A stretch of DNA of 64,000 nt from Alphaproteobacteria bacterium. Lineage in GTDB: Bacteria; Pseudomonadota; Alphaproteobacteria; Rickettsiales; SXRF01. The DNA is taken from positions 89,037 to 153,036 of the forward strand of contig JANRJW010000014.1 of assembly GCA_033763775.1 (NCBI GenBank), written 5' to 3'. A program made the position numbers and the translations under genes. The notes beneath the pieces are model-generated. The model made no database searches. It saw nothing but the letters and a program-made list of their open reading frames with translations, and was not told the origin of the DNA. Positions within the stretch are counted from its first letter, which is position 1; every line of letters begins with the position of its first letter. This document shows positions 1-64,000 of this stretch, in pieces.

Positions 1-296
1 AGGGTGAAGCGGAGGCGATTCTGGCAGTCGCGGAAGCCACCGCCAAGGGGATCGACATGGTGTCACAATCGATCATGAAAAGCGGCGGCTCGGAAGCGGT
101 CGCGCTCAAAATTGCCGAGCAATATGTCGGTGCGTTTAAAGAGCTCGCCAAAACCTCCACCACCGTGCTGCTGCCCGCCAATCCCGGCGATGCTGGCTCG
201 ATGGTCGCACAAGCCCTCACGGTGTTCGATGCCATCCGTGATAAAACCTCCGGCAATCTCAAGGAAGGCGCCAAAGGCCCATGGGGCGGCGCTTAA
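1..296 (+). CDS. SPFH/band-7 (stomatin/prohibitin-type) protein, C-terminal fragment; 5' end outside window
   Basis: Frame 3 is open from base 3 to TAA at 294-296. The tail EAEAILAVAEATAKGIDMVSQSI...AEQYVGAFKELAKTSTTVLLP resembles SPFH-family C-termini. Confidence 0.6.
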   Translation, partial: GEAEAILAVAEATAKGIDMVSQSIMKSGGSEAVALKIAEQYVGAFKELAKTSTTVLLPANPGDAGSMVAQALTVFDAIRDKTSGNLKEGAKGPWGGA

Positions 297-297
297 T

Positions 298-417
298 ATT
301 CCCTCTCCCCAGCGGGGAGAGGGCTAGGGTGAGGGGGCTAGGGTGAGGGGGCTAAGCAACGAATACCCCCTCACCCGGCTCACTGCGTTCGCCACCCTCT
401 CTCCGCTGGGGAGAGGC
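298..417. repeat. Family-B composite palindromic repeat
   Basis: Contains ccctctcccc-agc-ggggagaggg hairpin, two tandem ctagggtgaggggg units, inverted ccccctcaccc, and a second ccctctctcc-gctg-gggagagg hairpin. Same motif set recurs at 4426, 18423, 20375 and 62373. Confidence 0.85.
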
Positions 418-2313
418 TTTTGGGCGATCCTATTACTGTCATCCGTCCTCTGTCATCCAACCTCCACTCTGGCAAAGACAGAGCATTGCCTCACGCTCTG
501 GGGCGCGTGCAAATATCCGGCAGGCTTTCGCCATTTCGAGTATGTCAATCCCGCCGCGCCGGTGGGCGGCACAGTCAAGCTCGCGGAAACCGGCACTTTT
601 GATTCGCTGAATCCCTTCATCCTTAAGGGTGTGAAAGCGCCGGCCATTGGCGGCCTGTTTGAATCGCTGATGGTGCAATCTTACGACGAGCCGCAAACCA
701 TGTATGGGCTGATTGCAAAGTCAGTTGATGTTGCCAAAGATAACCGCTCGGCCACTTTTGTCCTGCGCCCGGAAGCGAAGTTTTCCGATGGCTCGCGCAT
801 CACGCCGGAGGATGTCGTGTTTTCATTTGCGACCCTGCGTGACAAGGGCGACCCCACCTTCAAAATGCTTTATGGCGGCATTGAGCGGGTAGAGGTCACG
901 GGTAAAGACGCCGTCACCTTCTATTTCATCGAAAATGCTGGCCGCGAGCAACCGATGGTCGCAGCGCAGATGCCGATTTTATCAAAAGCGTACTACGAAA
1001 AAGTCGATTTCGAAAAAACTACTTTAACACCGCCAGTGGGCAGTGGGCCTTACCTGGTGGAGTCGCTCGAGCAGGGGCGCAGTATTATCTACAAACGAAA
1101 CCCGGACTATTGGGGCTGGCACCTGCCGGTAATGCGCGGCCAATATAATTTCGCACGCATCCGCTATGATTTTTACCGCGATGAAAATGTGGCGCTCGAA
1201 GGCTTAAAAGCAGGCGAATATGATTTCCGTCAGGAATATATCGCGCGCAACTGGGCGACCGCCTATGACACCCCCGCCGTGAAAGACGGGCGCATCATCA
1301 AGCGGATGATTAAGCACCAGATCCCGCAAGGCATGCAGGCCTTTGTGTTCAACACGCGCCATGAGAAATTTGCTGACCGCCGCGTGCGCGAGGCCATCGG
1401 CCTGACCATGGATTATGAATGGCAAAATAAAACGCTCTTTTACGGGGCTTATCTGCGCAATGACAGCTATTTCAATAACACTGATTTTGAAGCGGCAGGC
1501 CTGCCGGAGGGCAAGGAGCTGGCGCTGCTTGAACCATTCCGCTGTCATCCCGTGGAGCGAAGCAGCAGCGAAGCGAGCACGGGATCCAGAGAAGACCAAA
1601 GTCAGGAGACTTTGGTCGTCGAAAATAAAAAGCTGGATTCCCGCTTTCGCGGGAATGACGATAAGAGCTATTGTTTACCAGAAAATCTATTCATCACCCC
1701 TTTCAAAAACTGGGTCAGCGATGGCAGCGGCAATAATCGCGCTGGTTTGCTTCGTGCGCAGCAGCTGCTGAATGAAGCGGGCTGGAAGGTAGAACATGGC
1801 AAGCGTGTGAATGCACGCGGCGAGCAGATGAGCGTTGAATTCATGCTGCGCCAGCCGACCATGGAGCGCGTCATTCAGCCGATGCGAAAAGGCCTCGCAC
1901 GCCTTGGCATCGCCTCCTCCATCCGCATGGTGGATGATGCGCAGTACCAGAAACGTATCGACCAGTATGATTTTGATATTGTGAGCGTGTGGCTAAATCG
2001 CGGCGTGTTTTTTCCCGGAGCAGAGCAGATGACATTGTGGCACAGTTCCCAGGCGGATATCAAAGGCGGCAATAACATCACCGGCATCAAAAATCCGGCG
2101 GTGGATGCAGCACTGGCGGCGCTTACCTCGGCGCAAAGCCTGAAGGATTTAACCGCCGCCGGCCGCGCGCTCGACCGCGTGCTGCTCTGGGAACACATCG
2201 CCATCCCCCACTGGCATTCACCGGGCTTTCGCGTCGCTTACTGGAACAAATTCGGCCTGCCGGATGTGCAGGCGAAATATAATCTATGTTTCCAGTGCTG
2301 GTGGGTGAAGTAA
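343..2313 (+). CDS. yejA: ABC peptide (microcin C-type) importer, periplasmic family-5 substrate-binding protein, YejA-like
   Basis: 656-aa ORF. FEYVNPAAPVGGT...GTFDSLNPF and overall pattern match YejA-type SBPs, and it heads a yejB/E/F operon. The GTG at 343 lies inside a repeat, so the true start is uncertain. Confidence 0.8.
   Translation: MRGLSNEYPLTRLTAFATLSPLGRGFWAILLLSSVLCHPTSTLAKTEHCLTLWGACKYPAGFRHFEYVNPAAPVGGTVKLAETGTFDSLNPFILKGVKAPAIGGLFESLMVQSYDEPQTMYGLIAKSVDVAKDNRSATFVLRPEAKFSDGSRITPEDVVFSFATLRDKGDPTFKMLYGGIERVEVTGKDAVTFYFIENAGREQPMVAAQMPILSKAYYEKVDFEKTTLTPPVGSGPYLVESLEQGRSIIYKRNPDYWGWHLPVMRGQYNFARIRYDFYRDENVALEGLKAGEYDFRQEYIARNWATAYDTPAVKDGRIIKRMIKHQIPQGMQAFVFNTRHEKFADRRVREAIGLTMDYEWQNKTLFYGAYLRNDSYFNNTDFEAAGLPEGKELALLEPFRCHPVERSSSEASTGSREDQSQETLVVENKKLDSRFRGNDDKSYCLPENLFITPFKNWVSDGSGNNRAGLLRAQQLLNEAGWKVEHGKRVNARGEQMSVEFMLRQPTMERVIQPMRKGLARLGIASSIRMVDDAQYQKRIDQYDFDIVSVWLNRGVFFPGAEQMTLWHSSQADIKGGNNITGIKNPAVDAALAALTSAQSLKDLTAAGRALDRVLLWEHIAIPHWHSPGFRVAYWNKFGLPDVQAKYNLCFQCWWVK
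1544..1660. repeat. Family-A composite palindromic element, 117 bp, in frame inside yejA
   Basis: Termini gtcatcccgtg...cgcgggaatgac are inverted. Three internal hairpins: cccgtg..cacggg, gaccaaagtc-agga-gactttggtc, tcccgc-tttc-gcggga. Encodes CHPVERSSSEASTGSREDQSQETLVVENKKLDSRFRGNDD; 117 = 39 codons. Confidence 0.85.
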
Positions 2314-2315
2314 AA

Positions 2316-2392
2316 GTGGCTAGTGCTGGTGACTAGTGTTTGTGTTTATGATAGAAGCAACCTCACTAGCCACTAGCACTAGCCACTAGCAC
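2316..2392. repeat. Heptamer-arm palindrome filling the yejA-yejB gap
   Basis: Left arm gtggctagtgctggtgactagtg; right arm cactagccactagcactagccactagcac, built from cactagc units. It starts 3 nt after the yejA stop and ends 3 nt before the yejB ATG. Confidence 0.85.
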
Positions 2393-2394
2393 CC

Positions 2395-3501
2395 ATGACC
2401 ACCTACATCCTTCGCCGCCTGCTGCTGATGATTCCCACCTTGTTTGGGATCATGGTGCTGAATTTCGTGATTGTTCAGGCCGCGCCGGGCGGGCCGGTGG
2501 AGCGCATGGTCGCACAGCTGACCGATGTCACCGGCAGTGATGCGACCAGCCGCATCAGCGGCGCGGGCGGGTCGGATACGCTATCGCGAACCGATATACG
2601 GGTTGGTGATATGTCCTCCATCTATCGCGGCGCGCGCGGGCTGGATCCGGAGCTGGTGGAGCGCATCGAGAAAATGTATGGGTTTGATAAGCCCGCGCAT
2701 GAGCGTTTTTTCCTGATGATGAAAAGCTACCTGACGCTGGATTTCGGCGAGAGTTTTTACCGCAATGAATCAGTCATCTCGCTGATCGTGAATACGCTGC
2801 CGGTGACCATCTCGCTGGGGCTGTGGACGACACTCATCATCTACCTCATTTCCATTCCGCTCGGCATCCGAAAAGCGGTTCGCGATGGCTCGCGCTTTGA
2901 TGTGGCGACCTCGTGGCTCATCATCATCGGCTATGCTATTCCCAGCTTTCTGTTTGCGATCGTGCTGATTATTTTATTTGCCGGCGGTCAGTACTTTCAG
3001 ATTTTCCCGATGAAAGGCCTCCTGTCCGATAACTGGGAGGAGCTGTCGCTGCTTGGAAAAATAAGCGATTATTTCTGGCACATCACCCTGCCGGTTGCAG
3101 CCATGGTGATTTCCGGCTTTGCCTCGCTCACCATGCTCACCAAAAACTGCTTCCTGGAGGAAATCAGCAAGCAATATGTGCTGACCGCCCGCGCCAAGGG
3201 GCTCACCGAAAATCAGGTGCTTTACGGCCATGTATTTCGCAATGCCATGCTGGTAGTGATTGCCGGGCTGCCGGGCGCGCTGCTTCGCATTTTATTTACC
3301 AGTGCCCTGCTCATTGAGATTATTTTTTCCTTAAATGGCCTTGGCCTGCTTGGCTATGAGGCGGTAGTGAACCGCGACTATCCGGTGATGTTCGGCACGC
3401 TGTTTATTTTCACGCTGCTCGGCCTCATCACCTCGCTCATCGGCGACATCATCTACATGCTCATCGATCCGCGCATTGATTTTGAAAGGCGCGGTGCATG
3501 A
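2395..3501 (+). CDS. yejB: ABC transporter permease, YejB-like
   Basis: 368 aa. [34 protein letters not shown] is a typical DppB/YejB N-terminus. Multi-pass membrane protein in operon context. Confidence 0.85.
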
Positions 3502-4379
3502 GCCTGATATCCAGCGAACCATTCGTGCCGCACAGCTTCGCCCATATCGAGGAAAAGCGCGTCTTTCCAAAAGGCGCGGTGCCGGAGATCGCCTATAACA
3601 AATTCCTACGCGACTACGAAGCGCTGGAAGGCGTAAGCACAAGGCGCATCACCTATCAAAACGATGGCCTCACCATCACCGGCCTCATAGTGCTGCCGGA
3701 AAAGGTAAGCGCCCGAAATCACCCCCTCCTCATCTTCAACCGCGGCGGCAGCCGGGATTACGGCAAGCTCACGGTGGTAAACGTGCTGCGCCACATGGCA
3801 CCGTTTGCCAAGGCGGGCTATCTGGTGTTTGCCTCCAACTATCGCGGCAATGATGGCGGCGATGGTCAGGATGAATTTGGCGGCCGCGATGTCGGCGATG
3901 TGCTGGCGCTGCTGGATATTGCGCGCGCGCATGAAGCATTCGATGGCAAGCGTGCCTTCATGCTCGGCCATTCGCGCGGCGGCATGATGACGATGATGGC
4001 GCTGCGCGAAAAAGCCGCCGTGAAAGCGGCGGTGGTGCTCGCCGGCGTGTCGGATGTGCGCCGCTCAGCGCGCGAGCGCCCGGAGCTGCAAACAGCAGTG
4101 TTTGAGCGGCTTTTCCCCACCGGTGATCTCGACAAAGAATTTGAAAAACGCTCCTCCGTTGCGTGGGCAGATGAGATTGAAACGCCAGTGCTGCTGCTGC
4201 ACGGCGATGCCGATGAGGCCGCGGCAGTGGGGCATAGCATCGCACTTGCCGAAGCACTAGAGCGCGCTGGGAAAAAACACGCGCTGCATATTTACCCGCG
4301 CGGCAACCATTCGCTTTACCGCGTGTGGGATGATGTCATGGCTCGCTCACTGGGCTGGTTTGAGGAGCATGCTGTATGA
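3498..4379 (+). CDS. alpha/beta serine hydrolase (S9 prolyl-oligopeptidase / dienelactone-hydrolase-like)
   Basis: 293 aa with GHSRGG nucleophile elbow, LLLHGDAD and GNHSL (Ser-Asp-His pattern). Its ATG overlaps the yejB stop (ATGA). Confidence 0.7.
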
Positions 4380-4386
4380 TGGAAGG

Positions 4387-4418
4387 CATTAGGGATTCGG
4401 CTTTAGGGGTTAGGGGGG
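4387..4418. repeat. Degenerate heptamer array (cattagg gattcgg ctttagg ggttagg ggg)
   Basis: Tandem 7-nt periodicity seen directly. Related heptamers occur at 31622-31693 and 48797-48877. Confidence 0.6.
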
Positions 4419-4425
4419 ATCATTC

Positions 4426-4509
4426 TTCCCTCTCTGCGTTCCAGAAAGAAGGCCAGGGTGAGGATCTTACTTCCCCCTCTCCCTTTCAGGGAGAGGGTCG
4501 GGGTGAGGG
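4426..4509. repeat. Family-B palindromic repeat
   Basis: Contains ttccctctctgcg...ccagggtgagg followed by ccccctctccc-tttc-agggagaggg-tcggggtgaggg. Confidence 0.8.
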
Positions 4510-4530
4510 TAAACACCGGAATGAGGGTCT

Positions 4531-5781
4531 ATGAGTCCACTGACACAAAGAAGATTATCCCTCTTTACCGCCAACCGCCGCGGGTTCTGGAGCCTATGGA
4601 TTTTCCTCGCGCTCTTTTTGCTCACGCTCTTTGCCGAGCTGATAGCCAATGACAAGCCCATCGTTCTTTCCTACCAGAACCAGCTTTATTTCCCTGTTTT
4701 CAAAGCCTATAGCGAAAAAGAATTTGGCGGCGATTTTGAAACCGAAGCGGTGTATCGCGATCCTGAGGTTCAGAAACTGATCTTAAGCTGCAAGGACATT
4801 CACGCTATGCCGCCAGCGAAAATGCCAGTTTCCGAGAGCCGCGAGGGAGCGTACAAAGAAGTACGTAACCGAGAGGAAGCGCAGGAAACTGCATTTGCAG
4901 CAAGGCATAGTAGTGAATGTGGTTGGATGATCTGGCCGCTCATACGTTACAGCTATGACACCATCAATTACGACCTTGGCCGCCCTGCCCCTGCCCCGCC
5001 ATCCGCTGAAAACTGGCTGGGGGTGGATGATCAGGGGCGCGATGTGCTCGCACGCCTCATTTACGGCTTTCGTCTCTCGGTGCTGTTTGCACTAGCGCTC
5101 ACCATTTCCAGTTCCGTCATCGGCATTTTTGCGGGCGCAGTGCAGGGCTATTTTGGTGGCTGGGTGGATTTGATTTTCCAGCGCTTCATCGAAATCTGGC
5201 AAGGTCTGCCGGAATTATTTTTGCTGATTATTCTGGCCTCCATCATCACGCCAAGCTTTGGCTGGCTGCTGCTCATCCTGCTGCTTTTTTCATGGATGAG
5301 CCTGACCGGTGTGGTGCGCGCCGAGTTCCTGCGCGCGCGTAATTTTGATTATGTCAAGGCCGCACGCGCCCTTGGCGTTGGCGAATGGCGCATCATGATC
5401 CGCCATGTACTACCCAACGCCATGACCGCTGCCATGACGATGATTCCCTTCATCCTCGCCGGCTCCGTCACCGCGCTCACCACCCTTGATTTCCTTGGTT
5501 TTGGCCTGCCGCCCGGTTCGCCGTCGCTGGGCGAGCTGCTGCTGCAGGGCAAATCCAACCCACAGGCGCCGTGGCTCGGCTTTACTGGCTTTCTGGTGAT
5601 CGCCCTGCTGCTCGTGCTCATCATCTTTATTTCCGAAGCGGTGCGCGATGCGTTTGATCCAAGAAAGGTGACGGCAAATCTTAGCTCGCTTGCGAGCTTG
5701 GATTCCCGTCATCCCCGCGAAGGCGGGGATCTCATGCCACCAGGGAACCAGACCCCGCAACAAGTGCGGGGTGACAAATGA
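4531..5781 (+). CDS. yejE: ABC transporter permease, YejE-like
   Basis: 416 aa. N-terminus MSPLTQRRLSLFTANRRGFWSLWIF and WMIWPLIRYSYDT match YejE. It is longer than I recall for the family because of two repeat-derived segments. Confidence 0.85.
   Translation: MSPLTQRRLSLFTANRRGFWSLWIFLALFLLTLFAELIANDKPIVLSYQNQLYFPVFKAYSEKEFGGDFETEAVYRDPEVQKLILSCKDIHAMPPAKMPVSESREGAYKEVRNREEAQETAFAARHSSECGWMIWPLIRYSYDTINYDLGRPAPAPPSAENWLGVDDQGRDVLARLIYGFRLSVLFALALTISSSVIGIFAGAVQGYFGGWVDLIFQRFIEIWQGLPELFLLIILASIITPSFGWLLLILLLFSWMSLTGVVRAEFLRARNFDYVKAARALGVGEWRIMIRHVLPNAMTAAMTMIPFILAGSVTALTTLDFLGFGLPPGSPSLGELLLQGKSNPQAPWLGFTGFLVIALLLVLIIFISEAVRDAFDPRKVTANLSSLASLDSRHPREGGDLMPPGNQTPQQVRGDK
4797..4920. repeat. 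About 124-bp imperfect palindrome inside yejE
   Basis: acattcacgctatgcc...cagtttcc...gtac-aaagaa-gtac...ggaaactg...ggcatagtagtgaatgt. Read in frame as DIHAMPPAKMPVSESREGAYKEVRNREEAQETAFAARHSSEC. Confidence 0.75.
5668..5777. repeat. Family-A-like hairpin cluster forming the 3' end of yejE
   Basis: Hairpins atccccgc-gaag-gcggggat and accccgc-aacaagt-gcggggt. Translated as the tail [36 protein letters not shown] after the family-typical ...RDAFDPRK. Confidence 0.7.
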
Positions 5782-7373
5782 GCCTGCTTTCTATCCAAAA
5801 TCTTTCTCTCTCCTTTGGTGAAAAGAAAGTCGTAAGGAGCGTCTCACTCGAGATACATCGCGGCGAAATGCTGGCACTGGTTGGCGAGTCCGGCTCCGGC
5901 AAATCGCTCACAGCGCTGTCGATCATGGGGTTGCAACCCGGCGGGGCAACACGAGGCGGTCAGATCAACTTTGATAATCTTGAGATCCCCGCACAAGGCG
6001 GGGATGACGTTCTACGGCCACTACGCGGCAAGCGCATCTCCATGATCTTCCAGGAGCCAATGACAGCGCTCAACCCGCTCCATACCATTGGTAAGCAGAT
6101 TGCTGAGATGTTTGATGGTTATCCTCAGCGAGCCATCGGCGAGTCGAAGGATCTCAAGATCCCTCGACAAACTCGGGATGACAAGATTAGTGCTCTCCTC
6201 GACTCCGTCGGCCTTTCCCACTTCAAAGACCGCCTGGACGCCTATCCGCATCAGCTTTCCGGCGGCGAGCGCCAGCGTGTGATGATCGCCATGGCGATTG
6301 CCAATAAACCTGACCTGCTGATTGCCGACGAACCCACCACGGCGGTGGATGTCACCATCCAGAAGAAAATCCTCGAGCTGCTCAAAGAGCTGCAACAAAG
6401 CATGGGCATGGCGATCCTGTTCATCACCCATGACCTGACCGTGGTCAGGCGCCTGTGCGACCGCGTGGCGGTGATGAAGCAGGGCGAACTCGTGGAACAA
6501 GGCAAGGTGGTGGATGTCTTTGCCACCCCGAAACACCCCTACACCCAGCAATTACTGGCAAGTGAGCCAAAAGGCGAGGCCGTGGCGACCCAGGCCGATG
6601 CCCCGCAGCTTCTCTCCTGCCGCTCTCTGAAAGTCCACTTCCCCATCAGGCGCGGCCTGCTCCGGCGCACAGTGGGGCATGTGAAGGCGGTGGACGGCGT
6701 GGATCTCGAGGTACGAAAAGGCGAATGCATCGGCATTGTCGGCGAATCCGGCTCCGGCAAATCCACGCTCGGCTTTGCGCTGCTCAGGCTCATCCAAAGC
6801 GAAGGAAATATTACTTTCTTACCATCTGCCAGCCAGCAACCATCCACCAATCTTCGCCGCCACATGCAGCTGGTGTTTCAGGATCCCTATTCCAGCCTCA
6901 GCCCGCGCATGACGGTGGAACAGATTATCGGCGAAGGCTTGGGTGTGCATGAAAAGCACTTAACTGCAGCCGAGCACAGCCAGAAAATCCGTGACATATT
7001 GATGGAAGTCGGTCTGGATGAAACCGTACTTTCCCGCTTTCCGCATGAGTTTTCAGGCGGCCAGCGCCAAAGAATTTCCATTGCGCGCTCGGTGGTGCTG
7101 AGGCCGCAGCTGCTGGTGCTCGATGAGCCAACGAGCGCGCTGGATCTCACCATTCAGTCCCAGATCATTGATCTACTTAAAAATTTGCAACGCAAATATG
7201 GCCTGAGCTATGTGTTTATCAGCCACGACCTGCGCGTCATCCGCGCCATCGCCCACCGCATTGTGGTGATGCAAAAAGGCAAAATCGTTGAAACTGGCGA
7301 CACGCGCCGCGTTCTCGAAACCCCGCGCGAGGACTATACAAAAACACTCATCGAAGCAGCGTTTCTGAAATAA
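5778..7373 (+). CDS. yejF: ABC transporter ATP-binding protein with two ATPase domains, YejF-like
   Basis: 531 aa with two Walker A sites (GESGSGKS twice), two LSGG signatures, and an ATGA overlap with yejE. Confidence 0.85.
5982..6009. repeat. Family-A-type hairpin inside yejF
   Basis: gag-atccccgc-acaa-ggcggggat-gacg, read as [10 protein letters not shown]. Confidence 0.55.
6139..6183. repeat. Family-A half element inside yejF
   Basis: gaaggatctcaagatccctcgacaaactcgggatgac closely matches the right half of the intergenic element at 32709-32772 (gagggatcctaagatccctcgacgacgctcgggatgac). Read as [15 protein letters not shown]. Confidence 0.7.
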
Positions 7374-7374
7374 G

Positions 7375-8022
7375 TTGCAAAATATTAACGACCGCTTATC
7401 TTCTCGGTCTATGGACTCATCTGCCGCAAACAGCCAATCACACCCCAAACATCTTGATAAGAAATTTCTTGAAGATGTAATCAAAAATCTTCGCCCCAAG
7501 AGCGAGGTTTATACAGGCATCACGTTCCTCAAAAAACTCCTTGATAGCAAAGGCCCGGAAGGCGTGCTTGATTTTGTAAAGCGCGCATCGGTAGCGCTTG
7601 ATGAAGAAGGCAGCCTTGATCTTGCGTTTAATTTCAATGATGTTGAAAGAGAGATATTTAAAGAGTCGCGTCCGAATATGTCGCGGCGCAATTTCCTTCA
7701 TACGATTGGATACGCTGTACCCGGGGCGGTTTTTGGCGCCTATGGGGCTGCTTCTCTGGGGAATCGTGCTATCAAAAAAATAACAGGCGAGAAGAGCGAT
7801 GACACGCCCCCCACATCACGCAGGAATTTTCTTGGCCTTGTTAAAGATGTGACGGGCGAAATTCCTATGGACATTGCCAACCTGTTTATTGGTGCCGCCT
7901 TAATTAATGAGGGCTACGAAAAGTGGGTCGAGATCAAACTGGAACAAATCGCAGACGCCGTATCGCTGCTGGATGAGCGCATCAAGACAGAATCAAAAAG
8001 CTCATCTTCTCCCGGAAGATAA
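7375..8022 (+). CDS. hypothetical protein with two internal SRRNFL (twin-arginine-like) motifs
   Basis: 215-aa ORF (TTG start; alternative ATG at 7411) in a visibly AT-richer stretch. No family recognised. Confidence 0.4.
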   Translation: MQNINDRLSSRSMDSSAANSQSHPKHLDKKFLEDVIKNLRPKSEVYTGITFLKKLLDSKGPEGVLDFVKRASVALDEEGSLDLAFNFNDVEREIFKESRPNMSRRNFLHTIGYAVPGAVFGAYGAASLGNRAIKKITGEKSDDTPPTSRRNFLGLVKDVTGEIPMDIANLFIGAALINEGYEKWVEIKLEQIADAVSLLDERIKTESKSSSSPGR

Positions 8023-8026
8023 TCGA

Positions 8027-9001
8027 TTAAGGCACCAGCAGCAGCGAGCCGGTAGTTTTACGGTTTTCAAGGTCTGTTTGCGCCTCGGCTGCATCGGCCA
8101 GTTTATAAGTGCCGCCGATACTCACCTTGATGATGCCGCGCGCGACTAAATCCAGAAGTTCGGCGCAGCTTTCACGATAATCCGCTTCATTTTCAATGTG
8201 ATGCATTAGCGTTGGCCGCGTGATGTAAACCGAGCCTTTTTTGGAAAGCAGCAGCGGCTCAAATGCCGGCACCGGCCCCGACGCATTGCCATACGACACC
8301 AGCATGCCAAATTTCTTCAGTGAATCGAGCGATTCCATAAAGGTGGACTGGCCAACCGAGTCATAAACCACATCCACTCCCCTGCCCTCAGTCAGCTCAC
8401 GCACGCGGACGGATACTTTTTCCCTCGTGTATAAAATCACATGATCGCAGCCATGCGCCTTGGCAAGCGCCGCTTTGTCTTCGCTGGAAACGGTGCCGAT
8501 CACGGTTGCGCCCAGATGCTTTGCCCACTGGCTGGCAATCAGCCCCACACCGCCAGCCGCCGCGTGCAGCAGGATCACATCCCCTTTTTTCACAGGAAAG
8601 GTGCGCCTGAGCAGGTAATGCGCGGTTAAACCCTTCACCATCACCGCCGCCGCCACCTCATCGCTGAGTGCATTCGGGAGCTTCACCAGCCAGCGCGCGG
8701 GCAGTGCCCGATACTCGGCATATCCCCCCACCGTATCGCTGCAATAGGCGACGCGGTCACCGGCGGCAAAACCACTCACCCCCTGCCCCACAGCCTCCAC
8801 CACTCCGGATGCTTCCATACCCGGAATAATCGGATAGCGGGCGGCTTTGTAAAGGCCAGTACGGAAATAAATATCGATAAAATTGATGCCGATCGCTGTT
8901 TGCCGCACCAGCACTTCGCCCGCCTTTGGCTGTGGCTTTGCTACATCCTCATAGCGCAGCATTTCTGCCCCGCCAGTTTCGTGAATCTGAATCGCTTTCA
9001 T
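8027..9001 (-). CDS. qor: NADPH:quinone oxidoreductase (zeta-crystallin / MDR family)
   Basis: MKAIQIHETGGAEMLRYEDVAKPQPKAGEVLVRQTAIGINFIDIYFRTGLY plus AAAGGVG Rossmann motif. Start moved to the ATG at 9001. Confidence 0.8.
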   Translation of the reverse strand: MKAIQIHETGGAEMLRYEDVAKPQPKAGEVLVRQTAIGINFIDIYFRTGLYKAARYPIIPGMEASGVVEAVGQGVSGFAAGDRVAYCSDTVGGYAEYRALPARWLVKLPNALSDEVAAAVMVKGLTAHYLLRRTFPVKKGDVILLHAAAGGVGLIASQWAKHLGATVIGTVSSEDKAALAKAHGCDHVILYTREKVSVRVRELTEGRGVDVVYDSVGQSTFMESLDSLKKFGMLVSYGNASGPVPAFEPLLLSKKGSVYITRPTLMHHIENEADYRESCAELLDLVARGIIKVSIGGTYKLADAAEAQTDLENRKTTGSLLLVP

Positions 9002-9159
9002 AAGATTTTCTAGGCAGAAAAGCCGCAAAGGTCTAATGGATTTTTTTTCAAAGTCATTTATATGTGACGAGTGCTAGGCAGCGACGCGCGCAGAAGTTGA
9101 GCGTAGCAGCGCTACGTGATACTTCGAGCACGACGATAACGACGCAATCGGCCATAGAA

Positions 9160-10545
9160 ATGACTTTATTTTCAGACACCATATTCGCACTCGCCACACC
9201 GCTTGCCAAATCCGGCGTCGCCATCATCCGCATCAGCGGCAAGCTTGCTTTACCAACACTGATCCAGCTCACCGGTAAAACTAGTTGGCAACCAAATCTT
9301 GCTACTTACTGCACCTTTTTTTCCCCAATGCCCAATGCCCAATCCCCAATCCAAATCGACACTGGCCTCGCCCTTTACTTCGCCGCGCCCAAAAGCTTCA
9401 CCGGCGAGGATGTGGTGGAGCTGCATCTGCATGGCAGCCTCGCCGTCATCCGCGAGATGCAGACGGTGCTTTCTGAGATACCCGGTCTACGCCATGCCGA
9501 AGCCGGGGAATTCACTCGCCGCGCTTTTATGAATGGCAAAATGGATTTGCTGGAAGCAGAGGGGCTTGCGGATCTTATCGAAGCCGAAACGCTCCAGCAA
9601 AAACGACAGTCTCAAGCGCAAATGCAGGGCGAGATGAGCCGCTATTATGAGAGCCTTCGTACGCAGATGGTGCGCGCACTTGCCCATCTCGAGGCTTATA
9701 TCGATTTTCCTGAAGAAGAGATTCCGGAAAGCGTGATTATCAGCCTGAAAGATGATATTCATCAGATGGTTAATAATATCACTGCAGCACTGGATGACGG
9801 CAGAAGAGGCGAGCGGCTCAGGGAAGGGCTCACCATCGCCATCATCGGCGCGCCGAACGCTGGAAAATCAAGTATTCTCAACAGATTAGCTGGAAGGGAT
9901 GCCGCCATCGTCTCGCCGCTTGCTGGCACCACCAGAGATGTTATTGAAATTCATAAAGAAATAGCAGGTTTTCCCGTCACATTCCTCGACACCGCTGGGC
10001 TGAGAGATGCCGCAGATAGCATTGAAGAAGAGGGGGTTCGCCGCGCCCGCCAGCGCGCCGCCGGCGCGGATTTGAAGCTGATTGTCTTTGATGCCGGCCA
10101 GCCGATGGACAGCGAGAGCAGGGGGCAGATTGATGCCAATAGCCTGATTATACTAAATAAAATTGATTGCCATCCCGGAAAATTTTGCAGCAGCAAAATT
10201 TATCCGGGATCCAGCAAAGCCAAAAGTCAGGAGACTTTTGGCGTCGAAACCATCAACATCTCCGCCCTCACAGGCGAGGGTATGGATGTGCTTATGGCAT
10301 CTATCACTATGTTTATTCAGCAGAAATATCACACCAGCGAGTCTATATTGATCACGCGAGCGCGCCACCGCGAGCTGCTTGAGACCGCCAAAGCGCATCT
10401 GCTTCGCATCCAACTTGATGCGCCGCTGGAGTTAACCTGCGAAGAACTGAGGCGCGGCGCGGTCTGCCTTGGCAAAATCACTGGAAAAATCAGCGTGGAT
10501 GATGTATTGGACGTGGTCTTTTCCACATTCTGTATCGGTAAATGA
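9160..10545 (+). CDS. mnmE: tRNA modification GTPase MnmE (TrmE)
   Basis: DTIFALATP...[16 protein letters not shown]-domain GAPNAGKSS...DTAG...NKID, C-terminal FCIGK. Start placed at the ATG at 9160; the upstream ORF extension is non-homologous. Confidence 0.9.
9324..9357. repeat. Tandem heptamer array (cccaatg x2, cccaatc x2, plus a degenerate unit) inside mnmE
   Basis: Direct 7-nt periodicity, read as [10 protein letters not shown]. Confidence 0.8.
10169..10248. repeat. Family-A partial element in frame inside mnmE
   Basis: atcccgg-aaaattttgc-agca-gcaaaattt-atccgggat hairpin plus gccaaaagtc-agga-gacttttggc-gtcgaaa. About 85% identical by eye to the middle of the yejA copy. Encodes [27 protein letters not shown]. 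Confidence 0.8.
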
Positions 10546-12431
10546 GCTACGATTTTGACGTCATCATCATCGGCGGGGGCCACGCAGGAACAGAGGCGGC
10601 AAGCGCGGCAGCACGCCTTGGCGCGCGTACGGCGCTGATTACACAAAAGGCCACCACTATCGGTGAAATGTCATGCAACCCCGCTATTGGCGGCATCGGC
10701 AAAGGCACATTGGTGAGGGAAATTGACGCGCTGGATGGCGTCATGGGGCGCGCAATCGACCGCGCAGGCATCCATTACAAAATGCTCAATAGCAGCAAAG
10801 GCCCGGCTGTTCGCGGCCCACGCGCCCAGGCCGACCGCAAACTCTATCGCCAGGCCGTTCAAGAGATTCTCCGCGAATACGAACATCTCACCATCATCGA
10901 AGATTCCGTCGAAGACTTGCTTTTACATCCCCGCGCAAGCGGCGATCCTGTAGCTGCCATTAGCGGAATCCTCACTGCCTCTGGCCGTGAAATCCGCGCG
11001 CCGAAAATTGTCCTGACCACCGGCACTTTTCTTAATGGCCTGATCCATCTCGGCGAAAAGAAAATCCGCGCGGGCAGGGTGGGGGAGGCTCCCTCGATTG
11101 GCCTGTCAAACACACTCAAACGCATTGGTTTTAATACCGGCCGCTTAAAGACAGGAACGCCGGCACGCCTTGATGGCAAGACAATTAACTGGGGGATTCT
11201 AGAAGAACAAAAAGGCGATGAGCCGCCAACGCCATTTTCATATCTGACTGAGCGCGTTTCCGTGCCGCAGATATCCTGCTTCATCACTCACACAAGCCCC
11301 ACCACCCACGGAATCATCAGGGAGAATCTGCACCGCTCGCCAATGTATTCCGGCCAGATAGAATCTACTGGGCCGCGCTATTGCCCATCGATTGAAGACA
11401 AGGTGGTTCGCTTCGCTCACCGGCAGCGCCACCAGATTTTCCTTGAGCCGGAAGGGCTCGATGATGACACGGTTTACCCCAACGGCATTTCTACGTCGCT
11501 GCCGGAAGAAGTTCAGCACGCCCTCATAAAGACCATTCCGGGGCTTGAAAACGCGATTATACTTAGACCCGGTTATGCCATTGAATATGACTATGTCGAC
11601 CCACGCGAACTAAAGCCAACACTCGAAACCAAGAAGGTGAGTGGGCTTTATTTCGCTGGCCAGATCAATGGCACCACGGGCTATGAAGAAGCAGGAGGGC
11701 AGGGGGTAGTCGCCGGGCTGAACGCGGCCTTAGCGGCTGGTGGCTCTAAGCCGTTTATCCTTGATCGCTCGGACGCTTATATAGGAGTGATGATTGATGA
11801 CCTGATTACCCATGGCACCACTGAACCATACCGTATGTTTACATCGCGTTCAGAGTATCGCTTATCTCTGCGTGCCGATAATGCCGATCTTCGCCTGACC
11901 TCGCGCGCTATCGATATGGGGTGTGTCTCATCCCCTCGAGCCGCTATCTATAGAGAAAAGGAAGTTATCCACAATGTTTCACGTGAAACATTTTTGAACC
12001 TCTCCATGACGCCCAATGAAGCAATGGCTTACGGCATCAAATTAAATCAGGATGGCATTCGAAGAAATGCTCTTGAGCTACTTTCAAACCCCAACATCAC
12101 CTATGATGATCTGGTCAGACGGTGGCCACAGCTCGGAGAAATTAGGCCGGATATAAAAGAGCAAATCGAAATTGAGGCGATGTATAGCGGCTATCTTGAT
12201 CGTCAGATGGAAGATATTGAAAGCTTCAAAAAAGAAGAAAAAATGCTGATTCCTGAGAACTTTGATTTTGATCCACTACCTTCGATATCTAACGAGATCA
12301 AGGCCAAGCTCAAGGCTGCCCGCCCCGCGACCATTGGTTCTGCCAGCCGCATCCAAGGCATGACGCCGGCCGCGCTTGTAGCACTCATGGCGCATATCCG
12401 CAAATCGGAGCAGCTGAAAAAAAGTGCGTGA
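10542..12431 (+). CDS. mnmG: tRNA uridine 5-carboxymethylaminomethyl modification enzyme MnmG (GidA)
   Basis: 629 aa. [19 protein letters not shown] motif, [24 protein letters not shown] overlap with mnmE. Confidence 0.95.
11975..11990. promoter_or_regulatory. parS: parS centromere-like ParB-binding site (perfect TGTTTCACGTGAAACA), inside mnmG
   Basis: Exact match to the canonical 16-bp parS palindrome; flanks extend it to aatgtttcacgtgaaacattt. Confidence 0.85.
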
Positions 12432-13092
12432 AGATTGGTTTCACCAACTAAACCAGATCGAAAATGTTTCACGTGAAACATTTTCACGCCTATGTATCTA
12501 TCATGATCTGCTGGTTAAATGGCAAAGCAAAATCAATCTGGTAAGTCAATCGACAATAGCCGGCGCCTTCCACCGACACATCATCGATTCCTACCAGCTC
12601 GTTCCCATCATCAAAAAGCTCAAAAATGTTTCACGTGAAACATTTTCACTCGCCGATATCGGAACCGGCGCCGGTTTTCCGGGTATGGTTCTGGCGATCG
12701 TAGGGGCAGGGGATGTCCATCTCATTGATACCGATATAAAGAAGATGACTTTCCTGAGAGAGGTAAGTCGCTTAACGAAAACGAATGTGAACTTTCACCA
12801 ACAAAGAATTGAGTCCTGCCAACTACCAGAAACTGATTGTTTCACTTCACGTGCCACTTCAAGTTTGAGTGATTTGATCGAATGGGCATCCAAAAATGTT
12901 TCACGTGAAACATTTTTTCTCTTCCATAAGGGCAAAAACTATTCTAGTGAGTTAGATGAACTGAAAAGCAAATGGTCATTCGACCATCAGCTTTTTCCAA
13001 GCGTGACAGACCCTAGCGGGGTCATCATTCATCTATCCCATGTTGCGAGGCTGCCCGATGAAAACTCCGAACCAGCTGGAAAAAAACAATAA
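12424..13092 (+). CDS. rsmG: 16S rRNA (guanine527-N7)-methyltransferase RsmG (GidB)
   Basis: VSRET...[31 protein letters not shown]-binding motif. Position between mnmG and parA. GTG start. Confidence 0.85.
12465..12480. promoter_or_regulatory. parS: parS site (perfect TGTTTCACGTGAAACA), inside rsmG
   Basis: Exact consensus palindrome within aaaatgtttcacgtgaaacatttt. Encodes NVSRETF. Confidence 0.85.
12627..12642. promoter_or_regulatory. parS: parS site (perfect TGTTTCACGTGAAACA), inside rsmG
   Basis: Exact consensus palindrome. Encodes a second NVSRETF just before the SAM motif [10 protein letters not shown]. Confidence 0.85.
12897..12912. promoter_or_regulatory. parS: parS site (perfect TGTTTCACGTGAAACA), inside rsmG
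   Basis: Exact consensus palindrome. Encodes a third NVSRETF. Confidence 0.85.
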
Positions 13093-13882
13093 TACGAATA
13101 TTATTGCCGTCGTCAACCAGAAGGGCGGCGTTGGCAAAACCACCACCACCGTGAATCTCGCAACCGCACTGGCCGCCGTTGGCAAACAAGTGCTGGTGAT
13201 TGATTTTGACCCGCAGGGTAATGCCAGCACTGGCCTTGGTGTTGAACCGGGCGATCGCGCTGTGACCTCTTATGATATTATACTCAATGATACTGCACTG
13301 GAAGAGGCTATTCGAAAAACACCCGTGCCCAAGCTTGATGTGATTGCCGCAACCATTGACCTCACTGGCGCTGAGATTGAAATGGTGAGCCTGATTCAGC
13401 GCGAATATCGTCTGAAGAATGCTTTGAAGAGTAGTGCTGATCGCTATGACTATGTACTGATTGATTGCCCGCCATCGCTTGGCCTGCTGACCCTGAACGC
13501 GCTCACCGCTGCTCATAGCGTTCTCGTGCCGCTACAAACAGAATTTTATGCCCTTGAAGGCCTCAGCCACCTGATGCGCACCATTAAACTGGTACAAAGC
13601 GGGCTTAATCCAGAACTCTCGATTCAGGGTATTGTGCTCACCATGTATGACCGCCGTAATAAATTCACGGAGCAGATTGAGGCAGATGTACGAAGCTATT
13701 TCGGCGAACAGGTCTATCAGTCCGTTATCCCGCGCAATATCCGCATGTCGGAAGCACCAAGCCACGGCAAACCCGCGCTCATCTATGATATGCACTGTGC
13801 GGGCTCGAAGGCATATATTGCGCTCGCCAGCGAGATGTTGAAACGCGAGAAAGCCAAACAGCAAGAGGTGAGTGCGGCGTAA
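13058..13882 (+). CDS. parA: chromosome partitioning ATPase ParA
   Basis: IIAVVNQKGGVGKTTTTVNLA deviant Walker A; DCPPSLG. Start placed at the ATG at 13058. Confidence 0.9.
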   Translation: MKTPNQLEKNNNTNIIAVVNQKGGVGKTTTTVNLATALAAVGKQVLVIDFDPQGNASTGLGVEPGDRAVTSYDIILNDTALEEAIRKTPVPKLDVIAATIDLTGAEIEMVSLIQREYRLKNALKSSADRYDYVLIDCPPSLGLLTLNALTAAHSVLVPLQTEFYALEGLSHLMRTIKLVQSGLNPELSIQGIVLTMYDRRNKFTEQIEADVRSYFGEQVYQSVIPRNIRMSEAPSHGKPALIYDMHCAGSKAYIALASEMLKREKAKQQEVSAA

Positions 13883-13890
13883 TGATATTA

Positions 13891-13966
13891 GGCGCCAGAA
13901 GTCTACTGACTTTTGGCTTCACTGAGTCCCGGACAGTTTTTCGATAAAAAAACTTTCTGGGATAAC
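13891..13966. repeat. Family-A-related hairpin pair in the parA-parB gap
   Basis: gccagaagtc-tact-gacttttggc plus tcccgg..tttctgggataac. Related to 19681-19730 and 23070-23112. Confidence 0.7.
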
Positions 13967-13987
13967 AACCCAAAGGAGCATAAGCAA

Positions 13988-14944
13988 ATGGCACAAAAAG
14001 GACTCGGAAAAGGCTTATCAGCCCTCATTTCTGAAAACAGCGCTCTTGCGCCACAAAGCGCTCCCGCCGCAAGCCGTTCCGGAGGCGGAACGGTAAATGC
14101 GAGTGGCATCAGCCAGCTGCCGCTAACACAGCTTGCACCGGGCAAATATCAGCCGCGCACGCATTTTGATGAGGGCACGCTCACCGAGCTTGCCGAATCG
14201 ATTGAAAAAAATGGCGTGATGCAGCCGATCATCGTCCGTGCGATTAGCGGGCAAGCCAATCGCTTTGAGATCATCGCCGGGGAACGCCGCTGGAGAGCTG
14301 CAAAAATCGCAGGTTTGCAAACCATTCCTGCGATCGTGCGTGAGCTGACTGATAAGCAAGCGCTCGAGCTAGCGCTGGTTGAGAACGTTCAACGCCAGGA
14401 CCTCTCGCCACTTGAAGAGGCGAATGGCTATCAGCGGCTGATCGAGGAATTTGACTACACGCAGGATGAACTCGCCACCATCGTTGGCAAAAGCCGCAGC
14501 CATATTGGTAATTTGCTTCGCCTGCTATCGCTGCCGGAAGATGTGCGCCAGTTACTTGATAGTGGTGGCATTACGGTTGGTCACGCACGAGCACTGCTTT
14601 CCTGCCCCGATGCATCGCTGCTGGCGCAGGAAATTGTCAAGCGCGGGCTGAATGTGCGTCAGGCGGAAGAAATTGGCCGCATGATGCAGGGCAAAGACAA
14701 ACGCCACACGCCACGCGCCGCCAGCCAGCCAGCCGCACCACGCCCAGCCGGAAATACCGGCGCACCACGCGAGAAAGATGCCGATATTCTCGCACTGGAA
14801 GAATCGCTATCTGAAAATCTTGGGCTGCGCGTATCGATCAATGATCGCGGCCAGCAAGGCGAGATTATTGTGGCGTATGATAACCTCGCCCAGCTGGATG
14901 TCATCCTGCGCAAGCTCGGCAGCAATGCGGAAGAATTGGTTTAG
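13988..14944 (+). CDS. parB: chromosome partitioning protein ParB (parS-binding)
   Basis: MAQKGLGKGLSALI, IIAGERRWRAAK, HTH region. aaaggag RBS lies upstream of the ATG at 13988. Confidence 0.9.
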   Translation: MAQKGLGKGLSALISENSALAPQSAPAASRSGGGTVNASGISQLPLTQLAPGKYQPRTHFDEGTLTELAESIEKNGVMQPIIVRAISGQANRFEIIAGERRWRAAKIAGLQTIPAIVRELTDKQALELALVENVQRQDLSPLEEANGYQRLIEEFDYTQDELATIVGKSRSHIGNLLRLLSLPEDVRQLLDSGGITVGHARALLSCPDASLLAQEIVKRGLNVRQAEEIGRMMQGKDKRHTPRAASQPAAPRPAGNTGAPREKDADILALEESLSENLGLRVSINDRGQQGEIIVAYDNLAQLDVILRKLGSNAEELV

Positions 14945-14956
14945 CAGGAGCCTGAC

Positions 14957-15376
14957 TCAGGCTTTGCTGAGCATCAGCTGAAAAGCTTCGGTGCTGAGCG
15001 TCATCTGGCCAATATCGATCGGCTGCTTCTGCTTTTTCTCTAGGCCATTTCGCATCGCTTCTTCAATGCGGCGCTCGACCTCTTTCATGATTTTTTCTTC
15101 GATACTCATGCGCGCCTGCGGGCTCATTGCCGCGAGACTTTCCGGGGTGACGCCCATTTCCTGCATGACCCTTTCTGCGACTTTCTTTTTAAGCTCTTCC
15201 ATCTGCCATTCCCAATAACCGCTAATGCCGCGGCTGGTGATTTTTGTTAATATCGCCGCCGGATCATCCTTTTCATTCAGCTGCTTCATGAAGCTTGCTG
15301 CTTGATTGGCTTTTTCGTTTTTCTTTGCTGCATCTGAGCTGCTGCTTCGCAGTTGGCTGAGGCTGCTGATTTCCAT
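14957..15376 (-). CDS. hypothetical protein (Lys/Glu-rich, probably helical)
   Basis: 139-aa ORF with aaggag 8 nt upstream of the ATG at 15376. No family recognised. Confidence 0.5.
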   Translation of the reverse strand: MEISSLSQLRSSSSDAAKKNEKANQAASFMKQLNEKDDPAAILTKITSRGISGYWEWQMEELKKKVAERVMQEMGVTPESLAAMSPQARMSIEEKIMKEVERRIEEAMRNGLEKKQKQPIDIGQMTLSTEAFQLMLSKA

Positions 15377-15455
15377 GGCGACCACTCCTTTGAATGTTGA
15401 TTCTCACAGGCAACAACCATGCCAGAAAAAAATCACGGCAGGCAGGGCAGGGCGG

Positions 15456-16469
15456 CTAGCGCAGCTGTGTCAGCTGCATCAGTTTGCGGCTGGAGGCAGG
15501 AATCGGCGGTAAATCGCTGGTTTTGACTGCAAGTTCGGCCTCGACAAGCAGGGCGAGCGCTTTCGCAATAGTTGTGGTATTCCAGCTGTTTAAATGGCGC
15601 GTAATGACCGGCTTCTGACGGAAGAAAATCGGCGGACGTGCCGCTTCCACGACCATCTCCGGGGACTGCCCGACCTCGACCTGCATACGCAGGCTGTAAA
15701 GCCGGTTAAAATAGCGCTGCAGCGCGCGAAGATAGGCGATGGGCACCGCCCCCTCACGCAGCAGGTTAGAAAGCGCCTTATCCATCTGAGCGAGGTTTCG
15801 ATCAGCAACCGCACTCACCACCTCATCGAGCTCGGTATCACGGTTATAATCCGTGAGCATTCTGGCTTCTTCCAACGAAAGAGCCTTGCTTTCGCCCACA
15901 TAAGTAATGATTTTGGTCAGCTCCTGACGCGTCACATAACGATCATTACCCAGCTGCGAGGCAAGATGTTCTACCACGTCACTGGCGGCGCGAATACCGG
16001 CCTGGGACAGACTGCTGCGCACCAGCTCCGCGACATCACGCGCCTCGTCCTTGTAGCAGGGCAGGGCGGCGAGCCGCTGCTCTTTTTCAAACAGCGCGCG
16101 AAGGCTGGAGCGGGCATTTAAATCATCCGCCACCACAATCACAAACATATCACAGTGAAAATGATCAAGGGTGGATTCAATAATCTTGGTGAGCTTATCA
16201 CTGGCCGATCGCACCATCAGGCAGCGCCGGCCGCCCATCAGGCTAATCGCACCCAGCTCATCACTAAGGCGCGCCGGATCTTCAAGCAGACGCGGCTCTT
16301 CAAACTCGCTATAGGCAAACGGATCATCATTACCCGTCAGTGCCCACGCTTTGAGCTTTCCCGCACGTTCACGCGCAAGACCTGAATCCGGGCCATACAG
16401 AAGCACGCCCAGCACCGCGCTATCCGGCTTTGCGATAAAAGATTCTATCTGTTTGGCGGGGAGTTTCAT
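15456..16469 (-). CDS. holA: DNA polymerase III delta subunit HolA
   Basis: MKLPAKQIESFIAKPDSAVLGVLLYGPDSGL is a typical HolA N-terminus. Conserved leuS-lptE-holA order. Confidence 0.75.
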   Translation of the reverse strand: MKLPAKQIESFIAKPDSAVLGVLLYGPDSGLARERAGKLKAWALTGNDDPFAYSEFEEPRLLEDPARLSDELGAISLMGGRRCLMVRSASDKLTKIIESTLDHFHCDMFVIVVADDLNARSSLRALFEKEQRLAALPCYKDEARDVAELVRSSLSQAGIRAASDVVEHLASQLGNDRYVTRQELTKIITYVGESKALSLEEARMLTDYNRDTELDEVVSAVADRNLAQMDKALSNLLREGAVPIAYLRALQRYFNRLYSLRMQVEVGQSPEMVVEAARPPIFFRQKPVITRHLNSWNTTTIAKALALLVEAELAVKTSDLPPIPASSRKLMQLTQLR

Positions 16470-16473
16470 CGCG

Positions 16474-16956
16474 CTAGTGCGCCGAAAGCACGGATGATAA
16501 GCGCTGGTGATAAAGCTCGGCCAGCTCAGCAATGCCGCGCTTGATGGCATCCTGCTCCGAAACATAAGCCGAGTAATACTGGTTGGGCAGATTGTTATAG
16601 CTGCTGACATGGCGCAGGCTGCCGCCAGCTACCGACTGAGTTTCGCCAATGCGGTAAAGCTTGTAGTTGGAAACTAGGTTCACGTTATAGCGAGTCACCG
16701 TGCCATCACGCGAAACGCCAAGGCCGGCGGTCGTAATCGCAAGATCTGCAACCAAACGATAGGTCGGATTCACCGGCACCGCGCCACCCGGATTCAGCTT
16801 ATCTTCCAGCTGAATCTGCAGCTGCTGGCGCTGCGAGCGCTCCTGCGCGCTGGCCTCCACCACCACCCCCGCCACCGGCGAAGCCGCCGCTGGCACAGCG
16901 CTTTTAGCGCCATACATAGGCTGAAAACCGCAGGCGGATAGTAGGAAACACGTCAT
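16474..16956 (-). CDS. lptE: LPS-assembly lipoprotein LptE (RlpB)
   Basis: MTCFLLSAC lipobox, then GFQPMYG. Position between leuS and holA. The start codon lies inside a repeat; alternative ATG at 16974. Confidence 0.65.
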   Translation of the reverse strand: MTCFLLSACGFQPMYGAKSAVPAAASPVAGVVVEASAQERSQRQQLQIQLEDKLNPGGAVPVNPTYRLVADLAITTAGLGVSRDGTVTRYNVNLVSNYKLYRIGETQSVAGGSLRHVSSYNNLPNQYYSAYVSEQDAIKRGIAELAELYHQRLSSVLSAH

Positions 16957-17017
16957 GCCGGCGAAAGCCGGCATCCAGATTTGATAAGAACTGGATCCCC
17001 GGTTTCGCGGGGATGAC
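16952..17017. repeat. Family-A element (66 bp) at the leuS-lptE junction
   Basis: gtc-atgccggc-gaaa-gccggcat-ccag...ctgg-atccccg-gttt-cgcggggat-gac. Termini gtcat/atgac are inverted. Confidence 0.85.
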
Positions 17018-17023
17018 GATATT

Positions 17024-19588
17024 CTAACTAGCCACGACATTCACAATCCTGTTCGGCACCACGATGATTTTCCTGACCTCTTTATCCTTAAGCGCATCGC
17101 GCACGGTTTGCAACTCCATCACCACGCTTTCTGCCTTTTCTTTGGGCAGATCTTTGGCAAGCTGGATGGTGGTGCGCGTCTTGCCGTTAATCTGGATGGC
17201 AACGGTCACCTCATCCTCAGCAAGCAGCGCCGGGTCTGCTTTTGGCCATGGGCGCACCGACAGCTCGTCCTTGTGGCCGAGCTGCGACCAGCATTCTTCT
17301 GCAAGGTGCGGCAGGAACGGACAAAGAAGATGCAGCGCGGCTTCAAGCGCTTCTTTCATGACTTCCGGCGCAGCTTTGCCTGCACAGTCTTCCATCATGT
17401 TGGTCAGCTCGCGGATGCGCGCAATGGCCTTGTTGAAATGGAATTTCTCAATATCATCCGTCACCGCCGCAATGGTCTGGTGCGTTTTCTGACGCAAGTT
17501 TGCAGATGCATCATTTTCAACGGCAACTGCTGACGATGAGCTGGAAACCAACCGCCACACGCGCTGGATATAGCGCCACGCGCCTTCAATACCCGCATCC
17601 GTCCATTCGAGATCGCGATCCGGCGGCGAATCCGACAGCATGAAAAGGCGCGCCGCGTCGGCGCCGTAACTCTCGATGATATGGCGTGGATCCACCGTGT
17701 TTTTCTTGGATTTGCTCATCTTCTCGATGCGCCCGATAGTCACCGGTTTACCGGTTGCAATCTCTTTGCCTTCTGCCACCTCATCTGGCGAGAGCCATTT
17801 TCCTTCCGAAGATTTATAGGTTTCATGGCAGATCATGCCCTGCGTCTCTAAGCGTTTGAATGGCTCAGGCGGAACCTCATAACCACACTTGGCAAGAGCC
17901 CGCATAAAGAAACGCGAATAAAGCAAATGCAGCACCGCATGCTCAATGCCACCAATATAGCAATCCACCGGCAGCCATTTTTTCAAGGCATTAGGCTCTA
18001 GGGGATTGGGATCAGGGAGCGTTGCAAAGCGAGCAAAATACCAGGAGGACTCAAAGAACGTGTCAAACGTGTCTGTCTCACGCTCAGCGGGCTTGCCGCA
18101 GCTAGGGCAGGGGACGTGTTTCCATGTGGGGTGGCGCAAAAGCGGATTCCCCGGCTTATCAAACGTCACATCTTTGGGTAGCGCGACGGGCAGATCGGCC
18201 TCCGGCACGGGAACCACGCCGCAATCCTTGCAATGAATCACCGGAATCGGGCAGCCCCAGTAGCGCTGGCGGGAAATGCCCCAGTCGCGCAGGCGGTAAT
18301 TGATTTTTTCTTCGCCGCAGCCGATTTTTTTTAAAGCGTCTATCGCTTTTTTCTTGGCCTCAGTGACGTTTAGGCCGTTGAGGAAGTCGGAGTTGATGAG
18401 CGTTCCATCGCCTACATAAGGACCCTCACCCGCGGCGCTTTGCGCCGCTTCCCTCTCCCTGTCAGGGAGAGGGGTAGGGTGAGGGTGAACTACTGGCAGT
18501 ATCGGCAGCCCATATTTCTTCGCAAACTCATAGTCCCGCGCATCATGTGCCGGGCAGCCGAAAATCGCGCCGGTGCCGTAATCCATGAGCACGAAATTAG
18601 CCACATACAAAGGCACTTCGCGGCCATCAAACGGGTGAATGATTTTGAGCCCCGTATCAAAGCCTTTCTTTTCGGCTTTTTCGATGGCTTCTTCGGAGGT
18701 GCCGAGCTGGTTGCATTCGGCGATAAAAGTCGTGAGTCTCGAATTGCCAGTTGCCAGCTCTTTGGCAAGTGGATGGCCGGGTGAAATAGCGCAGAAACTC
18801 ATGCCGAAAATCGTGTCCGGGCGGGTAGTATAGATTTCGAGTTCTTCACTGGATGCCTGAGATTGGTGACTGACGACTTGCAACTTAAGCAGCGCGCCCG
18901 TCGACTTGCCAATCCACTTCTCCTGCATGATACGGACTTTGTCCGGCCACTCTTTAAGCGTTTCCAGCCCGGCAAGCAGCTCATCCGCACAATCAGAAAT
19001 ACGCAAAAACCACTGAGAGAGCCTCCGGCGCTCCACCAGCGCGCCCGAGCGCCAGCCGCGCCCATCCACCACCTGTTCGTTGGCCAGCACGGTATTATCA
19101 ACCGGATCCCAGTTCACTTCCGCTTCCTTGCGGTAGGCAAGCCCGGCTTCAAGGAATTTAAGGAAAAAAAGCTGCTCGTGCTTGTAATAATCCGGAAGGC
19201 AGGTGGCGAGTTCACGCGACCAATCATAAGAAAGGCCGATGAGCTTTAATTGCTCGCGCATGGTTTCGATATTTTTCAGCGTCCAGTCTTGCGGGTGGGC
19301 GCCGCGCTCAATCGCGGCATTCTCCGCCGGCAGACCAAACGCATCCCAGCCCATCGGGTGCAGCACATCATAGCCCTGCATACGGCGCGCACGCGCGATC
19401 ACATCACCCAGAGTATAGTTGCGCACATGCCCCATATGGATGTTGCCCGAAGGATAGGGAAACATCTCGAGGACGTAATATGAAGGGCGCGTTGCCGTGG
19501 ACGTCTGCGTTGTTTCAAAGGTGCGGTTTTGCTGCCAGTGGCGCTGCCACTTGGCTTCAGTTTCGCGGGCGTTGTAGCGTGGGGTCAT
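17024..19588 (-). CDS. leuS: leucine--tRNA ligase
   Basis: 854 aa. PYPSGNIHMGH (HIGH) and KMSKSKKN (KMSKS) motifs, collinear with LeuS. Confidence 0.97.
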   Translation of the reverse strand: MTPRYNARETEAKWQRHWQQNRTFETTQTSTATRPSYYVLEMFPYPSGNIHMGHVRNYTLGDVIARARRMQGYDVLHPMGWDAFGLPAENAAIERGAHPQDWTLKNIETMREQLKLIGLSYDWSRELATCLPDYYKHEQLFFLKFLEAGLAYRKEAEVNWDPVDNTVLANEQVVDGRGWRSGALVERRRLSQWFLRISDCADELLAGLETLKEWPDKVRIMQEKWIGKSTGALLKLQVVSHQSQASSEELEIYTTRPDTIFGMSFCAISPGHPLAKELATGNSRLTTFIAECNQLGTSEEAIEKAEKKGFDTGLKIIHPFDGREVPLYVANFVLMDYGTGAIFGCPAHDARDYEFAKKYGLPILPVVHPHPTPLPDREREAAQSAAGEGPYVGDGTLINSDFLNGLNVTEAKKKAIDALKKIGCGEEKINYRLRDWGISRQRYWGCPIPVIHCKDCGVVPVPEADLPVALPKDVTFDKPGNPLLRHPTWKHVPCPSCGKPAERETDTFDTFFESSWYFARFATLPDPNPLEPNALKKWLPVDCYIGGIEHAVLHLLYSRFFMRALAKCGYEVPPEPFKRLETQGMICHETYKSSEGKWLSPDEVAEGKEIATGKPVTIGRIEKMSKSKKNTVDPRHIIESYGADAARLFMLSDSPPDRDLEWTDAGIEGAWRYIQRVWRLVSSSSSAVAVENDASANLRQKTHQTIAAVTDDIEKFHFNKAIARIRELTNMMEDCAGKAAPEVMKEALEAALHLLCPFLPHLAEECWSQLGHKDELSVRPWPKADPALLAEDEVTVAIQINGKTRTTIQLAKDLPKEKAESVVMELQTVRDALKDKEVRKIIVVPNRIVNVVAS
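18423..18486. repeat. Family-B palindromic repeat in frame inside leuS
   Basis: ccctcaccc-gcggcgc-tttg-cgccgc-ttccctctccc-tgtc-agggagagggg-tagggtgaggg. Read on the minus strand as HPHPTPLPDREREAAQSAAGEG. Confidence 0.85.
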
Positions 19589-19597
19589 AAAAGTCTC

Positions 19598-19791
19598 GTC
19601 ATTCCCGCGACCTGTCCTGCGAAGCTTTAGCGAAGGAGGAAAGCGGGAATCCAGTTTTATCTCGTTTGTTTTTATCTAAGAGTAGACGCCAAATGTCTAC
19701 TGACATTTAGCTTTTCTGGATCCCGTGCTCGCATGACTGCTGACATGCTCCACGGGATGACGGGAGCCTAAGCGGCTTCGCCGCTAAGGCT
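19598..19791. repeat. Family-A composite element plus a perfect 11-bp hairpin in the leuS / DUF3576 gap
   Basis: gtcattcccgcg...aagcgggaatccag...tagacgccaaatgtctactgacatttagc...ggatcccgtg...cacgggatgac, then agcctaagcgg-cttcg-ccgctaaggct 6 nt past the DUF3576 gene stop. Confidence 0.85.
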
Positions 19792-19796
19792 TACCG

Positions 19797-20306
19797 TCAC
19801 TTCACATTTTTCACGCGTAGTTCACGCGCGCGGGTAAGGATGGTGTCTTCCAGCTTACGCTCGGTGGCTTTATCCACCGCCTGGTCACGCCACTGACCGC
19901 CTGAAAACTTCTGGCGAAATAATGTGATTTTTACGCCGTCTGCGCGCAGGGTCTTGTCGAGAATCAGCGCATTGGCTTTAAAGCGCTCGCCGGGAGTTTT
20001 GGGGTCTTCATACCACTCGGTGATAATCACGCCGCCAAAGGGATCGGCGGAGCTAAGCGGCATGAAAGAAAGCGTGTCCAGCGTGGCGCGCCACAGGAAG
20101 CTATTGACGCCGAGCGGCGAGTTATTTTCCTCGCCCTTCTTGCCGCCCGCCAGCACGATACCATCATCACCGGTGAGCTTGCCGCGGCCTTCCCGCAGCT
20201 GATCTTCCAGCGATTGCGGCAGACCAGCACGCTCGGTCTTAACATCCGAACAGGCAAGCAATGCAAGGGGAGCAAGGGGAGCAAGGGCAAATAACAAATA
20301 ACGCAT
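19797..20306 (-). CDS. DUF3576-family lipoprotein
   Basis: MRYLLFALAPLAPLALLAC lipobox; LWRATLDTLSFMPL...DPFGGVIITEWY is characteristic of alphaproteobacterial DUF3576. Confidence 0.7.
   Translation of the reverse strand: MRYLLFALAPLAPLALLACSDVKTERAGLPQSLEDQLREGRGKLTGDDGIVLAGGKKGEENNSPLGVNSFLWRATLDTLSFMPLSSADPFGGVIITEWYEDPKTPGERFKANALILDKTLRADGVKITLFRQKFSGGQWRDQAVDKATERKLEDTILTRARELRVKNVK
20263..20288. repeat. Tandem 9-mer (gcaagggga x2 plus gcaagggc) inside the DUF3576 signal peptide
   Basis: Direct repeat encoding APLAPLA. Confidence 0.7.
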
Positions 20307-20374
20307 AAGCGACTCCGTGTAGTTCGGGGTCGGAATGTAGTGAAAAGGAAAGGAGGGTGCAAGTAATTGATGAT

Positions 20375-20400
20375 CCCCTCTCCCCACTGGGGCGAGGAGG
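20375..20400. repeat. Family-B hairpin
   Basis: cccctctcccc-actg-gggcgaggagg. Confidence 0.6.
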
Positions 20401-20408
20401 ATTTGGAT

Positions 20409-20437
20409 AAAAAAAAGGGCGATCCGAAGATCGCCCT
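20409..20437 (-). terminator. Rho-independent terminator of the porin gene
   Basis: On the minus strand, gggcgatc-ttcg-gatcgccc is followed by an 8-T run about 30 nt after the porin stop. Confidence 0.75.
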
Positions 20438-20465
20438 TTCTTTTGGTTGTCGTTTCTAACCGAAA

Positions 20466-21608
20466 TTAGAAAGCGAGCTGAGAACCAACGAGGATAACAG
20501 TGCCATCGTTGTCTTCAGCAAGACCGGTACCAGCACCATCGATCTCGAAGAAGCTGACTTCGGCGTACGGGGTGAAGCCCGGAGCCAGTTTGTAGTCAAC
20601 GCCGACGGAGATGTTGGTGAACTCGTTATCCGAGTTGGTAGCTTCTTCCAGCGTGCTGTTCAGGTAGGTCACGCTTGCACCGAAGGGGCCCATTTCATAG
20701 GCTGCACCAGCGGTCCAGAAGTTGCGATCGTCTACGTTAGCAGTACGGTTCGAAAGGCTGTCGCCCCAAGAGCCGTAAGAACCAGCAAGAGCGAAGCCCA
20801 TGTAGGTTACTTTACCGCCAACCTGCCAGGTACGGAGATCTTCCTGGAGGTTAGACTCAGCATCGCCCCACTCGCCAGTTGCACCGACGTTCACGCCGAT
20901 CTGGTCGAATTTGCCATCATAGTTGAGGGCCCAGAGGAACACGTTCTCAACCTGACCGAAGTCAGCGTCAGCACGAGCTGCGCTCTGACCACGGCTGCTG
21001 CTGTCGAACAGGTAGCTTACGCCAGCCTGGAAGCCTGCAAAACGCGGGGTGTAGTAGCTGAGTTTGTTCAGGTTTTCCTGAGACTCATCACCGAGCTGAG
21101 CGCCGCTAGCCGCACCGTAATCGAGGATGAGGTCAGGGGTTGCAATGATCGGGTTAGAAGCCGGGGTGTTAGTGCCAACGCCGAAATAAGTCCAGTCACC
21201 ATCGATGCCACCGGTCGCGCGAGCGATGCGGGAAGCGTCAACTTTCATGGTGTTGGTTACGCCGAGGTCAGAACCGCCTTGCAGACGACCCCATGCACCT
21301 TCGAGGTACACATAGGTACGCGAAGCGTTGGTGCCTTGGCTGTCAACGTCATCGTTGGTATCAGCTTCGAGAGCAATGTGACCGCCGTAGCCGAGGCCAC
21401 CATCGGTTTTGCCATCGATGTTGAGGGTGATTTCGTTATCCGAACGGAACGCACCACCGCGCTCGCCCGCATCGTTGTCTTCGCTAACGAAGCCAGCCTG
21501 GAAATCGGAGAAACCACCAAGGGTCACCTTGGGGCCTTCAGCGTGTGCAGCGCCTGCGAGCAGGGCGGCACCGAGAAGGGAGGTCGTACCGAGAAGAATT
21601 TTTTTCAT
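20466..21608 (-). CDS. outer-membrane porin (alphaproteobacterial beta-barrel porin)
   Basis: Signal peptide MKKILLGTTSLLGAALLAGAAHA, alternating beta-strand pattern, Gly/Asp-rich loops, C-terminal ...VGSQLAF. Confidence 0.8.
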   Translation of the reverse strand: MKKILLGTTSLLGAALLAGAAHAEGPKVTLGGFSDFQAGFVSEDNDAGERGGAFRSDNEITLNIDGKTDGGLGYGGHIALEADTNDDVDSQGTNASRTYVYLEGAWGRLQGGSDLGVTNTMKVDASRIARATGGIDGDWTYFGVGTNTPASNPIIATPDLILDYGAASGAQLGDESQENLNKLSYYTPRFAGFQAGVSYLFDSSSRGQSAARADADFGQVENVFLWALNYDGKFDQIGVNVGATGEWGDAESNLQEDLRTWQVGGKVTYMGFALAGSYGSWGDSLSNRTANVDDRNFWTAGAAYEMGPFGASVTYLNSTLEEATNSDNEFTNISVGVDYKLAPGFTPYAEVSFFEIDGAGTGLAEDNDGTVILVGSQLAF

Positions 21609-21860
21609 ATCATTTTCCCTTTAGAGTTAAAGATGTGACTAGAATCATCACTTCTAGGTTACACAAAGTCGGATGACTCCATGCAATTACCTGCCGCCTG
21701 TTATTGTGCAAAGAGGAAGCGGTTGCAAGTCGGAAGCGTTTTTTGTAGACCAAAATACCGGCTTTTCACCCCGTCTGTTGCAATTGGGCAACAAAACCAC
21801 CACGAATAGCTTGTTTTTTTAAGGCTTTCTTAATATTCAACGCATTGAAAAACCACATTT

Positions 21861-22526
21861 ATGACATTGGTCAACCGCCTTACTGAGATCCGTGCAACAC
21901 TCGAAAAATCACGAATAAACTCCCCGCTAGCCGCCCCTGAAACATGCCTTTTAGCTGCCTCCAAAGGGCAGCCGGCTGAGCTGCTGGAGGAGGCGATAGC
22001 TCTGGGTATCCGTGATTTCGGTGAAAACCGCGTTCAGGAAGCTTATGATAAGTGGCCGCTGCTTAAAGAAAAATACCCTCACATCAGGCTGCATCTGATC
22101 GGCCCGCTGCAAACCAATAAGGTGAAAGATGCGCTCGGCCTGTTTGATGTGATCCAGACGGTGGATCGGGAGAAGCTCGCGCTCGCGCTGTCAAGGCTTC
22201 AGGCTTCAGGCTTCAGCCTTCAGGAAAAACAGTTTTACATACAGGTAAATACCGGCGAAGAGCCACAGAAAGCGGGCATTTTCCCGAAAGAAGCGGATGA
22301 TTTCATTCGTTTCTGCATCCACGATTTAAAGCTACCCATCATCGGGCTGATGTGCATACCGCCAGCGGATCAACCACCCGCGCCGCATTTTGCGCTGCTC
22401 AGGAATGTGGCGCTTACGCACGGCTTGAAAGAGCTATCGATGGGCATGTCCGGCGATTATGATATCGCCGCGAGGATGGGCTCAAGCTGCGTGCGGGTGG
22501 GGACGGCGTTGTTTGGTAGCCGGTAA
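21861..22526 (+). CDS. yggS: PLP-binding homeostasis protein, YggS family
   Basis: LLAASKGQP...FGENRVQE...LHLIGPLQTNKVK...QVNTGEEPQKAG...LSMGMSGDY. Confidence 0.85.
   Translation: MTLVNRLTEIRATLEKSRINSPLAAPETCLLAASKGQPAELLEEAIALGIRDFGENRVQEAYDKWPLLKEKYPHIRLHLIGPLQTNKVKDALGLFDVIQTVDREKLALALSRLQASGFSLQEKQFYIQVNTGEEPQKAGIFPKEADDFIRFCIHDLKLPIIGLMCIPPADQPPAPHFALLRNVALTHGLKELSMGMSGDYDIAARMGSSCVRVGTALFGSR
22195..22225. repeat. Tandem heptamer array (aggcttc x3, agccttc, agg) inside yggS
   Basis: Direct 7-nt periodicity, read as LQASGFSLQ. The same heptamer (as gaagcct) forms one arm of the priA element at 30683-30757. Confidence 0.8.
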
Positions 22527-22598
22527 TTGGAGCTTCGGTAATTAGTGATTGGAAGCCAGCAATTTTTCCAATTACCGAAGCTCCAATTACCAATCACC
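22522..22598. repeat. Heptamer-arm palindrome between convergent yggS and the 22594-23010 ORF
   Basis: taattggagcttcggtaatt pairs perfectly with aattaccgaagctccaatta (20 bp) across a 26-nt loop. The arms contain both genes' stop codons. Confidence 0.85.
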
Positions 22599-23010
22599 CC
22601 AGCTTGTGGCTGGCCTCATACTTCCCACTTACCGCTGCAAATAAATGTTTGCCGATATCGCCGCCAGTTTGCTGTTCAAAAATGCTGCTGGCAATGGCGG
22701 TGAATAAACCAAGCGGCCCACCAAATAAAGCGCCGCCCGCTATCTGCGCGCCTGTGGAGATCGCATCGCCCGTCATCTCGCGATAAGCGGTGGATACCAG
22801 CGGGATATGCTGGAGCGGATTAATGACATCCAGCAGATCGGCAAAGCTGTCAAAAAAATGATCGTTTTGAATATCCGGCGCGGTGGCCATGCGCGCCTGA
22901 TAGGGCGAGAGGCTACGCTCAGGCTGCGTCTGTGGTAGCGGATGAATAACAATAGGCGTGGTCATGGCGAATGCAGGAGCAAGGAGCGTGCCATCCGCCT
23001 TCGCCATCAT
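22594..23010 (-). CDS. hypothetical protein
   Basis: 138-aa ORF from the ATG at 23010. Gly-rich hydrophobic C-terminal half (GAQIAGGALFGGPLGLFTAIASSIF). No family recognised; the N-terminus overlaps a repeat. Confidence 0.45.
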   Translation of the reverse strand: MMAKADGTLLAPAFAMTTPIVIHPLPQTQPERSLSPYQARMATAPDIQNDHFFDSFADLLDVINPLQHIPLVSTAYREMTGDAISTGAQIAGGALFGGPLGLFTAIASSIFEQQTGGDIGKHLFAAVSGKYEASHKLG

Positions 23011-23112
23011 TCCCACGACCCGTTCGCCAAAGCTCTAGTATAGGAGGAAAGGGGGAATACAGTCATTCAATAGACGAAAAATGCCTGCTGACATTTTTAT
23101 TTTCTGGGATAA
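23007..23112. repeat. Degenerate Family-A composite element directly after the atpC stop
   Basis: catcattcccacgacccgttcgccaaagctctagtataggaggaaagggggaatacag...tagacgaaaaatgcctgctgacatttttattttctgggataac aligns by eye with 19598-19735. Confidence 0.75.
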
Positions 23113-23115
23113 CGG

Positions 23116-23355
23116 CTAGGCTGTCACCAATAACGTGCAGCGCTCTGGCATAACTTCTGCCACGCCGCCAGAAATCGCAAATTCTTTTTTCTCGCCGCTC
23201 GAAAGCTCAACGCTGACCGTGCCTTCCTTCAGCGTCGCAATCACTGGCGCGTGGCCAGACAGCACACCAAACTCGCCCTCAGAGCCGGGCACGCCAATAT
23301 ATTCTGCTTCGCCATCAAAGAGCGTTTTTTCGGGGGTGATAAGTTGGCATTTCAT
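23116..23355 (-). CDS. atpC: F1 ATP synthase epsilon subunit, N-terminal beta-sandwich domain only (79 aa)
   Basis: LITPEKTLFDGEAEYIGVPGSEGEFGVLSGHAPVIATLKEG...ISGGVAEVMPERCTLLVTA stop. Sits downstream of atpD. The C-terminal helical hairpin is absent. Confidence 0.8.
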   Translation of the reverse strand: MKCQLITPEKTLFDGEAEYIGVPGSEGEFGVLSGHAPVIATLKEGTVSVELSSGEKKEFAISGGVAEVMPERCTLLVTA

Positions 23356-23426
23356 AGTTGCTGGTTCCTAGTTGCTGGTTGCTGGTTATTAAATTGCTAG
23401 CAACTAGCAACCAATAACCAGCAACT
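23356..23426. repeat. Heptamer-arm palindrome in the atpD-atpC gap
   Basis: Left arm agttgctggttcctagttgctggttgctggttatt; right arm tagcaactagcaaccaataaccagcaact. Units are gttgctg/gttatt. Confidence 0.85.
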
Positions 23427-23430
23427 TAAA

Positions 23431-24873
<1,443 letters not shown>

Positions 24874-24879
24874 TTATTC

Positions 24880-25791
24880 CTAAACGGCTTCTGCGCCGCT
24901 GATAATTTCGATGAGTTCTTTGGTAATCGCCGCCTGACGGGTGCGGTTGTATTTGAGGTTGAGTTTTTTGATCATATCGCCGGCGTTGCGCGTGGCATTA
25001 TCCATCGCGGTCATGCGCGCGCCCTGCTCGGAGGCAGCATTTTCCAGAAGCGCACGATACACCTGCACGCTTAAGTTTTTCGGCAGCAGCTCGGCGAGGA
25101 TGTCCTCCTCAGAGGGTTCGTAGTCGTAAGAAGTGGCGAGTGATGAGTGGTGAGTGGTGAGTGTGTCGTTGGAAGGTTTCTCGCCACTCGCTACTCGCCA
25201 CTCGCTACTCAAAGGAATAAGCTGCTGCCATGTCACTTCCTGCGCGATGGCGGATTTGAATTTGTTGTAGACGATGTGACACACATCAAACTCGCCGGCC
25301 GCAAACCACTCGCGAATCAGCAGCGCCACCGGCTCTGCATCCGCAAACGTCACTTTCTTTTTCGGCAGGTCGAAATCGCCCGCGAAATAAGGCTGAAATT
25401 CAAGGCGCATCATGTCGCGCCCTTTGCGACCCACATAAAGCAGCTTCACCTGCTTACCCTGCGCGACCAGCTCACGCGCCTTGCGACGCGCACTGCGCAC
25501 AATCGAGCTATTGAACGCACCGCAAAGGCCGCGATCACCCGTTGCCACCACAAGGAGAATTTTATCCTGCTTACCCGTTCCAACTAAAAACGGATTGGTG
25601 GAGGTGTCGCGCTGGGACGCAGCGAGGCTCGCAATCATGTGCTCCATGGCTTCCGCGTAGGGACGCGCATTTTCTGCCGCCTCTTTCGCACGGCGAAGTT
25701 TCGCCGCTGCCACCATCTTCATCGCTTTGGTGATCTTCTGCGTCGATTTGACCGACTTGATACGGACTTTAAGGTCTTTGAGGCTAGGCAT
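24880..25791 (-). CDS. atpG: F1 ATP synthase gamma subunit
   Basis: [35 protein letters not shown]...[11 protein letters not shown]. Confidence 0.92.
25132..25209. repeat. Heptamer-arm palindrome (GTGAGTG type), about 78 bp, in frame inside atpG
   Basis: Left arm agtggcgagtgatgagtggtgagtggtgagtg; right arm ctcgccactcgctactcgccactcgctact. Read as [26 protein letters not shown] sister copy is in priA at 31390-31472. Confidence 0.85.
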
Positions 25792-26015
25792 CAGAGTCTC
25801 AGTTCTTGGAGTTTGTGATTGCTCTGGTTTTCATAGGTAATTGAATCTCCCAACTGTTGCTTGGCATTGAGTAAATCAACGCCATAAACATCACCCTGGC
25901 CAGACATTTCAATAACCGCATCCTTGCAAATTTTTATCTTCTTTGTGTCATTATTTGGCGCGGCTTTGAATCGTATGTAGCCAAAATTCTTATCCATATC
26001 GTACATGATTTTCAT
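25791..26015 (-). CDS. DUF2283-like small protein
   Basis: 74 aa. [16 protein letters not shown]...[15 protein letters not shown] fits the DUF2283 pattern (M-I-YD...YI...G-IGIEIL-A). ATGA overlap with the upstream ORF and TGATG overlap with the atpG start. Confidence 0.6.
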
Positions 26016-26566
26016 TTGCGTCCCCTTTCAGGAATCGTCACGCGCTCATTCTCAGGAACGCCAAGCTCTTCTAGAAGCTTGTTTAGACCACCGACTAAAT
26101 CTTCGAGTGTTTTAGCGGCGATAAATTTGCTGTAATTTTCAGTTGTTGATGCACCGCGCGCTTCCATCTGCGCTTTTTTATCATCTTCTTCAACCGGCGT
26201 GAATGCCTCATCAAACTTGAAAGTCTTATGTTTAATTTCTGAGAGTCTTTTTTTCAGCTGAAGATTGATATTATGCAGCATCTCGTCTGCGTTATTATCA
26301 ATCGCATCGGCATGCTCGCGTGCCTCCTTTTCAGTCTTAAAAAGTGATTTGAAATGCTCTCTTGCTTGATCAAGCGATAACCCAATATCAAATTCCAGCG
26401 CAGGGCCGTCAGCAGAGTCGGTGAATTTTGTTTGGACCAGTTTATCCGTATCGAGATAAATGCCCGGCAACTCGCCAAGAGCCTTAAACGCGCGCGCGAG
26501 TCCCTGATGAAGCCGGCGATGCGTTTCATCAGTAATATCGGCTAGGTATTTTAATTCTTCGCTCAT
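26012..26566 (-). CDS. hypothetical acidic protein (184 aa), no recognised family
   Basis: ORF from the ATG at 26566, 4 nt after the atpA stop. Lower GC than the flanks. The ORF-track TTG at 26590 would overlap atpA. Confidence 0.55.
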   Translation of the reverse strand: MSEELKYLADITDETHRRLHQGLARAFKALGELPGIYLDTDKLVQTKFTDSADGPALEFDIGLSLDQAREHFKSLFKTEKEAREHADAIDNNADEMLHNINLQLKKRLSEIKHKTFKFDEAFTPVEEDDKKAQMEARGASTTENYSKFIAAKTLEDLVGGLNKLLEELGVPENERVTIPERGRK

Positions 26567-26570
26567 GCTA

Positions 26571-28100
26571 TCAGGCAAACCTTTTCGCAATCTGCATGAT
26601 GACTGTTTTCAGACGATCTTCGATGGCATCATCCAGCTTCTGACTTTTTTCAATGTCGCTGATGATGTCTTTGCTCGCACCGCGCAGCTCAGCCAGCAGC
26701 GCCTGCTCGAACTTGCCCACTTCTTTGGTTGGGATGCCATCCAGATAGCCTTTCACACCGGCATAAATCACGCAGACCTGCTCAGGCGTGGAAAGCGGCG
26801 AGTATTGCGGCTGTTTGAGCAGCTCGGTGAGGCGCTGGCCGCGCGCGAGCAGCTTCTGCGTTGCGGCGTCAAGGTCGGAGCCGAACTGGGCGAAGGCTTC
26901 CATCTCGCGGTACTGCGCGAGCTCAAGCTTGATCGAACCTGCCACCTGCTTCATCGCCTTAATCTGCGCGGCAGAACCCACGCGCGATACCGACAGACCC
27001 ACGTTCACCGCCGGACGCACGCCTTTGTAGAACAGGTCGGTCTCAAGGAAGATCTGGCCGTCGGTGATCGAGATCACGTTGGTGGGAATATAGGCCGAAA
27101 CGTCACCCGCCTGGGTTTCAATCACCGGCAGGGCGGTGAGGCTGCCCGCCTTCATATCATCCGACATTTTGGCGGCGCGCTCAAGCAGGCGCGAGTGAAT
27201 GTAGAACACGTCGCCCGGGTAAGCTTCGCGTCCCGGCGGACGGCGCAGCAGCAGCGACATCTGGCGATACGCCACCGCTTGCTTGGAAAGATCATCATAA
27301 ATGATCAGCGCATGCATGCCGTTATCGCGGAAATATTCACCCATCGCACAGCCCGTGTAAGGCGCGAGGAATTGCAGCGGCGCTGGCTCAGAGGCGGTCG
27401 CAGCCACCACGATCGAGTACTGCATCGCGCCTTGCTCTTCGAGCTTTTTCACCACCTGCGCTACCGTCGAGCGCTTCTGGCCGATACAGACATAAATACA
27501 ATAGAGTTTCTTGCTTTCGTCGGAGCCAGCGTTGGCCGCTTTCTGGTTAAGGATCGTATCAATCGCAATCGCGGTTTTGCCGGTCTGGCGATCGCCGATG
27601 ATGAGCTCCCTCTGGCCACGGCCAATCGGAATCAGCGAATCAATCGCCTTGATACCAGTCGACATCGGCTCATGCACCGATTTACGCGCGATAATGCCCG
27701 GCGCTTTCACTTCCACACGCGCACGGGTGACATCTTTCAGGGGGCCTTTGCCATCAATCGGATTACCGAGCGCATCCACCACGCGGCCAAGCAGACCCTT
27801 GCCCACCGGGCAGTCCACAATCGCGCCGGTACGCTTCACCGTGTCGCCTTCTTTTACCTGACGATCATCACCGAAAATCACCACGCCGACATTGTCAGAC
27901 GCAAGGTTCAGCGCCATACCTTTCAGACCACCCGCAAACTCCACCATCTCGCCGGCCTGCACATTTTCAAGGCCGTAGATGGTGGCGATACCGTCACCCA
28001 CCGAGACCACCTGGCCGGTTTCCGACAGCTCTGCCTGCGGGCTGAATGATAAAATCTGCGCCTTGAGGATGTTTGAAATTTCCGATGCCTTGATATCCAT
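26571..28100 (-). CDS. atpA: F1 ATP synthase alpha subunit
   Basis: 509 aa. [15 protein letters not shown] Walker A; conserved throughout. Confidence 0.98.
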
Positions 28101-28141
28101 GTGTTTACCGCTCCTTATGGCTACTTAATTTCTCGTGTTAT

Positions 28142-28222
28142 GTTGCGTAGGTTTCGTATGTTGCGCAGGTTGCGAATGATTTAAACCTACGAAACATTCG
28201 AAACATGCGAAACCTACGCAAC
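28142..28222. repeat. Heptamer-arm palindrome in the atpH-atpA gap
   Basis: gttgcgtaggtttcgtatgttgcgcaggttgcgaatg / cctacgaaacattcgaaacatgcgaaacctacgcaac. The right arm supplies the last two codons and the stop of atpH. Confidence 0.85.
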
Positions 28223-28768
28223 CCTCTTCAATTCCTGTTCCAGCCTTGCCAGCTTGCCTGCGATCGATCCATCGAACTGCTGGCTGCCGATTCTAACCAC
28301 CATGCCGCCAAGCAGGCTGCTATCCACGCTGGCTGATAAATTGATTTTTTTACCCACCATCTTGCCCAGCGACTCGCCAATTTTAGCAAGCTCCGCCGGC
28401 GGCAGGATCTGGGCGCTGATGACCTCAGCCGCCACTTCCCCGCGCGACGCCGCCACGCGCGATGCAAACTGACGGGCGATTTCCGGCAGCGCGCCAAGGC
28501 GGCGGCCATGTGCCAGCACACGCACCAGTTTCTGGGTGATCTCATGCGCGCCAATCTTGGAAAGTGCCGCCTGCAGCGCGCGCTCGGCTTGCTCACGCGT
28601 CATCAGCGGACTGACGAGAAGACGCGATAGCTCGGCATCTTCTTCCACCGCCCGCATGAGTCGGCCAAGGTCTTTTTCAACCGCCGCCAGCACGCCAGCA
28701 GCATCCGCCACCCCGAACAACGCGGTCACATAACGCTCGGCAAGCCTTAGAAATCCTGAGTTTTTCAT
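28214..28768 (-). CDS. atpH: F1 ATP synthase delta subunit (OSCP)
   Basis: 184 aa. RYVTALFGVA N-terminus, GGMVVRIGSQQFDGSIAGKL C-terminal motif. First gene of the F1 operon. Confidence 0.85.
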   Translation of the reverse strand: MKNSGFLRLAERYVTALFGVADAAGVLAAVEKDLGRLMRAVEEDAELSRLLVSPLMTREQAERALQAALSKIGAHEITQKLVRVLAHGRRLGALPEIARQFASRVAASRGEVAAEVISAQILPPAELAKIGESLGKMVGKKINLSASVDSSLLGGMVVRIGSQQFDGSIAGKLARLEQELKRVA

Positions 28769-28853
28769 CGAAAAATGCGTGCTAAAATGGTTTTGGGTGC
28801 CGCAAATTAGGAAACTTTATCCACAGATGCAACAGGAAAGTGGCAGGCGCGAA

Positions 28854-29795
28854 CTAGAATGGCGCCTTGACCATCATCGTGCAGGCAGAATAGACATGAA
28901 CTGAGTCCGGATCATAGCCTTGCGTATTTTGCACATTATAACGCGCGGGGATTTCATCCGTAAGGCAATAGCGCGAATTAGGTCCGGGTGAGCCAAAATA
29001 ATCTGGTATATTGCTAGAAAAATACGGCATATACCAGCTCAAGACCTCCCAGTTATTATACGAGGCGGCGCGCGCAATGCCGCTGAGCGGCATACCATCA
29101 TCGATTTTGCTGTCAAACGCATAGGCCTGCGGCGCGGTAAGCACCGTTATAACCCCGCTATCCGGTATGTCGGCAGAAAGCAGATAATAATGCCCGACAT
29201 CGGGTAAATACCCAACCCCGCCTATCTCCAGGTCATTCACATCATAATAGCTGAGGCTCCACATGGCAGGAGAGCCGTTAAACGATCCGCCATAGACCGA
29301 TGGAAAATAAACCCTGCCTTGATTAGGCGTGCTAGAATGGTAAACTTTTAACCCCTGAATCAGCCCGGCCTCCTGCATCCACCACAATGCGTGCTGCACC
29401 TCATGGGCGCCAACCGCACCGCCTGGCAGCGCTGTATTAAAGGCTGTGTGATTATGAATGATACTATTACCGTCGCCATCATATGCGCCGCCAGCCGTGA
29501 TGGCTGTGCCGGCAGGCGAAAACTGCGTGAAACCATAGCGGGCGGCATTGGCACAATCACCGGGCAGGCAGCGATATTTGGACTGAAATGCATGCACCGC
29601 GCTATTGAGCTCTTCAATTTCACCCACGGCCTTGCGAGTGACCCCCGCCTCCATGAGCGCATTGCCAGCCACCACACCACCCAACAACAACCCAATGACC
29701 AGCAACACAATCGACACTTCAACCAGCGTGAAACCACGCTTGGCGCTAGCGAGCGCCGTTCTGGCAGGTGTTGATGTGGTTCTGGTGGGTAGCAT
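28854..29795 (-). CDS. type IV pilin / pseudopilin-like protein with prepilin N-terminal methylation motif
   Basis: ...SAKRG/FTLVEVSIVLLVIGLLLGG (class III signal, Glu5) followed by an approximately 280-aa domain of no recognised family. Start placed at the ATG at 29795. Confidence 0.7.
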   Translation of the reverse strand: MLPTRTTSTPARTALASAKRGFTLVEVSIVLLVIGLLLGGVVAGNALMEAGVTRKAVGEIEELNSAVHAFQSKYRCLPGDCANAARYGFTQFSPAGTAITAGGAYDGDGNSIIHNHTAFNTALPGGAVGAHEVQHALWWMQEAGLIQGLKVYHSSTPNQGRVYFPSVYGGSFNGSPAMWSLSYYDVNDLEIGGVGYLPDVGHYYLLSADIPDSGVITVLTAPQAYAFDSKIDDGMPLSGIARAASYNNWEVLSWYMPYFSSNIPDYFGSPGPNSRYCLTDEIPARYNVQNTQGYDPDSVHVYSACTMMVKAPF

Positions 29796-29863
29796 GCAAT
29801 AAAGGTTCAGGCGTGTTGCTTTTTCTATATAACGAGAAAAAGAATAAATGATTAACAAGCCGC

Positions 29864-31987
29864 CTACAAAAACCCCACCGGATCGATATCTATCTTAATA
29901 CGCACGGAAGAGGGCGGTTTTACCGATTCCAACCAGCCGCTCATCAGCTCCGGCAGATTCACCTTGCGATCCGCGCGCACGAGAAGGCGCCAGCGATAGA
30001 GGCCGCGCAGGCGATAAAGCGGAGCAGGGGCGGGGCCTAGTAGGCGGATGACGGATGACGGATGACGGATGACAGGAAAACTAGCCGCAAGCTGCTTGGC
30101 TGTTTTGATGACCGCATCTTCTTTGCTGCCTTCCACAATTACGGCGGCAAGGCGAGCAAAAGGCGGCATCTTCGCGCTTTCGCGGGCGGCAAGTTCGGCC
30201 GCCACAAACTGATCGCGATCATTTGACGCCAGCGCCTGCATGACCGGATGATCCGGCTGGTAGCTCTGCAGATAGACCACGCCCGGGATTTGCTCACGCC
30301 CAGCGCGGCCAGACAGCTGGTGAAGCAGCTGATAGGTTTTTTCCGCCGCGCGCAGATCGCCGCCGCCAAGGCCTAAATCGCCATCCACCACCCCCACCAC
30401 CGAAAGCCCGCCAAAATGATGCCCCTTGGCGATCATCTGCGTGCCAATCAGCAGGTCGAGTTTTTTTTGTTCCATATCCGAAATAATTTGCGCCGCTTCC
30501 TTATTACCCGTCAGCTGGTCACTCGCCATCACCGCGATGCGGGCTGTTGGAAACAGCGCGCGCGCCTCCTCTTCAATGCGCTCCACACCGGGGCCACACG
30601 CCGCCAGCGACTCTTTCTCACCGCACGCCGGACAGACGGGTGGCAGCGGCTCGCGGTGGTGGCAGTGGTGACATTGGAGGAAGGGCTTTGGGCTTTGGGC
30701 TTTGGGCTCTGGTAAAGCAAAATCTCCCTGAAGCCTGGAGCCTGAAGCCTGAAGCCCATGCAACACCAGCCAGCTTGAACACTCCGCGCACTCAAAGCGG
30801 TGGCCGCAATGGCGACATAGCACCAACGGCGCATAGCCGCGCCGGTTGAGGAAAAGGAGCGCCTGCTCGCCGCGCGCGATGGCACTCGCCACTGCATCGC
30901 GCAGCTTTGGTGAAATGAACTGCGTGGCCGGCATTTTCTCGAGCCGCATATCGATCAGCTGCGTGGTGGGCAGGCAGGCGCCGCCGTGGCGCGCGGGCAG
31001 GCGCAGCTCGGCATATTTTCCTTGCTGGGCATTCAATACACTCTCCAGCGAAGGCGTGGCTGAGGCCAGTACCACCGGTATTTTTTCAAACCGCGCCCGC
31101 GAAACCGCCATATCGCGCGCATGGTAAATCACCTGGTCTTCCTGCTTGTAGGCCTGGTCGTGCTCTTCATCCACCACGATCAGCTTCAGGTTTCGGTAGG
31201 GAAGAAACAACGCTGAGCGCGCGCCCACCACCACCGGCGCAGCGCCGCTGGCAATCGCTTTCCACGCCTCACGTTTTTGTGCAGGCGTGACATGCGAATG
31301 CCATACCAGCGGGCGAAAGCCAAAGCGCGCTTCAAACCGCGCCATCCACTGCACGGAAAGAGCGATTTCGGGAAGGAGAATGAGAATTTGTGAGTGACGA
31401 GTGGCAAGTGGTGAGTGGTGAGTAATAGTATCTTTTTCTTTCTCGCCACTCGCCACTTGCCACTCGCCACTCAGCGCCTGCGCGATCGCCTCAAAATACA
31501 CCTCCGTCTTGCCTGAGCCAGTAACGCCATCGAGCAGCGTGACGGAAAAACCAGCTGCTAGTTTTTGGATGAGCGCATCCGCCGCCGCACGCTGGGCAGG
31601 CGAGAGCGTGGCAAGTTGGTAAGAATGGGATTGGGGATTCGATGCATTCTTTTTTCTTCCCCTAACCCCTAATCCCAAATCCCTAATCCCTAGCGGCAGC
31701 GCCATTTTCAGCATCAGGCCGGCCGGCGCACAATTATACCACGCCGCCCATTTTATAAATTCAATGAAATGCGGAGCAAAAGATGGCGCATCCAGCTTCT
31801 CGATCACCGCTTTTAGTTTCGCCTGCGGAATGTTTGCCGTGCCCGCACCCAGCACCAGACCAAGCGACGAGGCGCGCCCAAACGGCACACGAACGAGATC
31901 GCCACGTTCAAGCGCCATCCCATCTGGCACTACGTAGTCAAACCCGTGCGCCACGCCGGTAGGAAGTAGCACCTCAACTTGTTTCAT
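29864..31987 (-). CDS. priA: primosomal replication-restart helicase PriA
   Basis: [14 protein letters not shown] Walker A, DEEHD, Cys-rich zinc region [14 protein letters not shown]...CHHCHH...CPACG. Confidence 0.9.
30046..30073. repeat. Four perfect tandem heptamers (ggatgac x4) inside priA
   Basis: Direct reading. The complement gtcatcc equals the Family-A terminus. Read as IRHPSSVIR. Confidence 0.9.
30683..30757. repeat. Heptamer-arm palindrome, about 75 bp, inside the priA zinc-finger region
   Basis: gggcttt x3 plus gggctct, spacer, then gaagcct/ggagcct/gaagcct/gaagccc. Read as [25 protein letters not shown] between the two Cys clusters. Confidence 0.8.
31390..31472. repeat. Heptamer-arm palindrome (GTGAGTG type) in frame inside priA
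   Basis: gtgagtgacgagtggcaagtggtgagtggtgagt / ctcgccactcgccacttgccactcgccactc. Read as [25 protein letters not shown]. Confidence 0.85.
31622..31693. repeat. Heptamer-arm palindrome (TTAGGGG/ATTGGGG type), about 72 bp, inside priA
   Basis: aatgggattggggattcgatgcatt / cccctaacccctaatcccaaatccctaatccctag. Read as [24 protein letters not shown]. Confidence 0.8.
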
Positions 31988-32049
31988 ATTGCCAAGCGCC
32001 CCAGAATTATTCTATCGTGACGCTATCTTTAACTGATGGAATCGCTTTT

Positions 32050-32706
32050 ATGAAATTCTTTGTCGATACCGCCGATATTGCTGAAATCCGTGATCTCGCC
32101 GCCACCGGCCTGCTCGACGGCGTGACCACTAACCCAACACTTGTGGCCAAATCCGGCCGCGATTTTTTCGAGGTGCTGAAAGATATTTGCGCGGTGGTGA
32201 CCGGGCCGGTCTCCGCCGAAGTGACCGCCACCGACACGGACGGCATGATCAAAGAAGGCGAAAAGCTTGCGCGCATCGCCGACAACATCACCATCAAACT
32301 GCCGATGACCTGGGATGGGCTGAAAGCATGCCGCCATTTTTCGAGCAAGAACATCATGACCAACGTCACGCTGTGCTTCTCCGCGCCGCAGGCGCTGCTC
32401 GCCGCCAAGGCCGGCGCAACCTTTGTGTCGCCGTTTGTCGGCAGACTGGATGATATCGGCGAGGTGGGCATGAAGCTGATCGAGGATATCTGCACCATCT
32501 ACAAGCAGTATGATGCGTTGGAAACGCAGGTCTTGGTTGCAAGCGTGCGAAACCTGCAGCACATCACCGACGCCGCGAAACTGGGCGCGCATGTGGCGAC
32601 CATCCCACCAAAAGTGCTGCGCGACATGATTCACCACCCGCTGACCGACAAGGGACTCGCCACCTTCCTTGAGGATTGGAAGAAAACAGGGCAGAAAATT
32701 GCTTAA
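32050..32706 (+). CDS. tal: transaldolase, short type 3B (fructose-6-phosphate aldolase-like fold)
   Basis: [36 protein letters not shown]...KLPMTWDGL...[11 protein letters not shown]. Confidence 0.85.
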
Positions 32707-32708
32707 TT

Positions 32709-32772
32709 GTCATCCCGACTAAGCGGAGCGCATAGAGGGATCCTAAGATCCCTCGACGACGCTCGGGATGAC
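32709..32772. repeat. Family-A element (64 bp), intergenic
   Basis: gtcatcccga...gagggatc-ctaa-gatccctc...tcgggatgac; nested palindrome with inverted termini. Confidence 0.9.
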
Positions 32773-32788
32773 AGAATGCAGGAAATAG

Positions 32789-33520
32789 ATGAGTGCAAAA
32801 CCAACCATCCAAAACGCCCTCACCGAAGCCGATATCCGCGCCTACCTTAAGGCGCACCCACAATTCCTGCGCAACAACCCCGATATCCTGACTGATATCG
32901 CCTCACCATCGCGCGATCTCGGCGGCGGGGTGATTGATTTTCAGCAGTTCATGGTGAAAAACCTGCAATCCACCAGCCGCGATTTGCAAAGCAAATATGA
33001 CCTCCTCGTCGAATATTGCCGCGACAATCTTTCCTCGCAGCAGCAGGTGCATGAGGCCGCGCTGAAACTGGTGCGCGCCAAGAGCATCGAACAGCTGCTG
33101 GAAATCATTGCGCTGGATCTTGTCAGTTTGTTTGGTGTCGATGTGGTGCGCCTCGCCATGGAGTCCGATATTCAGGTGGACACCTCCTACGGCGAAAGCG
33201 ATTTTTCCGGCATCGTCTTCATCGCCCCCGGCACCTGTGACGCCGCGCTGGGCAAAGGTAAGCGCGTGAAACTGGTGGCAGATAGCACGCGCCATCCACC
33301 CGCCGGCTTTGATGAGATTTTTGCTGAATGTGACACGATGATCGAAAGCTGCGCGCTGCTGCGTCTCGATATGGACAGCATCGACCGGCAGGTCATGCTG
33401 GCATTTGGTGTGCGCAGCAAAGAGCGCTTCCACCCCGGCCAAGGCATTGAACTGCTGAATTTTCTTGCGCAGGTAGTGGCGCATCAGCTGGATCGCTACT
33501 TGGACGAAATGACCGTATGA
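32789..33520 (+). CDS. DUF484-family protein
   Basis: LTEADIRAYLKAHPQFLRNNPDIL N-terminus. Sits directly upstream of xerC and overlaps it (ATGA). Confidence 0.75.
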   Translation: MSAKPTIQNALTEADIRAYLKAHPQFLRNNPDILTDIASPSRDLGGGVIDFQQFMVKNLQSTSRDLQSKYDLLVEYCRDNLSSQQQVHEAALKLVRAKSIEQLLEIIALDLVSLFGVDVVRLAMESDIQVDTSYGESDFSGIVFIAPGTCDAALGKGKRVKLVADSTRHPPAGFDEIFAECDTMIESCALLRLDMDSIDRQVMLAFGVRSKERFHPGQGIELLNFLAQVVAHQLDRYLDEMTV

Positions 33521-34422
33521 CCAGCGCTGGCGCGCCGCTTGTAAGCGCGTGGCTGGATTGGATGGCCAGCACCAAACGCGCCTCGCGCCACACCTTGATT
33601 TCCTACCGCCACGACCTTGAGAATTTTCTGGGTTTTCTGCAGCAGCATCTTGGCGGCGCCGCAGGTAAAAAACAGCTGGCCGCGCTCGAACTGCGTGATT
33701 TCCGCGCCTGGCTCGCGGCGCGCAGCCACGACTACGACCCGGCCTCCACCGCGCGCGCGCTGTCTGCGGTCAAAAGTTTTTATCGCTGGCTGGAGCAGCA
33801 GGGGCACGGCAAAAACAGCGCCATCTTCCACATGCGCAGCCCGAAGATCGGCCGCGCGCTGCCCAAGGCGCTGGCGGTAGATCAGGCGCAGCATGCTGTC
33901 GTTGGGATTGAAAGCGCCGATGGCGAAGCGTGGATTAATGCGCGCAACCTCGCGCTGCTGCTACTCATTTATGGCTGCGGCCTGCGCATCAGCGAGGCGC
34001 TTTCGGTGAAGCGCTCAGACGCCGGGCAGACGATGTTAAGGCTGGTGGGTAAGGGCAACAAGGAGCGGCAGGTGCCAGTGCTGCCGGTCGTTACGCAGGC
34101 CATTGAGAGCTATCTGGCGCTCTGCCCGCATCATGGCGCGGCGGATACGGCGCTGTTTGTGGGTAAGGAAGGAAAGCCCTTAAATCCCGGCGTATTCCAG
34201 CGCACACTGCGCCAGCTGCGCCGTCAGCTCGGCCTGCCCGAATCCACCACGCCGCACGCCTTCCGCCACAGCTTTGCCACCCACCTGCTTTCTGCCGGCG
34301 GCGATTTGCGCTCCATTCAGGAGCTGCTCGGCCATGCGAGCCTGTCCACCACCCAGCGCTACACCCATGTCGACCGCCAGCGGCTGATGAACGCCTACCA
34401 AAACGCCCACCCACGAGCTTGA
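33517..34422 (+). CDS. xerC: tyrosine site-specific recombinase XerC
   Basis: 301 aa. ...RISEAL...HAFRHSFATHLL...LLGHASLSTTQRYTHV catalytic R-H-R-Y pattern. Confidence 0.85.
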   Translation: MTSAGAPLVSAWLDWMASTKRASRHTLISYRHDLENFLGFLQQHLGGAAGKKQLAALELRDFRAWLAARSHDYDPASTARALSAVKSFYRWLEQQGHGKNSAIFHMRSPKIGRALPKALAVDQAQHAVVGIESADGEAWINARNLALLLLIYGCGLRISEALSVKRSDAGQTMLRLVGKGNKERQVPVLPVVTQAIESYLALCPHHGAADTALFVGKEGKPLNPGVFQRTLRQLRRQLGLPESTTPHAFRHSFATHLLSAGGDLRSIQELLGHASLSTTQRYTHVDRQRLMNAYQNAHPRA

Positions 34423-34463
34423 AGCATGACGAATATGCCCTACATTAAGCTAAACCACAGGAG

Positions 34464-35162
34464 ATGATGATGCGCCTAGCTGCCCTGATGATTGCTGCGA
34501 TGATCTCGCTTTCTGCCGCCAGCCATGCTGAGTATGCGGCTAAACCGTTCAGCCTGCCACCACTGCCTTATGGCTACGAGGCGCTCGAGCCGGTGATTGG
34601 CGCCGAAACCATGCGCCTGCACCATACCCGCCACCATCAGGCGCAGGTGGATAATCTCAATGCGCAGCTTGCTAATTTCCCTGAGCTGGCGAATATGAGT
34701 GTGGAGCAGATTCTAGCAAAAGTTTCCAGCTACCCGCCAGCGGTGCGCAATAATGCGGGCGGCCACTGGAATCATAGCTTCTTCTGGCAGATCATGGCGC
34801 CAAAAGGAAAAGGCGGCGCGCCGAGCGAGGCGCTGAAACAAGCTGTGGATAAGCAATTTGGCAGCATGGACGGCCTGCGCGAGGCGTTTGACAAAGCCTC
34901 TGGCTCGCTGTTTGGCTCAGGCTGGGTATGGCTGGTGGTGAAAGAGGACGGCACGCTCGCCCTCACCACCACTCCCAACCAGGACAACCCGCTCATGGAT
35001 GTGGCCACCGTGCGCGGCGCGCCGATTCTCGGCAATGACCTGTGGGAACACGCTTTTTATCTCGGCTATCAGAACCGCCGCGCGGACTATATCAAGGCGT
35101 GGTGGGAGCTGGTGAACTGGCAGGAAGTCAGCCGCCGCTATGAAACGGCGTTAAAACGTTAG
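34464..35162 (+). CDS. Fe/Mn-family superoxide dismutase with N-terminal signal peptide
   Basis: MMMRLAALMIAAMISLSAASHA / EYAAKPFSLPPLPYGYEALEP...HHTRHHQ...DLWEHAFYL metal ligands. Confidence 0.85.
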   Translation: MMMRLAALMIAAMISLSAASHAEYAAKPFSLPPLPYGYEALEPVIGAETMRLHHTRHHQAQVDNLNAQLANFPELANMSVEQILAKVSSYPPAVRNNAGGHWNHSFFWQIMAPKGKGGAPSEALKQAVDKQFGSMDGLREAFDKASGSLFGSGWVWLVVKEDGTLALTTTPNQDNPLMDVATVRGAPILGNDLWEHAFYLGYQNRRADYIKAWWELVNWQEVSRRYETALKR

Positions 35163-35174
35163 GCGCATCAGTCG

Positions 35175-35385
35175 ATTCCCGCTTTCGCCGCAGCAACGGA
35201 TGGTGTATGAGGCGAACTAAGCACCCGTAGCTCAGCTGGATAGAGCGCCTGCCTCCGACCGTGTCCGCCGAAGCCTTGGCGAAGGCGGAAGGCAAAGGTC
35301 ATAAAGCGCCCAATTCCCGCTTTCGCCGCAGCAATGGATGGTGTATGAGGCGAACTAAGCACCCGTAGCTCAGCTGGATAGAGCG
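35175..35385 (+). repeat. Tandem duplication (two 73-nt copies, 138-nt period, 1 mismatch) covering the tRNA-Arg upstream leader and 5' part
   Basis: attcccgctttcgccgcagcaa(c/t)ggatggtgtatgaggcgaactaagcacccgtagctcagctggatagagcg occurs at 35175-35247 and 35313-35385. Confidence 0.9.
35221..35300 (+). pseudogene. tRNA-Arg fragment: acceptor 5' strand, D arm and anticodon arm interrupted by an approximately 30-nt hairpin; T arm and 3' acceptor missing
   Basis: gcacccgtagctcagctggatagagcg matches the intact tRNA. Next come cctgcctccga, the insert ccgtgtccgccgaagccttggcgaaggcgg, then aaggcaaaggtc, after which similarity ends. Confidence 0.7.
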
Positions 35386-35435
35386 TTGCCCTCCGAAGGC
35401 AAAGGTCGGACGTTCGAATCGTCTCGGGTGCGCCA
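35359..35435 (+). tRNA. tRNA-Arg (anticodon CCG), CCA encoded
   Basis: Manual cloverleaf: gcacccg/cgggtgc acceptor, gctc..gagc D stem, ttgcc-ctCCGaa-ggcaa anticodon arm, ggacg-ttcgaat-cgtct T arm; 77 nt. Confidence 0.9.
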
Positions 35436-35559
35436 CATCAAAAAATACATAGCTTAATCAACGCGATAAGGACATTCAGCATCGTCACAAAACCTTAATT
35501 TTTATTTATCTTACCGCTGACTTATAGTGTTAGGCATCAACCCTTAAAGCGACGCGCCC

Positions 35560-38262
35560 ATGCCACTGACACTGCAAGACCTGAAAGAGGCTACATCTCA
35601 AGCGAGATTCAATCGTAAAGAGTTAATCAGTTTAATTGAAGAGCATGGGCTGGTTGAGCGCGGCGGAAACAATAACTGGGGCGTGCCAGGACGCGCCGAT
35701 ATTAATCCGGTTTATATCCCTGATTACACAGAAATTAACAGCACCGTATGGAACAAGCTACTTAGAATCATGGAGCAGCTTGAAAAAGAAAAAGCGCCCA
35801 CCGAGACCGCCCCCAAAGCACCGCAGTGGCTGCATGATGAGTTGAAGAATATGCCCGAATGGGAGCTGGATGAAAGCCGGCTAGGCGAAAAGAGCGTCAC
35901 CCTGCGTAGCAAAGCCGCGCCGGAATTCGCCTTTGACGTGCCTCTGAGTGGCAATGATGTCATCGATAAAAAGACTTTCGATCTTTATGTTCAAAGCTAT
36001 GCAGGAAGTGAAAAAGAGCTGCTAAGTCTGACCAAATATCTTAAGCTACTTAGCGGACTTGATGAAAATGAGTGGAAGCTGGAGCGCAGCGCGCAAGGCA
36101 CGAAGCTCGTATCGCAGATGCAGGATATTCCGGACATTGAGCTAACCGGCAGGCCAGATCAACTGATCAAAAAAACAAACGACGCCAAAGAATATGCTGA
36201 GCTTTATCGAAATGATTTAGCGAAAAACCCAGCCGCAGCGCCTGAGCCCGCCTCCCCCGCGCCGCCAGAGCCTGAGATCCGCGCAGCGAAAAAGCTAGCC
36301 CCTGGCGCGGTGAAATCACCCGAGGAAGGTCAGCATGTGCTGATTCTTGACAGCAGCGCGATCATTGAGCTGGGGTCTTTTACTTTCGGTAAAAATGGCA
36401 ACAAGACCTCCCTGCTTGATATCGTGAAAGCCACGCAGAAGCTGCCGAATGTGAGCAAAATCATCATCCCCGATTATGTGGCGGATTTTGAAGTGCGCGG
36501 GCAGGGCACGCATTACGACGAAAAAGGCCAGCTGCTGGTGAGCGAAAGCATTCACGATAAAAAGAATTACGGCAATGACTATAAAGACGTGCGCGATAAC
36601 TTCCAGCGGCTCATCCACAATGCCGTGCGCCGTCATGTCGCGGCGGATGGCACGGTGGAATTTCTACATAATGCGGATGTGCCTGCTGAGCAGGTGAACA
36701 CCAGCATCGTCATCTGGGAGACACCCAAAGGCCGCGAATATGGCGAAGATATCTATACCAAGCTGAACGCAGGCAAGGTTCAGGAGGTGTTTGATAGCTA
36801 TGTCAGCAAGCCGGACGACCGAAGCTCGCGAAACAACTACGGTGAGCAGCAAATTGAGGCCATTTGCAACGACCGGGATTTTTACGCTGCGCCGGTGCAT
36901 ATCATCACCTCTGACAGGAACTACATCAGGGAAAGTAAGAACAATAAAACCGCAAACAAACAAAACAAAGCTTACCGCACCACGTTTGAATATCTTGATG
37001 CGGAGCTGTCATCGCGCGGACAGGAGCATCGCAATAAAATTGGCATGAGCTTCCAAAATGCTAAGGAAGCCTATGAGTATCTTCTGAACGACAGTAACGG
37101 AAAAATGGGAAAGGTTCAGGATGATAGTAGGCACATAACATCTCCCATCAGGCCTTTGATTCAAGACGGTATATTGGCTGCTGAAGCGGCGGGAGCCGCC
37201 GCCGCTGCGAGCCGACCCACTGTAACGCCAGCGGTAGCGCCGCGCCCAACTGTTGCGTTAAAGCCAGTGCGGGTGCCGGTGGTGCCTGCTGCAACGCCTG
37301 CTCCAACGGCTGTTCCAACTCCAGCTCCGGTGCCACCGCCCGCGGCGCGCACACTGGACGTTTCGCCGGAAGGCAGAGCATTTGGCGATTTGCTGCTGCG
37401 ACTGATGAATGATCGCGACCTTAACCGCTCTGGTTTTGCCAAGCTGATAAATGAGAACCTGCCACCGGATCAGTCCATGGATATTCAAACCGTGCGGGGT
37501 ATTTTATCTGGTAAGGAGCCGGTGAGCGAGGCACTGCTGGAGGTTATCGAAACCATCGCGATTGATCAGAACCCGCAGATCAATAACAAGGAAGATGCAA
37601 AGCAGGAGCTGCGGCAGGCTTGGGACAAAGCATGTGCGCAGCAGACGAACATGGCCAGCAGACAAGCTGTTGATAGCGCGGGTTACCATGGCTTTGGTGA
37701 TAAAGTTGCCGCGCTGTTTGAAAAGCGCAACGTGACCGACCCGGAAAAAATTGCAAGTGCCATCCGCGAGCAGATTGGCGTGCTGAAGCCGACCGAGCCG
37801 ACGATTGATAGCGCGCTGATACAAAAGATATTTGATGGTGAGCACCTGCCTTCGCCGGGGCTTGCTGCCGCGCTGCGCAAAGCGCTGGATAACCCCCCGG
37901 GTTTTGATGACGCCTATCAGAAAGCGCGTAGCGCGAAACCTCAGCCGCAAGAACTTTCAAAACTGCGTGAAAAAATCAAAAAACACTTCACGGATCTCGA
38001 TGAAACACTCGGCCTTAACGATATCGGCGTAGCAGGTAGAATTGGCCAGAAGCGCAATGTCGGCAGCTTGCTGGGCAAAGGCGGAAATGTGAGCTTTGAT
38101 GCCGAGCAGCTGGGAAGCTTTGGTTCAAATCTGAGCGGCTGGATGGAACGCGAACTCGGGGCAACACCCACGCAGGTCGCCGCGTTTCAAGCGGACTGGG
38201 AGCTTTTCAGCCGCGCCTATCTCGAAGAGCAGCAGAAGAAGCAGCTGAGCGCCGCGAAGTAG
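35560..38262 (+). CDS. large orphan protein (900 aa) with central PIN-like nuclease motifs, Pro/Ala linker and C-terminal HTH-like modules
   Basis: HVLILDSSAIIELG ... IIIPDYVADFEV ... GEQQIEAICNDRDF..VHIITSDRNYI resembles the PIN acidic-residue pattern. The Pro/Ala-rich linker is about residues 540-600. LLRLMNDRDLNRSGFAKLIN..DIQTVRGILSG is XRE-HTH-like. No overall family recognised. Confidence 0.55.
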   Translation: MPLTLQDLKEATSQARFNRKELISLIEEHGLVERGGNNNWGVPGRADINPVYIPDYTEINSTVWNKLLRIMEQLEKEKAPTETAPKAPQWLHDELKNMPEWELDESRLGEKSVTLRSKAAPEFAFDVPLSGNDVIDKKTFDLYVQSYAGSEKELLSLTKYLKLLSGLDENEWKLERSAQGTKLVSQMQDIPDIELTGRPDQLIKKTNDAKEYAELYRNDLAKNPAAAPEPASPAPPEPEIRAAKKLAPGAVKSPEEGQHVLILDSSAIIELGSFTFGKNGNKTSLLDIVKATQKLPNVSKIIIPDYVADFEVRGQGTHYDEKGQLLVSESIHDKKNYGNDYKDVRDNFQRLIHNAVRRHVAADGTVEFLHNADVPAEQVNTSIVIWETPKGREYGEDIYTKLNAGKVQEVFDSYVSKPDDRSSRNNYGEQQIEAICNDRDFYAAPVHIITSDRNYIRESKNNKTANKQNKAYRTTFEYLDAELSSRGQEHRNKIGMSFQNAKEAYEYLLNDSNGKMGKVQDDSRHITSPIRPLIQDGILAAEAAGAAAAASRPTVTPAVAPRPTVALKPVRVPVVPAATPAPTAVPTPAPVPPPAARTLDVSPEGRAFGDLLLRLMNDRDLNRSGFAKLINENLPPDQSMDIQTVRGILSGKEPVSEALLEVIETIAIDQNPQINNKEDAKQELRQAWDKACAQQTNMASRQAVDSAGYHGFGDKVAALFEKRNVTDPEKIASAIREQIGVLKPTEPTIDSALIQKIFDGEHLPSPGLAAALRKALDNPPGFDDAYQKARSAKPQPQELSKLREKIKKHFTDLDETLGLNDIGVAGRIGQKRNVGSLLGKGGNVSFDAEQLGSFGSNLSGWMERELGATPTQVAAFQADWELFSRAYLEEQQKKQLSAAK

Positions 38263-38271
38263 CGGCAGGCG

Positions 38272-39258
38272 CTACCCCAGCCACATCTTCGCCAGCGAAT
38301 AGTAAAGCGGGATGCCAAAGACGATGTTAAACGGAAAGGTGATGGCCAGCGACATCGGCAGGTAGATCGCCGCTTGTGCCTCCGGCAGGGCGAGGCGCAT
38401 CGCCGCCGGCACCGCGATGTAGGACGCGCTGGCAAACAGCACCGCATAGAGCGTGCCCGTGCCGACATCGAGGCCGATGGCCGTGGCAACGCCAAGCCCG
38501 GCGAGCGCGCTTAATATCGGCATGTAAATCGCAAATGCCACCAGCGAAAAAGTGAACTGGCGCAGATGGTGCAGGTTTTTGGCAACGAGCAGCCCCATAT
38601 CCAGCAGAAATAGCGCGAGAATGCCTTGAAACGGATCCACCAGAAAGGCTTTCATTTTTTCCATGCCTGGCTCGCCGGTGATCCAGCCGATGACAAACGA
38701 TCCCATCAGCAGCAAAATCGCACCATTGGTGAAAATCTCGCGGTTAAGGAGCTTTTTTTCTTCCTGCTCATGCCCGCGCGTCTCCGGGGCATCGCGGTGA
38801 GCAAGGAACAATCCAGACAGTACCGCCGGCGCTTCCATCAGCGCGAGGATGGCCACGATATAGCCCGCATAGGCCACCTCATCGAGCTTCAGGAACGAGG
38901 CCGCCGTCACAAACGTGACCATGCTGATCGAGCCGTAATGCGCCGCCACCGCCGCCGCTGTCGGGGAATCGAGCTTGCTGGTTTTCCTCAGCAGCCAGTA
39001 ACCAACGAATGGCTGCACAAAGCCAAAGGCCACGCCAATACCAATTGCCCAGAAAATCTGCGCGGTGAACTCGTGCGTATTGGCCAGCGCCACGCCACCC
39101 TTAAAGCCAATCGACATCATCAGGTAAATGGAAAGGTAGCGGCTGATGCTTTCCGGCACATCAAGATCCGACTTGATAAACCCCGCAAGCAGGCCAAGGC
39201 CAAAAAAGAGAATCGGCGGCGAAAGCAGGTTTTGCGTGAAGAGGTGCAGGATTTCCAT
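38272..39258 (-). CDS. SbtA-like / DUF897-family permease (sodium-dependent bicarbonate transporter family)
   Basis: 328 aa, about 10 TM segments. N-terminus LLSPPILFFGLGLLAGFIKSDLDVPESISRYLSIYLMMSIGFKGG resembles the Sbt_1 family. Confidence 0.6.
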   Translation of the reverse strand: MEILHLFTQNLLSPPILFFGLGLLAGFIKSDLDVPESISRYLSIYLMMSIGFKGGVALANTHEFTAQIFWAIGIGVAFGFVQPFVGYWLLRKTSKLDSPTAAAVAAHYGSISMVTFVTAASFLKLDEVAYAGYIVAILALMEAPAVLSGLFLAHRDAPETRGHEQEEKKLLNREIFTNGAILLLMGSFVIGWITGEPGMEKMKAFLVDPFQGILALFLLDMGLLVAKNLHHLRQFTFSLVAFAIYMPILSALAGLGVATAIGLDVGTGTLYAVLFASASYIAVPAAMRLALPEAQAAIYLPMSLAITFPFNIVFGIPLYYSLAKMWLG

Positions 39259-39269
39259 GAGGCGCTCCT

Positions 39270-40064
39270 TTAAAAATCCGGGTAGTAATAGCGCGCATGC
39301 GGCGCGATGTCTTTTAGTTTTTTCAGCACCGTCTCCAGCGGCACATCCATGGGTTTAGCCTTCTGTTTTATCACAGAAAAATCATATTTACCAAGCCGCC
39401 TGCCGACAACATCTTCCAGTAGCATCGGCTGCGCTACCAGCGATTCATAGCGCAGCAGCGTGAGGTTTTTTTCCTGCTCATAGAGGCGCTGGTAGAGCAT
39501 GTCCAGCAGACGGATTTGCCGCTCCAGCAGCTCCATGGGCGCGCGCTGAAGCGCCGCAAGCTGCGGCCAGAAATAGCTGGCCGCCGGTAGTTCGCCGCGG
39601 GAAACCGGAAGGGGGCTCATGCGCCACGAAGCGAGCACCTCCAGCGGACTACGAATCAGCGCGATGATGCGAAACTGGCCAGAGGCGACCAGCTGCGGTA
39701 GCGCGCCGAGAAACAGCCCGTTATGTTTTGCCGCCAGCAGAAAATCCGCGCCAAGCCCACCGCGCACCAGCGGCACCACCGGCACCATATGTTCGCCGTT
39801 TTCATTCAGATAATTGGTGACTGGCCGACCATCTGCCCGCCGGTGATCCATCACCGGCTGGCCAGTAAGCAGCATGGTGCGAAGGCGCTGCATGTCGCGG
39901 GTGAGGGCTACGGCAAACGCCTCGGCGTTTGGCGCGGTTCTGGCAAGCTCCACCTGCCAGAGCGGCTCGCTGAGGCAGACACTCTCTTCCATGCTGTCGG
40001 TCAGCGCCGAAAGCAGCGTGGTGCCACTGCGGGGCAGGCCGGTGAGAAGCCACGGCTTGCTCAT
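39270..40064 (-). CDS. sulfotransferase-family protein
   Basis: MSKPWLLTGLPRSGTTLLS matches the 5'-PSB loop (PRSGTT) of PAPS-dependent sulfotransferases. ATGA overlap with the upstream glycosyltransferase. Confidence 0.65.
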   Translation of the reverse strand: MSKPWLLTGLPRSGTTLLSALTDSMEESVCLSEPLWQVELARTAPNAEAFAVALTRDMQRLRTMLLTGQPVMDHRRADGRPVTNYLNENGEHMVPVVPLVRGGLGADFLLAAKHNGLFLGALPQLVASGQFRIIALIRSPLEVLASWRMSPLPVSRGELPAASYFWPQLAALQRAPMELLERQIRLLDMLYQRLYEQEKNLTLLRYESLVAQPMLLEDVVGRRLGKYDFSVIKQKAKPMDVPLETVLKKLKDIAPHARYYYPDF

Positions 40065-41002
40065 GAAGGTTTGCGCCCAAGAAGTGTGCCAACATGCGCA
40101 AGCCACGCCTGCTCAAACGCCTCGGCGCTGTAATGTTTTGCCGTCTCCATGCCCGCCGCCGCGCAGCGCTCGGCCAACGCCTCATCCATCATCGCGCGGT
40201 GAACAATGTCTGCGAGCGAGCCGAGCTCACGGTAAGAACAGGTGAGCGAGTTTTCGCCGTAGCGCAGATAATCACGCCCGGCCAAACCATCCAGCCCGGT
40301 CACCATCGTGCCAAGCGCCATCGCTTCGAGCGGCACCAGCCCGAATCCTTCGGCAATGGTGAGATTGATAAGATAGCGCACCGAAGCCAGACGTTGCTGA
40401 AATTCTGTCCGCGATAGCTCCGTGCCCGTCACCAGCTGATCCAGCCGCACATCCGGCGCGCGGCGCGCCATGGCGGTGGCGAGAAAATGATACAGAATCG
40501 CCGTATCCGGTCCATCGCGCTTGATGAACACCAGCGCCGAATGCGCCGGCCGATCGCGCCATGGCGGCAGCGCCAGGCCGGGCTCAACCATCGCAAAAGG
40601 CGCCGTCACCGGCGCGGTGATGCCCCACACCGAGGCGAGATAGCGCTGCACCGTGGTGCTCGCCGCGACATAAAGATCAAACTGCCCATCAAGCACGCCA
40701 TGGGTATTAAATCCCTGCACATACATGATTTTGCGCCCGGGCAGACGCGCGCCAAAAAGAAAATTAGAAAAAGCCGGCGCGCTGACCAGCAGGTCATCAT
40801 CCGTCATCTGATCGTCCAGCTGCTGCAAGCTGCAGCGCTCCATCGGATGATCATAGGTAAAGGGCGAGACCTTGCCGCGCTGCACCTCAACATCCACCAA
40901 CCGGTAGCCAAAACGCATGCTAATCAGCCTGCCAAGGCGGTAAAGCATGTAGGCGCCACCCGCCGGCAGACTTGCACCTATTACATAAACACTGGTCGTC
41001 AT
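40061..41002 (-). CDS. glycosyltransferase, GT-B group 1 (GT4-like)
   Basis: 313 aa. EGFGLVPLEAMALGTMV (E-x7-E motif). Confidence 0.7.
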   Translation of the reverse strand: MTTSVYVIGASLPAGGAYMLYRLGRLISMRFGYRLVDVEVQRGKVSPFTYDHPMERCSLQQLDDQMTDDDLLVSAPAFSNFLFGARLPGRKIMYVQGFNTHGVLDGQFDLYVAASTTVQRYLASVWGITAPVTAPFAMVEPGLALPPWRDRPAHSALVFIKRDGPDTAILYHFLATAMARRAPDVRLDQLVTGTELSRTEFQQRLASVRYLINLTIAEGFGLVPLEAMALGTMVTGLDGLAGRDYLRYGENSLTCSYRELGSLADIVHRAMMDEALAERCAAAGMETAKHYSAEAFEQAWLAHVGTLLGRKPS

Positions 41003-41236
41003 TGCTTTATAAAAATCTGATTAATCTACATATTTTACTCTGTCTTAACCATCATGACAATTCTGAAAATAGCTTTTGCAGCACCTTCACATATTTGTCA
41101 CAAATAAATGCTTCAGATTATCCACAGGCTAGGCTAATGTTTCACTATCAGATCTGTGATCTGGTTATGTCTATTTGTGACGGTTCCTAAACCTAGGGAC
41201 AAATAGTTTTTCTAACGTTAGTAAAAAGGTAGTTTT

Positions 41237-41578
41237 ATGAAAACCCAAACTAAAGACTTAAGCATCGCATGGCAGGCTTGCCTGATGGTGATGCTGACCG
41301 CCATCGTGATCTCGATGCCGGAACTTGCTATGGCCAACTCCAACACCCCGATGGGTAACGTGCTGTGTACGGTAGTTGCATGGTTCACCGGCAACACCGG
41401 TAAAGGCCTTGCCACCATCGCGATCACCGTAATCGGTATCGGCGCACTCCTCGGTAAAGTATCCTGGGGTATGGCGATCATCGTTGGTATCGGCGTTGCG
41501 ATCGTATTCGGTGCCGCAGGCATCGTGAACACGATGGGCGCTGGCGGTGGTTCTACCCAGACTTGCGTTACTTCCTAA
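41237..41578 (+). CDS. virB2: VirB2/TrbC-family type IV secretion pilin
   Basis: Long leader ...PELAMA, then NVLCTVVAWFTGNTGKGLATIAITVIGIGALLGKVSWGMAIIVGIGVAIVFGAAGIV. This aligns well from memory with Agrobacterium VirB2 (two hydrophobic segments). Confidence 0.8.
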   Translation: MKTQTKDLSIAWQACLMVMLTAIVISMPELAMANSNTPMGNVLCTVVAWFTGNTGKGLATIAITVIGIGALLGKVSWGMAIIVGIGVAIVFGAAGIVNTMGAGGGSTQTCVTS

Positions 41579-41605
41579 TCGTAAGATTGGTAAAGCCAAG
41601 AAAAA

Positions 41606-41633
41606 CCCTGCCGAGCAATCGGCGGGGTTTTTT
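41606..41633 (+). terminator. Rho-independent terminator-like hairpin after virB2
   Basis: ccctgccg-agcaat-cggcgggg followed by tttttt, about 30 nt after the stop. Confidence 0.65.
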
Positions 41634-41669
41634 GTTGTTTGATACATCTGCACTTCGTATGCTGACTCC

Positions 41670-43124
41670 ATGAACATGCGCTATTTTCCACACAGTTTGG
41701 TCGTTCTTGTTTTTGGTATTGCGGTTCTTTTCGCTTTTGCCAATCAGACAGTCATTTTTCAAGACCCTGATACACTATGGCATATACGTGCCGGAGACCT
41801 GATCCGCCAGCATGGCATTGATAGCAATGAGCCCTGGTCGTGGACAGCGGGTGATTATCCATGGATCAATATTGCCTGGCTACCCGACATCGCGATGAGC
41901 TGGCTCTATGAGCTGGGTGGTTTAAGTTTACTCGCTGCCTGTACGTTGATCCTCTTTACCCTGGTCATTGCATCACTCGCTGCTATCGGCTTGAAACTTA
42001 AAGCAACAATAAGCATTATGGCATTGCCGCTTTTTTACAGCGCCGGCATCCTTGCCGAGGGAATGCTGGCACGGCCGCAGCTACTCAGTCTGCTATTTGC
42101 TGCTGCCGTATATGCGCTGTTGCGTTTTGCGCATACTCGCACGCTCTTGTGGCTGCTGCCGCTCTACTTGCTATGGAGTAATAGCCATGGGGGCTATATC
42201 ACCATGTTTGTTATCATTGGTATGTTCTTCATTGAGGCAGTGGTACAAAACCAGACGACGAAAGCGAAATGGCTTGCATTGATTGCCGCTGGCTGCGCTC
42301 TGTTGACTCTCGCTAACCCTTATGGGGTGCACATCCTCAGCGCCACGCTTGCCGTGCTGAGCACCCCTGCCAATCAGTTGCTGCATGAATGGCAAACTAC
42401 AGCACCAGCGCAATATCTCTACCTGCTCGGATGGCTTGTGCTGATGGTGATTGCTGGTGGCATGCGCAGCAAAGAGATTCCTCTCGCCGATAAGCTGCTT
42501 GCAATATTCTGGCTGGTAATGGCGATGGCGTCGCTACGCATGACTTACTTCGCCGCTATTTTCAGCTTCCCCTATCTGGTGCAGGCGCTAAGTGCATGGC
42601 AAAAAACCCTTCCGACGCTGACGAAAGATTTTCAAGCGCTGAGTAGTGATCCAATGCGCTGGAAAATATCGCTTACCGCAGTGGCCTTGATTGTCTTCTT
42701 ATTGTCACCCTGGCGCAGCTATATTCTGAGTGATATAAGCTTGCCCGAACATATCGCACCCAAAGTGGAGGTGGAGTTTCTTGCTGCGAATTATCCCCAG
42801 CTGAAACTAATGAACCACTATGATTTTGGCGGCTATCTGATTTATCGACGCGACCTTGGCCTTGAGCCATTCATCGATGGACGCGCAGAAACAGCCTACC
42901 CGCGAACGCTGATTATTGATTATTTTGTTCTCCAGAAATTAGATATTGGTTGGGAAAAAGTAGCAGCCGACTATGGTATTCAAGCGTTCCTATTGCCCCT
43001 GAAAGACAAGGATGGCATATCGCGCTCACCGCAAATTGCTATACTGGATCAGTCACCGCAATGGAAACGCGTTTTCACCGGCGATATTGCGGCGGTTTAT
43101 ATTCATCGAAATCTGAGCAGATAA
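41670..43124 (+). CDS. polytopic membrane protein, possible GT-C-fold glycosyltransferase
   Basis: 484 aa, more than 10 predicted TM segments. Acidic first-loop motif FQDPDTLWHIRAGD and a soluble C-terminal domain. Family not identified with certainty. Confidence 0.45.
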   Translation: MNMRYFPHSLVVLVFGIAVLFAFANQTVIFQDPDTLWHIRAGDLIRQHGIDSNEPWSWTAGDYPWINIAWLPDIAMSWLYELGGLSLLAACTLILFTLVIASLAAIGLKLKATISIMALPLFYSAGILAEGMLARPQLLSLLFAAAVYALLRFAHTRTLLWLLPLYLLWSNSHGGYITMFVIIGMFFIEAVVQNQTTKAKWLALIAAGCALLTLANPYGVHILSATLAVLSTPANQLLHEWQTTAPAQYLYLLGWLVLMVIAGGMRSKEIPLADKLLAIFWLVMAMASLRMTYFAAIFSFPYLVQALSAWQKTLPTLTKDFQALSSDPMRWKISLTAVALIVFLLSPWRSYILSDISLPEHIAPKVEVEFLAANYPQLKLMNHYDFGGYLIYRRDLGLEPFIDGRAETAYPRTLIIDYFVLQKLDIGWEKVAADYGIQAFLLPLKDKDGISRSPQIAILDQSPQWKRVFTGDIAAVYIHRNLSR

Positions 43125-44792
43125 TCATGGCCTGATACGCTCATAATAAATGAAGCGAAGCTGGTTTTTATCGTTGAGCGCTGCCTCTGTAGCAAGAATA
43201 GAGGCGCTGCCTTTAAATTTTTCATAATATAAACGCAACACTGGGAGCAATTCTTGTGGAACATCGATGTAGCGCTCAACCATTCGATAATTATTGGTAA
43301 ACTCAGGAAGCGCATGCATGCCATGGTCACTGAGGAAAGCAGGTTTCTTTGCGCCCCAAATGTGTCCAAAAATAATATAATCTGGCCTTCGAGACAAAAC
43401 ATATTGCCCATCACCCTTGAGATGCCCCACGACATAGGCAGTGAAATCATCTGGAACAACCGCGGCATCATAGGGCTTTCTCGCTATATATTTATCATTA
43501 AGCCCTAGCATATCAATATAGCGAAACTGAGGCGCTATATAAGGTAAAGCACCGGCAGGGTTGATCGCAATCAACGATCCTGACGGCCAGTTTTCACTGA
43601 TGTAAGGCCCTGCCGATAGCCCCGAAATTGCGCCTTTTGATAAATAATCATCTAATTCAACATAACCAAACTGTAAAATAGAAAGCACGATCATCGCACC
43701 AGAGAAATCTCGAAAATACCTTTCGTTTTTTTCTATTAGCCAACCTGCTGTGTAAAAAATAAATATCGCCAGAAGCGGAATGATCGGTACATAAAAACGC
43801 AAATATTTCATGTGATCACCGCCACTGGTAATCACATGCCAGAAGAGCGCAGTTATCAACAGCAAGAGATAAAAAGCTGTGCGAGATTTTAATGCATAAT
43901 CACGGATCATCCAGAAGAGCACAAGCACCGCAAGAGGCAGCAAAGGTGGCACATAAAATATTTGAAAGATATAAAACCAGCCAAGGCGAGTCAGCAGATC
44001 GGCAGGAATGCCATACACTTTGGCATAGTACGTATTAGGCAGGAAATCGCCATACATATGGTATTTCCACGCCATCCACGGCGCAAAAAGCAGCATGAAG
44101 CCAAAAAAGAGCAGCATCAGGCGCGAAAAATCGAGATATTTGCGCTGCGATGGCAGCAGCCAGAAAAGCCCAAGCACAATGCCGGTGATGCCCCAGATCA
44201 TGAGGCCTTCCATGCGCGTCATGGTCGCAAGCGCAAAGAGGACACCGGTTAAAAACACCATTTTTTTGCTCAGGCCAAACTCAAGCCAGTACAGCACGAG
44301 GCAAACAGCACCGGTGAGTAGAAAGCTGAAAAGAACGGCCTCCAGCCCGCCCATCACCCATGCGAGCACCGGCACCGCTGAGGCGACAAGCCCAACGCAT
44401 AGCGCGGCATTAATCTGATGGGCGTAATATTTCTCGCTGCTGGCAAATTTCCGCCGGTACATGGTCTGCGTAAAGCCATAAAGCACCGCCAGTAAGGCAA
44501 AATATCCCGCAAAGCTAACCACACGAGTTGCGAGTACCAGATCCATGCCCAGCCAGCCAAGAGCGGCAATCAGCACCATGTAAAGAAAGTTCGAATAGCC
44601 CTCAACCGGCTCATCGCCGCGGCTCCACACGAGGCCGTAGCCCTCGAGCCAATTGCGCGCATAGACCAGTGTGATGTAGGAATCATCCTGATAAAAGCCG
44701 CGCGTAAACCACCATACGACCAGCGCAATCGCAGCGCTTTGAAGGTAAATATAGGCAGGCGGCCAATGCGCTTTTTTAGGAAGCGCTGCCAT
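43125..44792 (-). CDS. GT-C-fold membrane glycosyltransferase (ArnT/PMT/arabinofuranosyltransferase-like)
   Basis: 555 aa. N-terminal FYQDDSYITLVYARNWLEGYGLVWSRGDEPVEGYSNFLY is typical of DD-motif GT-C enzymes. Many TM segments and a C-terminal soluble domain. Confidence 0.6.
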   Translation of the reverse strand: MAALPKKAHWPPAYIYLQSAAIALVVWWFTRGFYQDDSYITLVYARNWLEGYGLVWSRGDEPVEGYSNFLYMVLIAALGWLGMDLVLATRVVSFAGYFALLAVLYGFTQTMYRRKFASSEKYYAHQINAALCVGLVASAVPVLAWVMGGLEAVLFSFLLTGAVCLVLYWLEFGLSKKMVFLTGVLFALATMTRMEGLMIWGITGIVLGLFWLLPSQRKYLDFSRLMLLFFGFMLLFAPWMAWKYHMYGDFLPNTYYAKVYGIPADLLTRLGWFYIFQIFYVPPLLPLAVLVLFWMIRDYALKSRTAFYLLLLITALFWHVITSGGDHMKYLRFYVPIIPLLAIFIFYTAGWLIEKNERYFRDFSGAMIVLSILQFGYVELDDYLSKGAISGLSAGPYISENWPSGSLIAINPAGALPYIAPQFRYIDMLGLNDKYIARKPYDAAVVPDDFTAYVVGHLKGDGQYVLSRRPDYIIFGHIWGAKKPAFLSDHGMHALPEFTNNYRMVERYIDVPQELLPVLRLYYEKFKGSASILATEAALNDKNQLRFIYYERIRP

Positions 44793-45472
44793 TAATAGAC
44801 GCCTGGCTTATTCGTGAAGGTGCCAATCACCTCGCCCTTTGCCAGCACATGCGGCTGAATGATATCTTCCACATATTGCCCGCCAAACAGGCCAGAAAGA
44901 TTCACCGACGGCACCGAAAGCGCATACACCGTGAAATGGTAGCGGTGAAGACGCGTATCATTCCATGGCGGGCAGGGGCCATCATAGCCGCCATGCGGGC
45001 CTTCGCCCATGAAGCGCGCATAATCATTCTGCCCAACCACACCGTAAGCACGCTTGCCTAGCTCTTTACCCCCTTTGGTGATGCCGCGGCTATCTGCCCC
45101 CTCGGCAATGGCGACCATGGTGGAGGGAATATCCACCAGCACCCAGTGGTAGAAATTCTGCCGAGGAAATTCGCGCGGAATGACTTTACCCTCCTGATTC
45201 GCCAGCTCAAAGCTCTGGGGCACATCGCGATCGACCACCAGAATCACATAAGACTTCGTGCCTTCCGGCGCGCCCGACCATTCAATCGATGGATTAATGT
45301 TCTGGCCATCTTTGGTTTTTCCCTGACCATCAGGAATGCAGTAAGCAAAGCGCTCGGGGATGGGTTTGCCATTCTCAATGCCACCCACTTTCACCGTGAG
45401 CTTGGCGGGCTCCTGCGCAAGGGCGGGGGAGGCAAGCGTCATCGCGATCAAGGCTGGAAGAATGAATTTCAT
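44792..45472 (-). CDS. YbhB/YbcL-family phosphatidylethanolamine-binding (PEBP) protein with signal peptide
   Basis: MKFILPALIAMTLASPALA; PSIEWSGAPEGTKSYVILVVDRDVP...YHWVLVDIP...GPCPP...HRYHFTVYAL. Its stop overlaps the GT-C start (TAATG). Confidence 0.8.
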   Translation of the reverse strand: MKFILPALIAMTLASPALAQEPAKLTVKVGGIENGKPIPERFAYCIPDGQGKTKDGQNINPSIEWSGAPEGTKSYVILVVDRDVPQSFELANQEGKVIPREFPRQNFYHWVLVDIPSTMVAIAEGADSRGITKGGKELGKRAYGVVGQNDYARFMGEGPHGGYDGPCPPWNDTRLHRYHFTVYALSVPSVNLSGLFGGQYVEDIIQPHVLAKGEVIGTFTNKPGVY

Positions 45473-45523
45473 AGGTATACTCACTATGGGTTGAATAATC
45501 GTACTGCAATGTCTATATTTCAT

Positions 45524-45602
45524 GTCATTGCGAGCGTAGCGAAGCAATCCAGCAGTTGCAAGAAAATCTGGATTGCTTCGTCGCTTCACTCCTCGCAATG
45601 AC
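45524..45602. repeat. 79-bp palindromic element (gtcattgcgag type)
   Basis: gtcattgcgagcgtagcgaagcaatccag...ctggattgcttcgtcgcttcactcctcgcaatgac; inverted termini. Confidence 0.85.
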
Positions 45603-45615
45603 AAGAAGGAATTTT

Positions 45616-46167
45616 ATGTTCATCCAGACCGAACCGACCCCCAACCCGCTCACCATGAAATTCATCCCGGGCGTAGCTGTGCTTGAATCCGGCACAAAAT
45701 TCTACACCGGCCTTGAATCTGCGAAAGAGTCGCCTCTGGCGAAAAGCTTGTTTGAAGCAGGCGATGTCGAGGCGGTGTTTTTCGGCAGCGATTTCATCAC
45801 CATCACCAAAAACGAAAAAAGCCACTGGGAGGCGCTGCGCCCGATTTTGCTTTCCATCATTCTTGATCACTTCACGGCCGGAAAACCGGTGATTGTGAGC
45901 GGCGCAACCGCCGCCAATACCGCCAGCGCCGACGATAGCGAGCTGGTGAAACAAATCAAAGAACTGATCGACACGCGCGTGCGCCCGGCGGTGGCGCAGG
46001 ATGGCGGCGATATTATTTTTCGCGGCTTTGAAGATGGCATTGTGCAGCTGGAGCTGCATGGCTCATGCTCCGGCTGCCCAAGCTCCACCGTGACGCTGAA
46101 AAACGGCATTGAAAATATGCTAAAGCATTATGTACCGGAAGTGGTGGCGGTCGAGGCGGTGAATTAG
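45616..46167 (+). CDS. NifU/Nfu-family Fe-S cluster scaffold or carrier protein
   Basis: MFIQTEPTPNPLTMKFIPG (Nfu_N) and LHGSCSGCPSSTVTLKNGIE (CxxC NifU C-domain). Confidence 0.85.
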   Translation: MFIQTEPTPNPLTMKFIPGVAVLESGTKFYTGLESAKESPLAKSLFEAGDVEAVFFGSDFITITKNEKSHWEALRPILLSIILDHFTAGKPVIVSGATAANTASADDSELVKQIKELIDTRVRPAVAQDGGDIIFRGFEDGIVQLELHGSCSGCPSSTVTLKNGIENMLKHYVPEVVAVEAVN

Positions 46168-46170
46168 CGC

Positions 46171-47127
46171 GTGACACCCTTTATCCTGCAGATTCTGTTT
46201 GGCATTACCCTGCTGGTTGCAGGCGGCGAGCTGCTGGTGCGCGGCGCCGTAACGGTTGCCAAATATTTCAAACTTTCCACCACGGTGATTGGCCTGACCA
46301 TCGTCGCTTACGGCACCTCCTCGCCGGAGATGATTGTAAGCATTCAGGCCGCAGCCGGCGGCAGCCCGGACATTTCGCTGGGTAATGTGATTGGCAGTAA
46401 TATCGGCAATATTCTTGCCATTCTCGCTTTGGTTGCCATCATCACACCGCTTAGAGCCTGCCCGGATCTGATTAAGCGCGATGGCTGGATCATGGTAGGG
46501 GTGTCGGTGCTATTGCTGCTGCTCTGCCTTGATGGTGAAATCAGCCGTTTTGATGCGCTGATCTTTTTAAGCGGTGCGTTTTATTACACCTACCGTACCA
46601 TACAGAGCTCCAAACTGCGCCCGGTGCTGCCGGTGCCTGAGGCGCAGGAAGTGCCGAATACCGATAAAAAAGCCTGCCTGCCCTGCGCGGTTGCTTACAT
46701 CGCCGTTGGCCTGGGACTTCTCACTACCGGCGCGGATATCCTGATTGATGGCTCCAGCGGTTTAGCTCGCATGTTCGGCGTGTCGGAAGCGGTGATTGGC
46801 CTGACCATTGTCGCCATCGGCACCTCGACGCCGGAGCTGATTACCTCGCTCGTTGCCGCTTTCCGCAAGCAGGCAGATTTGTCGATCGCCAACATCATCG
46901 GCAGCAATATTTTCAATATCTTAGGCATTGTCGGCGTCTCCGCCGCCATCACGCCGATCGCGGTTTCCGCTCAGTTCCTGAGTGTTGATTTGTACGTGAT
47001 GATTGGCGCGGCGCTGATTGGCCTTTGGATGCTTTATTCCAAACATACGCTCTCGCGGCTGGAAGGCGCTGTCCTGCTGTTGCTTTATATTGCGTACGTA
47101 GTATATCAGTACGCTTTCACTGTATGA
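46171..47127 (+). CDS. Ca2+/Na+ antiporter, CaCA (YrbG) family
   Basis: Two alpha-repeats: GTSSPEMIVS...GNVIGSNIGNIL and GTSTPELITS...ANIIGSNIFNIL. GTG start. Confidence 0.85.
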   Translation: MTPFILQILFGITLLVAGGELLVRGAVTVAKYFKLSTTVIGLTIVAYGTSSPEMIVSIQAAAGGSPDISLGNVIGSNIGNILAILALVAIITPLRACPDLIKRDGWIMVGVSVLLLLLCLDGEISRFDALIFLSGAFYYTYRTIQSSKLRPVLPVPEAQEVPNTDKKACLPCAVAYIAVGLGLLTTGADILIDGSSGLARMFGVSEAVIGLTIVAIGTSTPELITSLVAAFRKQADLSIANIIGSNIFNILGIVGVSAAITPIAVSAQFLSVDLYVMIGAALIGLWMLYSKHTLSRLEGAVLLLLYIAYVVYQYAFTV

Positions 47128-47135
47128 GTTGCGTT

Positions 47136-47243
47136 GTCATCCCCGCGAAAGCGGGGATCCAGTCTAAGCCGTGATTAGTGACGAAAGAATTTTTTTCCTC
47201 GCTGGCGCGAGTAACGCTGGATTCCTGCTTTCGCAGGAATGAC
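47136..47243. repeat. Family-A element (108 bp), intergenic
   Basis: gtc-atccccgc-gaaa-gcggggat-ccag ... ctgg-attcctgc-tttc-gcaggaat-gac. Confidence 0.9.
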
Positions 47244-47291
47244 GGAACTATACTGGTAATTTTGCGAAATCTGAAAAAAACAGAGTTTTTT

Positions 47292-48224
47292 ATGCCCCTG
47301 CAACTTTTTGCCAAACGCCCGAATTTCGATTTCATGGGCAAACGCTGGATTGGTTTCATTGTCTCCGGTCTGCTGACGCTGGGATCGCTTGGGCTGGTAT
47401 TCACGCAGGGTCTGAATTTCGGCATTGATTTTACCGGCGGTATTTTAATGGAAATCGAAACACCGGAGCCAGCGGATCTTGCCACCATGCGCACTGCACT
47501 TTCCGGCCAGGGCTTCGGGGAAATTTCGCTGCAGAATATCGGTGATGATAAAAATGTGATGATCCGCATTCAGGTCTCCAAGGATGATGATCAGGCCAAA
47601 CTCACCGAAAAAGTGAAAGAGATTCTGGCCAGCTCCATTGGAGGCGGCATTGATTATCGCAAAATTGATTATGTCGGCCCGACCATCGGCGAAGAGCTGG
47701 TCAGGAACGGATTAATTGCGCTGGCGCTCTCGTTTCTTTCTATCCTTGTTTATGTGTGGTTTCGCTTTGAATGGCAATATGGTTTCGGCGCTATTTTAGC
47801 GCTGTTTCACGACGCGATCATGATGATCGGTTTTTTTGCCGTAACGCAGTTTGAGTTCGGGCTGGTAGCACTCGCTGCGGTGCTGACCGTCGTTGGCTAC
47901 TCCATCAATGATTCGGTGGTGATTTATGACCGTATCCGCGAAAATCTACGCCGCTACAAAAAAATGCCCATCATGGAGCTGCTCAATATCAGCATCAACG
48001 ACACCATGTCGCGCACCATCCTCACCGCTTCCACCACGCTGCTTGCTGCACTCGCGCTCGCGCTGTTTGGCGGCGAGGTGATCAAAGGCTTTTCATGGGC
48101 GATGGTGTTTGGCGTGATTGTCGGCACTTATTCGTCGGTCTATATCTCTGCACCGACACTGCTTTATTTGAAGATTCGTACCGAAGGACAGGAAGCTGAC
48201 CACTCGCCAGCCGCCATTCACTAG
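47292..48224 (+). CDS. secF: protein translocase subunit SecF
   Basis: FDFMGKRWIGFIVSG...GIDFTGG...DAIMMIGFF...SINDSVVIYDRIRE. Confidence 0.9.
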   Translation: MPLQLFAKRPNFDFMGKRWIGFIVSGLLTLGSLGLVFTQGLNFGIDFTGGILMEIETPEPADLATMRTALSGQGFGEISLQNIGDDKNVMIRIQVSKDDDQAKLTEKVKEILASSIGGGIDYRKIDYVGPTIGEELVRNGLIALALSFLSILVYVWFRFEWQYGFGAILALFHDAIMMIGFFAVTQFEFGLVALAAVLTVVGYSINDSVVIYDRIRENLRRYKKMPIMELLNISINDTMSRTILTASTTLLAALALALFGGEVIKGFSWAMVFGVIVGTYSSVYISAPTLLYLKIRTEGQEADHSPAAIH

Positions 48225-48236
48225 CTGGGTATTTTC

Positions 48237-48335
48237 GTCATTCCCCGAATTTTTGCGCTTGCAAAAATTCCAGGGGAATCCAGTATGCTAAACCATGGAT
48301 CGCCCTAGAATTCGTAAGCGAATTCGGGCGATGAC
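48237..48335. repeat. Family-A element (99 bp), intergenic
   Basis: gtc-attccccgaatttttgc-gctt-gcaaaaattccaggggaat-ccag ... cgccctagaattcg-taag-cgaattcgggcg-atgac. Confidence 0.9.
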
Positions 48336-48358
48336 GGGTATGAAAAGGAGCCTAACCC

Positions 48359-48796
48359 ATGGAACATCCCGGACTTCATGGCTATTATTTTGAGGAGCTG
48401 AGCCTCGGGCAGCAGGCGAGCGTCTCGCGCACCATCACCGAAACTGACCTTCGCAACTTTTCCGGCGTCTCCGGCGATACCAACCCGATGCACTTGAGCG
48501 AAGAATTCGCTAAGCAAACCATCTTTGGTGGCACCATTGTGCATGGCATGCTCACTGCCAGCCTGATTTCCGCCGTCATCGGCACCAAGCTGCCCGGCCC
48601 GGGCTGCATCTACATGAGCCAGAGCCTCAAATTCCTTGCGCCCGTGCGCGTCGGCGATACGGTGTATGCCACCGCTACCGTGAAAGCGCTGGTGCCGGAG
48701 AAAAAACGCGTGGTACTGACCACGCAGTGTTTTGTTAAGGAGACGCTGGTGGTGGATGGCGAAGCGCTGATTAAGGTACCTTCTAAAAGGGATTAA
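48359..48796 (+). CDS. MaoC-like (R)-specific enoyl-CoA hydratase / hot-dog dehydratase
   Basis: FSGVSGDTNPMHL...IVHGML motif; 145 aa. Confidence 0.8.
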   Translation: MEHPGLHGYYFEELSLGQQASVSRTITETDLRNFSGVSGDTNPMHLSEEFAKQTIFGGTIVHGMLTASLISAVIGTKLPGPGCIYMSQSLKFLAPVRVGDTVYATATVKALVPEKKRVVLTTQCFVKETLVVDGEALIKVPSKRD

Positions 48797-48877
48797 GCAT
48801 TAGGGATTGGGGATTATGGGTTGACTTTAACGATACTCACTCTACTCCCTAATGCCTAATCACCAATGCCTAATGCC
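48797..48877. repeat. Heptamer-arm palindrome (cattagg/cctaatg type) upstream of ribF
   Basis: gcattagggattggggattatgggttg / ctccctaatgcctaatcaccaatgcctaatgcc. Confidence 0.8.
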
Positions 48878-48883
48878 TATTTT

Positions 48884-49807
48884 ATGCATCTCATCCGCGA
48901 TCTGAAACCCGACCAATTCCCAAAAGGCTGCGTGCTGGCGATTGGGAATTTCGACGGTGTGCATCTGGGGCACCGCGACATCATCACGCGCTGCGTGGCG
49001 CTGGCGCGCGCCGAGGGGGTGCCAGCGGTGGTGATGAGTTTTGAGCCGCACCCAAGGGAATTTTTTGGCCGCACGAATGAACCGCTCAGGATTTTCTCGC
49101 CCAAGCAGAAAGCCCTCGCGCTGAAACTACTCGGGGTGGATGCGCTGCTGCTGCTGCGTTTTAACCACGAGCTTGCCGCCACCAGCGCCGATGATTTTGT
49201 AAAAAAACTGCTCATCAAGACGCTGCGTGTGCGCCATGTCGTGACTGGTCAGAACTTCGCCTTTGGCAAGGGCAGGGGCGGCAGCAGTGATTTCCTGACC
49301 AAGCAGGCGCGCGCCCATGGCTTTGGCTTTACCGCCTGCGCGCAGCTGACGGATGCGCAAGGCCATATGATTTCTTCCAGCGCCATTCGCACCGCACTGA
49401 AAGAGGGCGACCTTAAAACGGCACGCGCTATGCTGGGGGACGATTATGCCATCGCAGGCCACGTCATTCACGGCGAAAAGCGCGGACGAACCATCGGCTT
49501 TCCCACCATGAACCTCTCCCTGAAGAAACGCTTTATCCCACGAAAAGGCGTCTATGCGGCGACGCTGAAAGTCGCGGGCAGGGACTATGATGCGGTGGTC
49601 AATATCGGCATCAAACCCACCTTCGGCAGCCATGCGCCGCTTCTTGAAGCCCACGCCTTCGGGCTTGAAGGCGATATGTATGGCCGCTATGCATGCATCA
49701 CGCTTAAGGCTTTCCTTCGCGATGAAATGCGCTATGAATCGCTTGACCTACTCAAAGCTCAGATTACCCATGACGCCAGCCTCGCCCGACAACTCCTCGC
49801 CAACTAA
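48884..49807 (+). CDS. ribF: bifunctional riboflavin kinase / FAD synthetase
   Basis: AIGNFDGVHLGH...GHVIHGEKRGRTIGFPTMN. Start placed at the ATG at 48884; the earlier ATGs lie inside the repeat. Confidence 0.88.
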   Translation: MHLIRDLKPDQFPKGCVLAIGNFDGVHLGHRDIITRCVALARAEGVPAVVMSFEPHPREFFGRTNEPLRIFSPKQKALALKLLGVDALLLLRFNHELAATSADDFVKKLLIKTLRVRHVVTGQNFAFGKGRGGSSDFLTKQARAHGFGFTACAQLTDAQGHMISSSAIRTALKEGDLKTARAMLGDDYAIAGHVIHGEKRGRTIGFPTMNLSLKKRFIPRKGVYAATLKVAGRDYDAVVNIGIKPTFGSHAPLLEAHAFGLEGDMYGRYACITLKAFLRDEMRYESLDLLKAQITHDASLARQLLAN

Positions 49808-50285
49808 GCCGCGCTATCTACTGCTCGGACTGGGTGTGGCGCTGTGCATCTTCATTGCCGACCAGCTATGCAAATGGTGGATGCTCGAGATCATCGATAT
49901 TGATGCGCGACCGCCCATCGAGGTGACTGGTTTTTTTAACCTGGTGATGGTATGGAACCCGGGCGTGAGCTTTGGCATGTTCGCCCGCCACGATATGCCG
50001 ATGGTGCTTTCAGCGGTTGCCATCATCATTTGCTGTATTCTGTTTATGTGGCTGAAAAAAGCCGAAACACGCTATGTGGCAATCGCCATCGGCCTCGTGA
50101 TTGGCGGCGCGCTGGGCAATGTGATGGATCGGTTTCGCTTCGGGGCGGTGGCGGATTTTTTTGATTTTCACCTCGGCGGTCTGCACTGGCCGGCCTTCAA
50201 TATCGCCGATAGCTGCATTTTTATCGGAGTTGCCGTTTTGCTGCTGGATAGTATAGTGACCAAGCCCAAGAGGGATGAAAGATAA
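49770..50285 (+). CDS. lspA: lipoprotein signal peptidase II
   Basis: ADQLCKWW...NPGVSFG...GGALGNVMDRFRFGAVADFFDFH...WPAFNIADS. Confidence 0.88.
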   Translation: MTPASPDNSSPTKPRYLLLGLGVALCIFIADQLCKWWMLEIIDIDARPPIEVTGFFNLVMVWNPGVSFGMFARHDMPMVLSAVAIIICCILFMWLKKAETRYVAIAIGLVIGGALGNVMDRFRFGAVADFFDFHLGGLHWPAFNIADSCIFIGVAVLLLDSIVTKPKRDER

Positions 50286-50889
50286 AACGATGAAAAATGA
50301 ACTGACCAAAACAAGCCTCGTACTCTGCCTGATGATGCTCGCTGGCTGCGGCACCACCACCGTGAAAGAAACGCTCGGCATTGACCAGCGCGCGCCGGAT
50401 GAATTCCGCGTGGTCTCGCGCCCGCCACTTTCAGTGCCGCCACAATTCAGCCTGCGCCCGCCAGCTGTGCCCGATGGCACCACTACCGCCGGTGCGGATG
50501 ACAAAGCGCGCGCCGCTGTTGTGGGCATTGCAGCCCCGGAAGATAATCGGTTCGTACTGCAACCGCAGCCAGGCCAGAGCGCGCCCGCAGCGCCCGCCAG
50601 CAGCAAAACCAGCGCCGAACAGCGCCTGCTTGAACAGGCCGGCGCCGCCAGCGCTGACCCCACCGTGCGCCGCGAGCTGGCCGAAGAAAAATTGATCCGC
50701 CAGCAGCAGAAAGAAGAGCGCCCATGGTGGGATCTTGGCCTTGTGCCTGAGAAAAAAGAACCCGTGGTGGATGCCAGAGGTGAAGCCGAGCGTCTTGAGA
50801 AAAACGAGCGCGAAGGCAAAGCCCCCACGGAGGGCGAAACCGCCACAACCAAACCCAAAGATCGCGGCGTTCTGGACTGGCTGTGGTAG
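50275..50889 (+). CDS. DUF3035-family lipoprotein
   Basis: LVLCLMMLAGC lipobox; APDEFRVVSRPPLSVPP motif. Typical position after lspA. Alternative ATG at 50290. Confidence 0.7.
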   Translation: MKDKTMKNELTKTSLVLCLMMLAGCGTTTVKETLGIDQRAPDEFRVVSRPPLSVPPQFSLRPPAVPDGTTTAGADDKARAAVVGIAAPEDNRFVLQPQPGQSAPAAPASSKTSAEQRLLEQAGAASADPTVRRELAEEKLIRQQQKEERPWWDLGLVPEKKEPVVDARGEAERLEKNEREGKAPTEGETATTKPKDRGVLDWLW

Positions 50890-52214
50890 CTCGCCCCAAG
50901 CAACTCCTGTGGTCGCTCGCCGCGAGCCTGATATGGCTGACCAAGCCGGCCGCCGCTCAGACGATCGAACACTTCACGCTAAGCAATGGCATGGAGGTCG
51001 TTGTCACCCAGAATCACCGCGTGCCGGCGGTAAGCCACATGGTGTGGTACCGCGTGGGCGCGGCGGATGACCCGCCCGGCAAATCCGGCCTTGCCCACTT
51101 CCATGAACATGTGATGTTTCTGGGCACACCCCGCTACAGCCGCGGCCAGTATAGCGATATCATCGCCCGCCACGGCGGCGAGCAGAATGCTTTCACCGGC
51201 TATGACGCCACTTCTTATTTTGTCAATATCGCCAAAGAACATCTGCCGCTGGTCATGGAGCTCGAGGCCGACCGCATGCGCGGCCTTACCCCATCGGACG
51301 AAGCGATTGCCAAAGAACGCCAGGTGATTCTGGAAGAGCGGCGCATGCGCATTGAAAATAACCCGGATGCGCTGCTAAGCGAACAGGTCAGCGCCATGCT
51401 GTTTCGCAACCATCCCTACCAGATTCCAGTCATTGGCTGGATGCATGAAATGGAAGGCCTCAGCAAACAGGATGTGCTGGATTTTCACGCGCGCTACTAT
51501 CATCCGAATAATGCTATTTTGATTGTCTCAGGCGATATCACCGCCAGCGAGCTGAAGCCTCTCGCAGAAAAATATTATGGCGCACTGAAACGAAAAGAGA
51601 TTCCCAAGCGCCGCTGGCAAAGCGAACCACCGCAGATCGCCGCGCGCCGCATTTCGATGACGCATCCCAATGTCAGCCAGCCCATCTGGAGCCGCACCTA
51701 CAGCGCGGCCAGCCTGGCAGACGGCAACAAAGAACAGGCGCTACCACTGTTTCTGCTATCGCAGCTCCTCGGGGGCGGCAAAACCAGCCGGCTTTATCAG
51801 GCGCTGGTGGTGGAGCAGAAACTCGCCAGCAGCATCAGTACAAGCTACAGTGGTTTTACGCTGGGCCCCGCGCAATTCGAAATCACCGCCGTGCCGGAAA
51901 AAAATGTGACACTGGAAGCACTGGAACAAGCCATTGATGGCGAAATTAAACGGCTCGAAAATGGCATCAGCAGCGACGAACTCGCACGCGCCAAAACACT
52001 CTACAAAGCAGATAGCATCTATGCCCGCGAAGGCCTGACCTCAATGGCGCGCATCATGGGCTGGATACGCATTCTCGGTCTGCCTGCGGATTATTTCACG
52101 CAGTGGCCGGCGCTGATTGACAAGGTGGATCAAGCAGAGGTGCTGCAGGCCGCGCGCGACACGCTGCGCGAGCAGCAATCAGTGACGGCCATCTTGCTGC
52201 CGGAGGTGAAATGA
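50883..52214 (+). CDS. M16 (pitrilysin) family zinc peptidase, active subunit
   Basis: HFHEHVMF (HxxEH) zinc motif, signal peptide, 443 aa. Confidence 0.85.
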   Translation: MVARPKQLLWSLAASLIWLTKPAAAQTIEHFTLSNGMEVVVTQNHRVPAVSHMVWYRVGAADDPPGKSGLAHFHEHVMFLGTPRYSRGQYSDIIARHGGEQNAFTGYDATSYFVNIAKEHLPLVMELEADRMRGLTPSDEAIAKERQVILEERRMRIENNPDALLSEQVSAMLFRNHPYQIPVIGWMHEMEGLSKQDVLDFHARYYHPNNAILIVSGDITASELKPLAEKYYGALKRKEIPKRRWQSEPPQIAARRISMTHPNVSQPIWSRTYSAASLADGNKEQALPLFLLSQLLGGGKTSRLYQALVVEQKLASSISTSYSGFTLGPAQFEITAVPEKNVTLEALEQAIDGEIKRLENGISSDELARAKTLYKADSIYAREGLTSMARIMGWIRILGLPADYFTQWPALIDKVDQAEVLQAARDTLREQQSVTAILLPEVK

Positions 52215-53590
52215 TGACGTTTTTTTCCGCCCCGGCCAAGGTTGTAAAGCCTCTCTATCTGAAATGCAGGCGTCTGGTTTTTGCTGGCTCAATGATGGCG
52301 ATGGCTGTCGCAAGCCTCTTCGCGACGACCACCGCCGCTTACGCCGCTGATGTGCAGGAAATCACGACCCAAAGCGGTATCAAAGCCTGGCTGGTGGAAG
52401 ATCGTTCGCTGCCTGTTTTTGCTGTGAAAATCGCCTTCACCGGTGCTGGTAGCGCTTATGACCCCGAAGGCAGAGAAGGCCGCGCCACCATGGCCGCCGC
52501 CCTGCTGACCGAAGGCGCAGGCGCGCTGGATAGCCGCGCCTTCAGCACCGAGGTGGAATCACACGCGCTGGGGCTGCAGGTTGGCGCCGAAGAAGACCAT
52601 CTCTATGTGTCGCTCGAATCGCTGAGCGAGCATCAGGACAAAGCGTTTGAGCTGCTCGGGCTTGCCCTGACCAGCCCACGCTTTGATAGCGACTCGATGG
52701 AGCGCGTGAAGAACCAGATGCTCTCCATCATCAAACAGCAGGAAAGCCGCCCGGGCTATCAGCTGCAGCTGGCCATGGCGAGCACCATTTTCGCCGGCCA
52801 TCCTTATGGCCGTGCGCCGCTGGGTAGCGCCAGCAGCCTTTCGCGCCTGGCTCGCGGCGATCTGAAACATTACCATGAGCGCTACCTGACGCGCGGCAAC
52901 ATCGTGGTGGCGATCACCGGAGATCTGAGCGCCGCAGACGCGAAACGCTTACTCGAGCAGCATCTGGGCACGCTTCCAGAACATTACGACCCAGAAATGA
53001 CCATTGCCGAAGCTGAGTTTCCTGCAAAAGCGCAGCAGGTGCATGTGGATTTTGATGTGCCGCAGACCATGGTCGGCTTTGCGCTGCCCGGACTGAAGCG
53101 CACCGACCCCGACTACATGACCGCCCACGTGATGAACCATATTCTTGGTGGTGGCGGCAGCCTGAATGCACGGCTTGGCCGCGAAATTCGTGAAAAGCGT
53201 GGGCTGGCTTATTCGGTTTATTCCGGACTGGAGCCCATGGCGCATGGCGCGCTGCTGCGCGGCGGCTTTGCCACCAGAAGCGAGCAGGCAGGCGAAGCCA
53301 TCCGCACCTTGAATGACACCCTCGCCGCCTTCGCCAAAGATGGCCCCAACACGAGCGAGCTAGCCGATGCCAAAGATTTCCTGAAAGGTTCGTTTGTGCT
53401 CAGCCTGGATAGTAATGCGGAAATCGCAGCATTTCTGCTGAACATGCAGCTGCATCAGCTGGGTGCTGATTATCTGAGCCGCCGCAATGCGCTGGTGGAT
53501 GCCGTGACCGCGCCGCAGGTCGCCGCCATGGCGCAGCGGCTGATTGTGCCCGGCAGATTGCAGCTGGTCACCGTGGGGAAAAAGCCGTGA
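52211..53590 (+). CDS. M16 family peptidase, non-catalytic partner subunit
   Basis: 459 aa collinear with M16 domains but lacking HxxEH. ATGA overlap with the preceding M16 gene. Confidence 0.75.
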   Translation: MMTFFSAPAKVVKPLYLKCRRLVFAGSMMAMAVASLFATTTAAYAADVQEITTQSGIKAWLVEDRSLPVFAVKIAFTGAGSAYDPEGREGRATMAAALLTEGAGALDSRAFSTEVESHALGLQVGAEEDHLYVSLESLSEHQDKAFELLGLALTSPRFDSDSMERVKNQMLSIIKQQESRPGYQLQLAMASTIFAGHPYGRAPLGSASSLSRLARGDLKHYHERYLTRGNIVVAITGDLSAADAKRLLEQHLGTLPEHYDPEMTIAEAEFPAKAQQVHVDFDVPQTMVGFALPGLKRTDPDYMTAHVMNHILGGGGSLNARLGREIREKRGLAYSVYSGLEPMAHGALLRGGFATRSEQAGEAIRTLNDTLAAFAKDGPNTSELADAKDFLKGSFVLSLDSNAEIAAFLLNMQLHQLGADYLSRRNALVDAVTAPQVAAMAQRLIVPGRLQLVTVGKKP

Positions 53591-54831
53591 CCGCCTACCG
53601 TCAGCTGACCACCCATTGCCCGCCGCCAAGTGCTGAAACACTGGCACGGCTTGAAGCGCCGCTTGCCAGCCTTAAACATCCGCATAACAGCACCGCTCCG
53701 CTACTGCGCAGCTGGCAGGCGCAGGGCGAACTGCCGCCGCTGCAGGCACTGGCAGACGAACTGCGCCAGCGTTTCGACCATGTTATCATCGTTGGCGCTG
53801 GCGGCTCCGGCCTCAGCGGCCGCGTGCTGAGCTGCCTCAGGCCAAGCCTTGCGCCGCAGCTGCATTTTCTGGAAAATATCGACCCCGATGCCATCGGCGA
53901 TCTGCTGCAGCGTGTTGTGCTGGAAAAGAGCGTTTTTATTTTTATCAGCAAGTCCGGCGCCACGGTAGAAACGCTGGCGCATTTTCATGCCATTACGGCA
54001 GTGCTGGCGCAGCAGCTGGGAAGCGCCCGCATCCCGCATCACGGCCTTGCCATTACCATGGCTGGTGATAATCCCCTGCGCCGCGCCGCAACCCATCTGA
54101 ACATGCGCTGCCTTGACCACCCGGCCGATATTGGTGGACGTTTTTCTTTGTTTACTGCCGTGGGGTTGTTGCCCGCCGCTATCGCTGGCATTGACCTTCC
54201 GGCGCTGCTTGGCGGCGCCGCCAGCGTCGGCACGCAGCTGATGCAAGTCCAATCGCCGGGCGAGTTCGCACCAGCGCTGGGCGCCGCCATGCAATATGAC
54301 GCACTTAAGCAGGGGCGCAGCATCAGTGTGATGCTGCCTTATGCCCAGCGGCTGGAGGGTTTCTCCAGCTGGTATCGCCAGAGCTGGGCAGAGAGCCTGG
54401 GTAAAAGCGGGCGCGGCACCACCCCCATCCGCGCGGTTGGCAGCACCGATCAGCACAGCCAGCTGCAACTTTATCTGGATGGGCCGAAAGATAAATTCTT
54501 TACCATGATCCTGCTGGATCGTCTCGGCACCGGCCAGCCCATCGGCACCCTTGCCGACCCAGCGCTCGCTTTCATCTCGGGAAGAACCACCGGCGATGTG
54601 CTGGCCGCGCAGCAACAGGCAACACTGACATCGCTTGCGAATTCCGGTGCGCCGGTGCGTGTGATGCAGCTTGCAGCACTGAATGAGAGCTCGCTTGGCG
54701 GCTTGCTCGCGCATTTCACGCTGGAAATTATCCTGATGGCCGCGCTGCTGGAGGTCAACCCCTTTGACCAGCCTGCAGTGGAAGAAGGCAAGCAGCTGGC
54801 GCGTGATTATCTGCTGAGGCCAGCCCCATGA
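53587..54831 (+). CDS. pgi: glucose-6-phosphate isomerase-like SIS-domain protein (short form)
   Basis: IIVGAGGSGLSGRVL, ISKSGATVETL, and a C-terminal NPFDQPAVEEGK motif typical of PGI. GTG start. Confidence 0.65.
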   Translation: MTAYRQLTTHCPPPSAETLARLEAPLASLKHPHNSTAPLLRSWQAQGELPPLQALADELRQRFDHVIIVGAGGSGLSGRVLSCLRPSLAPQLHFLENIDPDAIGDLLQRVVLEKSVFIFISKSGATVETLAHFHAITAVLAQQLGSARIPHHGLAITMAGDNPLRRAATHLNMRCLDHPADIGGRFSLFTAVGLLPAAIAGIDLPALLGGAASVGTQLMQVQSPGEFAPALGAAMQYDALKQGRSISVMLPYAQRLEGFSSWYRQSWAESLGKSGRGTTPIRAVGSTDQHSQLQLYLDGPKDKFFTMILLDRLGTGQPIGTLADPALAFISGRTTGDVLAAQQQATLTSLANSGAPVRVMQLAALNESSLGGLLAHFTLEIILMAALLEVNPFDQPAVEEGKQLARDYLLRPAP

Positions 54832-56633
54832 ACATCCGCCTGTTGCCTACTACGCTGATCAACCGCATCGCAGCAGGGGAGGTGATTGAACGCCCCGCCT
54901 CGGCGGTGAAAGAGCTGGTGGAAAACGCGCTGGATGCCGGCGCCACCCGCATTGATATCGCCCTTGAGGAAGCAGGCAAATCATCGCTGGTGGTGAGCGA
55001 CAACGGCAAAGGCATGAGCGCAGATGAACTTGCCCTGGCGGTGCAGCGCCACGCCACCTCCAAGCTGCCATCGGACGATCTGCTGGACATACGCAGCCTT
55101 GGATTTCGCGGCGAAGCACTGCCCTCGATTGGATCTGTAAGCCGCATGAGTATTGAAAGCCGCGCACGTGGCGAAAGTGAGGCATGGCAGATTACACTGG
55201 AAGGCGGGCAGGTTGGTACTCCCAGACCAACTGCGCGCAGCGAAGGCACACGCGTGAGCGTGAAAGATTTGTTCTTTGCCACCCCGGCGCGCCTGAAATT
55301 CCTCAAAAGCGACCGCAGCGAAAATGCGCAGGCACAGGATGTGGTGCGCCGTCTGGCCATGGCGCGGCCGCATGTCTCGTTTCAACTCACACTCGATGGC
55401 CGAAACGTGCTGACCTGCGATGCCACACAAGGTGAGCTGATTGATGCCCGCCTTGCCCGACTTGCCGATCTGATGGGCAAAGAATTTGCTGCCAATGCGC
55501 TGGCACTTGCCATGCAGCGCGAATCCATCCAGCTTTCCGGCTTTGCCGCGCTGCCCACCTTCAACCGCGGCACCTCCAGCGAGCAATATCTGTTTGTCAA
55601 TGGCCGCCCGGTGCGTGACCGGTTACTTCTGGGTGTGGTGAAGGCCGCCTATCAGGATGTGCTGGCGCATGATCGCCATCCGGTGGTGGCGCTGTTTCTT
55701 GACCTGCCGCCCGAGGAGGTGGATGTCAATGTGCACCCCGCCAAGGCTGAGGTGCGCTTTCGTGACCCGCAAATGGTGCGCGGCCTGATTCTGGGAGGTA
55801 TCCGTCAGGCGCTTGCTGAAGCAGGGTTTCGCACCGCGAGCACCGTCAGCGCGCAGGCGCTCAGCCGCTTCAGCAGCACCCAGAGCTATGGTTTTGCAAG
55901 CAAGCCCGCGGCCACAACCCCGGCCTATGCCTTCGCGCTGCATGAACCATCAAGCCACGCCTATGCCGCCCCGCCGGAGCTGCTCAGCCCGGCCATGACC
56001 CCGCCCATGGCCAGACCCAACAGTAGCGACCCCACAGCCGCTGACTATACCAGCTACCCGCTCGGCGCCGCCCGCGCACAGCTGCACAAAACCTATATTA
56101 TTGCCGAAACAAAGGATGGCATGGTCATTGTCGATCAACACGCCGCCCATGAACGTCTGGTGTTGGAAAGCATGAAAGCACAGATGCAGCAGGGCGGCAT
56201 TGCCCGCCAGAGCCTGCTGCTGCCGGAAGTGGTGACGCTGACGCCCGCGCTGTGCGAAGCACTGCTGGCGCGCGCCAGCGAGCTGCAGGAGTTCGGGCTG
56301 ACCATTGAGGCGTTCGGTGCGGATTCGCTGGTCGTGCGCGAAGTGCCTGCCATGCTTGGCGAGATTGATGCCGGCGCTCTGGTGCGCGAGCTTGCCGATA
56401 ATATCAGCGAATTTGGTGAAACTATCGCCCTGAAAGAGCGCACTCTCGCACTCGCCAGCACCATGGCCTGCCATGGCAGCGTGCGGGCTGGTCGCGCCCT
56501 TTCCATCCATGAAATGAATGCCCTGTTGCGCCAGATGGAAGCCACCCCCAATTCCGGCCAATGCAACCATGGACGACCCACCACCATTACGCTAAAAGAG
56601 CGTGATATCGAAAAACTTTTCGGCCGAACCTGA
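54828..56633 (+). CDS. mutL: DNA mismatch repair protein MutL
   Basis: IRLLPTTLINRIAAGEVIERPASAVKELVENALDAGA...GFRGEAL. Confidence 0.93.
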   Translation: MNIRLLPTTLINRIAAGEVIERPASAVKELVENALDAGATRIDIALEEAGKSSLVVSDNGKGMSADELALAVQRHATSKLPSDDLLDIRSLGFRGEALPSIGSVSRMSIESRARGESEAWQITLEGGQVGTPRPTARSEGTRVSVKDLFFATPARLKFLKSDRSENAQAQDVVRRLAMARPHVSFQLTLDGRNVLTCDATQGELIDARLARLADLMGKEFAANALALAMQRESIQLSGFAALPTFNRGTSSEQYLFVNGRPVRDRLLLGVVKAAYQDVLAHDRHPVVALFLDLPPEEVDVNVHPAKAEVRFRDPQMVRGLILGGIRQALAEAGFRTASTVSAQALSRFSSTQSYGFASKPAATTPAYAFALHEPSSHAYAAPPELLSPAMTPPMARPNSSDPTAADYTSYPLGAARAQLHKTYIIAETKDGMVIVDQHAAHERLVLESMKAQMQQGGIARQSLLLPEVVTLTPALCEALLARASELQEFGLTIEAFGADSLVVREVPAMLGEIDAGALVRELADNISEFGETIALKERTLALASTMACHGSVRAGRALSIHEMNALLRQMEATPNSGQCNHGRPTTITLKERDIEKLFGRT

Positions 56634-57628
56634 TGTTTGATGCTTTCCCTCTTTATGTTCCGTTGTCGCTGGGCGCTTTCATCGCCACGCTGGTGGGCAC
56701 CCGCGTCTTGCTGGTTGCACAGAAAAGGCGCACCCCCGCGCCCGAGATTGCCGTGCTGACACGAAAAAAACCTCCCGCATTGCCCGGCGGCGGCGGCATT
56801 GCACCGGTCGTTGCCATCATGGTGTGCCTGACGCTGGCGGACTTTCCCTTTGAGATTCTGCTGGCCATGCTGCTGCTGGCCGCCAGCTGCCTGATGCACA
56901 GCCTGATCAGCCTGCCGCTGATGATCCGTTCGCTGGTGATGGTGCTGGCGACCACCATTCCCCTGAGCCTGATGCCGCACGGTCTGTTTGGCCAGTGGCT
57001 GCCTGTGAATACTGACAAGTTGTTTACCGGTCTTTTGTGGATCTGGTTCATGGCCACCACCGCCTCGATTGAAAAGCAGGACGGGCCGTTTACCATTCCC
57101 TGCATCGCCATCGCCGGGGCGCTGTGCCTGGTCGCCGTCTTTGCCGGCCAGTTTCCATCGCCGCTTTCGATTCACAGCCTGCTGGTCGCCTGCGCGCTGG
57201 CGGGCTTCATGTGGTGGAACTGGCCACCTGCCAAAATACGCATGGGTGAAGTGGGTGCGGTGCCGATAGCGTTTCTGATCGGCTACCTGCTGATGGTAGC
57301 AGCCAATAGCGGCTATCACTACACCGCTTTCATTCTCTGCGCTTACATCGTCAGTGATGGCCTGGCCACCCAGCTGCGCCGCCTTGCGACGCGCCACCCA
57401 TCCGCCCCCTATTTTTATCAGCTGGCCGCGGCGCAAGGGCTGGCGCCAAGGCGCATCGCTGATCTGATGATCGGGGTGCATCTGCTGCTGGGTTTCCTTG
57501 CGCTGCGCTGCCTGATTGATCCTCAATCCAGCCTGCTTTATATCGCACTGGCCTATGGCTGCGCGTTGGCACTCATGGTGTTTTTTGCCACCCGAAAACC
57601 GGCCACGGAGTCGCTGCCCCATGCCTGA
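56633..57628 (+). CDS. divergent MraY/WecA-like (GT4 polyprenyl-phosphate sugar-phosphate transferase family) membrane protein
   Basis: 331 aa, multi-pass. WNWPPAKIRMGEVGAVPIAFLIGYLL resembles the NxxPAKIFMGDxGS motif but with Glu for Asp. Sits upstream of a CapD-like gene. Confidence 0.5.
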   Translation: MFDAFPLYVPLSLGAFIATLVGTRVLLVAQKRRTPAPEIAVLTRKKPPALPGGGGIAPVVAIMVCLTLADFPFEILLAMLLLAASCLMHSLISLPLMIRSLVMVLATTIPLSLMPHGLFGQWLPVNTDKLFTGLLWIWFMATTASIEKQDGPFTIPCIAIAGALCLVAVFAGQFPSPLSIHSLLVACALAGFMWWNWPPAKIRMGEVGAVPIAFLIGYLLMVAANSGYHYTAFILCAYIVSDGLATQLRRLATRHPSAPYFYQLAAAQGLAPRRIADLMIGVHLLLGFLALRCLIDPQSSLLYIALAYGCALALMVFFATRKPATESLPHA

Positions 57629-59513
57629 TGCTGTTCGTCTGCGCAGCTTGGCCGTCGCCTGCTTTGACCTGATCGCGGCAGCGCTCAGCTTCGTACTGTC
57701 GATGATGATCCGCCTCGGCGATGATTTTTCTTTTTCGCTGTCTTATGTCGCTTTGGGACTGCCAATTTTCACCTTCACTGCGGCGGTGATTTTTGCCAGC
57801 ATGCGATTGCACCGTGCATCATGGCGCTATGCCTCGCTGCATGACCTGCTAACTATCGCGCGCGCCGTGTCGCTGGCCGTGTTGGTGTTTGCGCTGGTGA
57901 TGTTTTTTGTCACTCGCCTTGATGACATGCCACGCGCCGCGCTGGTGATTAACTGGATGCTGCTGATGCTGCTGCTGGGTGCGCCGCGCCTCGCCTTTCG
58001 CGCATGGCATGATGGCAACCTGAAGCTCAGCTCTGGCGCCAATCATCATCACGGACAGATTCCGGTGCTGCTGATTGGTAATCCCGCAAGCTGCGAACAG
58101 TTCATACGCGAGCAAGGGCGTAACCGACATGCGCTGTTTCGCGCTGTTGGCATCATCACCAGCGACCATCTTCACCATGGCCGCACCATTCACGGCGTGC
58201 CCGTTTACGGCGATTTAGGCGCCATGCGTGCCGTGCTGCGCAAACTGATGCGCCGTGGCACGCAGCCACAGAAAATCATCTGCGCCGATGAAACAACATC
58301 GCCGGAAGCACTGCGCAGCCTGCTTGCTACGGCCAAAGAACACGGTTTGTCGCTGGCGCGGCTGCCGCGGCGCGATGAGCTCAGGCCGGGGATCGAAGAC
58401 ACCCAGACCTTAAAGCCGATTGTCATTGAAGATCTTCTGGGGCGCGCGCAGAACGTGCATGACCATCGCGACGTGCGCCGCTTTGTCAGCGGCAAAACGG
58501 TGCTGATCACTGGCGCGGGCGGCACCATCGGCAGTGAGCTGACCCGCCAGATCGCGACCTACGCCCCCGCCAAGCTGGTGATTGCTGAGCTTTCCGAATT
58601 CCACCTTTATCAGATTGAGCGCGAAATACGCGCACGCCACCCCGGGCAGCAGGTAATATTTATCCTGTGCGATGTCAGGGATAGCCGCCATGTCGACCAT
58701 GTATTCAGCCAGCATAAGCCTGACATCGTCATCCATGCCGCTGCCATCAAACATGTGCCAATGGCCGAGTTTAACATCGAAGAGGCGATCCTGACCAATG
58801 TCATGGGCACGCGCAACATTGCCGAAGCCGCCGTAAAGCACGGCGCCGGCACCATGCTGATGATCTCCACCGACAAGGCAGTCAACCCCACCAACGTGAT
58901 GGGCGCCACCAAGCGCCTTGCCGAAAGCTATTGCCAGGCGATGGGCAGCCTCGGCCAAACCCGCTTTGTCACCGTGCGCTTTGGTAATGTGCTGGGTTCC
59001 ACCGGCTCGGTGGTGCCGCTGTTTCAGGAACAGATCGCGCGCGGCGGCCCGGTGACAGTGACCCACCCCGATATCACCCGCTATTTCATGACCGTGCGTG
59101 AAGCCGTCGAGCTGGTGCTTCAGGCCGCCACGCTCGGCACCACCATGAAAGAGCGCAACGAGTGTATTTTTGTGCTCGATATGGGACAGCCGATGAAAAT
59201 CAAAGATCTTGCCGAGCAGATGATCCGCCTCGCCGGGCTAACCCCCGGTAAAGACATTGAAATTAGCTATACCGGCCTTCGCCCCGGCGAAAAACTGTAT
59301 GAAGAGCTGTTTCACGGCGGCGAAAATGCGCTTCGCACCGAGCACCAGAGCATTTTCCTGGCGAGCCCGCGCGGAGCCGAACTTGCCTCTTTACGAAACG
59401 CTCTAGAATCGCTACTTGATGCCACACAAAACCGCGATAAGCTCGCCGCACTTGCGCAGCTTAAAGCACTTGTGCCTGAATTCACCCACGACCCACGTTA
59501 CCCAGCCCTATGA
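57621..59513 (+). CDS. polysaccharide biosynthesis protein CapD/WbpM/PglF-like (membrane-anchored UDP-sugar 4,6-dehydratase)
   Basis: N-terminal TM segments, [14 protein letters not shown] Rossmann motif, [18 protein letters not shown]. Confidence 0.85.
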
Positions 59514-61057
59514 CCATCGCCCGCGCACTGCTCTCTGTTTCCGATAAAACTGGCCTGGTGCCTTTCGCCCAGTTTCTTGCCGCACAAGGGGTGGAGATTC
59601 TTTCCACTGGCGGTACCGCGAGGGCGCTACGGGATGCCGGCCTTACCGTGAAAGATGTCTCGGGGCATACCGGCTTTCCGGAAATGATGGATGGGCGTGT
59701 TAAAACACTGCACCCCAAAATCCATGGCGGCTTGCTTGCACTGCGTGATCACCCCGAACACCTGCGCGCGATGAAAGACCACGGCATTACGCCGATCGAT
59801 CTGGTCGTGATCAATCTTTATCCGTTTGAACAGACCGTAGCGAAGGGTGCATCGTTCGACGATTGTATCGAGAATATTGATATTGGCGGCCCGGCGATGG
59901 TGCGCTCTTCCGCCAAGAATCATGCTTATGTGACCATCATCACCGACCCGGCGGATTATGAGGTGGTGATGGCCGAGATGAAAACGGGCAGCGGCGCTAC
60001 GACACCAGAAACACGCAGGAAGCTTGCGGCCAAAGCCTTTGCCCGAACGGCTGCGTATGACAGCGCCATCAGCCAGTGGTTTGCCGCGCAGCATGACGAA
60101 CTATTTCCAAAGCAGCTCCAAATTTCGGCCAGCCTCAAGCAGCCACTTAGCTACGGCGAAAACCCCCACCAGCAAGCTGCGTTTTACGCGCTGCCAAACC
60201 CACGCTTTGGCCTCGTCACCGCCCGCCAGCTGCAGGGCAAGGAGCTGTCCTACAATAATATCAACGACACCGATGCCGCGTGGGAACTGGTGAGCGAATT
60301 TGATGCACCAGCCGTTGCCATCATCAAGCACGCCAATCCGTGCGGCGTGGCGACCGGTAAGGATCTACGCGAGGCGTATCTTCGCGCCTATGCCTGCGAT
60401 ACCACCAGCGCCTTTGGCGGCATCATCGCGGTCAACCGCGAGCTGGACGTAGCGGCCGCCGAAGAAATGTCCAAGCTGTTTGTCGAGGTCATCATCGCAC
60501 CTAAAATTTCCAAGGAAGCCGCCGAGCTACTGGCGAAGAAAACCAAGCTGCGTGTGCTGGAAACTGGCGGCATGCCAGATCCCAAGGCCAAGGATGTGGT
60601 GGTAAAATCAGTGACTGGCGGCCTGCTCGTGCAAACGCGCGACGACACGCTTTTTGATGAAGCCGCTCTCAAAACCGCAACCAAACTCGCCCCCACAAAC
60701 GAGCAGCTGGCCGACCTCACCATGGCGCTCACCGTTGCCAAACATGTGAAGTCCAATGCCATTGTGCTGGTGAAAAACGGCCAGACGGTGGGTATCGGCG
60801 CTGGCCAGATGAGCCGCATTGACTCCACCAAAATCGCCGTGCGCAAAGCCTGTGAAGCCGGTCTTTCCACGCAAGGAGCCGCGCTTGCTTCGGAGGCGTT
60901 TTTCCCATTTGCTGATAATGTATTACTGGCGGCAGAAAGCGGCATCAGCGCCATCATCCAGCCTGGCGGCTCCATCCGTGATAGCGAAGTAATCGAAGCG
61001 GCCGATAAGGCCGGTATCGCGATGGTCTTTACCGGCGTTCGGCATTTCAGGCATTAA
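59510..61057 (+). CDS. purH: bifunctional AICAR transformylase / IMP cyclohydrolase
   Basis: [12 protein letters not shown]...STGGTA...[10 protein letters not shown]...[10 protein letters not shown]. Confidence 0.95.
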
Positions 61058-61062
61058 TAAAC

Positions 61063-62355
61063 CTAATCACCAAAATAGCCTTTCCACGCCATCTCCAGCA
61101 GCTCTTCGCTGACCGTCACTGGCTGCCCGCGATACAGGCAGACATCGCGCATGCGCTCGATGAGGTCGCGCGGTTCGCAGGCGCGAAGCTCTTTCTTTGA
61201 GGCCTCATAGCGCCCATGCAGCGCTTTCAGGAAACTCTCCGGCACGGTGACGTTGTAGCGCTGTGCATAACGGCGGAAAATCGCGTTGTAATTCTCCGTT
61301 GTCGGCTTATCGATGGTGAGGCGGTAGCCAATGCGGCGCAGGAATGCGGGATCAGTGACATCTTCCGGCCGCAGGTTGGTGGCGATAATCAGCATGAGCA
61401 GGAACGGCACCTGAATCTTCTGCCCACCAAACAGCGTGAGGAAATCCACGCGGTGCTCGAGAGGAATAATCCAGCGGTTAAGCAGCTCGCTTGGCTCCAC
61501 ATGCTGGCGGCCAAAATCATCAATCAGGAAGGTGCCGCCATTGGCTTTCATGTGCAGCGGTGCTTCGTAATATTTGAGCGAGGGCAGGTAGGTCATGTCG
61601 AGCGACTCCAGCGTCATCTCGCCGCCCGCCACTACAAATGGCCGCTTGATTTTCACCCAGCGACCATCCACCGCGCCCGGCTTTGCCGCTACGTCTACGG
61701 CATGGTGGCAATGGGTGTCGTAAAGGCGGATGATGTGGGTATCCACTGCGATAGCATGCGGTATCCAGATATCGCCCTGCATGACGTGATGCAGCGCACG
61801 CCCCATGCTGGTTTTGCCGTTGCCGGGCGGCCCCGATACAAACAGGCTGCGCCCCGAGGATACCGCCATGCCCGCCACTTCCACCGAAGCGCTGTCGAGC
61901 ACCAGCTCGGATAGCGCCTGTGAGACCTGCTGCGGCGTCACCGCGCGCGGCTGGCTTGCATCCCATTCAAACATCGCCGTATAGGCCGCAAGCGATACCG
62001 GCGCCGGACCAATATAGCCCGAAATATCCAGCTGGCGCTGCGCGCGTTCACGCCCGCGCTGAGAGAGATTATAGCGGTAGCCCTGCTGCTCGTTATGCCC
62101 AAGCACCTCCAGCAGGTTGTCAATACGCATCGCCTCCAGCAGCTCCGCCACCACTAACTGCGGCAAATGCATGCGCTTTGCGATATCTTCAGTGGTAAAT
62201 TGCGGCAGAATATAAGCAGTTTTCAGCGCAATGTCTGAAAGCAGCGCCCGCGAAACCCCCGCCCCTGCAACGCTGGTCGGCGCGGCCGGAGCCATGCCAT
62301 CTTCCAGGGAAATGAGCTTCGGAAGCGCACTTATGGTCTCGTTCGCGATCATCAT
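61063..62355 (-). CDS. AAA+ family ATPase of unknown role
   Basis: GPPGNGKTS Walker A, FLIDDFGRQ Walker B-like, ATNLRPEDVTDPAFLRRI sensor/arginine region. The N-terminal approximately 150 aa is unassigned. Confidence 0.6.
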   Translation of the reverse strand: MMIANETISALPKLISLEDGMAPAAPTSVAGAGVSRALLSDIALKTAYILPQFTTEDIAKRMHLPQLVVAELLEAMRIDNLLEVLGHNEQQGYRYNLSQRGRERAQRQLDISGYIGPAPVSLAAYTAMFEWDASQPRAVTPQQVSQALSELVLDSASVEVAGMAVSSGRSLFVSGPPGNGKTSMGRALHHVMQGDIWIPHAIAVDTHIIRLYDTHCHHAVDVAAKPGAVDGRWVKIKRPFVVAGGEMTLESLDMTYLPSLKYYEAPLHMKANGGTFLIDDFGRQHVEPSELLNRWIIPLEHRVDFLTLFGGQKIQVPFLLMLIIATNLRPEDVTDPAFLRRIGYRLTIDKPTTENYNAIFRRYAQRYNVTVPESFLKALHGRYEASKKELRACEPRDLIERMRDVCLYRGQPVTVSEELLEMAWKGYFGD

Positions 62356-62372
62356 ACATTAACCCTTTTTTT

Positions 62373-62497
62373 CCTCCCCCCTTGAGGGGGAGGGTTAGGG
62401 TAGGGGGTCAAGAAACATTACCCCTCACCTCGGTTTGCCTAAAACTTAGCTGACGCTACGTCATAAGGCAAACCGTCCTCTGCCTCAAGGGGAGAGG
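62373..62497. repeat. Family-B composite repeat between the AAA+ gene and gdh
   Basis: cctcccccc-ttga-gggggaggg-ttagggtaggggg, inverted cccctcacc, ggtttgcct...aggcaaacc hairpin, cctctgcc-tcaa-ggggagagg. Confidence 0.85.
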
Positions 62498-62499
62498 AA

Positions 62500-64000
62500 T
62501 TAGGTGAGTTTACGAATATGTTTGAGTGCTACCATCAGGCGCGGCGCGTCAAAGCCATCGGTACTTTTCAGGTCGGCAAGGAAGCTATCATACGAGGCAA
62601 GCTGCGCACTTGTCGCCCAGGCCTTCGCGCCACCCGCGTTAAATGCGGCCTGAGCCAGACGCCGATGCTCGTCGGACAGCTGGCTGATGAGTGCCTGCAG
62701 CGCCAGCTTCTCCCAATGCGAGGAGACCACAATTTTCTGCGCCGAAATTTTCAGCCAGAACAAGCTGAGTCGCGCACCAACTTCAAAGAACTCTGCACCG
62801 ATATCGCGCACGTCTTTTTTCAGCTGGCTGGCCACCGTGATGATATCCAGCGCCGAGCCCATGCCCTCGAGCGAAGAAATGGCAAGCGCCAGCTTCTGCG
62901 GCACCCCCTCTGCCATCAGCTGCGTGCGGATTTTTTCCTGCTCACGCGAGAGCGTTTCTGACTGCATTTTGCCGAGGAGTTTTTCGATCTGCGTAATCTG
63001 CGGGGTGATGTGCGCCGAGACTTTATCCATCGCCAGCGGCAGTGGGAAATTGCGTAGCAGCCACATCGCCTGCGCCGCGATAAACTGATTAGCCGCTACC
63101 TGCATGGCAACCTGCACCGGCACCGGCACACTGGATGCCAGCGCCTCAATCTCGTTCCAGATGGTGCGCAGACCAAAGCTATCACGCGCCAGCGCATATG
63201 CCGCCGCGACATCGCGCGCGCCTGCGCCGGTTTCTTCCATCAGGTCGAAATAAAACGTGATGCCTGCGCGGTTCACGAGGCTGTTGGTCATGACGGTCGC
63301 GATGATCTCGCGCCGCAAGCGATGTTTCTCAATCGCCTCGGCAAAGTCTCTCTGCATCGCCTGCGGGAAATAACGCTTCAGATCCGAAACGAAGTACGGC
63401 TCGTCCGGCAGGCTGGAGCTGAGCAGCTGCTGGTAGATGTCCATCTTGCTGTAAGCCAGCAGCACCGCAATTTCCGGCCGGGTGAGGCCTTTTTTAGCGG
63501 CGCGCAGCTCGCTTATCTGCTTATCCGTGGGCAAAAATTCAATCGCGCGATCCAGCAGCCCGGTTTTTTCCAGCGTGTGGATGAGCCGCTGCTGCGCATC
63601 AAGCAGCACCCAGCCCTGCTGCTCAGCCAGCGTAATGGCCTGCGTTTGCAGGATGTTGTCTTTGAGCACGAGGCCGGCCACTTCGTCTGTCATCTTCCTC
63701 AGCACGCTGTCGCGCTTTACCTGCGGCAGCGCCTTGGAAGCCACCAGCGGACTGAAGGCGATTTTGATATTCACCTCGTGATCCGAGCAATCCACCCCGG
63801 CCGAGTTATCAATCGCATCGGTATTAATGCGTCCGCCTGCGCGCGCATATTCGATGCGGCCTTTCTGGGTGAAGCCAAGATTGCCGCCCTCACCAACGAT
63901 TCTGCAACGAAGCTCGCGGCCATTCACACGCACCGCGTTATTCGCGCGGTCGCCGACCGATTCATGGCTTTCTTCTTCAGCCTTCACGTAGGTGCCGATA
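62500..64000 (-). CDS. gdhB: NAD-specific glutamate dehydrogenase, large (about 1600 aa) type, C-terminal part; 5' end outside window
   Basis: GEGGNLGFTQKGRIEYARAGGRINTDAIDNSAGVDCSDHEVNIKI is characteristic of the Bac_GDH family. The frame stays open to the window edge. Confidence 0.85.
   Translation of the reverse strand, partial: IGTYVKAEEESHESVGDRANNAVRVNGRELRCRIVGEGGNLGFTQKGRIEYARAGGRINTDAIDNSAGVDCSDHEVNIKIAFSPLVASKALPQVKRDSVLRKMTDEVAGLVLKDNILQTQAITLAEQQGWVLLDAQQRLIHTLEKTGLLDRAIEFLPTDKQISELRAAKKGLTRPEIAVLLAYSKMDIYQQLLSSSLPDEPYFVSDLKRYFPQAMQRDFAEAIEKHRLRREIIATVMTNSLVNRAGITFYFDLMEETGAGARDVAAAYALARDSFGLRTIWNEIEALASSVPVPVQVAMQVAANQFIAAQAMWLLRNFPLPLAMDKVSAHITPQITQIEKLLGKMQSETLSREQEKIRTQLMAEGVPQKLALAISSLEGMGSALDIITVASQLKKDVRDIGAEFFEVGARLSLFWLKISAQKIVVSSHWEKLALQALISQLSDEHRRLAQAAFNAGGAKAWATSAQLASYDSFLADLKSTDGFDAPRLMVALKHIRKLT

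Follow-up and report, generated by a model that had tools for sequence, protein, structure and literature searches.

Three classes of small palindromic and tandem repeats, with copies in frame inside genes, in a 64-kb window of an uncultured alphaproteobacterium

The genome of an uncultured alphaproteobacterium (55% G+C), sampled through a single 64-kb window, by which we mean the whole stretch of DNA analysed, appears to carry a heavy load of small, structure-forming repeats from three cosmopolitan classes, which behave like the Rickettsia palindromic elements (RPEs) and are translated where tolerated. We place the probability of this reading at roughly 0.7. Its closest relatives in public data are MAGs from freshwater and groundwater, labelled 'Rickettsiales bacterium'.

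Repeat load and the three repeat classes

The palindromic repeats described in a sequence-only reading of this DNA were confirmed to be real, to lie where they had been placed and to exceed chance. The estimate of more than 30 repeat loci agreed with the approximately 35 palindromic or tandem-repeat loci counted here, far above the level of shuffled sequence, and the statement that most intergenic gaps are occupied held for roughly 16 of the 22 gaps of at least 50 bp, as read off the ORF map. Across the 64-kb window, GTCATYCCC gave 7 matches against 0.79 expected, the published pattern for 'Ssn-related motifs' (SRMs) gave 5 against 0.33, and GGGTGAGGG with at most one mismatch gave 35 against 10.7 (shuffle maximum, 18). 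Period-7 arrays of at least 3.5 copies numbered 15, versus one in total over 30 shuffles, and there were 32 loci at which a 10-nt sequence recurs exactly in inverted form within 200 nt, versus 13.8 +/- 3.6. Within the window, the in-gene density was about one copy per 4 kb. A further check, recurrence of the motifs beyond the 64 kb, returned copies well outside the window.

Family A comprises elements of 65-165 bp whose ends are inverted hairpins of the NTS/dRS3 type (SRMs), and the layout of hairpin, variable middle and inverted hairpin is the same in other phyla. The hairpin at 1633-1660 is an exact match to the 28-nt NTS consensus, and an exact Family A 27-mer is shared with a Rickettsia endosymbiont and with many phyla. 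These matches indicate that the Family A hairpin is the Neisseria NTS/Ssn-related motif and no invention of this lineage. NTS/SRM repeats are reported to be enriched in Rickettsia, Wolbachia and Neisseria and to modulate transformation in Neisseria; in the available part of Chenal et al. 2025 (PMC11893778), NTS/dRS3 and wider SRMs are described as cut in single-stranded form by GIY-YIG Ssn nucleases. The window differs from those systems in having no ssn gene and in several hairpins with enlarged loops, which fall outside the strict SRM pattern; its in-frame coding copies are not a topic of that part of the paper. In addition to the copies inside genes, the following were located (no strand assigned):

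16952-17017: Family A, 65 bp, two SRM hairpins, leuS-lptE spacer
19598-19761: Family A, 164 bp, leuS-DUF3576 spacer
32709-32772: Family A-like (GTCATCCCGA...TCGGGATGAC), intergenic
47136-47244: Family A, 109 bp, overlapping the secF ORF start or lying upstream of it
48237-48335: Family A, 99 bp, intergenic

Family B has the layout CCCTCTCCC-loop-GGGAGAGGG-linker-GGGTGAGGG, and its unit at 4475-4510 is identical to E. coli TM_ECO no. 12 at 35 of 36 positions. Judged by this likeness, Family B is the BoxC/PIT intrastrand-triplex motif, the triplex being putative here, and it is likewise no lineage invention. BoxC/PIT/'TM' motifs are present in E. coli and more than 260 genomes and have been linked to genomic instability (Holder et al. 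2015, PMC4666352). The E. coli motifs share the layout and also form inverted pairs, but in-gene copies, probably translated, distinguish the present set (leuS in the window, yejA in the relative L014 and priA in the relative L282). Intergenic copies in the window are:

298-416: Family B (BoxC/triplex-motif) inverted pair, upstream of yejA
4380-4514: ATTAGGG-type heptamers, then two Family B units (4430-4469, degenerate; 4475-4510, TM_ECO no. 12-like), in the S9 peptidase-yejE spacer, which is 180 bp long in the window versus 31 bp in the relative L001
62371-62499: Family B inverted pair, intergenic

The third class consists of heptamer arrays of about 4.4 units, solitary or in palindromic pairs. 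GGCTTCA is found in both yggS and priA, GAGTGGC in both atpG and priA, and ATTAGGG at 4380, 31660 and 48788 as well as in PriA of a 58%-identical relative; identical ATTAGGG arrays occur across phyla. The arrays belong to a known but unexplained repeat class and are not an invention of this lineage. The cyanobacterial STRR, for example, are dispersed heptamer arrays of about four units. Arrays of about four heptamers are dispersed in Geobacter metallireducens (Gmet_H4, class-3 sites; PMC2700814), and heptamer repeats are described in Xanthomonas (GGGAATC) and Nostoc (GGGGAYT; PMC4692102). These share with the window the unit of 7, the preference for about four units, the many dispersed copies and sometimes the palindromic pairing, and in Geobacter the arrays also lie inside genes. 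The window differs in its many coexisting families, in having 9 of its 15 arrays (about half) read in frame within essential genes, and in recurrent insertion hot spots across the clade of its organism. Arrays between genes are:

2315-2387: heptamer palindrome (GCTAGTG/CACTAGC), yejA-yejB spacer
23356-23426: heptamer palindrome (GGTTGCT/AGCAACC), downstream of atpD
48788-48880: ATTAGGG/CCTAATG heptamer palindrome, intergenic; the same family lies inside PriA of the distant relative L282

Copies inside genes

In-frame status was judged by alignment with orthologues, in which the inserted segments were missing or different. About 15 copies formed extra in-frame segments in eight genes (yejA, yejE, yejF, mnmE, leuS, yggS, atpG and priA); the earlier count of about 15 copies stood, and its nine host genes became eight. 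DUF3576 was removed from the list, with its supposed copy lying in front of the likely start (MRYLLF..., a lipoprotein signal), and the copy assigned to the N-terminus of mnmE was moved outside the protein, the orthologues using the ATG at 9160. Both are listed here with other palindromes outside proteins:

9050-9167: palindromic element (AAAGTCATTT...AAATGACTTT) preceding mnmE; that probable start ATG lies within its 3' terminus
20373-20397: Family B half-unit, upstream of the probable DUF3576 start
22522-22591: perfect palindrome with 22-nt arms, at the yggS stop
28142-28222: nonamer-array palindrome, atpA-atpH gap
45524-45602: GTCATTGCGAG...CTCGCAATGAC element with inner ATCCAG/CTGGAT motifs, between the PEBP and nfuA genes

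The in-gene copies, with lengths relative to orthologues, are:

1543-1661, plus strand: Family A in yejA, reads CHPVERSSSEASTGSREDQSQETLVVENKKLDSRFRGNDD, net insertion 1544-1660, +42 aa by orthologue alignment; its 3' hairpin is the exact NTS and its 5' hairpin has an enlarged loop
about 4786-4920, plus: unclassified long palindrome (CATTCACGCTATGCC...GGCATAGTAGTGAATG) in yejE, +41 aa, found in L014 but in no other relative
5707-5776, plus: Family A-like double hairpin, a yejE C-terminal extension of 33 aa (from 5708-5775) that overlaps the yejF start
5985-6008, plus: single Family A hairpin (ATCCCCGCACAAGGCGGGGATGAC) in yejF, net gain 0; about +17 aa at this site in L014 and L001
6140-6182, plus: partial copy of the 32709-32772 element in yejF, about +8 aa
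9322-9352, plus: heptamer array TCCCCAA x4.4 in mnmE, +4 aa
10169-10249, plus: Family A 5' half (terminal and middle hairpin) in the G-domain loop of mnmE, +13 aa with L014 as reference
18420-18490, minus: Family B (BoxC) in leuS, reads HPHPTPLPDREREAAQSAAGEG, +14 aa, missing in L081, L083 and L147
22194-22224, plus: heptamer array GGCTTCA x4.4 in yggS (LQASGFSLQ), net gain 0; heptamer-palindrome-like peptides at this site in L081 and L091
25129-25211, minus: heptamer palindrome of the GAGTGGC type in atpG, which is longer by about 8 to 15 aa
30045-30073, minus: heptamer array, coding strand TCATCCG x4, in priA, +2 to +3 aa
30683-30756, minus: two adjoining heptamer arrays, GGCTTCA followed by AAAGCCC on the coding strand, +21 aa in the Cys-rich zinc-finger loop of priA
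31391-31473, minus: heptamer palindrome of the atpG family in priA, after the Walker A helix, +24 aa, peptide ending ...HHSPLATRH
31660-31692, minus: priA heptamer array of the ATTAGGG type; the stretch around it exceeds modal length by 4 aa

The in-frame insertion reading was thereby partly supported. The two yejF copies and the yggS copy are in frame as proposed, and those at yejF 5985-6008 and in yggS add no net length; priA is a host gene with five heptamer arrays in place of the four copies first counted. Several 'inserts' overwrite already variable loops, with little or no added length. A search of NCBIfam with the insert peptides matched no family.

The DUF3576 and mnmE N-terminal cases, as ORF-extension artefacts, together with a short-read assembly of the same locus that breaks at repeats, would fit an explanation of the inserts as metagenomic mis-assembly, pseudogenes or over-extended ORFs. 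We regard this as extremely improbable, as each of the eight host ORFs has its full length, with highly conserved sequence flanking every insert, independent assemblies from different samples contain the same inserts or analogous ones, and in-frame stops have been purged. An in-frame TAG in the priA array at 31660 has become TTG, and the final array unit in L282 priA, read from DNA, has TAT in place of the in-frame TAA expected from the repeat; such mutated stops argue for the inserts being translated. The intragenic heptamer arrays lie in stop-free orientation. Because 7 mod 3 = 1, a heptamer array encodes one and the same 7-aa peptide, cyclically permuted, in whichever of the three frames it is read, and this accounts for the tolerance of the arrays in genes.

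The AlphaFold model of PriA (pLDDT 81) falls below 50 only at 105-116, 179-194, 414-430 and 657-659, and that of YejA (pLDDT 89) has a low internal segment at 412-440; alignments with solved PriA and F1-gamma structures show gaps at the insert positions too. In these two models, as the sequence-only reading had suggested examining, the inserts fall in the only low-confidence loops, predicted coil-like parts of otherwise confident structures. The host proteins appear to accommodate the in-gene repeats as flexible loops on their surface, similar to the situation in Rickettsia.

Turnover and recurrent sites among relatives

At the same codons, close relatives carry different elements or none. The yejA site is empty in L001 and holds a Family B element in L014, a Family A copy in yejF of L014 has no counterpart in the window, and leuS of L081 has two inserts, neither of them in the window. 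The YejA site is filled in 20 of 120 orthologues and is exactly 9 aa long in 100 of the 120. Neighbour-joining trees gave at least 13 events there, at least 22 at PriA site S2 (filled in 33/119 orthologues) and at least 20 at PriA site S3 (36/119); these gain and loss counts come from quick trees and could be inflated by recombination. Filling of S2 and S3 co-occurs (odds ratio 4.5, p = 7e-4). At the DNA level, distant orthologues contain heptamer palindromes and one BoxC element inside priA. No clear target-site duplications were found; the YejA inserts are flanked by a short (N)ATTGY direct repeat, which the empty alleles lack.

A Cys...Cys pair brackets 19 of the 20 inserts in the periplasmic YejA, irrespective of the element that fills the interior, and this hints at selection for, or common descent of, the insert over simple neutral tolerance. 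In-gene copies might have been kept for a useful DNA or RNA structure or an encoded loop, with NTS-like modulators of recombination or transformation, triplex or G-rich tuning of replication or expression, and disulfide-stapled loops in YejA as candidates. Between a quarter and a third of the PriA orthologues have the same sites filled, which is consistent with such exaptation, as are the links of NTS to Neisseria transformation and of BoxC to genomic instability cited above. We nevertheless consider it quite unlikely, as inserts at one site are unrelated in sequence between close relatives, the site is often empty, most orthologues have no insert, the segments are modelled as unstructured, and no peptide motif is conserved apart from those imposed by the repeat DNA itself.

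The heptamer arrays, and perhaps other palindromes, could also be non-mobile, arising at fragile loop-coding sites through replication slippage and hairpin-templated (fold-back) repair and evolving in concert. This account is possible, if doubtful. Consistent with it, many different units share one period and a copy number of about 4.4, array arms differ by systematic transitions, octamer arrays occur in related MAGs, and orthologous sites carry different heptamers in close relatives, such as GAGTGGC in the window versus AGTGGAC/CACCGTC arrays in L081 priA (aligned peptide QWTVDSGQK...HRPPSTVH). Additionally, a search of the window and of about 60 kb from its nearest relatives turned up no mobilising gene (transposase, RAYT or GIY-YIG/Ssn). 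The sharing of heptamer families between unrelated loci and of identical ATTAGGG arrays across phyla speaks against local origin, however, and the narrow range of copy number calls for more than slippage.

Proposed spread and comparison with known coding repeats

In the reading we prefer, colonisation by cosmopolitan repeats, the elements behave as selfish or neutral DNA with fast turnover, close relatives differing in which elements they have, of what type and where, and in-gene copies persist, probably as translated segments, only after passing three filters. The net length change is a multiple of three; the frame read is free of stops, with which tandem heptamers comply in every frame of a stop-free strand; and the site is a permissive loop, with the same few codons being hit repeatedly across the clade. 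Spread may proceed via single-stranded hairpin intermediates, Family A may depend on a single-strand nuclease of the Ssn type (GIY-YIG) whose gene lies in another part of the genome, and homologous recombination of filled alleles may help to carry elements between lineages.

RPE-1 to RPE-10 are small palindromic repeats found between genes and in frame in unrelated genes (Ogata et al. 2000, 2002, via the summary in PMC10969869). The window shares with that description the filling of intergenic regions, the in-frame inserts in housekeeping genes, the presumed tolerance at protein surfaces and the polymorphism between relatives, and its host carries a Rickettsiales label in public records. It differs in that the host, at 55% G+C, is not Rickettsia and the elements belong to three cosmopolitan classes and not to genus-specific families. 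The resemblance to RPEs first proposed was therefore retained for in-frame palindromes in housekeeping genes, and the accompanying claim of different sequences was narrowed, as not all of them differ; the phenomenon is RPE-like with different, cosmopolitan elements. Our literature searches found no description of heptamer-array palindromes or BoxC motifs as coding inserts. Other small repeats in coding regions include Coxiella QMITE1, intragenic enterobacterial RU/ERIC and palindromes of Nematomorpha mitochondria (PMC5896051, PMC2759123, PMC6649704), which are likewise described as inverted repeats inside unbroken reading frames but belong to other element families and other hosts.

Repeat families and their abundance

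The window is ordinary alphaproteobacterial housekeeping DNA with a G+C content of 0.47-0.62, in which the gene groups yejA-yejB-(S9 peptidase)-yejE-yejF, mnmE-mnmG-rsmG-parAB and holA-lptE-leuS and a DUF3576 lipoprotein gene are accompanied by genes for a porin, yggS, the atpHAGDC cluster, priA, transaldolase, secF, ribF, lspA, mutL and purH. The closest public DNA came from metagenome-assembled genomes (MAGs) labelled 'Rickettsiales bacterium' or 'Alphaproteobacteria bacterium'. Two of these loci, L014 and L081, belong to one MAG (98% identity to the window in YejB, about 90% over most proteins); the locus L001 follows at about 82-91% and a wider clade at 55-80%. Rickettsia was not found among the 80 best YejB or AtpG loci, the nearest genomes being uncultured MAGs.

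Three repeat types had been located here by the sequence-only reading, and searches for direct and for inverted repeats, a self-BLAST and inspection of the sequence itself confirmed them at those positions. These are Family A (65-165 bp, with inverted hairpins at the ends), Family B (a triplex-type motif) and arrays of about 4.4 tandem heptamers, alone or as palindromic pairs. Compared with dinucleotide-preserving shuffles, GTCATYCCC occurs 7 times in the window (0.79 expected), GGGTGAGGG with at most one mismatch 35 times (10.7 in shuffles), and the published Ssn-related motif (SRM) pattern 5 times (mean 0.33 in 100 shuffles). Period-7 arrays of at least 3.5 copies number 15, against 1 in 30 shuffles combined and 5 window arrays of all other periods together, and their copy numbers are confined to 4.0-4.9. 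Loci with a 10-nt inverted pair number 32 (13.8 in shuffles), and by our reading of the ORF map about 16 of the 22 intergenic gaps of at least 50 bp carry an element.

Strong hairpins were predicted on either strand for all elements folded. The + strand folds better by at least 2 kcal/mol in 11 of 21 palindromic elements and the - strand in 1, since the arm mismatches are mostly G-T/U on the + strand; this asymmetry may reflect a strand-specific mutational or structural bias. At Rfam gathering thresholds the sole match in the window was tRNA-Arg, so that no repeat corresponds to a curated RNA family. The GC skew of the + strand is negative throughout the window.

The end hairpin of Family A, GTCATYCCCGCGAAAGCGGGRATCCAG, is the Neisseria Transformation Sequence (NTS)/dRS3 hairpin CGTCATTCCCGCGMAVGCGGGAATCYRG, with an exact match to the consensus at 1633-1660 on the - strand, and the family thus combines a match to the NTS/SRM patterns with enrichment over shuffles. 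Chenal et al. 2025 (PMC11893778) showed that small GIY-YIG nucleases cut SRMs in single-stranded DNA; the motifs often flank the ssn gene in an IS-like arrangement and are enriched in Rickettsia, Wolbachia, Neisseria and others. Nor is the motif confined to the window: an exact-match scan found the Family A 27-mer in at least 120 genomes of many phyla, including a Rickettsia endosymbiont. There it often forms inverted pairs, spaced 67-117 bp around a middle that is specific to the host, an arrangement that Family A shares.

Family B, multicopy and with the layout CCCTCTCCC-loop-GGGAGAGGG-3 nt-GGGTGAGGG, is, judged from its sequence, the intrastrand-triplex motif BoxC/PIT/'TM', known from E. 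coli and from over 260 genomes (PMC4666352).

Family B copies in the window
301-349, Family B copy
4475-4510, Family B copy, 35/36 identical to E. coli TM_ECO no. 12 (Table 1 of PMC4666352)
18451-18486, Family B copy
62372-62411, Family B copy

The heptamer arrays, dispersed, of about four 7-nt units and over-represented relative to other periods, conform to the four-unit (STRR-like) type. Similar arrays are on record from Geobacter metallireducens, where some lie inside genes and some are paired as palindromes (PMC2700814), and from Xanthomonas and Nostoc (PMC4692102); no mechanism for them is generally accepted. Arrays of three ATTAGGG units occur across phyla and are sometimes palindromic, as in the repeat-carrying public locus L327. 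Among the relatives of the window some lineages have period-7 arrays, and in some MAGs period-8 arrays, and other lineages lack them.

In-gene copies, their frame and their turnover

The in-gene copies were tested by aligning orthologues extracted from syntenic loci. Of the proposed total of about 15 copies in nine genes, the number of copies held and the number of genes fell to eight: the DUF3576 copy sits upstream of the probable start codon, and the supposed N-terminal element of mnmE likewise lies upstream of the start used by orthologues. The proposal that the segments are insertions was borne out by clear inserts with no counterpart in most or all aligned orthologues.

Repeat-derived segments inside genes
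1544-1660, yejA, clear insert of +42 aa; no insert at this site in L001 or in 11 further orthologous loci
about 4786-4920, yejE, clear insert of +41 aa, common to L014 only
5708-5775, yejE, clear insertion forming a C-terminal extension
18420-18490, leuS, clear insert of +14 aa
31391-31473, priA, clear insert of +24 aa after the Walker A helix
30683-30756, priA, clear insert of +21 aa in the Cys-rich zinc finger
10169-10249 and 9322-9352, mnmE, smaller gains in already variable loops
6140-6182, yejF, smaller gain in an already variable loop
25129-25211, atpG, smaller gain in an already variable loop
30045-30073 and 31660-31692, priA, smaller gains in already variable loops
5985-6008, yejF, repeat DNA with no net gain in length
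22194-22224, yggS, repeat DNA with no net gain in length

In-gene copies are filtered for frame, orientation and stop codons. A tandem heptamer array encodes one 7-residue peptide, cyclically permuted, in all three frames because 7 mod 3 = 1, and this frame independence provides a simple rule for the tolerance of heptamers in genes. By computation, about 69% of heptamers lack stops on any one strand and about 50% lack them on both strands, and each intragenic array lies in its stop-free orientation: coding strands carry GGCTTCA, TCATCCG and AAAGCCC, and a stop is present in the reverse complements TGAAGCC and CGGATGA. As the arrays are frame-independent, the same heptamer family gives the same peptide in different genes, such as LQASG in yggS and priA and EW[QR]VASGEK...HHS[PS]LAT in atpG and priA. 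The ATTAGGG unit contains a stop, and its in-frame occurrence in priA is altered from TAG to TTG; similarly, in priA of L282, a 58% identical relative, the last array unit reads TAT in the DNA where the repeat predicts an in-frame TAA. No other observation made here argues as strongly for translation of the segments as this purging of stops. Related MAGs with arrays of about 4-5 octamers besides heptamers were also observed (L007, L010, L082, L085 and L091); octamer arrays would be equally frame-independent because 8 is also coprime with three.

Structural placement was assessed from model confidence and secondary structure. In the AlphaFold2 model of PriA (mean pLDDT 81, pTM 0.84), pLDDT falls below 50 only at residues 105-116, 179-184, 186-194 and 414-430 and in a 3-residue blip, all of them coil, and the longer of these segments coincide with heptamer inserts. 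The YejA model (mean pLDDT 89) has a sole internal low segment, 412-440, which is the Family A insert. When aligned by HMMER with the solved structures of E. coli PriA and Paracoccus F1-gamma, the proteins likewise show gaps at these places. The models thus place the inserts of both proteins in predicted low-confidence loops, which may be surface loops. PriA of this clade also differs in lacking about 60 residues, probably the winged-helix region, found in other alphaproteobacterial PriA between the 3'-DNA-binding domain and the helicase core; this junction (aa 100-125, nt about 31610-31690) carries a heptamer array and a low-confidence loop.

Between close relatives, the presence and type of element turn over fast. 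At the yejA site the window carries Family A, L014 carries Family B at the very same codon and L001 is empty. The yejF gene of L014 holds a 124-bp Family A copy at a position where the window has none, encoding ...HPVE...STGS...ENKELDSRFRGND in the frame used by the yejA copy of the window. In L081, leuS has two inserts absent from the window, and the sequences at the atpG, yggS and priA sites differ.

Recurrent occupation of the same codons

A few permissive codons are occupied recurrently. Exactly 9 residues separate two anchors of YejA in 100 of 120 orthologues, and the other 20 have 13-42 extra residues at that single site, with interiors traceable to SRM-like, BoxC-like or heptamer-like DNA; mapped on a quick neighbour-joining tree, this pattern takes at least 13 gains or losses. 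Whatever the repeat inside, a Cys lies directly before and after the insert in 19 of the 20 (C-H-P...D-D-x-x-C), and in 0 of the 100 empty alleles. The insert region of the window (aa 402-445, nt 1546-1680) was compared with the relatives L286, L287 and L288. In four genomes a short (N)ATTGY direct repeat, a possible target-site duplication but one that empty sites lack, stands at both insert junctions. Loss from a single ancestral insert was considered as the sole explanation and rejected, as the empty alleles share the 9-residue spacing and have no Cys codons, and are therefore not excision products. The Cys...Cys bracket goes beyond simple neutral tolerance; one possibility is a disulfide staple, YejA being periplasmic, and another a landing pad common to the inserts.

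Searches with the YejA insert itself returned little: a word-index protein search with a 46-aa peptide gave no candidates, and an exhaustive phmmer search of 1.8 billion representatives with a 45-aa peptide gave only 5 weak matches, which look like ORFs running through repeat arrays and are uninformative on host proteins.

PriA has two such sites. At S2, segments of 14-36 aa occur in 33 of 119 orthologues (mode 8; at least 22 events), and at S3, segments of 13-63 aa in 36 of 119 (mode 7; at least 20 events). Joint filling of the two exceeds chance (odds ratio 4.5, p = 7e-4) and points to a 'repeat load' acting at the level of the genome. Heptamer palindromes are seen in the DNA of L282 at both sites, the S3 insert resembling the ATTAGGG/CCTAATG-type family of window 48788-48880, along with an in-frame BoxC-like element at a third priA site. 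A further relative, L284, has a heptamer palindrome at S2.

We give roughly one chance in four to the reading that cosmopolitan hairpin repeats (SRM/NTS, BoxC, and heptamer and octamer palindromes) have been repeatedly and independently delivered to identical codons of essential proteins in this freshwater/groundwater alphaproteobacterial clade. If so, insertion would be site-directed, the target being, for instance, a hairpin already present or single-stranded DNA at certain positions of the fork, some activity would write arrays of about 31 nt with period 7 or 8, and some inserts, among them the YejA loop with its Cys bracket, would now be functional protein features. The clade would then offer a natural model for the way in which new protein loops arise from selfish hairpin DNA. 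Apart from this reading, spread is inferred to proceed via single-stranded hairpin intermediates, for Family A possibly linked to Ssn, and homologous recombination may carry filled alleles between lineages. The heptamer arrays could instead be generated locally and not transposed.

As to agents of delivery, no mobilising gene was found in the window or in the loci of the nearest relatives. Pfam scans of the window ORFs gave no GIY-YIG match (cd10448 ssn), and a weak search by regular expression and by tblastn with GIY-YIG consensus sequences found no GIY-YIG/ssn gene in the window, L014, L081 or L001. The elements share terminal inverted repeats with MITEs, and no transposase, and hence no parent IS with matching ends, was found among the window ORFs scanned.

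Relation to Rickettsia palindromic elements and further features

Like Rickettsia palindromic elements (RPEs), which measure about 100-150 bp, the repeats are dispersed palindromes lying in frame inside ORFs; the host is outside the genus Rickettsia. NCBIfam holds RPE domain models, and ten open-frame Family A translations gave no match to NCBIfam at E <= 10. On these two grounds the elements are not RPE members. In functional terms they correspond to the RPE phenomenon of in-frame, surface-tolerated, selfish palindromes, and, SRM hairpins being abundant in Rickettsia too, a link to RPEs is plausible. The earlier description of RPE-like elements with different sequences was right about the reading frame and only partly right about the sequences, the Family A hairpin being an SRM, common in Rickettsia.

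Published accounts call in-frame palindromes 'unique but recurrent' in Rickettsia and mention scattered parallels elsewhere, and such 'coding palindromes' have so far mostly been treated as a Rickettsia curiosity. The same outcome is found here in a different, G+C-richer lineage via three repeat classes found across bacteria. Two of these have recently become open to biochemistry, NTS/SRM hairpins through the Ssn nucleases and BoxC through the formation of triplexes. The finding suggests that, wherever a genome has a high repeat load, its protein loops can in general be colonised by hairpin repeats, with concrete recurrent hot spots in PriA after Walker A, in the PriA zinc finger, in one YejA loop and in an F1-gamma loop. 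There are practical effects as well. The zinc-ribbon family PF18319 is reported for most short insert-free PriA orthologues and is missing for many longer ones with an insert in the zinc-finger loop; repeats can therefore hide domain annotations. They also appear to fragment short-read assemblies, as suggested by L161 (Logan contig DRR729085_397254, 2872 bp), a short-read assembly with identical yejB whose two ends fall inside yejA and shortly beyond the S9 peptidase gene, near repeat elements of the window. In exact-sequence look-ups, YejB of the window was on record only in this contig, and its PriA in none.

Several further features were noted. A gene for an S9-type/prolyl-oligopeptidase alpha/beta hydrolase (3498-4379) separates yejB from yejE, the stop and start codons overlapping; as distant relatives (L001, L014, L286) have it in the same place, the whole clade appears to have added it to the operon of the microcin C/peptide ABC importer. 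Between atpH and priA, a segment of about 1 kb (28832-29865) encodes a protein of 334 aa whose N-terminus bears a methylation motif like that of type IV pilins, and the close relative L081 has 91 bp there instead. The region 41670-44792 (G+C 0.47), with two long ORFs (484 and 555 aa) without Pfam match adjoining glycosyltransferase- and sulfotransferase-like genes, is possibly an island for surface polysaccharide. A perfect palindrome with TGTTTCACGTGAAACA in it, which we take to be a parS-like site, has four copies (11973-11997, 12460-12487, 12620-12649 and 12891-12917) in the mnmG 3' end and rsmG, just upstream of parA-parB, which suggests an origin-proximal partition region. Finally, an 84-bp direct duplication, 94% identical (35175-35258 and 35313-35396), takes in the first ~38 nt of tRNA-Arg(CCG) (intact gene 35359-35435) and leaves a truncated 5' half 138 bp upstream of the intact gene, and both copies start with a partial Family A hairpin (ATTCCCGCTTTCGC).

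Follow-up and report, generated by a model that had tools for sequence, protein, structure and literature searches.

Within the 64,000-nt stretch of alphaproteobacterial DNA analysed here (the window), two short genes, ORF1 and ORF2, lie between atpA and atpG in the F1 part of the ATP synthase operon. Probably, although by no means certainly, they form a small passenger cassette that has no promoter of its own, descends from a toxin-antitoxin (TA) system and resides in a clade-specific insertion/replacement hotspot at the atpA/atpG boundary. The same slot in related genomes is occupied by assorted small and probably selfish genes, and therefore the pair is most likely a TA-derived passenger rather than a part of the enzyme. 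The insert of the window is one state of a clade-wide hotspot and not a one-off event.

All genes of the locus are encoded on the minus strand, in the order atpH (28768-28214), atpA for the F1 alpha subunit (26571..28100; a 509-aa ORF), ORF1 (26012..26566; 184 aa counted from the ATG), ORF2 (25791..26015; 74 aa), atpG for the F1 gamma subunit (24880..25791; a 303-aa ORF), atpD (24861-23431) and atpC (23355-23116). Two extra ORFs with tight junctions had been reported between atpA and atpG in the initial annotation, and both their coordinates and their overlaps were confirmed from the sequence. Specifically, the TGA stop codon of atpA is followed by TAGC (4 nt) and the ATG of ORF1, the end of ORF1 is joined to the start of ORF2 by an ATGA overlap, and the ORF2 stop codon overlaps the atpG start in TGATG. 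A Shine-Dalgarno-like motif, GGGGA, is located 7 nt upstream of the ORF2 start codon. Neither promoter nor terminator signals above background were found inside the insert. A consensus scan of the minus strand revealed no promoter-like site in or before the cassette, with counts in the region not exceeding those in shuffled sequences; this is weak evidence that the own, autoregulated promoter of type II TA systems is absent. Given the tight junctions and the lack of internal signals, the earlier proposal that the pair is co-transcribed and translationally coupled with the F1 genes would be the natural reading of this arrangement. The GC content of the insert is 0.41-0.43 in 300-nt windows versus 0.55-0.62 in its flanks, and the GC3 values of ORF1 (0.42) and ORF2 (0.45) are well below those of atpH, atpA, atpG and atpD (0.66-0.70); this foreign composition upholds the earlier suggestion that the AT-rich segment was acquired. 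An assembly artefact is unlikely, since run DRR729085, which may also underlie the assembly of the window itself, yields a separately assembled Logan contig with the same 1,891 bp at 100% identity.

We surveyed 160 alphaproteobacterial atpA-atpG junctions, including 15 loci from the window's own clade, whose AtpA proteins are about 81-99% identical over the available part. Nine of these 15 loci carry protein-coding inserts, one has a hairpin only (L084) and five are empty, with gaps of 2-15 nt. Among the approximately 145 more distant loci there is a single insert, which encodes a DUF2610 protein (L012), and the gaps at all other surveyed junctions outside the clade do not exceed 237 nt, which confirms contiguity as the usual state of the two genes. 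A DUF4258 + DUF2283 gene pair occupies the slot in L003, L085, L086 and the closest relative of the window, L002 (99.4% identity in AtpA and 90% in AtpG). The other occupants within the clade are a PF05635 (23S_rRNA_IVP; 133 bits) gene with flanking inverted repeats of 29-33 nt in L083 and L097, a gene for a 184-aa secreted protein with a signal peptide in L088, and an ORF1-like gene alone in L082. The cargo types are scattered patchily over the AtpA and AtpG trees, and every cargo has a low GC3 relative to the atp genes of its own genome. No strain variants of the slot were detected by an exact-sequence look-up of the window's AtpA and AtpG, no slot variants of DUF2283 or DUF4258 were found on plasmids or viral contigs, and our literature search brought up no description of an atpA-atpG interval with inserted genes.

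Comparison with L002 delimits the part of the locus that differs between the two genomes. DNA identity continues to the last atpA codon and then ends. On the other side, the conserved 3' tail of ORF2 (the last 14 codons and the stop codon; 25791..25833, minus strand) matches L002 at 42/42 of the last ORF2 nucleotides and, extended by the first 32 nt of atpG (25760..25791, minus strand), forms a 74-nt block with 73/74 identical positions. At fourfold sites, the identity reaches 0.85 for atpA and 0.83 for atpD, and the DUF2283 core is 0.58 identical overall and 0.40 identical at third positions. On these alignments, ORF1 and the DUF2283 core are a block replaced wholesale relative to L002, with the last codons and stop of atpA as the left breakpoint and the ORF2 tail as the right one. 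The tail also appears to be the translation-initiation region of atpG. In two relatives, this 32-nt atpG start is present twice in direct orientation, on either side of inserted DNA: a perfect repeat brackets the DUF4258 + DUF2283 pair in L086 (3244-3275 and 3792-3823), and a 32-nt repeat brackets a palindromic mini-element in L002 (3862-3893 and 4001-4032). Such repeats occur only in these two among 154 loci and have identical end points, suggesting insertion at the 5' end of atpG with regeneration of this end. The two duplications could share one ancestral origin instead of marking a recurrent target. Around the window's own cassette we found no terminal or bounding repeats and no att-type site, and no recombinase was recognized by eye among the translated ORFs adjoining the operon.

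The smaller protein had been described as DUF2283-like, and this assignment holds. ORF2 matches the Pfam DUF2283 model (PF10049) over its entire length (1-49/49) with 20.2 bits and an E value of 6.6e-4, below the gathering score of 23. It also aligns end to end with the slot DUF2283 proteins of the four relatives at 37-47% identity, and these proteins themselves score 40.7-50.4 bits against PF10049. The motifs GYIRFK and G..YG(I/V)(E/D)L are common to ORF2 and its slot homologues, and the conserved residues of the family are kept in ORF2, which can thus be classified by sequence as a diverged, antitoxin-type DUF2283 protein. It should be noted that mentions of 'DUF2283' in PMC4755241 were set aside, since they concern the FseA/QseM proteins and a different DUF number seemed to be meant.

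ORF1 is an acidic orphan (pI 5.25; 37 D+E versus 28 K+R residues), as the initial annotation stated. The claim that it contains no recognizable motif was corroborated by searches of Pfam, NCBIfam, PADLOC and PHROGs, which returned only sub-threshold noise. A HMMER search over 1.84 billion representatives gave its one relative, P0003, the sole homologue among approximately 15 billion proteins (33% identity, E value of 2.4e-12). P0003 belongs to another bacterium and is encoded in L082, where its gene likewise lies between atpA and atpG but is coupled straight to atpG without a DUF2283 gene. A word-indexed search of 5.8 billion proteins, with either the single sequence or a two-sequence profile, recovered only ORF1 itself, and no relatives were found on plasmids and phages (by tblastn) or on viral contigs (by scan). 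The AF2 model of ORF1 reached a pLDDT of 41 from the single sequence and, with moderate confidence, a pLDDT of 65 and a pTM of 0.50 from the two sequences. Foldseek comparisons of the two-sequence model showed no match in PDB (best E value of 0.9) or BFVD (best E value of 0.16), and a profile search of PDB found nothing. According to both composition and the AF2 model, the middle segment of ORF1 is acidic and disordered. Despite heavy DNA divergence, blocks such as ITDETHxxLHxGLxxAFKxL and AKTLxDLxxGxNxLLxxLGV are retained in ORF1 and P0003, the first of which is preceded in both proteins by exactly 10 variable codons. The first 32 nt of these two genes align to the atpG start with p ~0.02-0.1 against shuffled sequences and, speculatively, might be a decayed copy of it. 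Three other relationships were considered and rejected. ORF1 is not a diverged DUF4258 protein, since it has no PF14076 match and an hhalign probability of only 0.1% against the slot DUF4258 profile, in agreement with the early remark that the partner of ORF2 is not DUF4258. A comparison with the 184-aa slot protein of L088 was negative, and a mimic derived from the gamma subunit is disfavoured by an hhalign probability of 0.5% against AtpG.

The known systems closest to the cassette are the DUF4258 (PF14076)/DUF2283 modules, whose TA roles are predicted. DUF4258 has been listed as a BECR-fold toxin family of the RelE/ParE superfamily with its target given as unknown (PMC11980606), one of its members was reported to be MqsR-like by Foldseek (bioRxiv 10.64898/2025.12.20.695498), and DUF2283 (YuzE) is a predicted antitoxin (PMC12521503). 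The arrangement in the window resembles these modules in that ORF2 is the downstream DUF2283 member with a 4-nt overlap with the upstream gene, and in that the complete pair is found in exactly this slot in four relatives. In contrast to them, the window has an unrelated 184-aa orphan instead of a DUF4258 gene, and its cassette has no recognizable promoter of its own and no DNA-binding antitoxin domain and is embedded in an essential operon rather than free-standing. The slot DUF4258 proteins are 83-87 aa long, about half the length of ORF1.

Under the passenger reading, the cassette would be expressed from the atp promoter by read-through, having no signals of its own, and translation would proceed as a coupling chain from the atpA stop to ORF1, then to ORF2 through ATGA and to atpG through TGATG. 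ORF1 would thereby be initiated in the context that serves atpG in genomes with an empty slot, and atpG would probably rely on re-initiation after ORF2. Such reliance would penalise imprecise loss of the cassette as well as nonsense mutations in it, favouring its persistence besides any addiction effect. By analogy with other DUF2283 proteins, ORF2 may serve as a small partner that binds and neutralises. ORF1, a fast-evolving orphan, presumably displaced the DUF4258 toxin gene, whose position in the relatives it holds; it may be harmless cargo, or ORF2 may have gained a new partner or toxin in it. The cassette as a whole would have no part in ATP synthase function. One of the two options initially put forward, an addiction-type cassette that shelters in an essential operon, is strongly though indirectly supported by the DUF4258 + DUF2283 pairs in the exact slot of L002 and three further members of the clade, whereas the window contains no toxin gene, so that addiction activity there is putative only.

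An alternative that we consider unlikely is that ORF1 and ORF2 form an active new TA pair, in which a novel toxin gene precedes its cognate DUF2283 antitoxin gene and both were swapped as a co-adapted unit for DUF4258-DUF2283. Indeed, ORF1 has both the position and the ATGA coupling of DUF4258 in the relatives, ORF2 retains the conserved family residues, and the replaced block comprises ORF1 and the DUF2283 core but excludes the shared tail, as expected if the core sets partner specificity. However, no toxin fold or motif is recognizable in ORF1, its acidic composition and disordered acidic middle are atypical of small type II toxins, and its only homologue stands alone, coupled to atpG. The solitary gene in L082 is unexpected for a toxin that needs DUF2283, and it also counts against the passenger reading.

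We regard as similarly doubtful a more far-reaching model, in which atpG of this uncultured clade has at its 5' end a specialised docking site for promoterless mini-cassettes, each of them regenerating the first 32 nt and joining the alpha-to-gamma coupling chain. The cassettes would constitute an integrase-less, integron-like 'operon parasite' system, and the ORF1 family, confined to this slot, would either supply DUF2283 with a new toxin partner or act on F1. Integron gene cassettes are promoterless units inserted at a fixed site and expressed from an upstream promoter. The likeness is a functional one only and concerns the single fixed position, the small promoterless units, the exchangeable cargo and the read-through expression; in addition, short direct repeats bound slot units in two relatives. 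Unlike in integrons, no integrase or attC-like folded sites were found, a housekeeping gene supplies the repeat with its first 32 nt, and the cassettes are spliced into a translational coupling chain.

The other option initially raised, a new accessory or regulatory pair for F1, did not withstand the comparison. It would make ORF1, with or without ORF2, a lineage-specific accessory, inhibitor or assembly factor of the F1-ATPase, co-expressed with the alpha and gamma subunits in stoichiometric amounts, and we judge it very improbable. In its favour, the atpA-atpG slot is the sole location of both known members of the ORF1 family, whose start and stop signals are part of the coupling chain; the passenger reading has to accommodate this tight association, which a functional tie to F1 would equally predict. 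Moreover, the conservation of the N- and C-terminal blocks at 33% identity points to purifying selection on the protein. On the other hand, ORF1 is missing in L002 and in most clade members, five of which have an empty slot; elsewhere the slot is filled by unrelated selfish-type genes; ORF1 diverges far faster than the neighbouring atp genes; and GC3 is strongly foreign in both family members (0.42 in ORF1 and 0.35 in the P0003 gene versus 0.70 and 0.76 in their respective atpA genes). As for the known F1 regulators and assembly factors (alphaproteobacterial zeta subunit/DUF1476, IF1, Atp11, Atp12 and AtpI), ORF1 and ORF2 resemble them in being small and in that they would be co-expressed with the F1 genes, but differ in not being conserved in close relatives that have the same enzyme. 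None of these families, nor epsilon, was matched at E values up to 1 in Pfam or NCBIfam, and there was no sequence or fold match in PDB. To our knowledge, the known F1 regulators and assembly factors are not encoded between atpA and atpG.

Finally, it is highly improbable that ORF1 has no function or is decaying, being a leftover of inserted DNA whose frame stays open just for the passage of ribosomes to ORF2 and atpG: its orphan status with hardly any relatives, the low AF2 confidence from a single sequence and the poorly conserved first 10 codons, a possible but weakly indicated relic of a duplicated atpG start, would fit such a frame, whereas the chance of 184 open codons in DNA of 45% GC is ~3e-5 per start (estimated from base composition), the base pattern GC1 > GC3 > GC2 is coding-like, P0003 retains the conserved blocks, and two sequences suffice to lift the AF2 model.

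If the passenger reading is true, small selfish genes can, in one lineage, land repeatedly in the atpHAGDC operon, which is usually treated as fixed. These passengers would borrow the transcription and translational coupling of the operon to the point that expression of the essential gamma subunit hinges on their translation. They would thus be retained in a way that differs from classical post-segregational killing. Toxin displacement and DUF2283 partner specificity could further be studied at this locus in a natural series, comprising an empty slot, a TA pair, a TA pair with the toxin replaced and an orphan alone. It also suggests that a synteny survey is needed before operon-embedded orphans are called new enzyme subunits.

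The remaining comparison concerns other occupants of the same slot, namely the PF05635 cassettes of L083 and L097 and hairpins resembling Rickettsia palindromic elements, such as the one that occupies L084. The ORF1-ORF2 cassette differs from these insertions in having neither terminal inverted repeats nor a PF05635 domain. Hairpin repeats related to the slot hairpins are also present in frame within the atpG and priA genes of the window. Taken with the PF05635 cassettes and hairpins of the slot, these in-frame repeats imply that small selfish insertions within essential genes and next to them are tolerated by the lineage.

The F1 ATP synthase operon of the window lies on the minus strand and comprises atpH (28768-28214), atpA (28100-26571), atpG (25791-24880), atpD (24861-23431) and atpC (23355-23116), with two small genes in the same orientation, ORF1 (26566-26012, 184 aa counted from the ATG) and ORF2 (26015-25791, 74 aa), separating atpA from atpG. 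This arrangement, proposed in the initial annotation, is confirmed by the ORF coordinates and by an independently assembled Logan contig of 1,891 bp (run DRR729085), which is 100% identical over atpA'-ORF1-ORF2-atpG'. Direct reading returned the same tight junctions as had been described: the atpA stop TGA is followed by the spacer TAGC and the ORF1 ATG, ORF1 and ORF2 overlap by ATGA, and ORF2 and atpG overlap by TGATG. A Shine-Dalgarno-like motif, GGGGA, is located 7 nt upstream of the ORF2 ATG. The claimed AT-richness was likewise reproduced, with a GC content of 0.41-0.43 in the insert vs 0.55-0.62 in the flanks, and GC3 values of 0.42 (ORF1) and 0.45 (ORF2) vs 0.66-0.70 for atpH, atpA, atpG and atpD. 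Using a consensus scan, we found no promoter or terminator signals inside the insert that exceed shuffled background.

ORF2, described initially as DUF2283-like, covers the whole Pfam DUF2283 model with 20.2 bits, slightly short of the threshold of 23 (E 6.6e-4). Its assignment to DUF2283 is secured by transitivity, through end-to-end alignments (37-47% identity) to homologues in related genomes whose own scores are 41-50 bits. ORF1, in which no motif had been recognized, is still without a family or fold: it has no significant match in Pfam, NCBIfam, PADLOC or PHROGs, no match in plasmid, phage and viral collections, and only a self-match among 5.8 billion proteins in a word-indexed search. 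Exhaustive HMMER comparison with 1.84 billion cluster representatives identified a single relative, P0003 (172 aa, 33% identity, E 2.4e-12), and a two-sequence profile of both proteins retrieved no further relatives. The AF2 model of ORF1 from this two-sequence alignment is of moderate quality (pLDDT 65, pTM 0.50), with a long N-terminal helix, a beta hairpin, more helices and a disordered acidic segment (114-144); Foldseek found no structural analogues in PDB or BFVD, and the profile matched no PDB sequence. Two well conserved blocks are common to ORF1 and P0003, the N-terminal ITDETHxxLHxGLxxAFKxLxxxPGI and the C-terminal AKTLxDLxxGxNxLLxxLGV, and together with a coding-like GC1 > GC3 > GC2 pattern they argue that ORF1 is a genuine protein-coding gene. 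Contig L082 (1,117 bp, run SRR28552076) carries the P0003 gene between an atpA 3' end and an atpG 5' end; 2 nt separate the atpA stop from its ATG, its stop overlaps the atpG ATG as TAATG, and no DUF2283 gene is present on the contig. Therefore, both known members of the ORF1 family occupy the atpA-atpG boundary (the slot).

We fetched 80 species-representative genome loci with an AtpG query and 80 metagenome loci with an alignment of the AtpA C-terminus, and measured the atpA-to-atpG distance in each. The clade of the window was delimited by AtpA about 81-99% identical over the available part and consists of MAGs labelled Rickettsiales or Alphaproteobacteria. Outside this clade, the contiguity of atpA and atpG assumed initially holds, with a gap of at most 237 nt in all loci except L012, which belongs to a lineage further away (AtpA 70% identical) and encodes a 287-aa protein carrying an N-terminal DUF2610 domain (407-1270). 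Within the clade, the slot content is highly variable. It is empty in L004, L005, L006, L087 and L095 (gaps of 2-15 nt), whereas a DUF4258-DUF2283 pair of toxin-antitoxin (TA) type is found in L003, L085, L086 and the closest relative of the window, L002 (AtpA 99.4% identical). In L083 (3240-3667) and L097 (2438-2859), a PF05635 23S-rRNA-IVS protein (126 aa, 133 bits) is encoded within 29-33-nt inverted repeats composed of 14-nt tandem units. The slot of L084 contains just a hairpin of the same style, a 112-nt inverted repeat (684-795), possibly the empty shell of such an element. L088 encodes a signal-peptide protein without a family match (3250-3804), which is unrelated to ORF1 despite its identical length of 184 aa, L082 carries the ORF1-like gene without a companion, and the window combines ORF1 with DUF2283. 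The cargo types show a patchy distribution over neighbour-joining trees of AtpA and AtpG, where genomes with an empty slot are interspersed among occupied ones, and GC3 of every cargo is lower than that of its own host's atp genes.

Two loci point to the site of entry. In L086, a perfect 32-nt direct repeat, equal to the first 32 nt of atpG, brackets the entire TA pair; in L002, a repeat with the same end points brackets a palindromic mini-element (3894-4000) located between the ORF2 homologue and atpG. No other second copies of the atpG start occur among 154 loci. Because these repeats bracket the inserts, incoming DNA enters at the atpG 5' end with regeneration of the gene start; the repeats may reflect a targeted mechanism, or a single ancestral duplication followed by cargo turnover. 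The MITE-like mini-element, with arms CATTCCCGCGAAAGCGGGAATCCAG, occurs 4 times in the window, where chance predicts 0 (sites 1580-1661, 16989-17019 and 47132-47241), and no long flanking repeats surround its other copies.

Comparison of the window with L002 points to replacement of a block. The two differ at about 15-23% of fourfold-degenerate sites in atpA, atpD and atpG, and their DNA is alignable through the last atpA codon and again from 42 nt upstream of the atpG ATG, where 73/74 positions agree in a 74-nt block composed of the last 14 DUF2283 codons and the first 32 nt of atpG. Between these flanks, ORF1 stands where L002 has DUF4258, and the DUF2283 cores are 58% identical (40% at third positions). 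As this far exceeds backbone divergence at neutral sites, ORF1 and the DUF2283 core are an exchanged block rather than a product of in-place divergence. The conserved tail of DUF2283 is not part of the Pfam domain and sits directly upstream of atpG, and in other lineages the codons matching it (QEITL) spell an AGGAA motif; we infer that the tail probably also serves as the atpG translation-initiation region.

Two mini-ORFs were noted at occupied slots. In L086, a 16-codon mini-ORF (3244-3291) begins at the upstream atpG-start copy, stops just inside the DUF4258 gene and could act as a leader that couples the toxin gene to atpA. In L003, a strongly hydrophobic 34-aa mini-ORF (MTSLLGFIAFVCAIVGIFFSSQATLGIVIICAPD; 3383-3487) begins on the atpA stop (TAATG) upstream of the DUF4258 gene and may be either additional cargo or a copy of the atpG start that has decayed.

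Among known systems, the DUF4258/DUF2283 two-gene module comes closest. In the published descriptions, DUF4258 is a family of BECR-fold toxins within the RelE/ParE superfamily whose target is unknown (PMC11980606), one member looks MqsR-like by Foldseek (bioRxiv 10.64898/2025.12.20.695498), and DUF2283 (YuzE) is a predicted antitoxin (PMC12521503). ORF2 fits the DUF2283 family, but a test for the toxin partner that defines the module was negative in the window, as the initial annotation had held; the pair is therefore not classed in this module type and is described as its derivative with the toxin displaced. The explanation with the best support, which we consider rather probable, is that the ORF1-ORF2 pair forms a passenger cassette without a promoter of its own, derived from a TA system and located in a clade-specific insertion hotspot. 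Such a cassette would rely on the atp promoter for transcription, and its translation would be one link in a coupling chain that leads from atpA via ORF1 and ORF2 into atpG. ORF1 would now use the start context of atpG in genomes with an empty slot (AtpA C-terminal codons, a few nt, ATG), and atpG would probably depend on re-initiation downstream of ORF2, so that imprecise loss of the cassette would be penalised. The hotspot may be likened to an integron cassette array in its promoterless units, interchangeable cargo, fixed site and upstream read-through, although no integrase or attC-type sites were detected.

ORF1 could instead be a new toxin neutralised by DUF2283, being syntenic with the toxin position and replaced together with the DUF2283 core; this seems unlikely, as the ORF1-like gene of L082 is solitary and ORF1 is acidic and partly disordered. 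An F1 accessory or regulator, also suggested initially, is more doubtful still: its sole point in favour, the presence of 2/2 family members in the slot, is set against the lack of ORF1 in the nearest relatives, the unrelated cargo that the slot holds elsewhere, a foreign base composition, fast divergence and the absence of similarity to AtpG or known F1 factors. That ORF1 is a decaying frame is the least credible reading. The underlying biology is most likely that of selfish-element housekeeping and not a novelty in bioenergetics. No account of genes inserted between atpA and atpG was encountered in the searchable literature. The repeated colonisation of the alpha/gamma boundary, the splicing into a coupling chain and an orphan family restricted to the slot are unusual and testable.

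Other features were observed in the window. Hairpin elements lie in frame within two essential genes, atpG (25132-25209) and priA (31391-31473), with 30-35-nt inverted arms of roughly 7-nt tandem units (GAGTGGC-type) that are translated into AtpG and PriA, much as Rickettsia palindromic elements insert in frame; the same AtpG loop carries different inserts in relatives. A second low-GC stretch (41000-44800; 0.43-0.50) encodes large multi-pass membrane proteins of 484 aa and 555 aa. Finally, the 18-nt palindrome ATGTTTCACGTGAAACAT has four perfect copies (11974-11991, 12464-12481, 12626-12643 and 12896-12913; 0 expected by chance) inside mnmG and rsmG (gidA and gidB), each in frame as NVSRETF, and their position just upstream of parA suggests an origin-proximal region.

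Follow-up and report, generated by a model that had tools for sequence, protein, structure and literature searches.

Rickettsia palindromic elements (RPEs) are ~100–150 bp in length and possess family consensus sequences, not tandem heptamers; in general, they keep their places from one species to the next and decay slowly. No transposase is known for RPEs, as for the cassettes described here. The elements were reportedly described by Ogata and coworkers in 2000 and by Claverie and Ogata in 2003. They also appear in, for example, PMC10969869 and PMC1458961. The elements analyzed here, located in a 64-kb stretch of DNA (hereafter, the window), resemble RPEs as small palindromic repeats in frame within unrelated, often essential alphaproteobacterial genes, adding the same peptide, a few tens of amino acids long (~25 here), to surface loops with the function left intact. 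In contrast to RPEs, however, these cassettes are 60–99 bp long and consist of 7-nt arrays, with same-site replacement between genomes of 92–94% identity, and their heptamer unit is found far outside Rickettsiales. They are in-frame palindromes as RPEs are, but differ from the RPE families in length and architecture. The window has 55% G+C and the nearest homologues are from uncultured 'Alphaproteobacteria/Pseudomonadota' metagenome-assembled genomes, apparently placing the host outside Rickettsia and Rickettsiaceae.

Bacteria have been known to carry heptanucleotide repeats since 1990, and many genomes contain them in excess. Arrays of about four units, with inverted pairs and in-gene copies, occur in Xanthomonas and Nostoc (PMC4692102) and in Geobacter metallireducens (PMC2700814). 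The unit is GGGAATC in Xanthomonas, which has 70–75 convergent (inverted) pairs, and GGGGAYT in Nostoc (PMC4692102), while the G. metallireducens elements consist of four heptanucleotides (PMC2700814), and Beggiatoaceae carry the repeat TAACTGA (PMC4679880). With these and the cyanobacterial STRR/heptanucleotide repeats, the present elements share the unit of 7 nt, the number of ~4 units, many dispersed copies, frequent inverted pairs, some in-gene copies, a patchy distribution across phyla, and no known mechanism; the unit of the GGGGATT family found here is identical to that of the Nostoc repeat. Exact 7-nt head-to-tail units, a period-7 excess, and dispersed copies with inverted pairs were all found in the 64-kb window. 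Whereas published accounts mainly present heptanucleotide repeats as intergenic elements, putative regulators, or G-quadruplex formers, those described here include in-frame copies in housekeeping proteins. The literature searched contained no in-frame hairpins in core proteins, no same-site replacement at near-identity, and no GAGTGRC family, and 14-mers of the array gave no match in a full-text search.

REP/REPIN elements with RAYT transposases (PMC3116915, PMC2817692, PMC8266576) also form short hairpins and within-genome families that evolve by copying inside the genome. They are, however, extragenic, with a conserved hairpin recognized by the cognate RAYT and without tandem heptamers, whereas in the window both main elements, as well as five or more further arrays, lie within intact ORFs.

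Heptamer hairpin cassettes in atpG and priA

The atpG gene (24880–25791, minus strand) encodes the F1 gamma subunit in an intact, full-length ORF of 303 residues, and contains a hairpin cassette at 25132–25210. Read on the minus strand, the cassette is composed of a left arm of (GAGTRGC)x4.4 (25180–25210), a loop (25163–25179), and a right arm of (CTCAYCA)x4.4 (25132–25162), with a predicted folding energy of −36.9 kcal/mol (z, −6.6). The cassette codons (25129–25209) correspond to residues 195–221 of the gamma subunit. In a PDB alignment, the equivalent loop of the Paracoccus gamma subunit is 11 residues shorter, and the AlphaFold model, with pLDDT values below 50 across residues 198–223, predicts a disordered insert. 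The gamma subunit of phototrophs has an insertion of 30–39 residues (residues 198–222), which forms a conserved β-hairpin and regulates MgADP inhibition (PMC8390522). The 27-residue insert here occupies approximately the same Rossmann-fold loop, as judged by numbering and an alignment break, but differs in varying between sister genomes and in its predicted disorder.

The priA gene (29864–31987, minus strand), encoding the primosomal helicase in an intact ORF of 707 residues, has four heptamer cassette sites, all on the minus strand. Site 1 (31659–31692), conserved between the window and its sister genome L001, is a single (TAGGGAT)x4.7 array encoding ..DLGLGVRG... Site 2 (31392–31472; PriA residues ~173–199) is a hairpin cassette with a left arm of (GAGTGGC)x4.4 (31442–31472), an AT-rich loop (31423–31441), and a right arm (31392–31422), folding with −57.2 kcal/mol (z, −10.5); E. 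coli PriA shows a gap of ~1 residue opposite residues 173–196 (PDB alignment). Site 3, in the zinc-binding region (30683–30756), consists of (GGCTTCA)x4, a loop, and (AGCCCAA)x4, and forms a 21-residue insert compared with E. coli PriA. Its arms are complementary at only 5/7 positions and separately uniform, while relatives have mixed units; site 3 thus looks partly like the product of in-place divergence followed by homogenization inside the array, and accordingly not all differences require copying between loci. Site 4 (30043–30073) is a single (TCATCCG)x4 array encoding a 10-residue peptide.

The coordinates and sequences given for the atpG element and priA site 2 in an earlier, sequence-only reading were confirmed, as was the in-frame hairpin nature of both. 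On mapping to structures (PDB alignments), the two inserts fall in surface loops absent from other Alphaproteobacteria. The two elements are 79–83 bp long, and their similarity persisted on formal alignment with MAFFT (81% column identity, almost all in the arms). The 10 arm-to-arm differences are all transitions, and each of the four arms has a period of 7 with 4.4–4.9 copies in Tandem Repeats Finder, in agreement with a separate scan of our own. The loops are unrelated. The two elements had been taken for sister copies of one palindrome, but only the arms match, and direct descent from one another is unsupported because GAGTGRC arrays span about a dozen labelled phyla (see below).

With up to three mismatches, the 17-mer GAGTGGCGAGTGGCGAG has 14 matches in the 64-kb window against 0.33 expected, 12 of which fall in the atpG and priA site 2 elements. 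Low sequence complexity is all that speaks for a chance resemblance or an assembly artefact; this excess of matches, the fold z-scores of both elements, and the same cassette type in independent NCBI, ENA, and JGI assemblies, always within intact full-length genes, refute such an explanation and leave it virtually no probability.

Since 7 shares no factor with 3, any frame of a heptamer array yields the identical cyclic 7-residue peptide (EWRVASG from GAGTGGC and ATRHSPL from its complement). The earlier observation that both elements are read in the same frame is therefore correct, but it is automatic for any 7-nt array and hence uninformative. A homologous protein domain was rejected, as the repeats are at the DNA level.

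Heptamer arrays elsewhere in the window

The atpG and priA elements are not a special pair but part of a larger set. Counting the four sites within priA, the window contains ~14 heptamer arrays at ~10 loci, in several heptamer families, as six hairpin pairs and four single arrays. Within genes, mnmE has a single (CCCCAAT/GCCCAAT)x4.4 array (9322–9352, plus strand) that encodes an 11-residue peptide and is, like priA site 1, a member of the GGGGATT family, and a yggS-like gene has a single (AGGCTTC)x4.4 array (22191–22223, plus strand) that encodes RLQASGFSLQ and uses the left-arm heptamer of priA site 3.

The remaining elements are located between genes. Three intergenic hairpins, with no strand assigned, are composed of (AGTGGCT)/(CACTAGC) heptamers, a unit with stop codons (2315–2387), of the perfect 22-bp hairpin GGTAATTGGAGCTTCGGTAATT (22522–22591), and of (AGGGATT)/(CCTAATG) heptamers (48788–48879). 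Two others lie at gene junctions of the atp operon on the minus strand, at atpD|atpC (23356–23426; GTTGCTG heptamers) and at atpH|atpA (28142–28222; the 9-mers GTTGCGTAG). Intrinsic terminators were rejected, as no U-tract follows the intergenic hairpins in the sequences inspected, and a CRISPR array was rejected, as no spacer-repeat architecture is present. A scan of the window at Rfam gathering thresholds gave one tRNA and no match on the hairpins.

The enrichment is confined to period 7. Eight strict period-7 arrays were found in the window, compared with none for periods 5, 6, and 8–12 and none in shuffled sequences. Unrelated genomes that bear the motif (845 kb) contain 116 period-7 arrays (median length, 31 nt), versus 4–9 for periods 4, 5, 6, and 8, while other alphaproteobacterial atp loci (735 kb) contain only three, all in the two nearest relatives.

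The dispersed, small, and palindromic nature of the elements, their within-genome families, and nested hairpins in other genomes (L013, L030, L122, and L103), which suggest insertion into hairpin loops, would be expected of a miniature element, i.e., a MITE or REP/REPIN mobilized by a RAYT or IS transposase whose gene lies elsewhere in the genome. The arms are inverted repeats; however, no direct repeat or target-site duplication was found beside either element or beside the atpG cassettes of seven relatives, and the elements have no unique conserved core or loop. Their arms are plain tandem heptamers with a wide variety of sequences, arrays often stand singly and lack a partner arm, and a Pfam scan of the 53 ORFs in the 64-kb window revealed no transposase, reverse transcriptase, or RAYT. 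Together with the extragenic definition of REPs, these results make transposase-driven movement very improbable.

Turnover of the cassettes among relatives

Each of the eight clade genomes has a hairpin cassette of 60–99 nt (z, −3 to −10) in atpG, exactly between the codons for ..PL and Y[DE]YEP. At 42 other alphaproteobacterial atpG loci, the loop is 33–57 nt long without a hairpin; this negative control, made up of metagenome relatives found with the atpG query at 52–69% identity, is uninformative on recent turnover. Outside the cassette, atpG is 92–94% identical among the window, L001, and L204, and yet the three cassettes are unrelated to one another and include non-heptamer elements; the peptides encoded at this site are likewise unrelated between sister genomes. 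The earlier reading was to be refuted by orthologues in unrelated taxa with the same segment, and this applies in part: the atpG orthologues P0007 and P0008, at 68–70% identity, contain a cassette of the same family at the atpG site, unlike relatives at 88–91% identity, whose cassettes are unrelated. Such a pattern shows a hot spot with turnover, not an ancestral protein sequence.

Other sites behave similarly. The window, L001, and L205 also differ from one another at priA sites 2–4 and in the yggS loop, and breaks in the alignment of the window with L001 (92–97% identity in most blocks) occur mostly at hairpin elements. The counterpart of the 22522–22591 hairpin in L001 is a (CGGATGA) heptamer hairpin, and the 28142–28222 hairpin is present in L205 but swapped for another element in L001. 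The target of a diversity-generating retroelement was rejected, because whole cassettes are replaced and the changes are not adenine-specific.

A hairpin of some kind thus occupies the atpG position in 8/8 clade genomes despite sequence replacement, which could reflect selection for structure. The hairpins might act at the RNA level, in the atp operon or elsewhere, by influencing transcript processing, RNA stability, or the pausing of translation, or the peptide might form an enzyme-regulating loop, as the phototroph β-hairpin does in cyanobacterial and chloroplast gamma. The hairpins at the atpH|atpA and atpD|atpC junctions are compatible with the former, and the near coincidence of residues 195–221 with the phototroph insertion at 198–222 (PMC8390522), together with a break of the chloroplast gamma alignment at query residue 200, with the latter. 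Nevertheless, like cassettes occur in unrelated genes and loops (four in priA, and others in mnmE, yggS, and leuS), unrelated peptides are encoded at one site in sister genomes, and disorder is predicted for the insert. Moreover, in 11/11 coding heptamer cassettes the fold of the sense strand is weaker than that of the antisense strand (intergenic hairpins are mixed in this respect); the arm differences weaken the mRNA-sense fold instead of preserving it, with no sign of selection for an mRNA hairpin. With no Rfam family matching the hairpins either, we regard a selected structure or peptide as unlikely.

Recurrence of heptamers within genomes and across phyla

The heptamers recur at separate loci of the same genome. 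In the window, GAGTGGC is shared by atpG and priA site 2, AGGCTTC by yggS and priA site 3, and GGGGATT by mnmE, priA site 1, and the 48788 hairpin; in L001, CAGTGGA arrays occur in priA, yggS, and leuS. TCATCCG constitutes priA site 4 in the window and an intergenic hairpin in L001. By our own arithmetic, at least five coincident heptamer pairs are observed among the ~10 loci against ~0.08 expected, taking ~590 stop-free heptamer classes (our estimate, 50% of ~1,170 classes after merging rotations and strands). Such recurrence, far beyond chance, points to copying or templating within the genome.

GAGTGRC arrays, often in multiple copies, were also found in genomes whose labels cover about a dozen different phyla (at least 120 loci among the matches listed). 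In these phyla they appear to be mostly intergenic; 48 of the 122 matches fall within frames of ≥200 residues, although these were scored as stop-to-stop ORFs, an ambiguous measure in G+C-rich genomes. A search with the peptide retrieved only 25 'hypothetical proteins' of 31–76 residues without a Pfam domain, apparently the result of erroneous gene calling in repeat DNA; this outcome indirectly suggests that most arrays of the other phyla are intergenic. It is also conceivable that some of the heptamers found in unrelated phyla arise or persist preferentially, which would weaken the coincidence argument.

The cassettes might accordingly have converged in place, by local slippage and expansion of a chance heptamer with fold-back duplication, only a few heptamers being allowed or favoured. 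The occurrence of GAGTGRC in unrelated phyla, and of GGGGATT both here and in Nostoc (PMC4692102), is in keeping with this, as are the loops, which are never shared, and the separately homogenized arms of priA site 3. GAGTGGC, CAGTGGA, and GGGGATT are all free of stop codons in six frames; this filter is weak, however, because neither strand contains a stop in ~50% of all heptamers. Slippage also leaves the enrichment of period 7 only unexplained, wholly different cassettes in three genomes of 92–94% identity are too quick for mutation and homogenization, and heptamer families resurface at other sites in sister genomes. Convergence in place is therefore improbable in our judgement.

Discussion

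It is probable that both segments are genome-wide, non-coding heptanucleotide hairpin cassettes, which are copied into existing cassette sites and tolerated only in permissive loops, resembling STRR repeats in their construction and RPEs in what they do to proteins. An array of ~31 nt (4.4 units) is the building block, two inverted arrays around a loop of 13–25 nt forming a hairpin. The cassettes would be non-autonomous, encoding nothing required for their own spread, and would be restricted to a limited set of sites, namely gene junctions and permissive surface loops of proteins. Turnover is much quicker than point substitution, probably because arrays of the resident families are copied or templated into sites already bearing a cassette; other hairpin elements also replace whole cassettes. 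Those surviving in genes would have a length that is a multiple of three and no in-frame stops, and would lie in loops tolerating 20–30 extra disordered residues. Since survival within genes would be set by these properties, the shared peptide EWRVASGEK...HHSPLAT is presumably the passive translation of (GAGTGGC)n and its complement, selectively neutral and not a functional protein module.

As no donor–recipient pair identical through the loop was found, we infer copying between loci from the shared heptamers, and the copied unit would be the ~31-nt array, not the entire hairpin. The original proposal that the segments derive from mobile or templated DNA is borne out insofar as they are derived DNA-level repeats without protein homology, while its copying component depends on the heptamers shared between loci.

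More speculative, and improbable, is a dedicated, undescribed process operating in many phyla that writes ~31-nt templated heptamer tracts. It could take the form of telomerase-like, or reverse-transcriptase- or polymerase-driven, break healing that adds the same repeat to both 3' ends. Such a process would explain the equal-length inverted arms, the unrelated junction loops, and the lost ancestral loop, as well as re-breakage and rewriting at the same fragile hairpin site, the genome-specific heptamer repertoire, and occasional arms of two families. If real, the process would reach essential genes in this lineage and continually make new peptide loops. A similar origin of the phototroph gamma insertion is a further speculation.

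Returning to the favoured reading of copied and tolerated cassettes, the lineage offers a tractable handle on heptanucleotide repeats, with heptamer cassettes in core genes at fixed codon boundaries and sister genomes in before and after states at many sites, from which the copying unit, rate, and target rules could be read. As regards annotation, both the shared peptide and the short 'hypothetical proteins' of other phyla appear to be translation artefacts of repeats, not protein families. Altogether, repeat DNA in this lineage creates and exchanges surface loops of 20–30 residues in essential proteins, including the gamma-subunit loop that is used for regulation in phototrophs.

Hairpins of heptamer arrays in atpG and priA

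The genes atpG (24880–25791, minus strand; 303 aa) and priA (29864–31987, minus strand; PriA, 707 aa) each host a hairpin with arms of tandem heptamers. The atpG hairpin consists of arms at 25180–25210 and 25132–25162 (minus strand) around a 17-nt loop, and the priA hairpin of arms at 31442–31472 and 31392–31422 (minus strand) around a 19-nt AT-rich loop. All four arms have a period of 7 with 4.4–4.9 copies (Tandem Repeats Finder), and alignment of the two elements gave 81% column identity, nearly entirely within the arms. An arm 17-mer searched in the window with up to three mismatches gave 14 matches (0.33 expected), 12 of which fall in these two elements. RNA folding energies are −36.9 kcal/mol (z, −6.6) for the atpG element and −57.2 kcal/mol (z, −10.5) for the priA element. 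The two elements as first described from the sequence are thus borne out by their period-7 arms, the excess of arm matches, and the strong folds.

All ten failures of arm–arm complementarity in the two hairpins are transitions. Each of the 11 coding heptamer cassettes folds less well in the sense than in the antisense orientation, by 2–17 kcal/mol, with mismatches that read as C·A in the mRNA and as G·U on the opposite strand, which argues against selection for an mRNA structure. Five intergenic hairpins showed no consistent strand bias in folding.

The sequence-only reading had also noted that both elements are read in the same frame, which is true but carries no information on common descent, because a tandem 7-nt array runs through all three frames every 21 nt and yields the same cyclic peptide in any of them: (GAGTGGC)n is translated into a cyclic permutation of EWRVASG whatever the host frame, and its complement into ATRHSPL. 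GAGTGGC and its complement have no stop codon in any frame; since this holds for ~50% of all heptamers, freedom from stops is a necessary but weak filter. When an idealised module peptide was searched against 5.8 billion proteins, just 25 matched (from Isosphaeraceae, Photobacterium, Vibrio, Bacteroidetes, and Chloroflexi), all of them "hypothetical proteins" of 31–76 aa without Pfam domains, which have the appearance of repeat DNA miscalled as genes. This result rules out the shared segment as a protein domain.

Heptamer arrays in the window

About 14 heptamer arrays are present within the 64-kb window. Besides the focal cassette (site 2), priA contains a single TAGGGAT array at site 1 (31659–31692), two arms of GGCTTCA and AGCCCAA at site 3 in the zinc-binding region (30683–30756), and a single TCATCCG array at site 4 (30043–30073). 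Single arrays are also located in mnmE (9322–9352, GGGGATT family) and a yggS-like gene (22191–22223, AGGCTTC), and hairpins in intergenic regions (2315–2387, 22522–22591, and 48788–48879) and at the atpD–atpC (23356–23426) and atpH–atpA (28142–28222, built of 9-mers) junctions. Strict period-7 arrays number eight in the window, with none for periods 5, 6, and 8–12 and none in shuffled sequences; 7 is the sole enriched repeat period. A control of 735 kb surrounding atpG in 80 other Alphaproteobacteria contained only three period-7 arrays, all from the two nearest relatives and two of them in the same atpG loop. Some heptamer families are found more than once in the window: GAGTGGC and AGGCTTC at two loci each and the GGGGATT type at three. 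At least five coincident family pairs are thereby seen among ten loci against ~0.08 expected by our arithmetic, assuming ~590 stop-free heptamer classes (estimated as 50% of the ~1,170 classes left once rotations and strands are merged). A weak (ACGCCAC)×2.7 array followed by (GCCA)×3.8 was observed in the ParB linker (14693–14734).

Derived inserts in surface loops

Mapping onto known structures, as had been proposed, revealed extra loop residues in both proteins. The alignment with Escherichia coli PriA (6dcr) runs to residue 172 of the PriA encoded in the window and restarts at 197, with residues 173–196 lying opposite a gap of ~1 residue, after the helicase Walker-A segment (GSGKTEVY). The γ loop is 11 residues longer than in Paracoccus γ (5dn6), and the sole long low-confidence stretch of the γ AlphaFold model is 198–223. 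The loop between ..IP(L) and Y/F-E-x-E-P spans 33–57 nt without excess folding (z, −2.7 to +1.6) in 42 atpG genes from other Alphaproteobacteria; in all eight genomes of this clade, it spans 60–99 nt and folds strongly as a hairpin (z, −3 to −10). The atpG cassette occupies the entire loop, leaving no remnant of the ancestral one. Both segments are derived inserts located in surface loops. The Rossmann-domain loop that holds the atpG cassette (γ residues 195–221) is roughly the one in which cyanobacterial and chloroplast γ have the regulatory insertion specific to phototrophs (residues 198–222; PMC8390522). The likeness is one of position only, taken from the numbering and from the alignment with chloroplast γ, which ends at residue 200 of the query γ.

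Turnover of cassettes at fixed sites

The sister genome GCA_947459535.1 (contig L001) is syntenic with the window at 92–97% identity in most aligned blocks, and the alignment breaks mostly at hairpin elements. Comparisons with the relatives covered stretches of 6–21 kb. In atpG, the window, L001, and another relative, L204, are 92–94% identical apart from the cassette. The content of the cassette site, whose codon boundaries are constant, nevertheless differs: the window has a GAGTRGC hairpin, L001 a double hairpin that is not made of heptamers and whose family recurs in other parts of that contig, and relatives L204 and L205 two more unrelated GC-rich hairpins, whereas L003 and L206 (67–73% identical) have a cassette of the GAGTGRC type, as the window does. 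Likewise, priA site 2 is occupied by GAGTGGC (window), CAGTGGA (L001), or TAGGCAT/AATGCCC (L205); sites 3 and 4 also vary. In the yggS loop, the window and L204 both have (AGGCTTC)4, and L001 and L205 have hairpins of CAGTGGA and GTCTCCA, respectively. Families also shift from one site to another: in L001, CAGTGGA occurs at priA, yggS, and leuS, and TCATCCG, which the window carries at site 4 of priA, forms the intergenic hairpin downstream of yggS. Because loops are never shared between elements and the arms of priA site 3 are homogenised to two different heptamers, the unit written or converted seems to be the ~31-nt array rather than the whole hairpin.

Among protein homologues, the pattern of one peptide in both genes is repeated with a different repeat: a family with peptides QRNEEMKN...SS(I/V)(L/P)QF(L/S)(N/S)SSH is present near residue 60 of atpG homologues, in a second loop (P0008, P0042, and P0050), and at priA site 2 in other genomes (P0137, P0151, and P0163).

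Other elements and genes of the region

A second class of small elements, which have ends of the GTCATCC...GGATGAC type and enclose two hairpins, was found in the window (32702–32910 and 19725–19797) and in L001 (7714–7830, 10905–11036, 16550–16647, 17224–17325, and the atpG cassette), where it is located at gene junctions, at two sites within leuS, and at the atpG hot spot. A third hairpin type, CCCTCTCCCC...GGGGAGAGGG with GGGTGAGGG-like repeats (300–420, 18412–18492, and 20360–20410), differs between the window and L001.

Small gene cassettes are gathered between cistrons of the clade's atp operon (window 25791–26590; L001 9365–10008; L204 1172–1899; L205 12854–13249; L206 12953–13339). They comprise a 74-aa ORF (DUF2283-like by eye), with a stop overlapping the atpG start, and a 192-aa ORF in the window, a DUF4258/DUF2283 pair in L001, an NTP_transf_2/HepT pair in L204, and a 23S_rRNA_IVP gene in L205 and L206. 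Between priA and atpH, a 334-aa ORF whose N terminus has a methylation motif of the prepilin type (28854–29858) is missing in L001 (92 nt there against 1034 nt). The ε subunit (window 22594–23356; L001 12611–13382) seems to be split or truncated: the relatives have, after atpD, a 79-aa ORF whose only domain is ATP-synt_DE_N, followed by a distinct ~140-aa ORF (window 22594–23016) without a Pfam match. A 900-aa ORF (35560–38262) had no Pfam match at E ≤ 0.001.

GAGTGRC arrays in other phyla

At least 120 loci in 185,579 species genomes match AGTRRCGAGTRRCGAGAAA exactly, against a naive chance expectation of ~70 in 596 Gb. The matches are not due to chance, because among those listed nearly all lie within longer (AGTGRCG)n arrays, about a fifth have an inverted partner nearby, and 13 genomes have two or three matches each (~0.01 expected). 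Labelled hosts among them include Chlorobi (with three matches in the isolate Prosthecochloris ethylica), Planctomycetota, Acidobacteriota, Aminicenantes, Verrucomicrobiota, Nitrospirae, Chloroflexota, Latescibacterota, Bacteroidota, and Delta-, Beta-, Gamma-, and Alphaproteobacteria. The matched loci (845 kb) contain 116 period-7 arrays, against 4–9 for periods 4, 5, 6, and 8, with ~50 different units and a median array of 31 nt. In several loci (L013, L030, and L122 from Pyrinomonadaceae and L103 from Bacteroidales), one heptamer's hairpin is nested within another's loop: an outer (AGTGACG)n arm precedes a whole inner hairpin made of GTGAATC/GTAAATC, an arrangement that suggests insertion into hairpin loops.

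Origin of the cassettes

The shared segment had been ascribed to a mobile or templated DNA element. Recurrence of families and replacement at sites favour the templated or copied alternative, and mobility of the classical MITE or REP kind is opposed by the lack of target-site duplications and of a conserved core, by the numerous single arrays, and by the window's 53 ORFs, none of which encodes a transposase, reverse transcriptase, or RAYT. These ORFs represent an ordinary chromosomal region of the type near oriC (mnmE–mnmG–rsmG–parAB, the atp operon, priA, an xerC-like gene, and mutL). The best-supported reading is that the elements are non-autonomous hairpin DNA built of heptamer arrays, which may be copied or templated between sites already holding a cassette; those in genes would be filtered for length, absence of stops, and permissive location. 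More speculatively, and with low probability, a break at a hairpin might be repaired by adding templated heptamers to each of its two ends. Such a model fits the anatomy in that the arms are equal and inverted, the loops are unrelated, the ancestral loop is gone, and the same fragile site changes again.

The cassettes resemble the Rickettsia palindromic elements in their effect on proteins, but differ in length, architecture, and host. By build they belong with bacterial tandem heptanucleotide repeats, such as cyanobacterial STRR, Nostoc GGGGAYT, and Xanthomonas GGGAATC with 70–75 inverted pairs (PMC4692102), the four-heptanucleotide elements located inside and between genes of Geobacter metallireducens (PMC2700814), and TAACTGA repeats (PMC4679880). 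In the literature searched, we found no description of in-frame hairpin pairs in core housekeeping proteins, of cassettes replaced within constant codon boundaries in genomes that are 92–94% identical, or of the GAGTGRC family across phyla. The peptide common to the γ subunit and PriA is best regarded as a passive by-product of such repeat DNA.

Follow-up and report, generated by a model that had tools for sequence, protein, structure and literature searches.

Palindromic repeats with arms of tandem 7- to 9-nt arrays in the spacers and essential genes of an uncultured alphaproteobacterial lineage

Introduction

RPEs are palindromic elements that invade coding as well as non-coding DNA, with the genic copies in frame and translated into additional loops, and R. 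felis carries 728 copies, of which 85 are located in ORFs (PMC1166351; PMC3733652). The CGTC REPs, predominant in alphaproteobacteria, include RPE-4 and RPE-6, are also found as intragenic copies and have no known transposase (PMC3733652). Heptamer arrays have been described in other bacteria. In Xanthomonas, 70-75 convergent pairs of GGGAATC arrays are present per genome and could form stem-loops (Rehm et al. 2015, PMC4692102). These arrays mostly contain about four units, lie near the end of the upstream gene and differ in both length and sequence among close species (PMC4692102). The heptamer of Nostoc is GGGGAYT, and Rehm et al. 2015 interpret the arrays as G-quadruplexes (PMC4692102). According to the account of Mrazek et al. 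2007 given in PMC4692102, polymerase slippage is the proposed cause of the excess of heptanucleotide repeats in prokaryotes. Finally, long inverted repeats are embedded in translated mitochondrial genes of Nematomorpha (PMC6649704).

The hairpin studied here lies in the spacer between atpH and atpA and belongs to a set of hairpins whose arms are themselves arrays of short tandem units. The original prediction, made from the sequence alone, knew of no described element class with such a design. This was too strong, as the convergent pairs of Xanthomonas (PMC4692102), the RPEs (PMC1166351) and the intragenic REPs (PMC3733652) each come close to it.

Genomic Region and Genomes Compared

The window, i.e., the complete 64-kb stretch of DNA that was analysed, is an alphaproteobacterial core region that contains mnmE-mnmG-rsmG-parAB, leuS, yggS, atpHAGDC and priA (Pfam). 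The host lineage is represented by uncultured "Rickettsiales bacterium" MAGs of about 55% GC, with relatives that are 53-92% identical. The window was compared with L002 (about 92% DNA identity), L003 (about 80%) and L095-L099. The first two were found by a genome scan, the further members by a PriA homologue search combined with contig look-ups. Array-free control loci came from a metagenome scan and belong to soil alphaproteobacteria with about 43% identical PriA. An independent Logan assembly is 100% identical to the window over 3,593 nt, three of the elements included.

Several features of this region deserve mention on their own. An ORF of 334 aa whose N-terminus bears a prepilin-type methylation motif is located between priA and atpH (28854-29858, minus strand). 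L002 does not have it, its priA and atpH being about 90 nt apart, and this absence from a 92%-identical genome points to a recent gene gain or loss. The interval between atpA and atpG (25791-26590, minus strand) holds a 74-aa ORF with a weak DUF2283 match and a 192-aa ORF without a family; in L097 and L098 this gap contains no ORF, and in L096 a different one of 126 aa. The product of atpC (23116-23355, minus strand) counts 79-80 aa in the window and in L096-L098 and consists of the beta-sandwich N-terminal domain alone; the C-terminal regulatory helices are apparently either absent or encoded elsewhere. In the DUF3576 gene (20263-20302, minus strand), 2.8 copies of GCAAGGGGA are directly followed by 2.1 copies of CAAATAA. 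These repeats sit in the N-terminal, probable signal peptide region, and the stretch differs in length in L002 (236 vs. 140 nt). A tRNA gene is found at 35359-35432, followed by a 900-aa ORF (35560-38262) with a strong AT skew and no family match. The block at 41670-44792 is low in GC (47%) and probably represents a variable island for surface polysaccharides; it contains glycosyltransferase and sulfotransferase genes as well as two large ORFs whose family matches are weak or absent.

Structure of the atpH-atpA Spacer Hairpin

28142-28222, no strand assigned: target hairpin, four tandem 9-mers (GTTKCGNAK) and their inverted copies, atpH-atpA spacer

Tandem Repeats Finder identifies a 9-nt period in both arms of the target hairpin. 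Its units read GTTGCGTAG GTTTCGTAT GTTGCGCAG GTTGCGAAT and are followed by the inverted copies. Each arm is 40 nt long, the two are 80% complementary and, as scored, a single nucleotide stands between them. The predicted fold has an energy of -36.7 kcal/mol as RNA (z = -6.2) and -26.3 kcal/mol as DNA (z = -8.5), and none of 200 shuffles folds as well.

The hairpin overlaps the end of the upstream gene. The last codons of atpH on the minus strand, Val-Ala-stop, are identical to its outermost unit (28214-28222), and the protein thus ends in VA, compared with AA in the outgroups. The atpH end of L002 has the same gttgcgtag without the target hairpin, and a CGTC-REP-type palindrome occupies its atpH-atpA spacer at the place of the hairpin. 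The outgroup spacers are short.

A relative of the target was found in the distant genome L098 (293-373), in another spacer, secF-nfuA. The two are 77% identical, and their first two unit variants match (GTTGC.TAG, GTTTC.TAT). Position 6 of the unit is G throughout the window copy and T throughout the L098 copy. Taken together, the target and its relative indicate that the elements have been dispersed between loci and that their units change as a block. The occurrence of the 9-mer at another locus also makes it more likely that the VA end of atpH derives from the element than that it was the seed of the array. The atpH end shared with L002 and the short outgroup spacers had made it attractive to suppose that the target was seeded locally at this stop; the idea lost weight with the relative in L098, which has the same first two variants at another locus.

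Array Hairpins and Solo Arrays in the Window

Nine loci (2316, 22522, 23356, 25132, 28142, 30683, 31390, 31622 and 48797) had been proposed to share one hairpin design, and all nine are indeed inverted repeats with periodic arms. That these arms consist of 7-mers holds only in part: period 7 is enriched over shuffled sequence, but the target has a 9-nt unit and locus 22522 no clean array. The elements other than the target are as follows.

2315-2387, no strand assigned: intergenic hairpin, GTGGCTA/GTGCTGG ... CACTAGC x4, heptamer-like; 24-nt arms, 92%
22522-22591, no strand assigned: intergenic hairpin, GGTAATT GGAGCTTC GGTAATT; 22-nt arms, perfectly complementary
23356-23426, no strand assigned: intergenic hairpin, GTTGCTG-type heptamer arms; 35-nt arms, 80%
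48788-48879, no strand assigned: intergenic hairpin, GGGATTA/GGCATTA-type arms, between a maoC-like gene and ribF
25132-25210, minus strand: intragenic hairpin in atpG, in frame; sense units AGTGGCG and TCACCAC
30683-30756, minus strand: intragenic hairpin, priA site 3, in frame; GGCTTCA x4 and GCCCAAA x3 in sense orientation
31390-31473, minus strand: intragenic hairpin, priA site 2, in frame; 35-nt arms, 89%
31622-31692, minus strand: asymmetric intragenic hairpin, priA site 1, in frame; sense GGGATTA x5 vs. TAATCCC x2
30045-30073, minus strand: solo array (CGGATGA)4.1, i.e., (GTCATCC)4 in sense; priA site 4, in frame, no inverted partner
22194-22224, plus strand: solo array (AGGCTTC)4.4, in frame in yggS
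9322-9352, plus strand: C-rich solo array (CCCAATG)4.4 after T7, in frame in mnmE
18720-18765, minus strand: variable leuS patch, CTGGCAA x2

The nine array hairpins of the window are accompanied by further ones in the seven relatives. Five of the nine, and all solo arrays, are inside or overlap coding sequence, a placement that the original prediction had missed.

The intergenic copies fit tightly between genes. The hairpin at 2315-2387 fills the spacer between the stop of a solute-binding protein gene (2313) and the start of a permease gene (2395) and has stops in all six frames. The one at 48788-48879, with the TAA stop of the upstream gene inside its first unit, is likewise closed in all six frames. 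At 22522-22591, between yggS and an ORF convergent to it, the first unit contains the TAA stop of yggS, and two GGTAATT units stand 15 nt apart. GGTAATT units are also present at this site in L097; in L002 a CGGATGA-type hairpin is found instead. The hairpin at 23356-23426 fills the atpD-atpC spacer and adjoins the ATG of atpC, where L002 has an unrelated insert.

Three hairpins and one solo array are carried by priA (707 aa), all in frame. At site 1, one unit of the GGGATTA array reads TTG exactly where an in-frame TAG would occur. Site 2 is located after the Walker A helix, and its insert belongs to the same family as that of atpG. In the zinc-binding region, site 3 separates the two CxxC pairs, and its hairpin pairs fully only via G.T/G.U on the antisense strand. 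At the codons of the atpG insert, L002 has a CGTC-REP-like palindrome and L003 a GGGATCA hairpin; in the outgroups the native loop is short. The site of the solo array in yggS (22194-22224) carries a full GTGGACG hairpin in L002. The true start of mnmE is at about 9160, upstream of its array.

Periodicity and Folding

The significance of the 7-nt periodicity, which the original prediction left to statistics, was confirmed with dinucleotide shuffles. The window contains 12 period-7 arrays by loose criteria, compared with 0.5 in the shuffles (~24x), and 8 by strict criteria, compared with 0.02. Periods 5, 8, 10 and 11 show no excess over the background in the window. Across eight related loci, the density amounts to 0.9-6.8 period-7 arrays per 10 kb, two of these loci having mostly period-8 arrays. 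In array hairpins, the window and L002 are rich and L097 is poor. The four unrelated alphaproteobacterial priA loci contain no arrays.

The two strands of the intragenic hairpins do not fold equally well. The antisense strand reaches -52.8 kcal/mol at 25132-25210 and -47.3 kcal/mol at 30683-30756, compared with -36.9 and -33.6 kcal/mol for the mRNA strand. The arms of the intragenic copies differ by transitions, which give G.U/G.T pairs on the antisense strand and A.C mismatches on the mRNA strand; on the sense strand, about 14 A.C mismatches face 6 G.U, a small count of non-independent events. Among intergenic copies, the better-folding strand is not consistent. Avoidance of stop codons accounts for the asymmetry in one family, in which GTGGTGA would give TGA, and not in the others. 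The asymmetry of the intragenic copies may reflect selection against stable mRNA structure.

Rfam identified only the tRNA and none of the hairpins. The hairpins do not have the form of intrinsic terminators, their A/T runs being within the loop instead of 3' of the stem, and many copies are intragenic.

Reading Frames and Permissive Sites

All the interrupted genes have kept an intact ORF. This applies to priA in 8/8 genomes, with up to four inserts, to atpG in 6/6, and to yggS, mnmE and leuS with their inserts. The available part of leuS in L002 remains open with two CGTC-REP dimers inserted in frame (+42 and +39 nt). Intergenic copies have stops in most or all six frames; in intragenic copies, the sense frame is open. 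The open ORFs, the unit altered at the TAG and the closed intergenic copies together indicate that the inserts are translated as extra peptide loops. Judged by their reading frames, the intragenic inserts that are observed can be regarded as survivors of selection.

The solved structure of E. coli PriA (6dcr) lacks the segments at sites 2 and 3, which stand out against it as clean insertions. The site-3 inserts are patchy across 119 PriA proteins of the clade: the insert has at least 15 residues in 34 homologues, and a minimal 5-residue loop is found in 63.

Unit Families, Loops and Arm Orientation

Each locus had been thought to possess its own heptamer. This does not hold. The inserts at 25132 (atpG) and 31390 (priA site 2) are built from a common unit, reach 81% identity and agree in variant order and in reading frame; 22194 and 30727 both use GGCTTCA, and 31659, 48792 and 9324 are all GGGATTA-like. 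In L002, priA site 2 and the yggS insert share 97% identity over 67 aligned positions. The possibility that the loci would merge into one ordinary sequence family came true to the extent that they do fall into families, of which there are several rather than one. At least eight unrelated unit types are present, and G3 tracts occur only in the GGGATTA-like ones. Mobility had been judged unlikely because of this diversity of sequence; the shared variant order within multi-copy families and the relative of the target at an unrelated L098 locus speak against that judgement.

Between copies of one family, the loops diverge far more than the arms. In 19/20 array hairpins across the eight genomes, the G-rich arm is the 5' one, a property that is identical on both strands of a palindrome. 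Array-free REP-type hairpins are neutral in this respect. The arms are 20-40 nt long, and the array hairpins have no conserved terminal tag and no terminal inverted repeats distinct from the arrays.

Many loops contain a single A-run beside the G-rich arm, which is a T-run beside the C-rich arm on the other strand. Models of poly(A)-tailed retroposition or of a snap-back cDNA predict A/T runs that are paired or at the outer end; they were rejected because the single run is seen in the loop beside one arm.

Turnover at Fixed Sites

Period-7, -8 or -9 arrays and array hairpins are present in all eight genomes, where the same sites carry other units. The proposal that the architecture is kept while the sequence changes is thus borne out well beyond the window. 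Based on the codon alignment, the units at priA sites 1-3 are AGTGGCG in the window, AGTGGAC in L002, TAGGCAT in L095, AGTTCCC in L098 and CGTGGAA in L099. The same alignment has no insert at sites 1-3 in L097 and none at sites 1 and 3 in L098. The solo array of site 4 is built, depending on the genome, from ATCCGTC, ATCACCC, ATCACCCC, ATCATCGA, CACGAAA or CACTCGG. Its unit and its period (7 or 8) vary, and its length is nearly constant. Homogenisation by slippage, in line with the slippage-based mechanism originally suggested, is the simplest account of such solo-array sites.

At priA site 2, the elements of the window and L002 are 69% identical in flanks that are about 92% identical. Almost all patches of extreme divergence in the alignment of these two genomes correspond to array elements or to the second palindrome class described below. 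A 29-nt patch of leuS has been rewritten in L002 as (CCGTCCA)4, the dominant unit family of that genome, with which its priA and yggS units agree. The length of the patch is unchanged, and the event resembles conversion or a templated replacement more than an insertion.

Comparison of filled and empty sites (priA sites 2-3 and atpG) revealed no target-site duplications. The native loop is replaced by the element and does not flank it, which is not the structure of a MITE. As different element classes occupy the same codons in sister genomes, re-use or targeting of the sites is required.

Coexisting REP-Like Palindromes and Enzyme Search

Two further classes of palindromes, without array arms, occur beside the array hairpins.

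Window 16951-17018, 32706-32790 and 47136-47243: second family, CGTC-tagged REP dimers
L002 9105-9205, 11977-12081, 17936-18058 and 18613-18734: second family, CGTC-tagged REP dimers
Window 301-416, 4475-4497, 18416-18487, 20372-20395 and 62371-62499: third family, ccctctccc-N4-5-gggagaggg

Members of the second family are inverted pairs of a unit with a CGTC, an AT-initial 8-bp stem, a GAAA loop and a CCA tail. The copy at 16951-17018, for instance, reads CGTC, ATGCCGGC, GAAA, GCCGGCAT and CCA, has an inverted partner and qualifies as a CGTC REP. A palindrome related to these dimers sits in atpG of L002. The leuS copy of the third family (18416-18487) is in frame and encodes the peptide HPHPTPLPDREREAAQSAAGEG. 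Its PLPDRERE peptide recurs at site 1 of the L099 PriA (P0012).

The motif GTCATCC is found 23 times in the window, 3.7x the 6.3 expected (e.g., at 438, 452, 30046-30073, 32709 and 47136). It forms the head of the CGTC REPs and is repeated four times as the array of priA site 4. This double role hints at an origin of some arrays from REP ends that were repeated in tandem.

Among essentially all ORFs of the 64-kb window, Pfam and NCBIfam scans found no transposase, RAYT (IS200/IS605-type Y1 transposase) or reverse transcriptase; the original prediction had named the latter two as possible associated enzymes. The enzyme scan yielded only a housekeeping XerC/D-type recombinase, MutL and HolA.

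Origin of the Array Hairpins

We consider it moderately likely that the array hairpins, whose structure, periodicity, in-frame location, family relationships, persistent sites with changing content and restriction to this clade are described above, are clade-specific REP/RPE-like palindromic repeats with array arms, dispersed, homogenised by slippage or conversion and filtered by selection on ORFs. Such elements, about 70-90 nt long and with arms made of 7-, 8- or 9-nt units, would be dispersed in a copy-like manner, several unit families coexisting per genome in a few to many copies each. They would persist only in permissive places. One kind would be short operon spacers, where they are often flush with or overlap stop or start codons; the other would be variable surface loops of proteins, in which they would be translated. 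Selection would eliminate frame-shifting copies and those that bring in a stop. Replication slippage, template switching, or conversion between arms or copies would quickly homogenise the units and both arms, and such fast homogenisation would let the unit sequence drift as a block with the hairpin design kept. Permissive sites would be re-used or their content overwritten, leading to a turnover of content much faster than that of the flanking genes. Mobility, its mechanism and the dynamics of slippage and conversion belong to what the comparisons suggest. A host function is dispensable for explaining the data. Several observations argue against this explanation. The elements have no separate terminal inverted repeats, target-site duplication or conserved tag, and the 64-kb window encodes no transposase, RAYT or reverse transcriptase. 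Arms far better conserved than loops are not expected from plain copying and pasting with later neutral decay. The rewriting of the leuS patch in L002 at constant length has the look of conversion or templated replacement, and the different element classes at the same codons of sister genomes demand re-use or targeting of sites.

A purely local origin, in which slippage amplifies a local 7-9-mer and a fold-back template switch inverts the array without movement between loci, is rather unlikely. It would fit the identity of the outermost 9-mer of the target with the Val-Ala-stop of atpH, which L002 also has without this hairpin, as well as the yggS and maoC-like stops that lie inside first units, the resemblance of GGTAATT to the conserved CGGTAA end of yggS and the extension of the heptamer periodicity at 2316 into the end of the upstream gene. 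Solo arrays that change their unit in place at nearly constant length, and the bacterial heptamer excess that PMC4692102 reports to be ascribed to polymerase slippage, are in line with it too. However, near-identical elements with the same variant order are found at unrelated loci of one genome (81% and 97%), the family of the target appears in a different spacer of L098, and the leuS unit of L002 matches those of its priA and yggS. As the sole process, local genesis is contradicted; it probably has a share in the in-place drift of units.

It is very doubtful that the hairpins are functional structures, selected as terminators or attenuators, as mRNA stabilisers or as protein-binding arrays with one unit per 7-9 nt, in which case selection would hold the complementarity and the changes between arms would represent covariation. 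Many copies are inside the essential priA, atpG, leuS, yggS and mnmE, where a terminator would be harmful, although several others stand exactly between the cistrons of the atp operon and of an ABC-transporter operon. The arms do stay complementary at sites where the units differ wholly between genomes, the units of a family change together, as with a co-evolving binding protein, and arm orientation is strict. Against this, the hairpins are patchy among close relatives, unrelated palindromes substitute for them at the same site, and decayed or one-arm copies exist (31622, 22194, 9322). Moreover, the mRNA strand of intragenic copies has A.C mismatches and the antisense strand folds better, and Rfam gave no match.

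We attach little probability to a templated writer, that is, a putative polymerase, primase-polymerase or short-template reverse transcriptase that would add G/T-rich units to the 3' ends at breaks or nicks. Extension of both ends would place the G-rich arm on the 5' side in every case, in the form (unit)n ... (reverse-complement unit)n, and a change of template would alter the units genome-wide. The hairpins would then have been written rather than transposed, by a clade-specific templating of inverted G/T-rich 7-9-nt units that can overwrite without a change in length. Candidates for this improbable writing are a short-template polymerase or reverse transcriptase, or the annealing of single-stranded repeat DNA at replication forks. 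If true, writing would explain three features together: the G-rich 5' arm, seen in 19/20 array hairpins with array-free REP-like hairpins neutral, the joint switching of all units of a family between genomes and the much greater likeness of arms than of loops between copies. The coding patch rewritten at constant length is likewise what it would produce. On the other side, a candidate enzyme is not encoded in the 64-kb window, whole-element copying would explain the shared variant order better than new synthesis on a unit-length template, a single genome holds several unit families and periods, and the orientation rule could have been passed down from one ancestor that all families share. Chance or an assembly artefact can be practically disregarded given the shuffle comparisons, the 100% identical Logan assembly and the presence of the design in seven other assemblies.

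The REP/RPE-like array palindromes that we favour bear on two general questions, namely how transposase-free palindromes such as RPEs and CGTC-type REPs spread, and what causes the over-representation of heptamers in bacteria. Three palindromic insert classes compete for the same sites, and their content turns over within about 8% divergence. As priA, atpG and leuS record the events in frame, population metagenomes could reveal the elementary steps. Any proposed mechanism has to accommodate the strict arm orientation and the change of units in blocks. In practical terms, the inserts inflate protein lengths, break alignments and MAG gene calls and create clade-specific peptide loops.

Comparison with Known Systems

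Arms made of arrays of 7-9-nt units from many families, heavy colonisation of essential genes, rapid block-wise turnover at fixed sites and strict orientation form a combination that we have not found described. Parts of it have counterparts in several systems.

Like RPEs, the array hairpins are small palindromes inserted in frame in ORFs that are left intact, they are absent from orthologues, and the host lineage is labelled Rickettsiales. RPE families hold a recognisable consensus; here, the arms are arrays, and the units switch between close genomes. RPEs are not known to be built of tandem 7-9-mers, and no transposase is known for them. The G-rich arm, almost always 5', also sets the array hairpins apart, and their host, at about 55% GC, does not belong to Rickettsia.

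The convergent Xanthomonas pairs resemble the present design in having two arrays of the same unit close together, and GGGATTA/GGGAATC-type units occur here too. In Xanthomonas and Nostoc, a single G-rich unit is dominant and 89-93% of the arrays are intergenic, whereas here many units with periods of 7, 8 and 9 are found, many of them in essential genes. Unlike the arrays of Rehm et al. 2015, most units of this clade (GTGGCGA, GTTGCTG, GGTAATT) cannot form G-quadruplexes. The heptamer excess of Mrazek et al. is matched by the specific over-representation of period 7 in the window, but polymerase slippage leaves the inverted partner, the dispersed families and the periods 8 and 9 unaccounted for. 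In the Nematomorpha, both arms encode conserved protein regions; here, variable loops hold the inserts, which many orthologues lack.

REPs and REPINs (Di Nocera 2013; Bertels and Rainey 2011) are short palindromes as well, often arranged as head-to-head dimers that make up larger hairpins, and vary between close strains. The array hairpins differ from REPs by their lack of a tetranucleotide tag, of a unit with an 8-9-bp stem and a 4-5-nt loop, and of a CCA tail, and their arms contain no internal palindrome. True CGTC-REP dimers nevertheless coexist with them in the window and occupy the same sites as array hairpins in relatives. One link between the two is the array of priA site 4, (CGTCATC)4, in which the head sequence of the local CGTC REP recurs in tandem.
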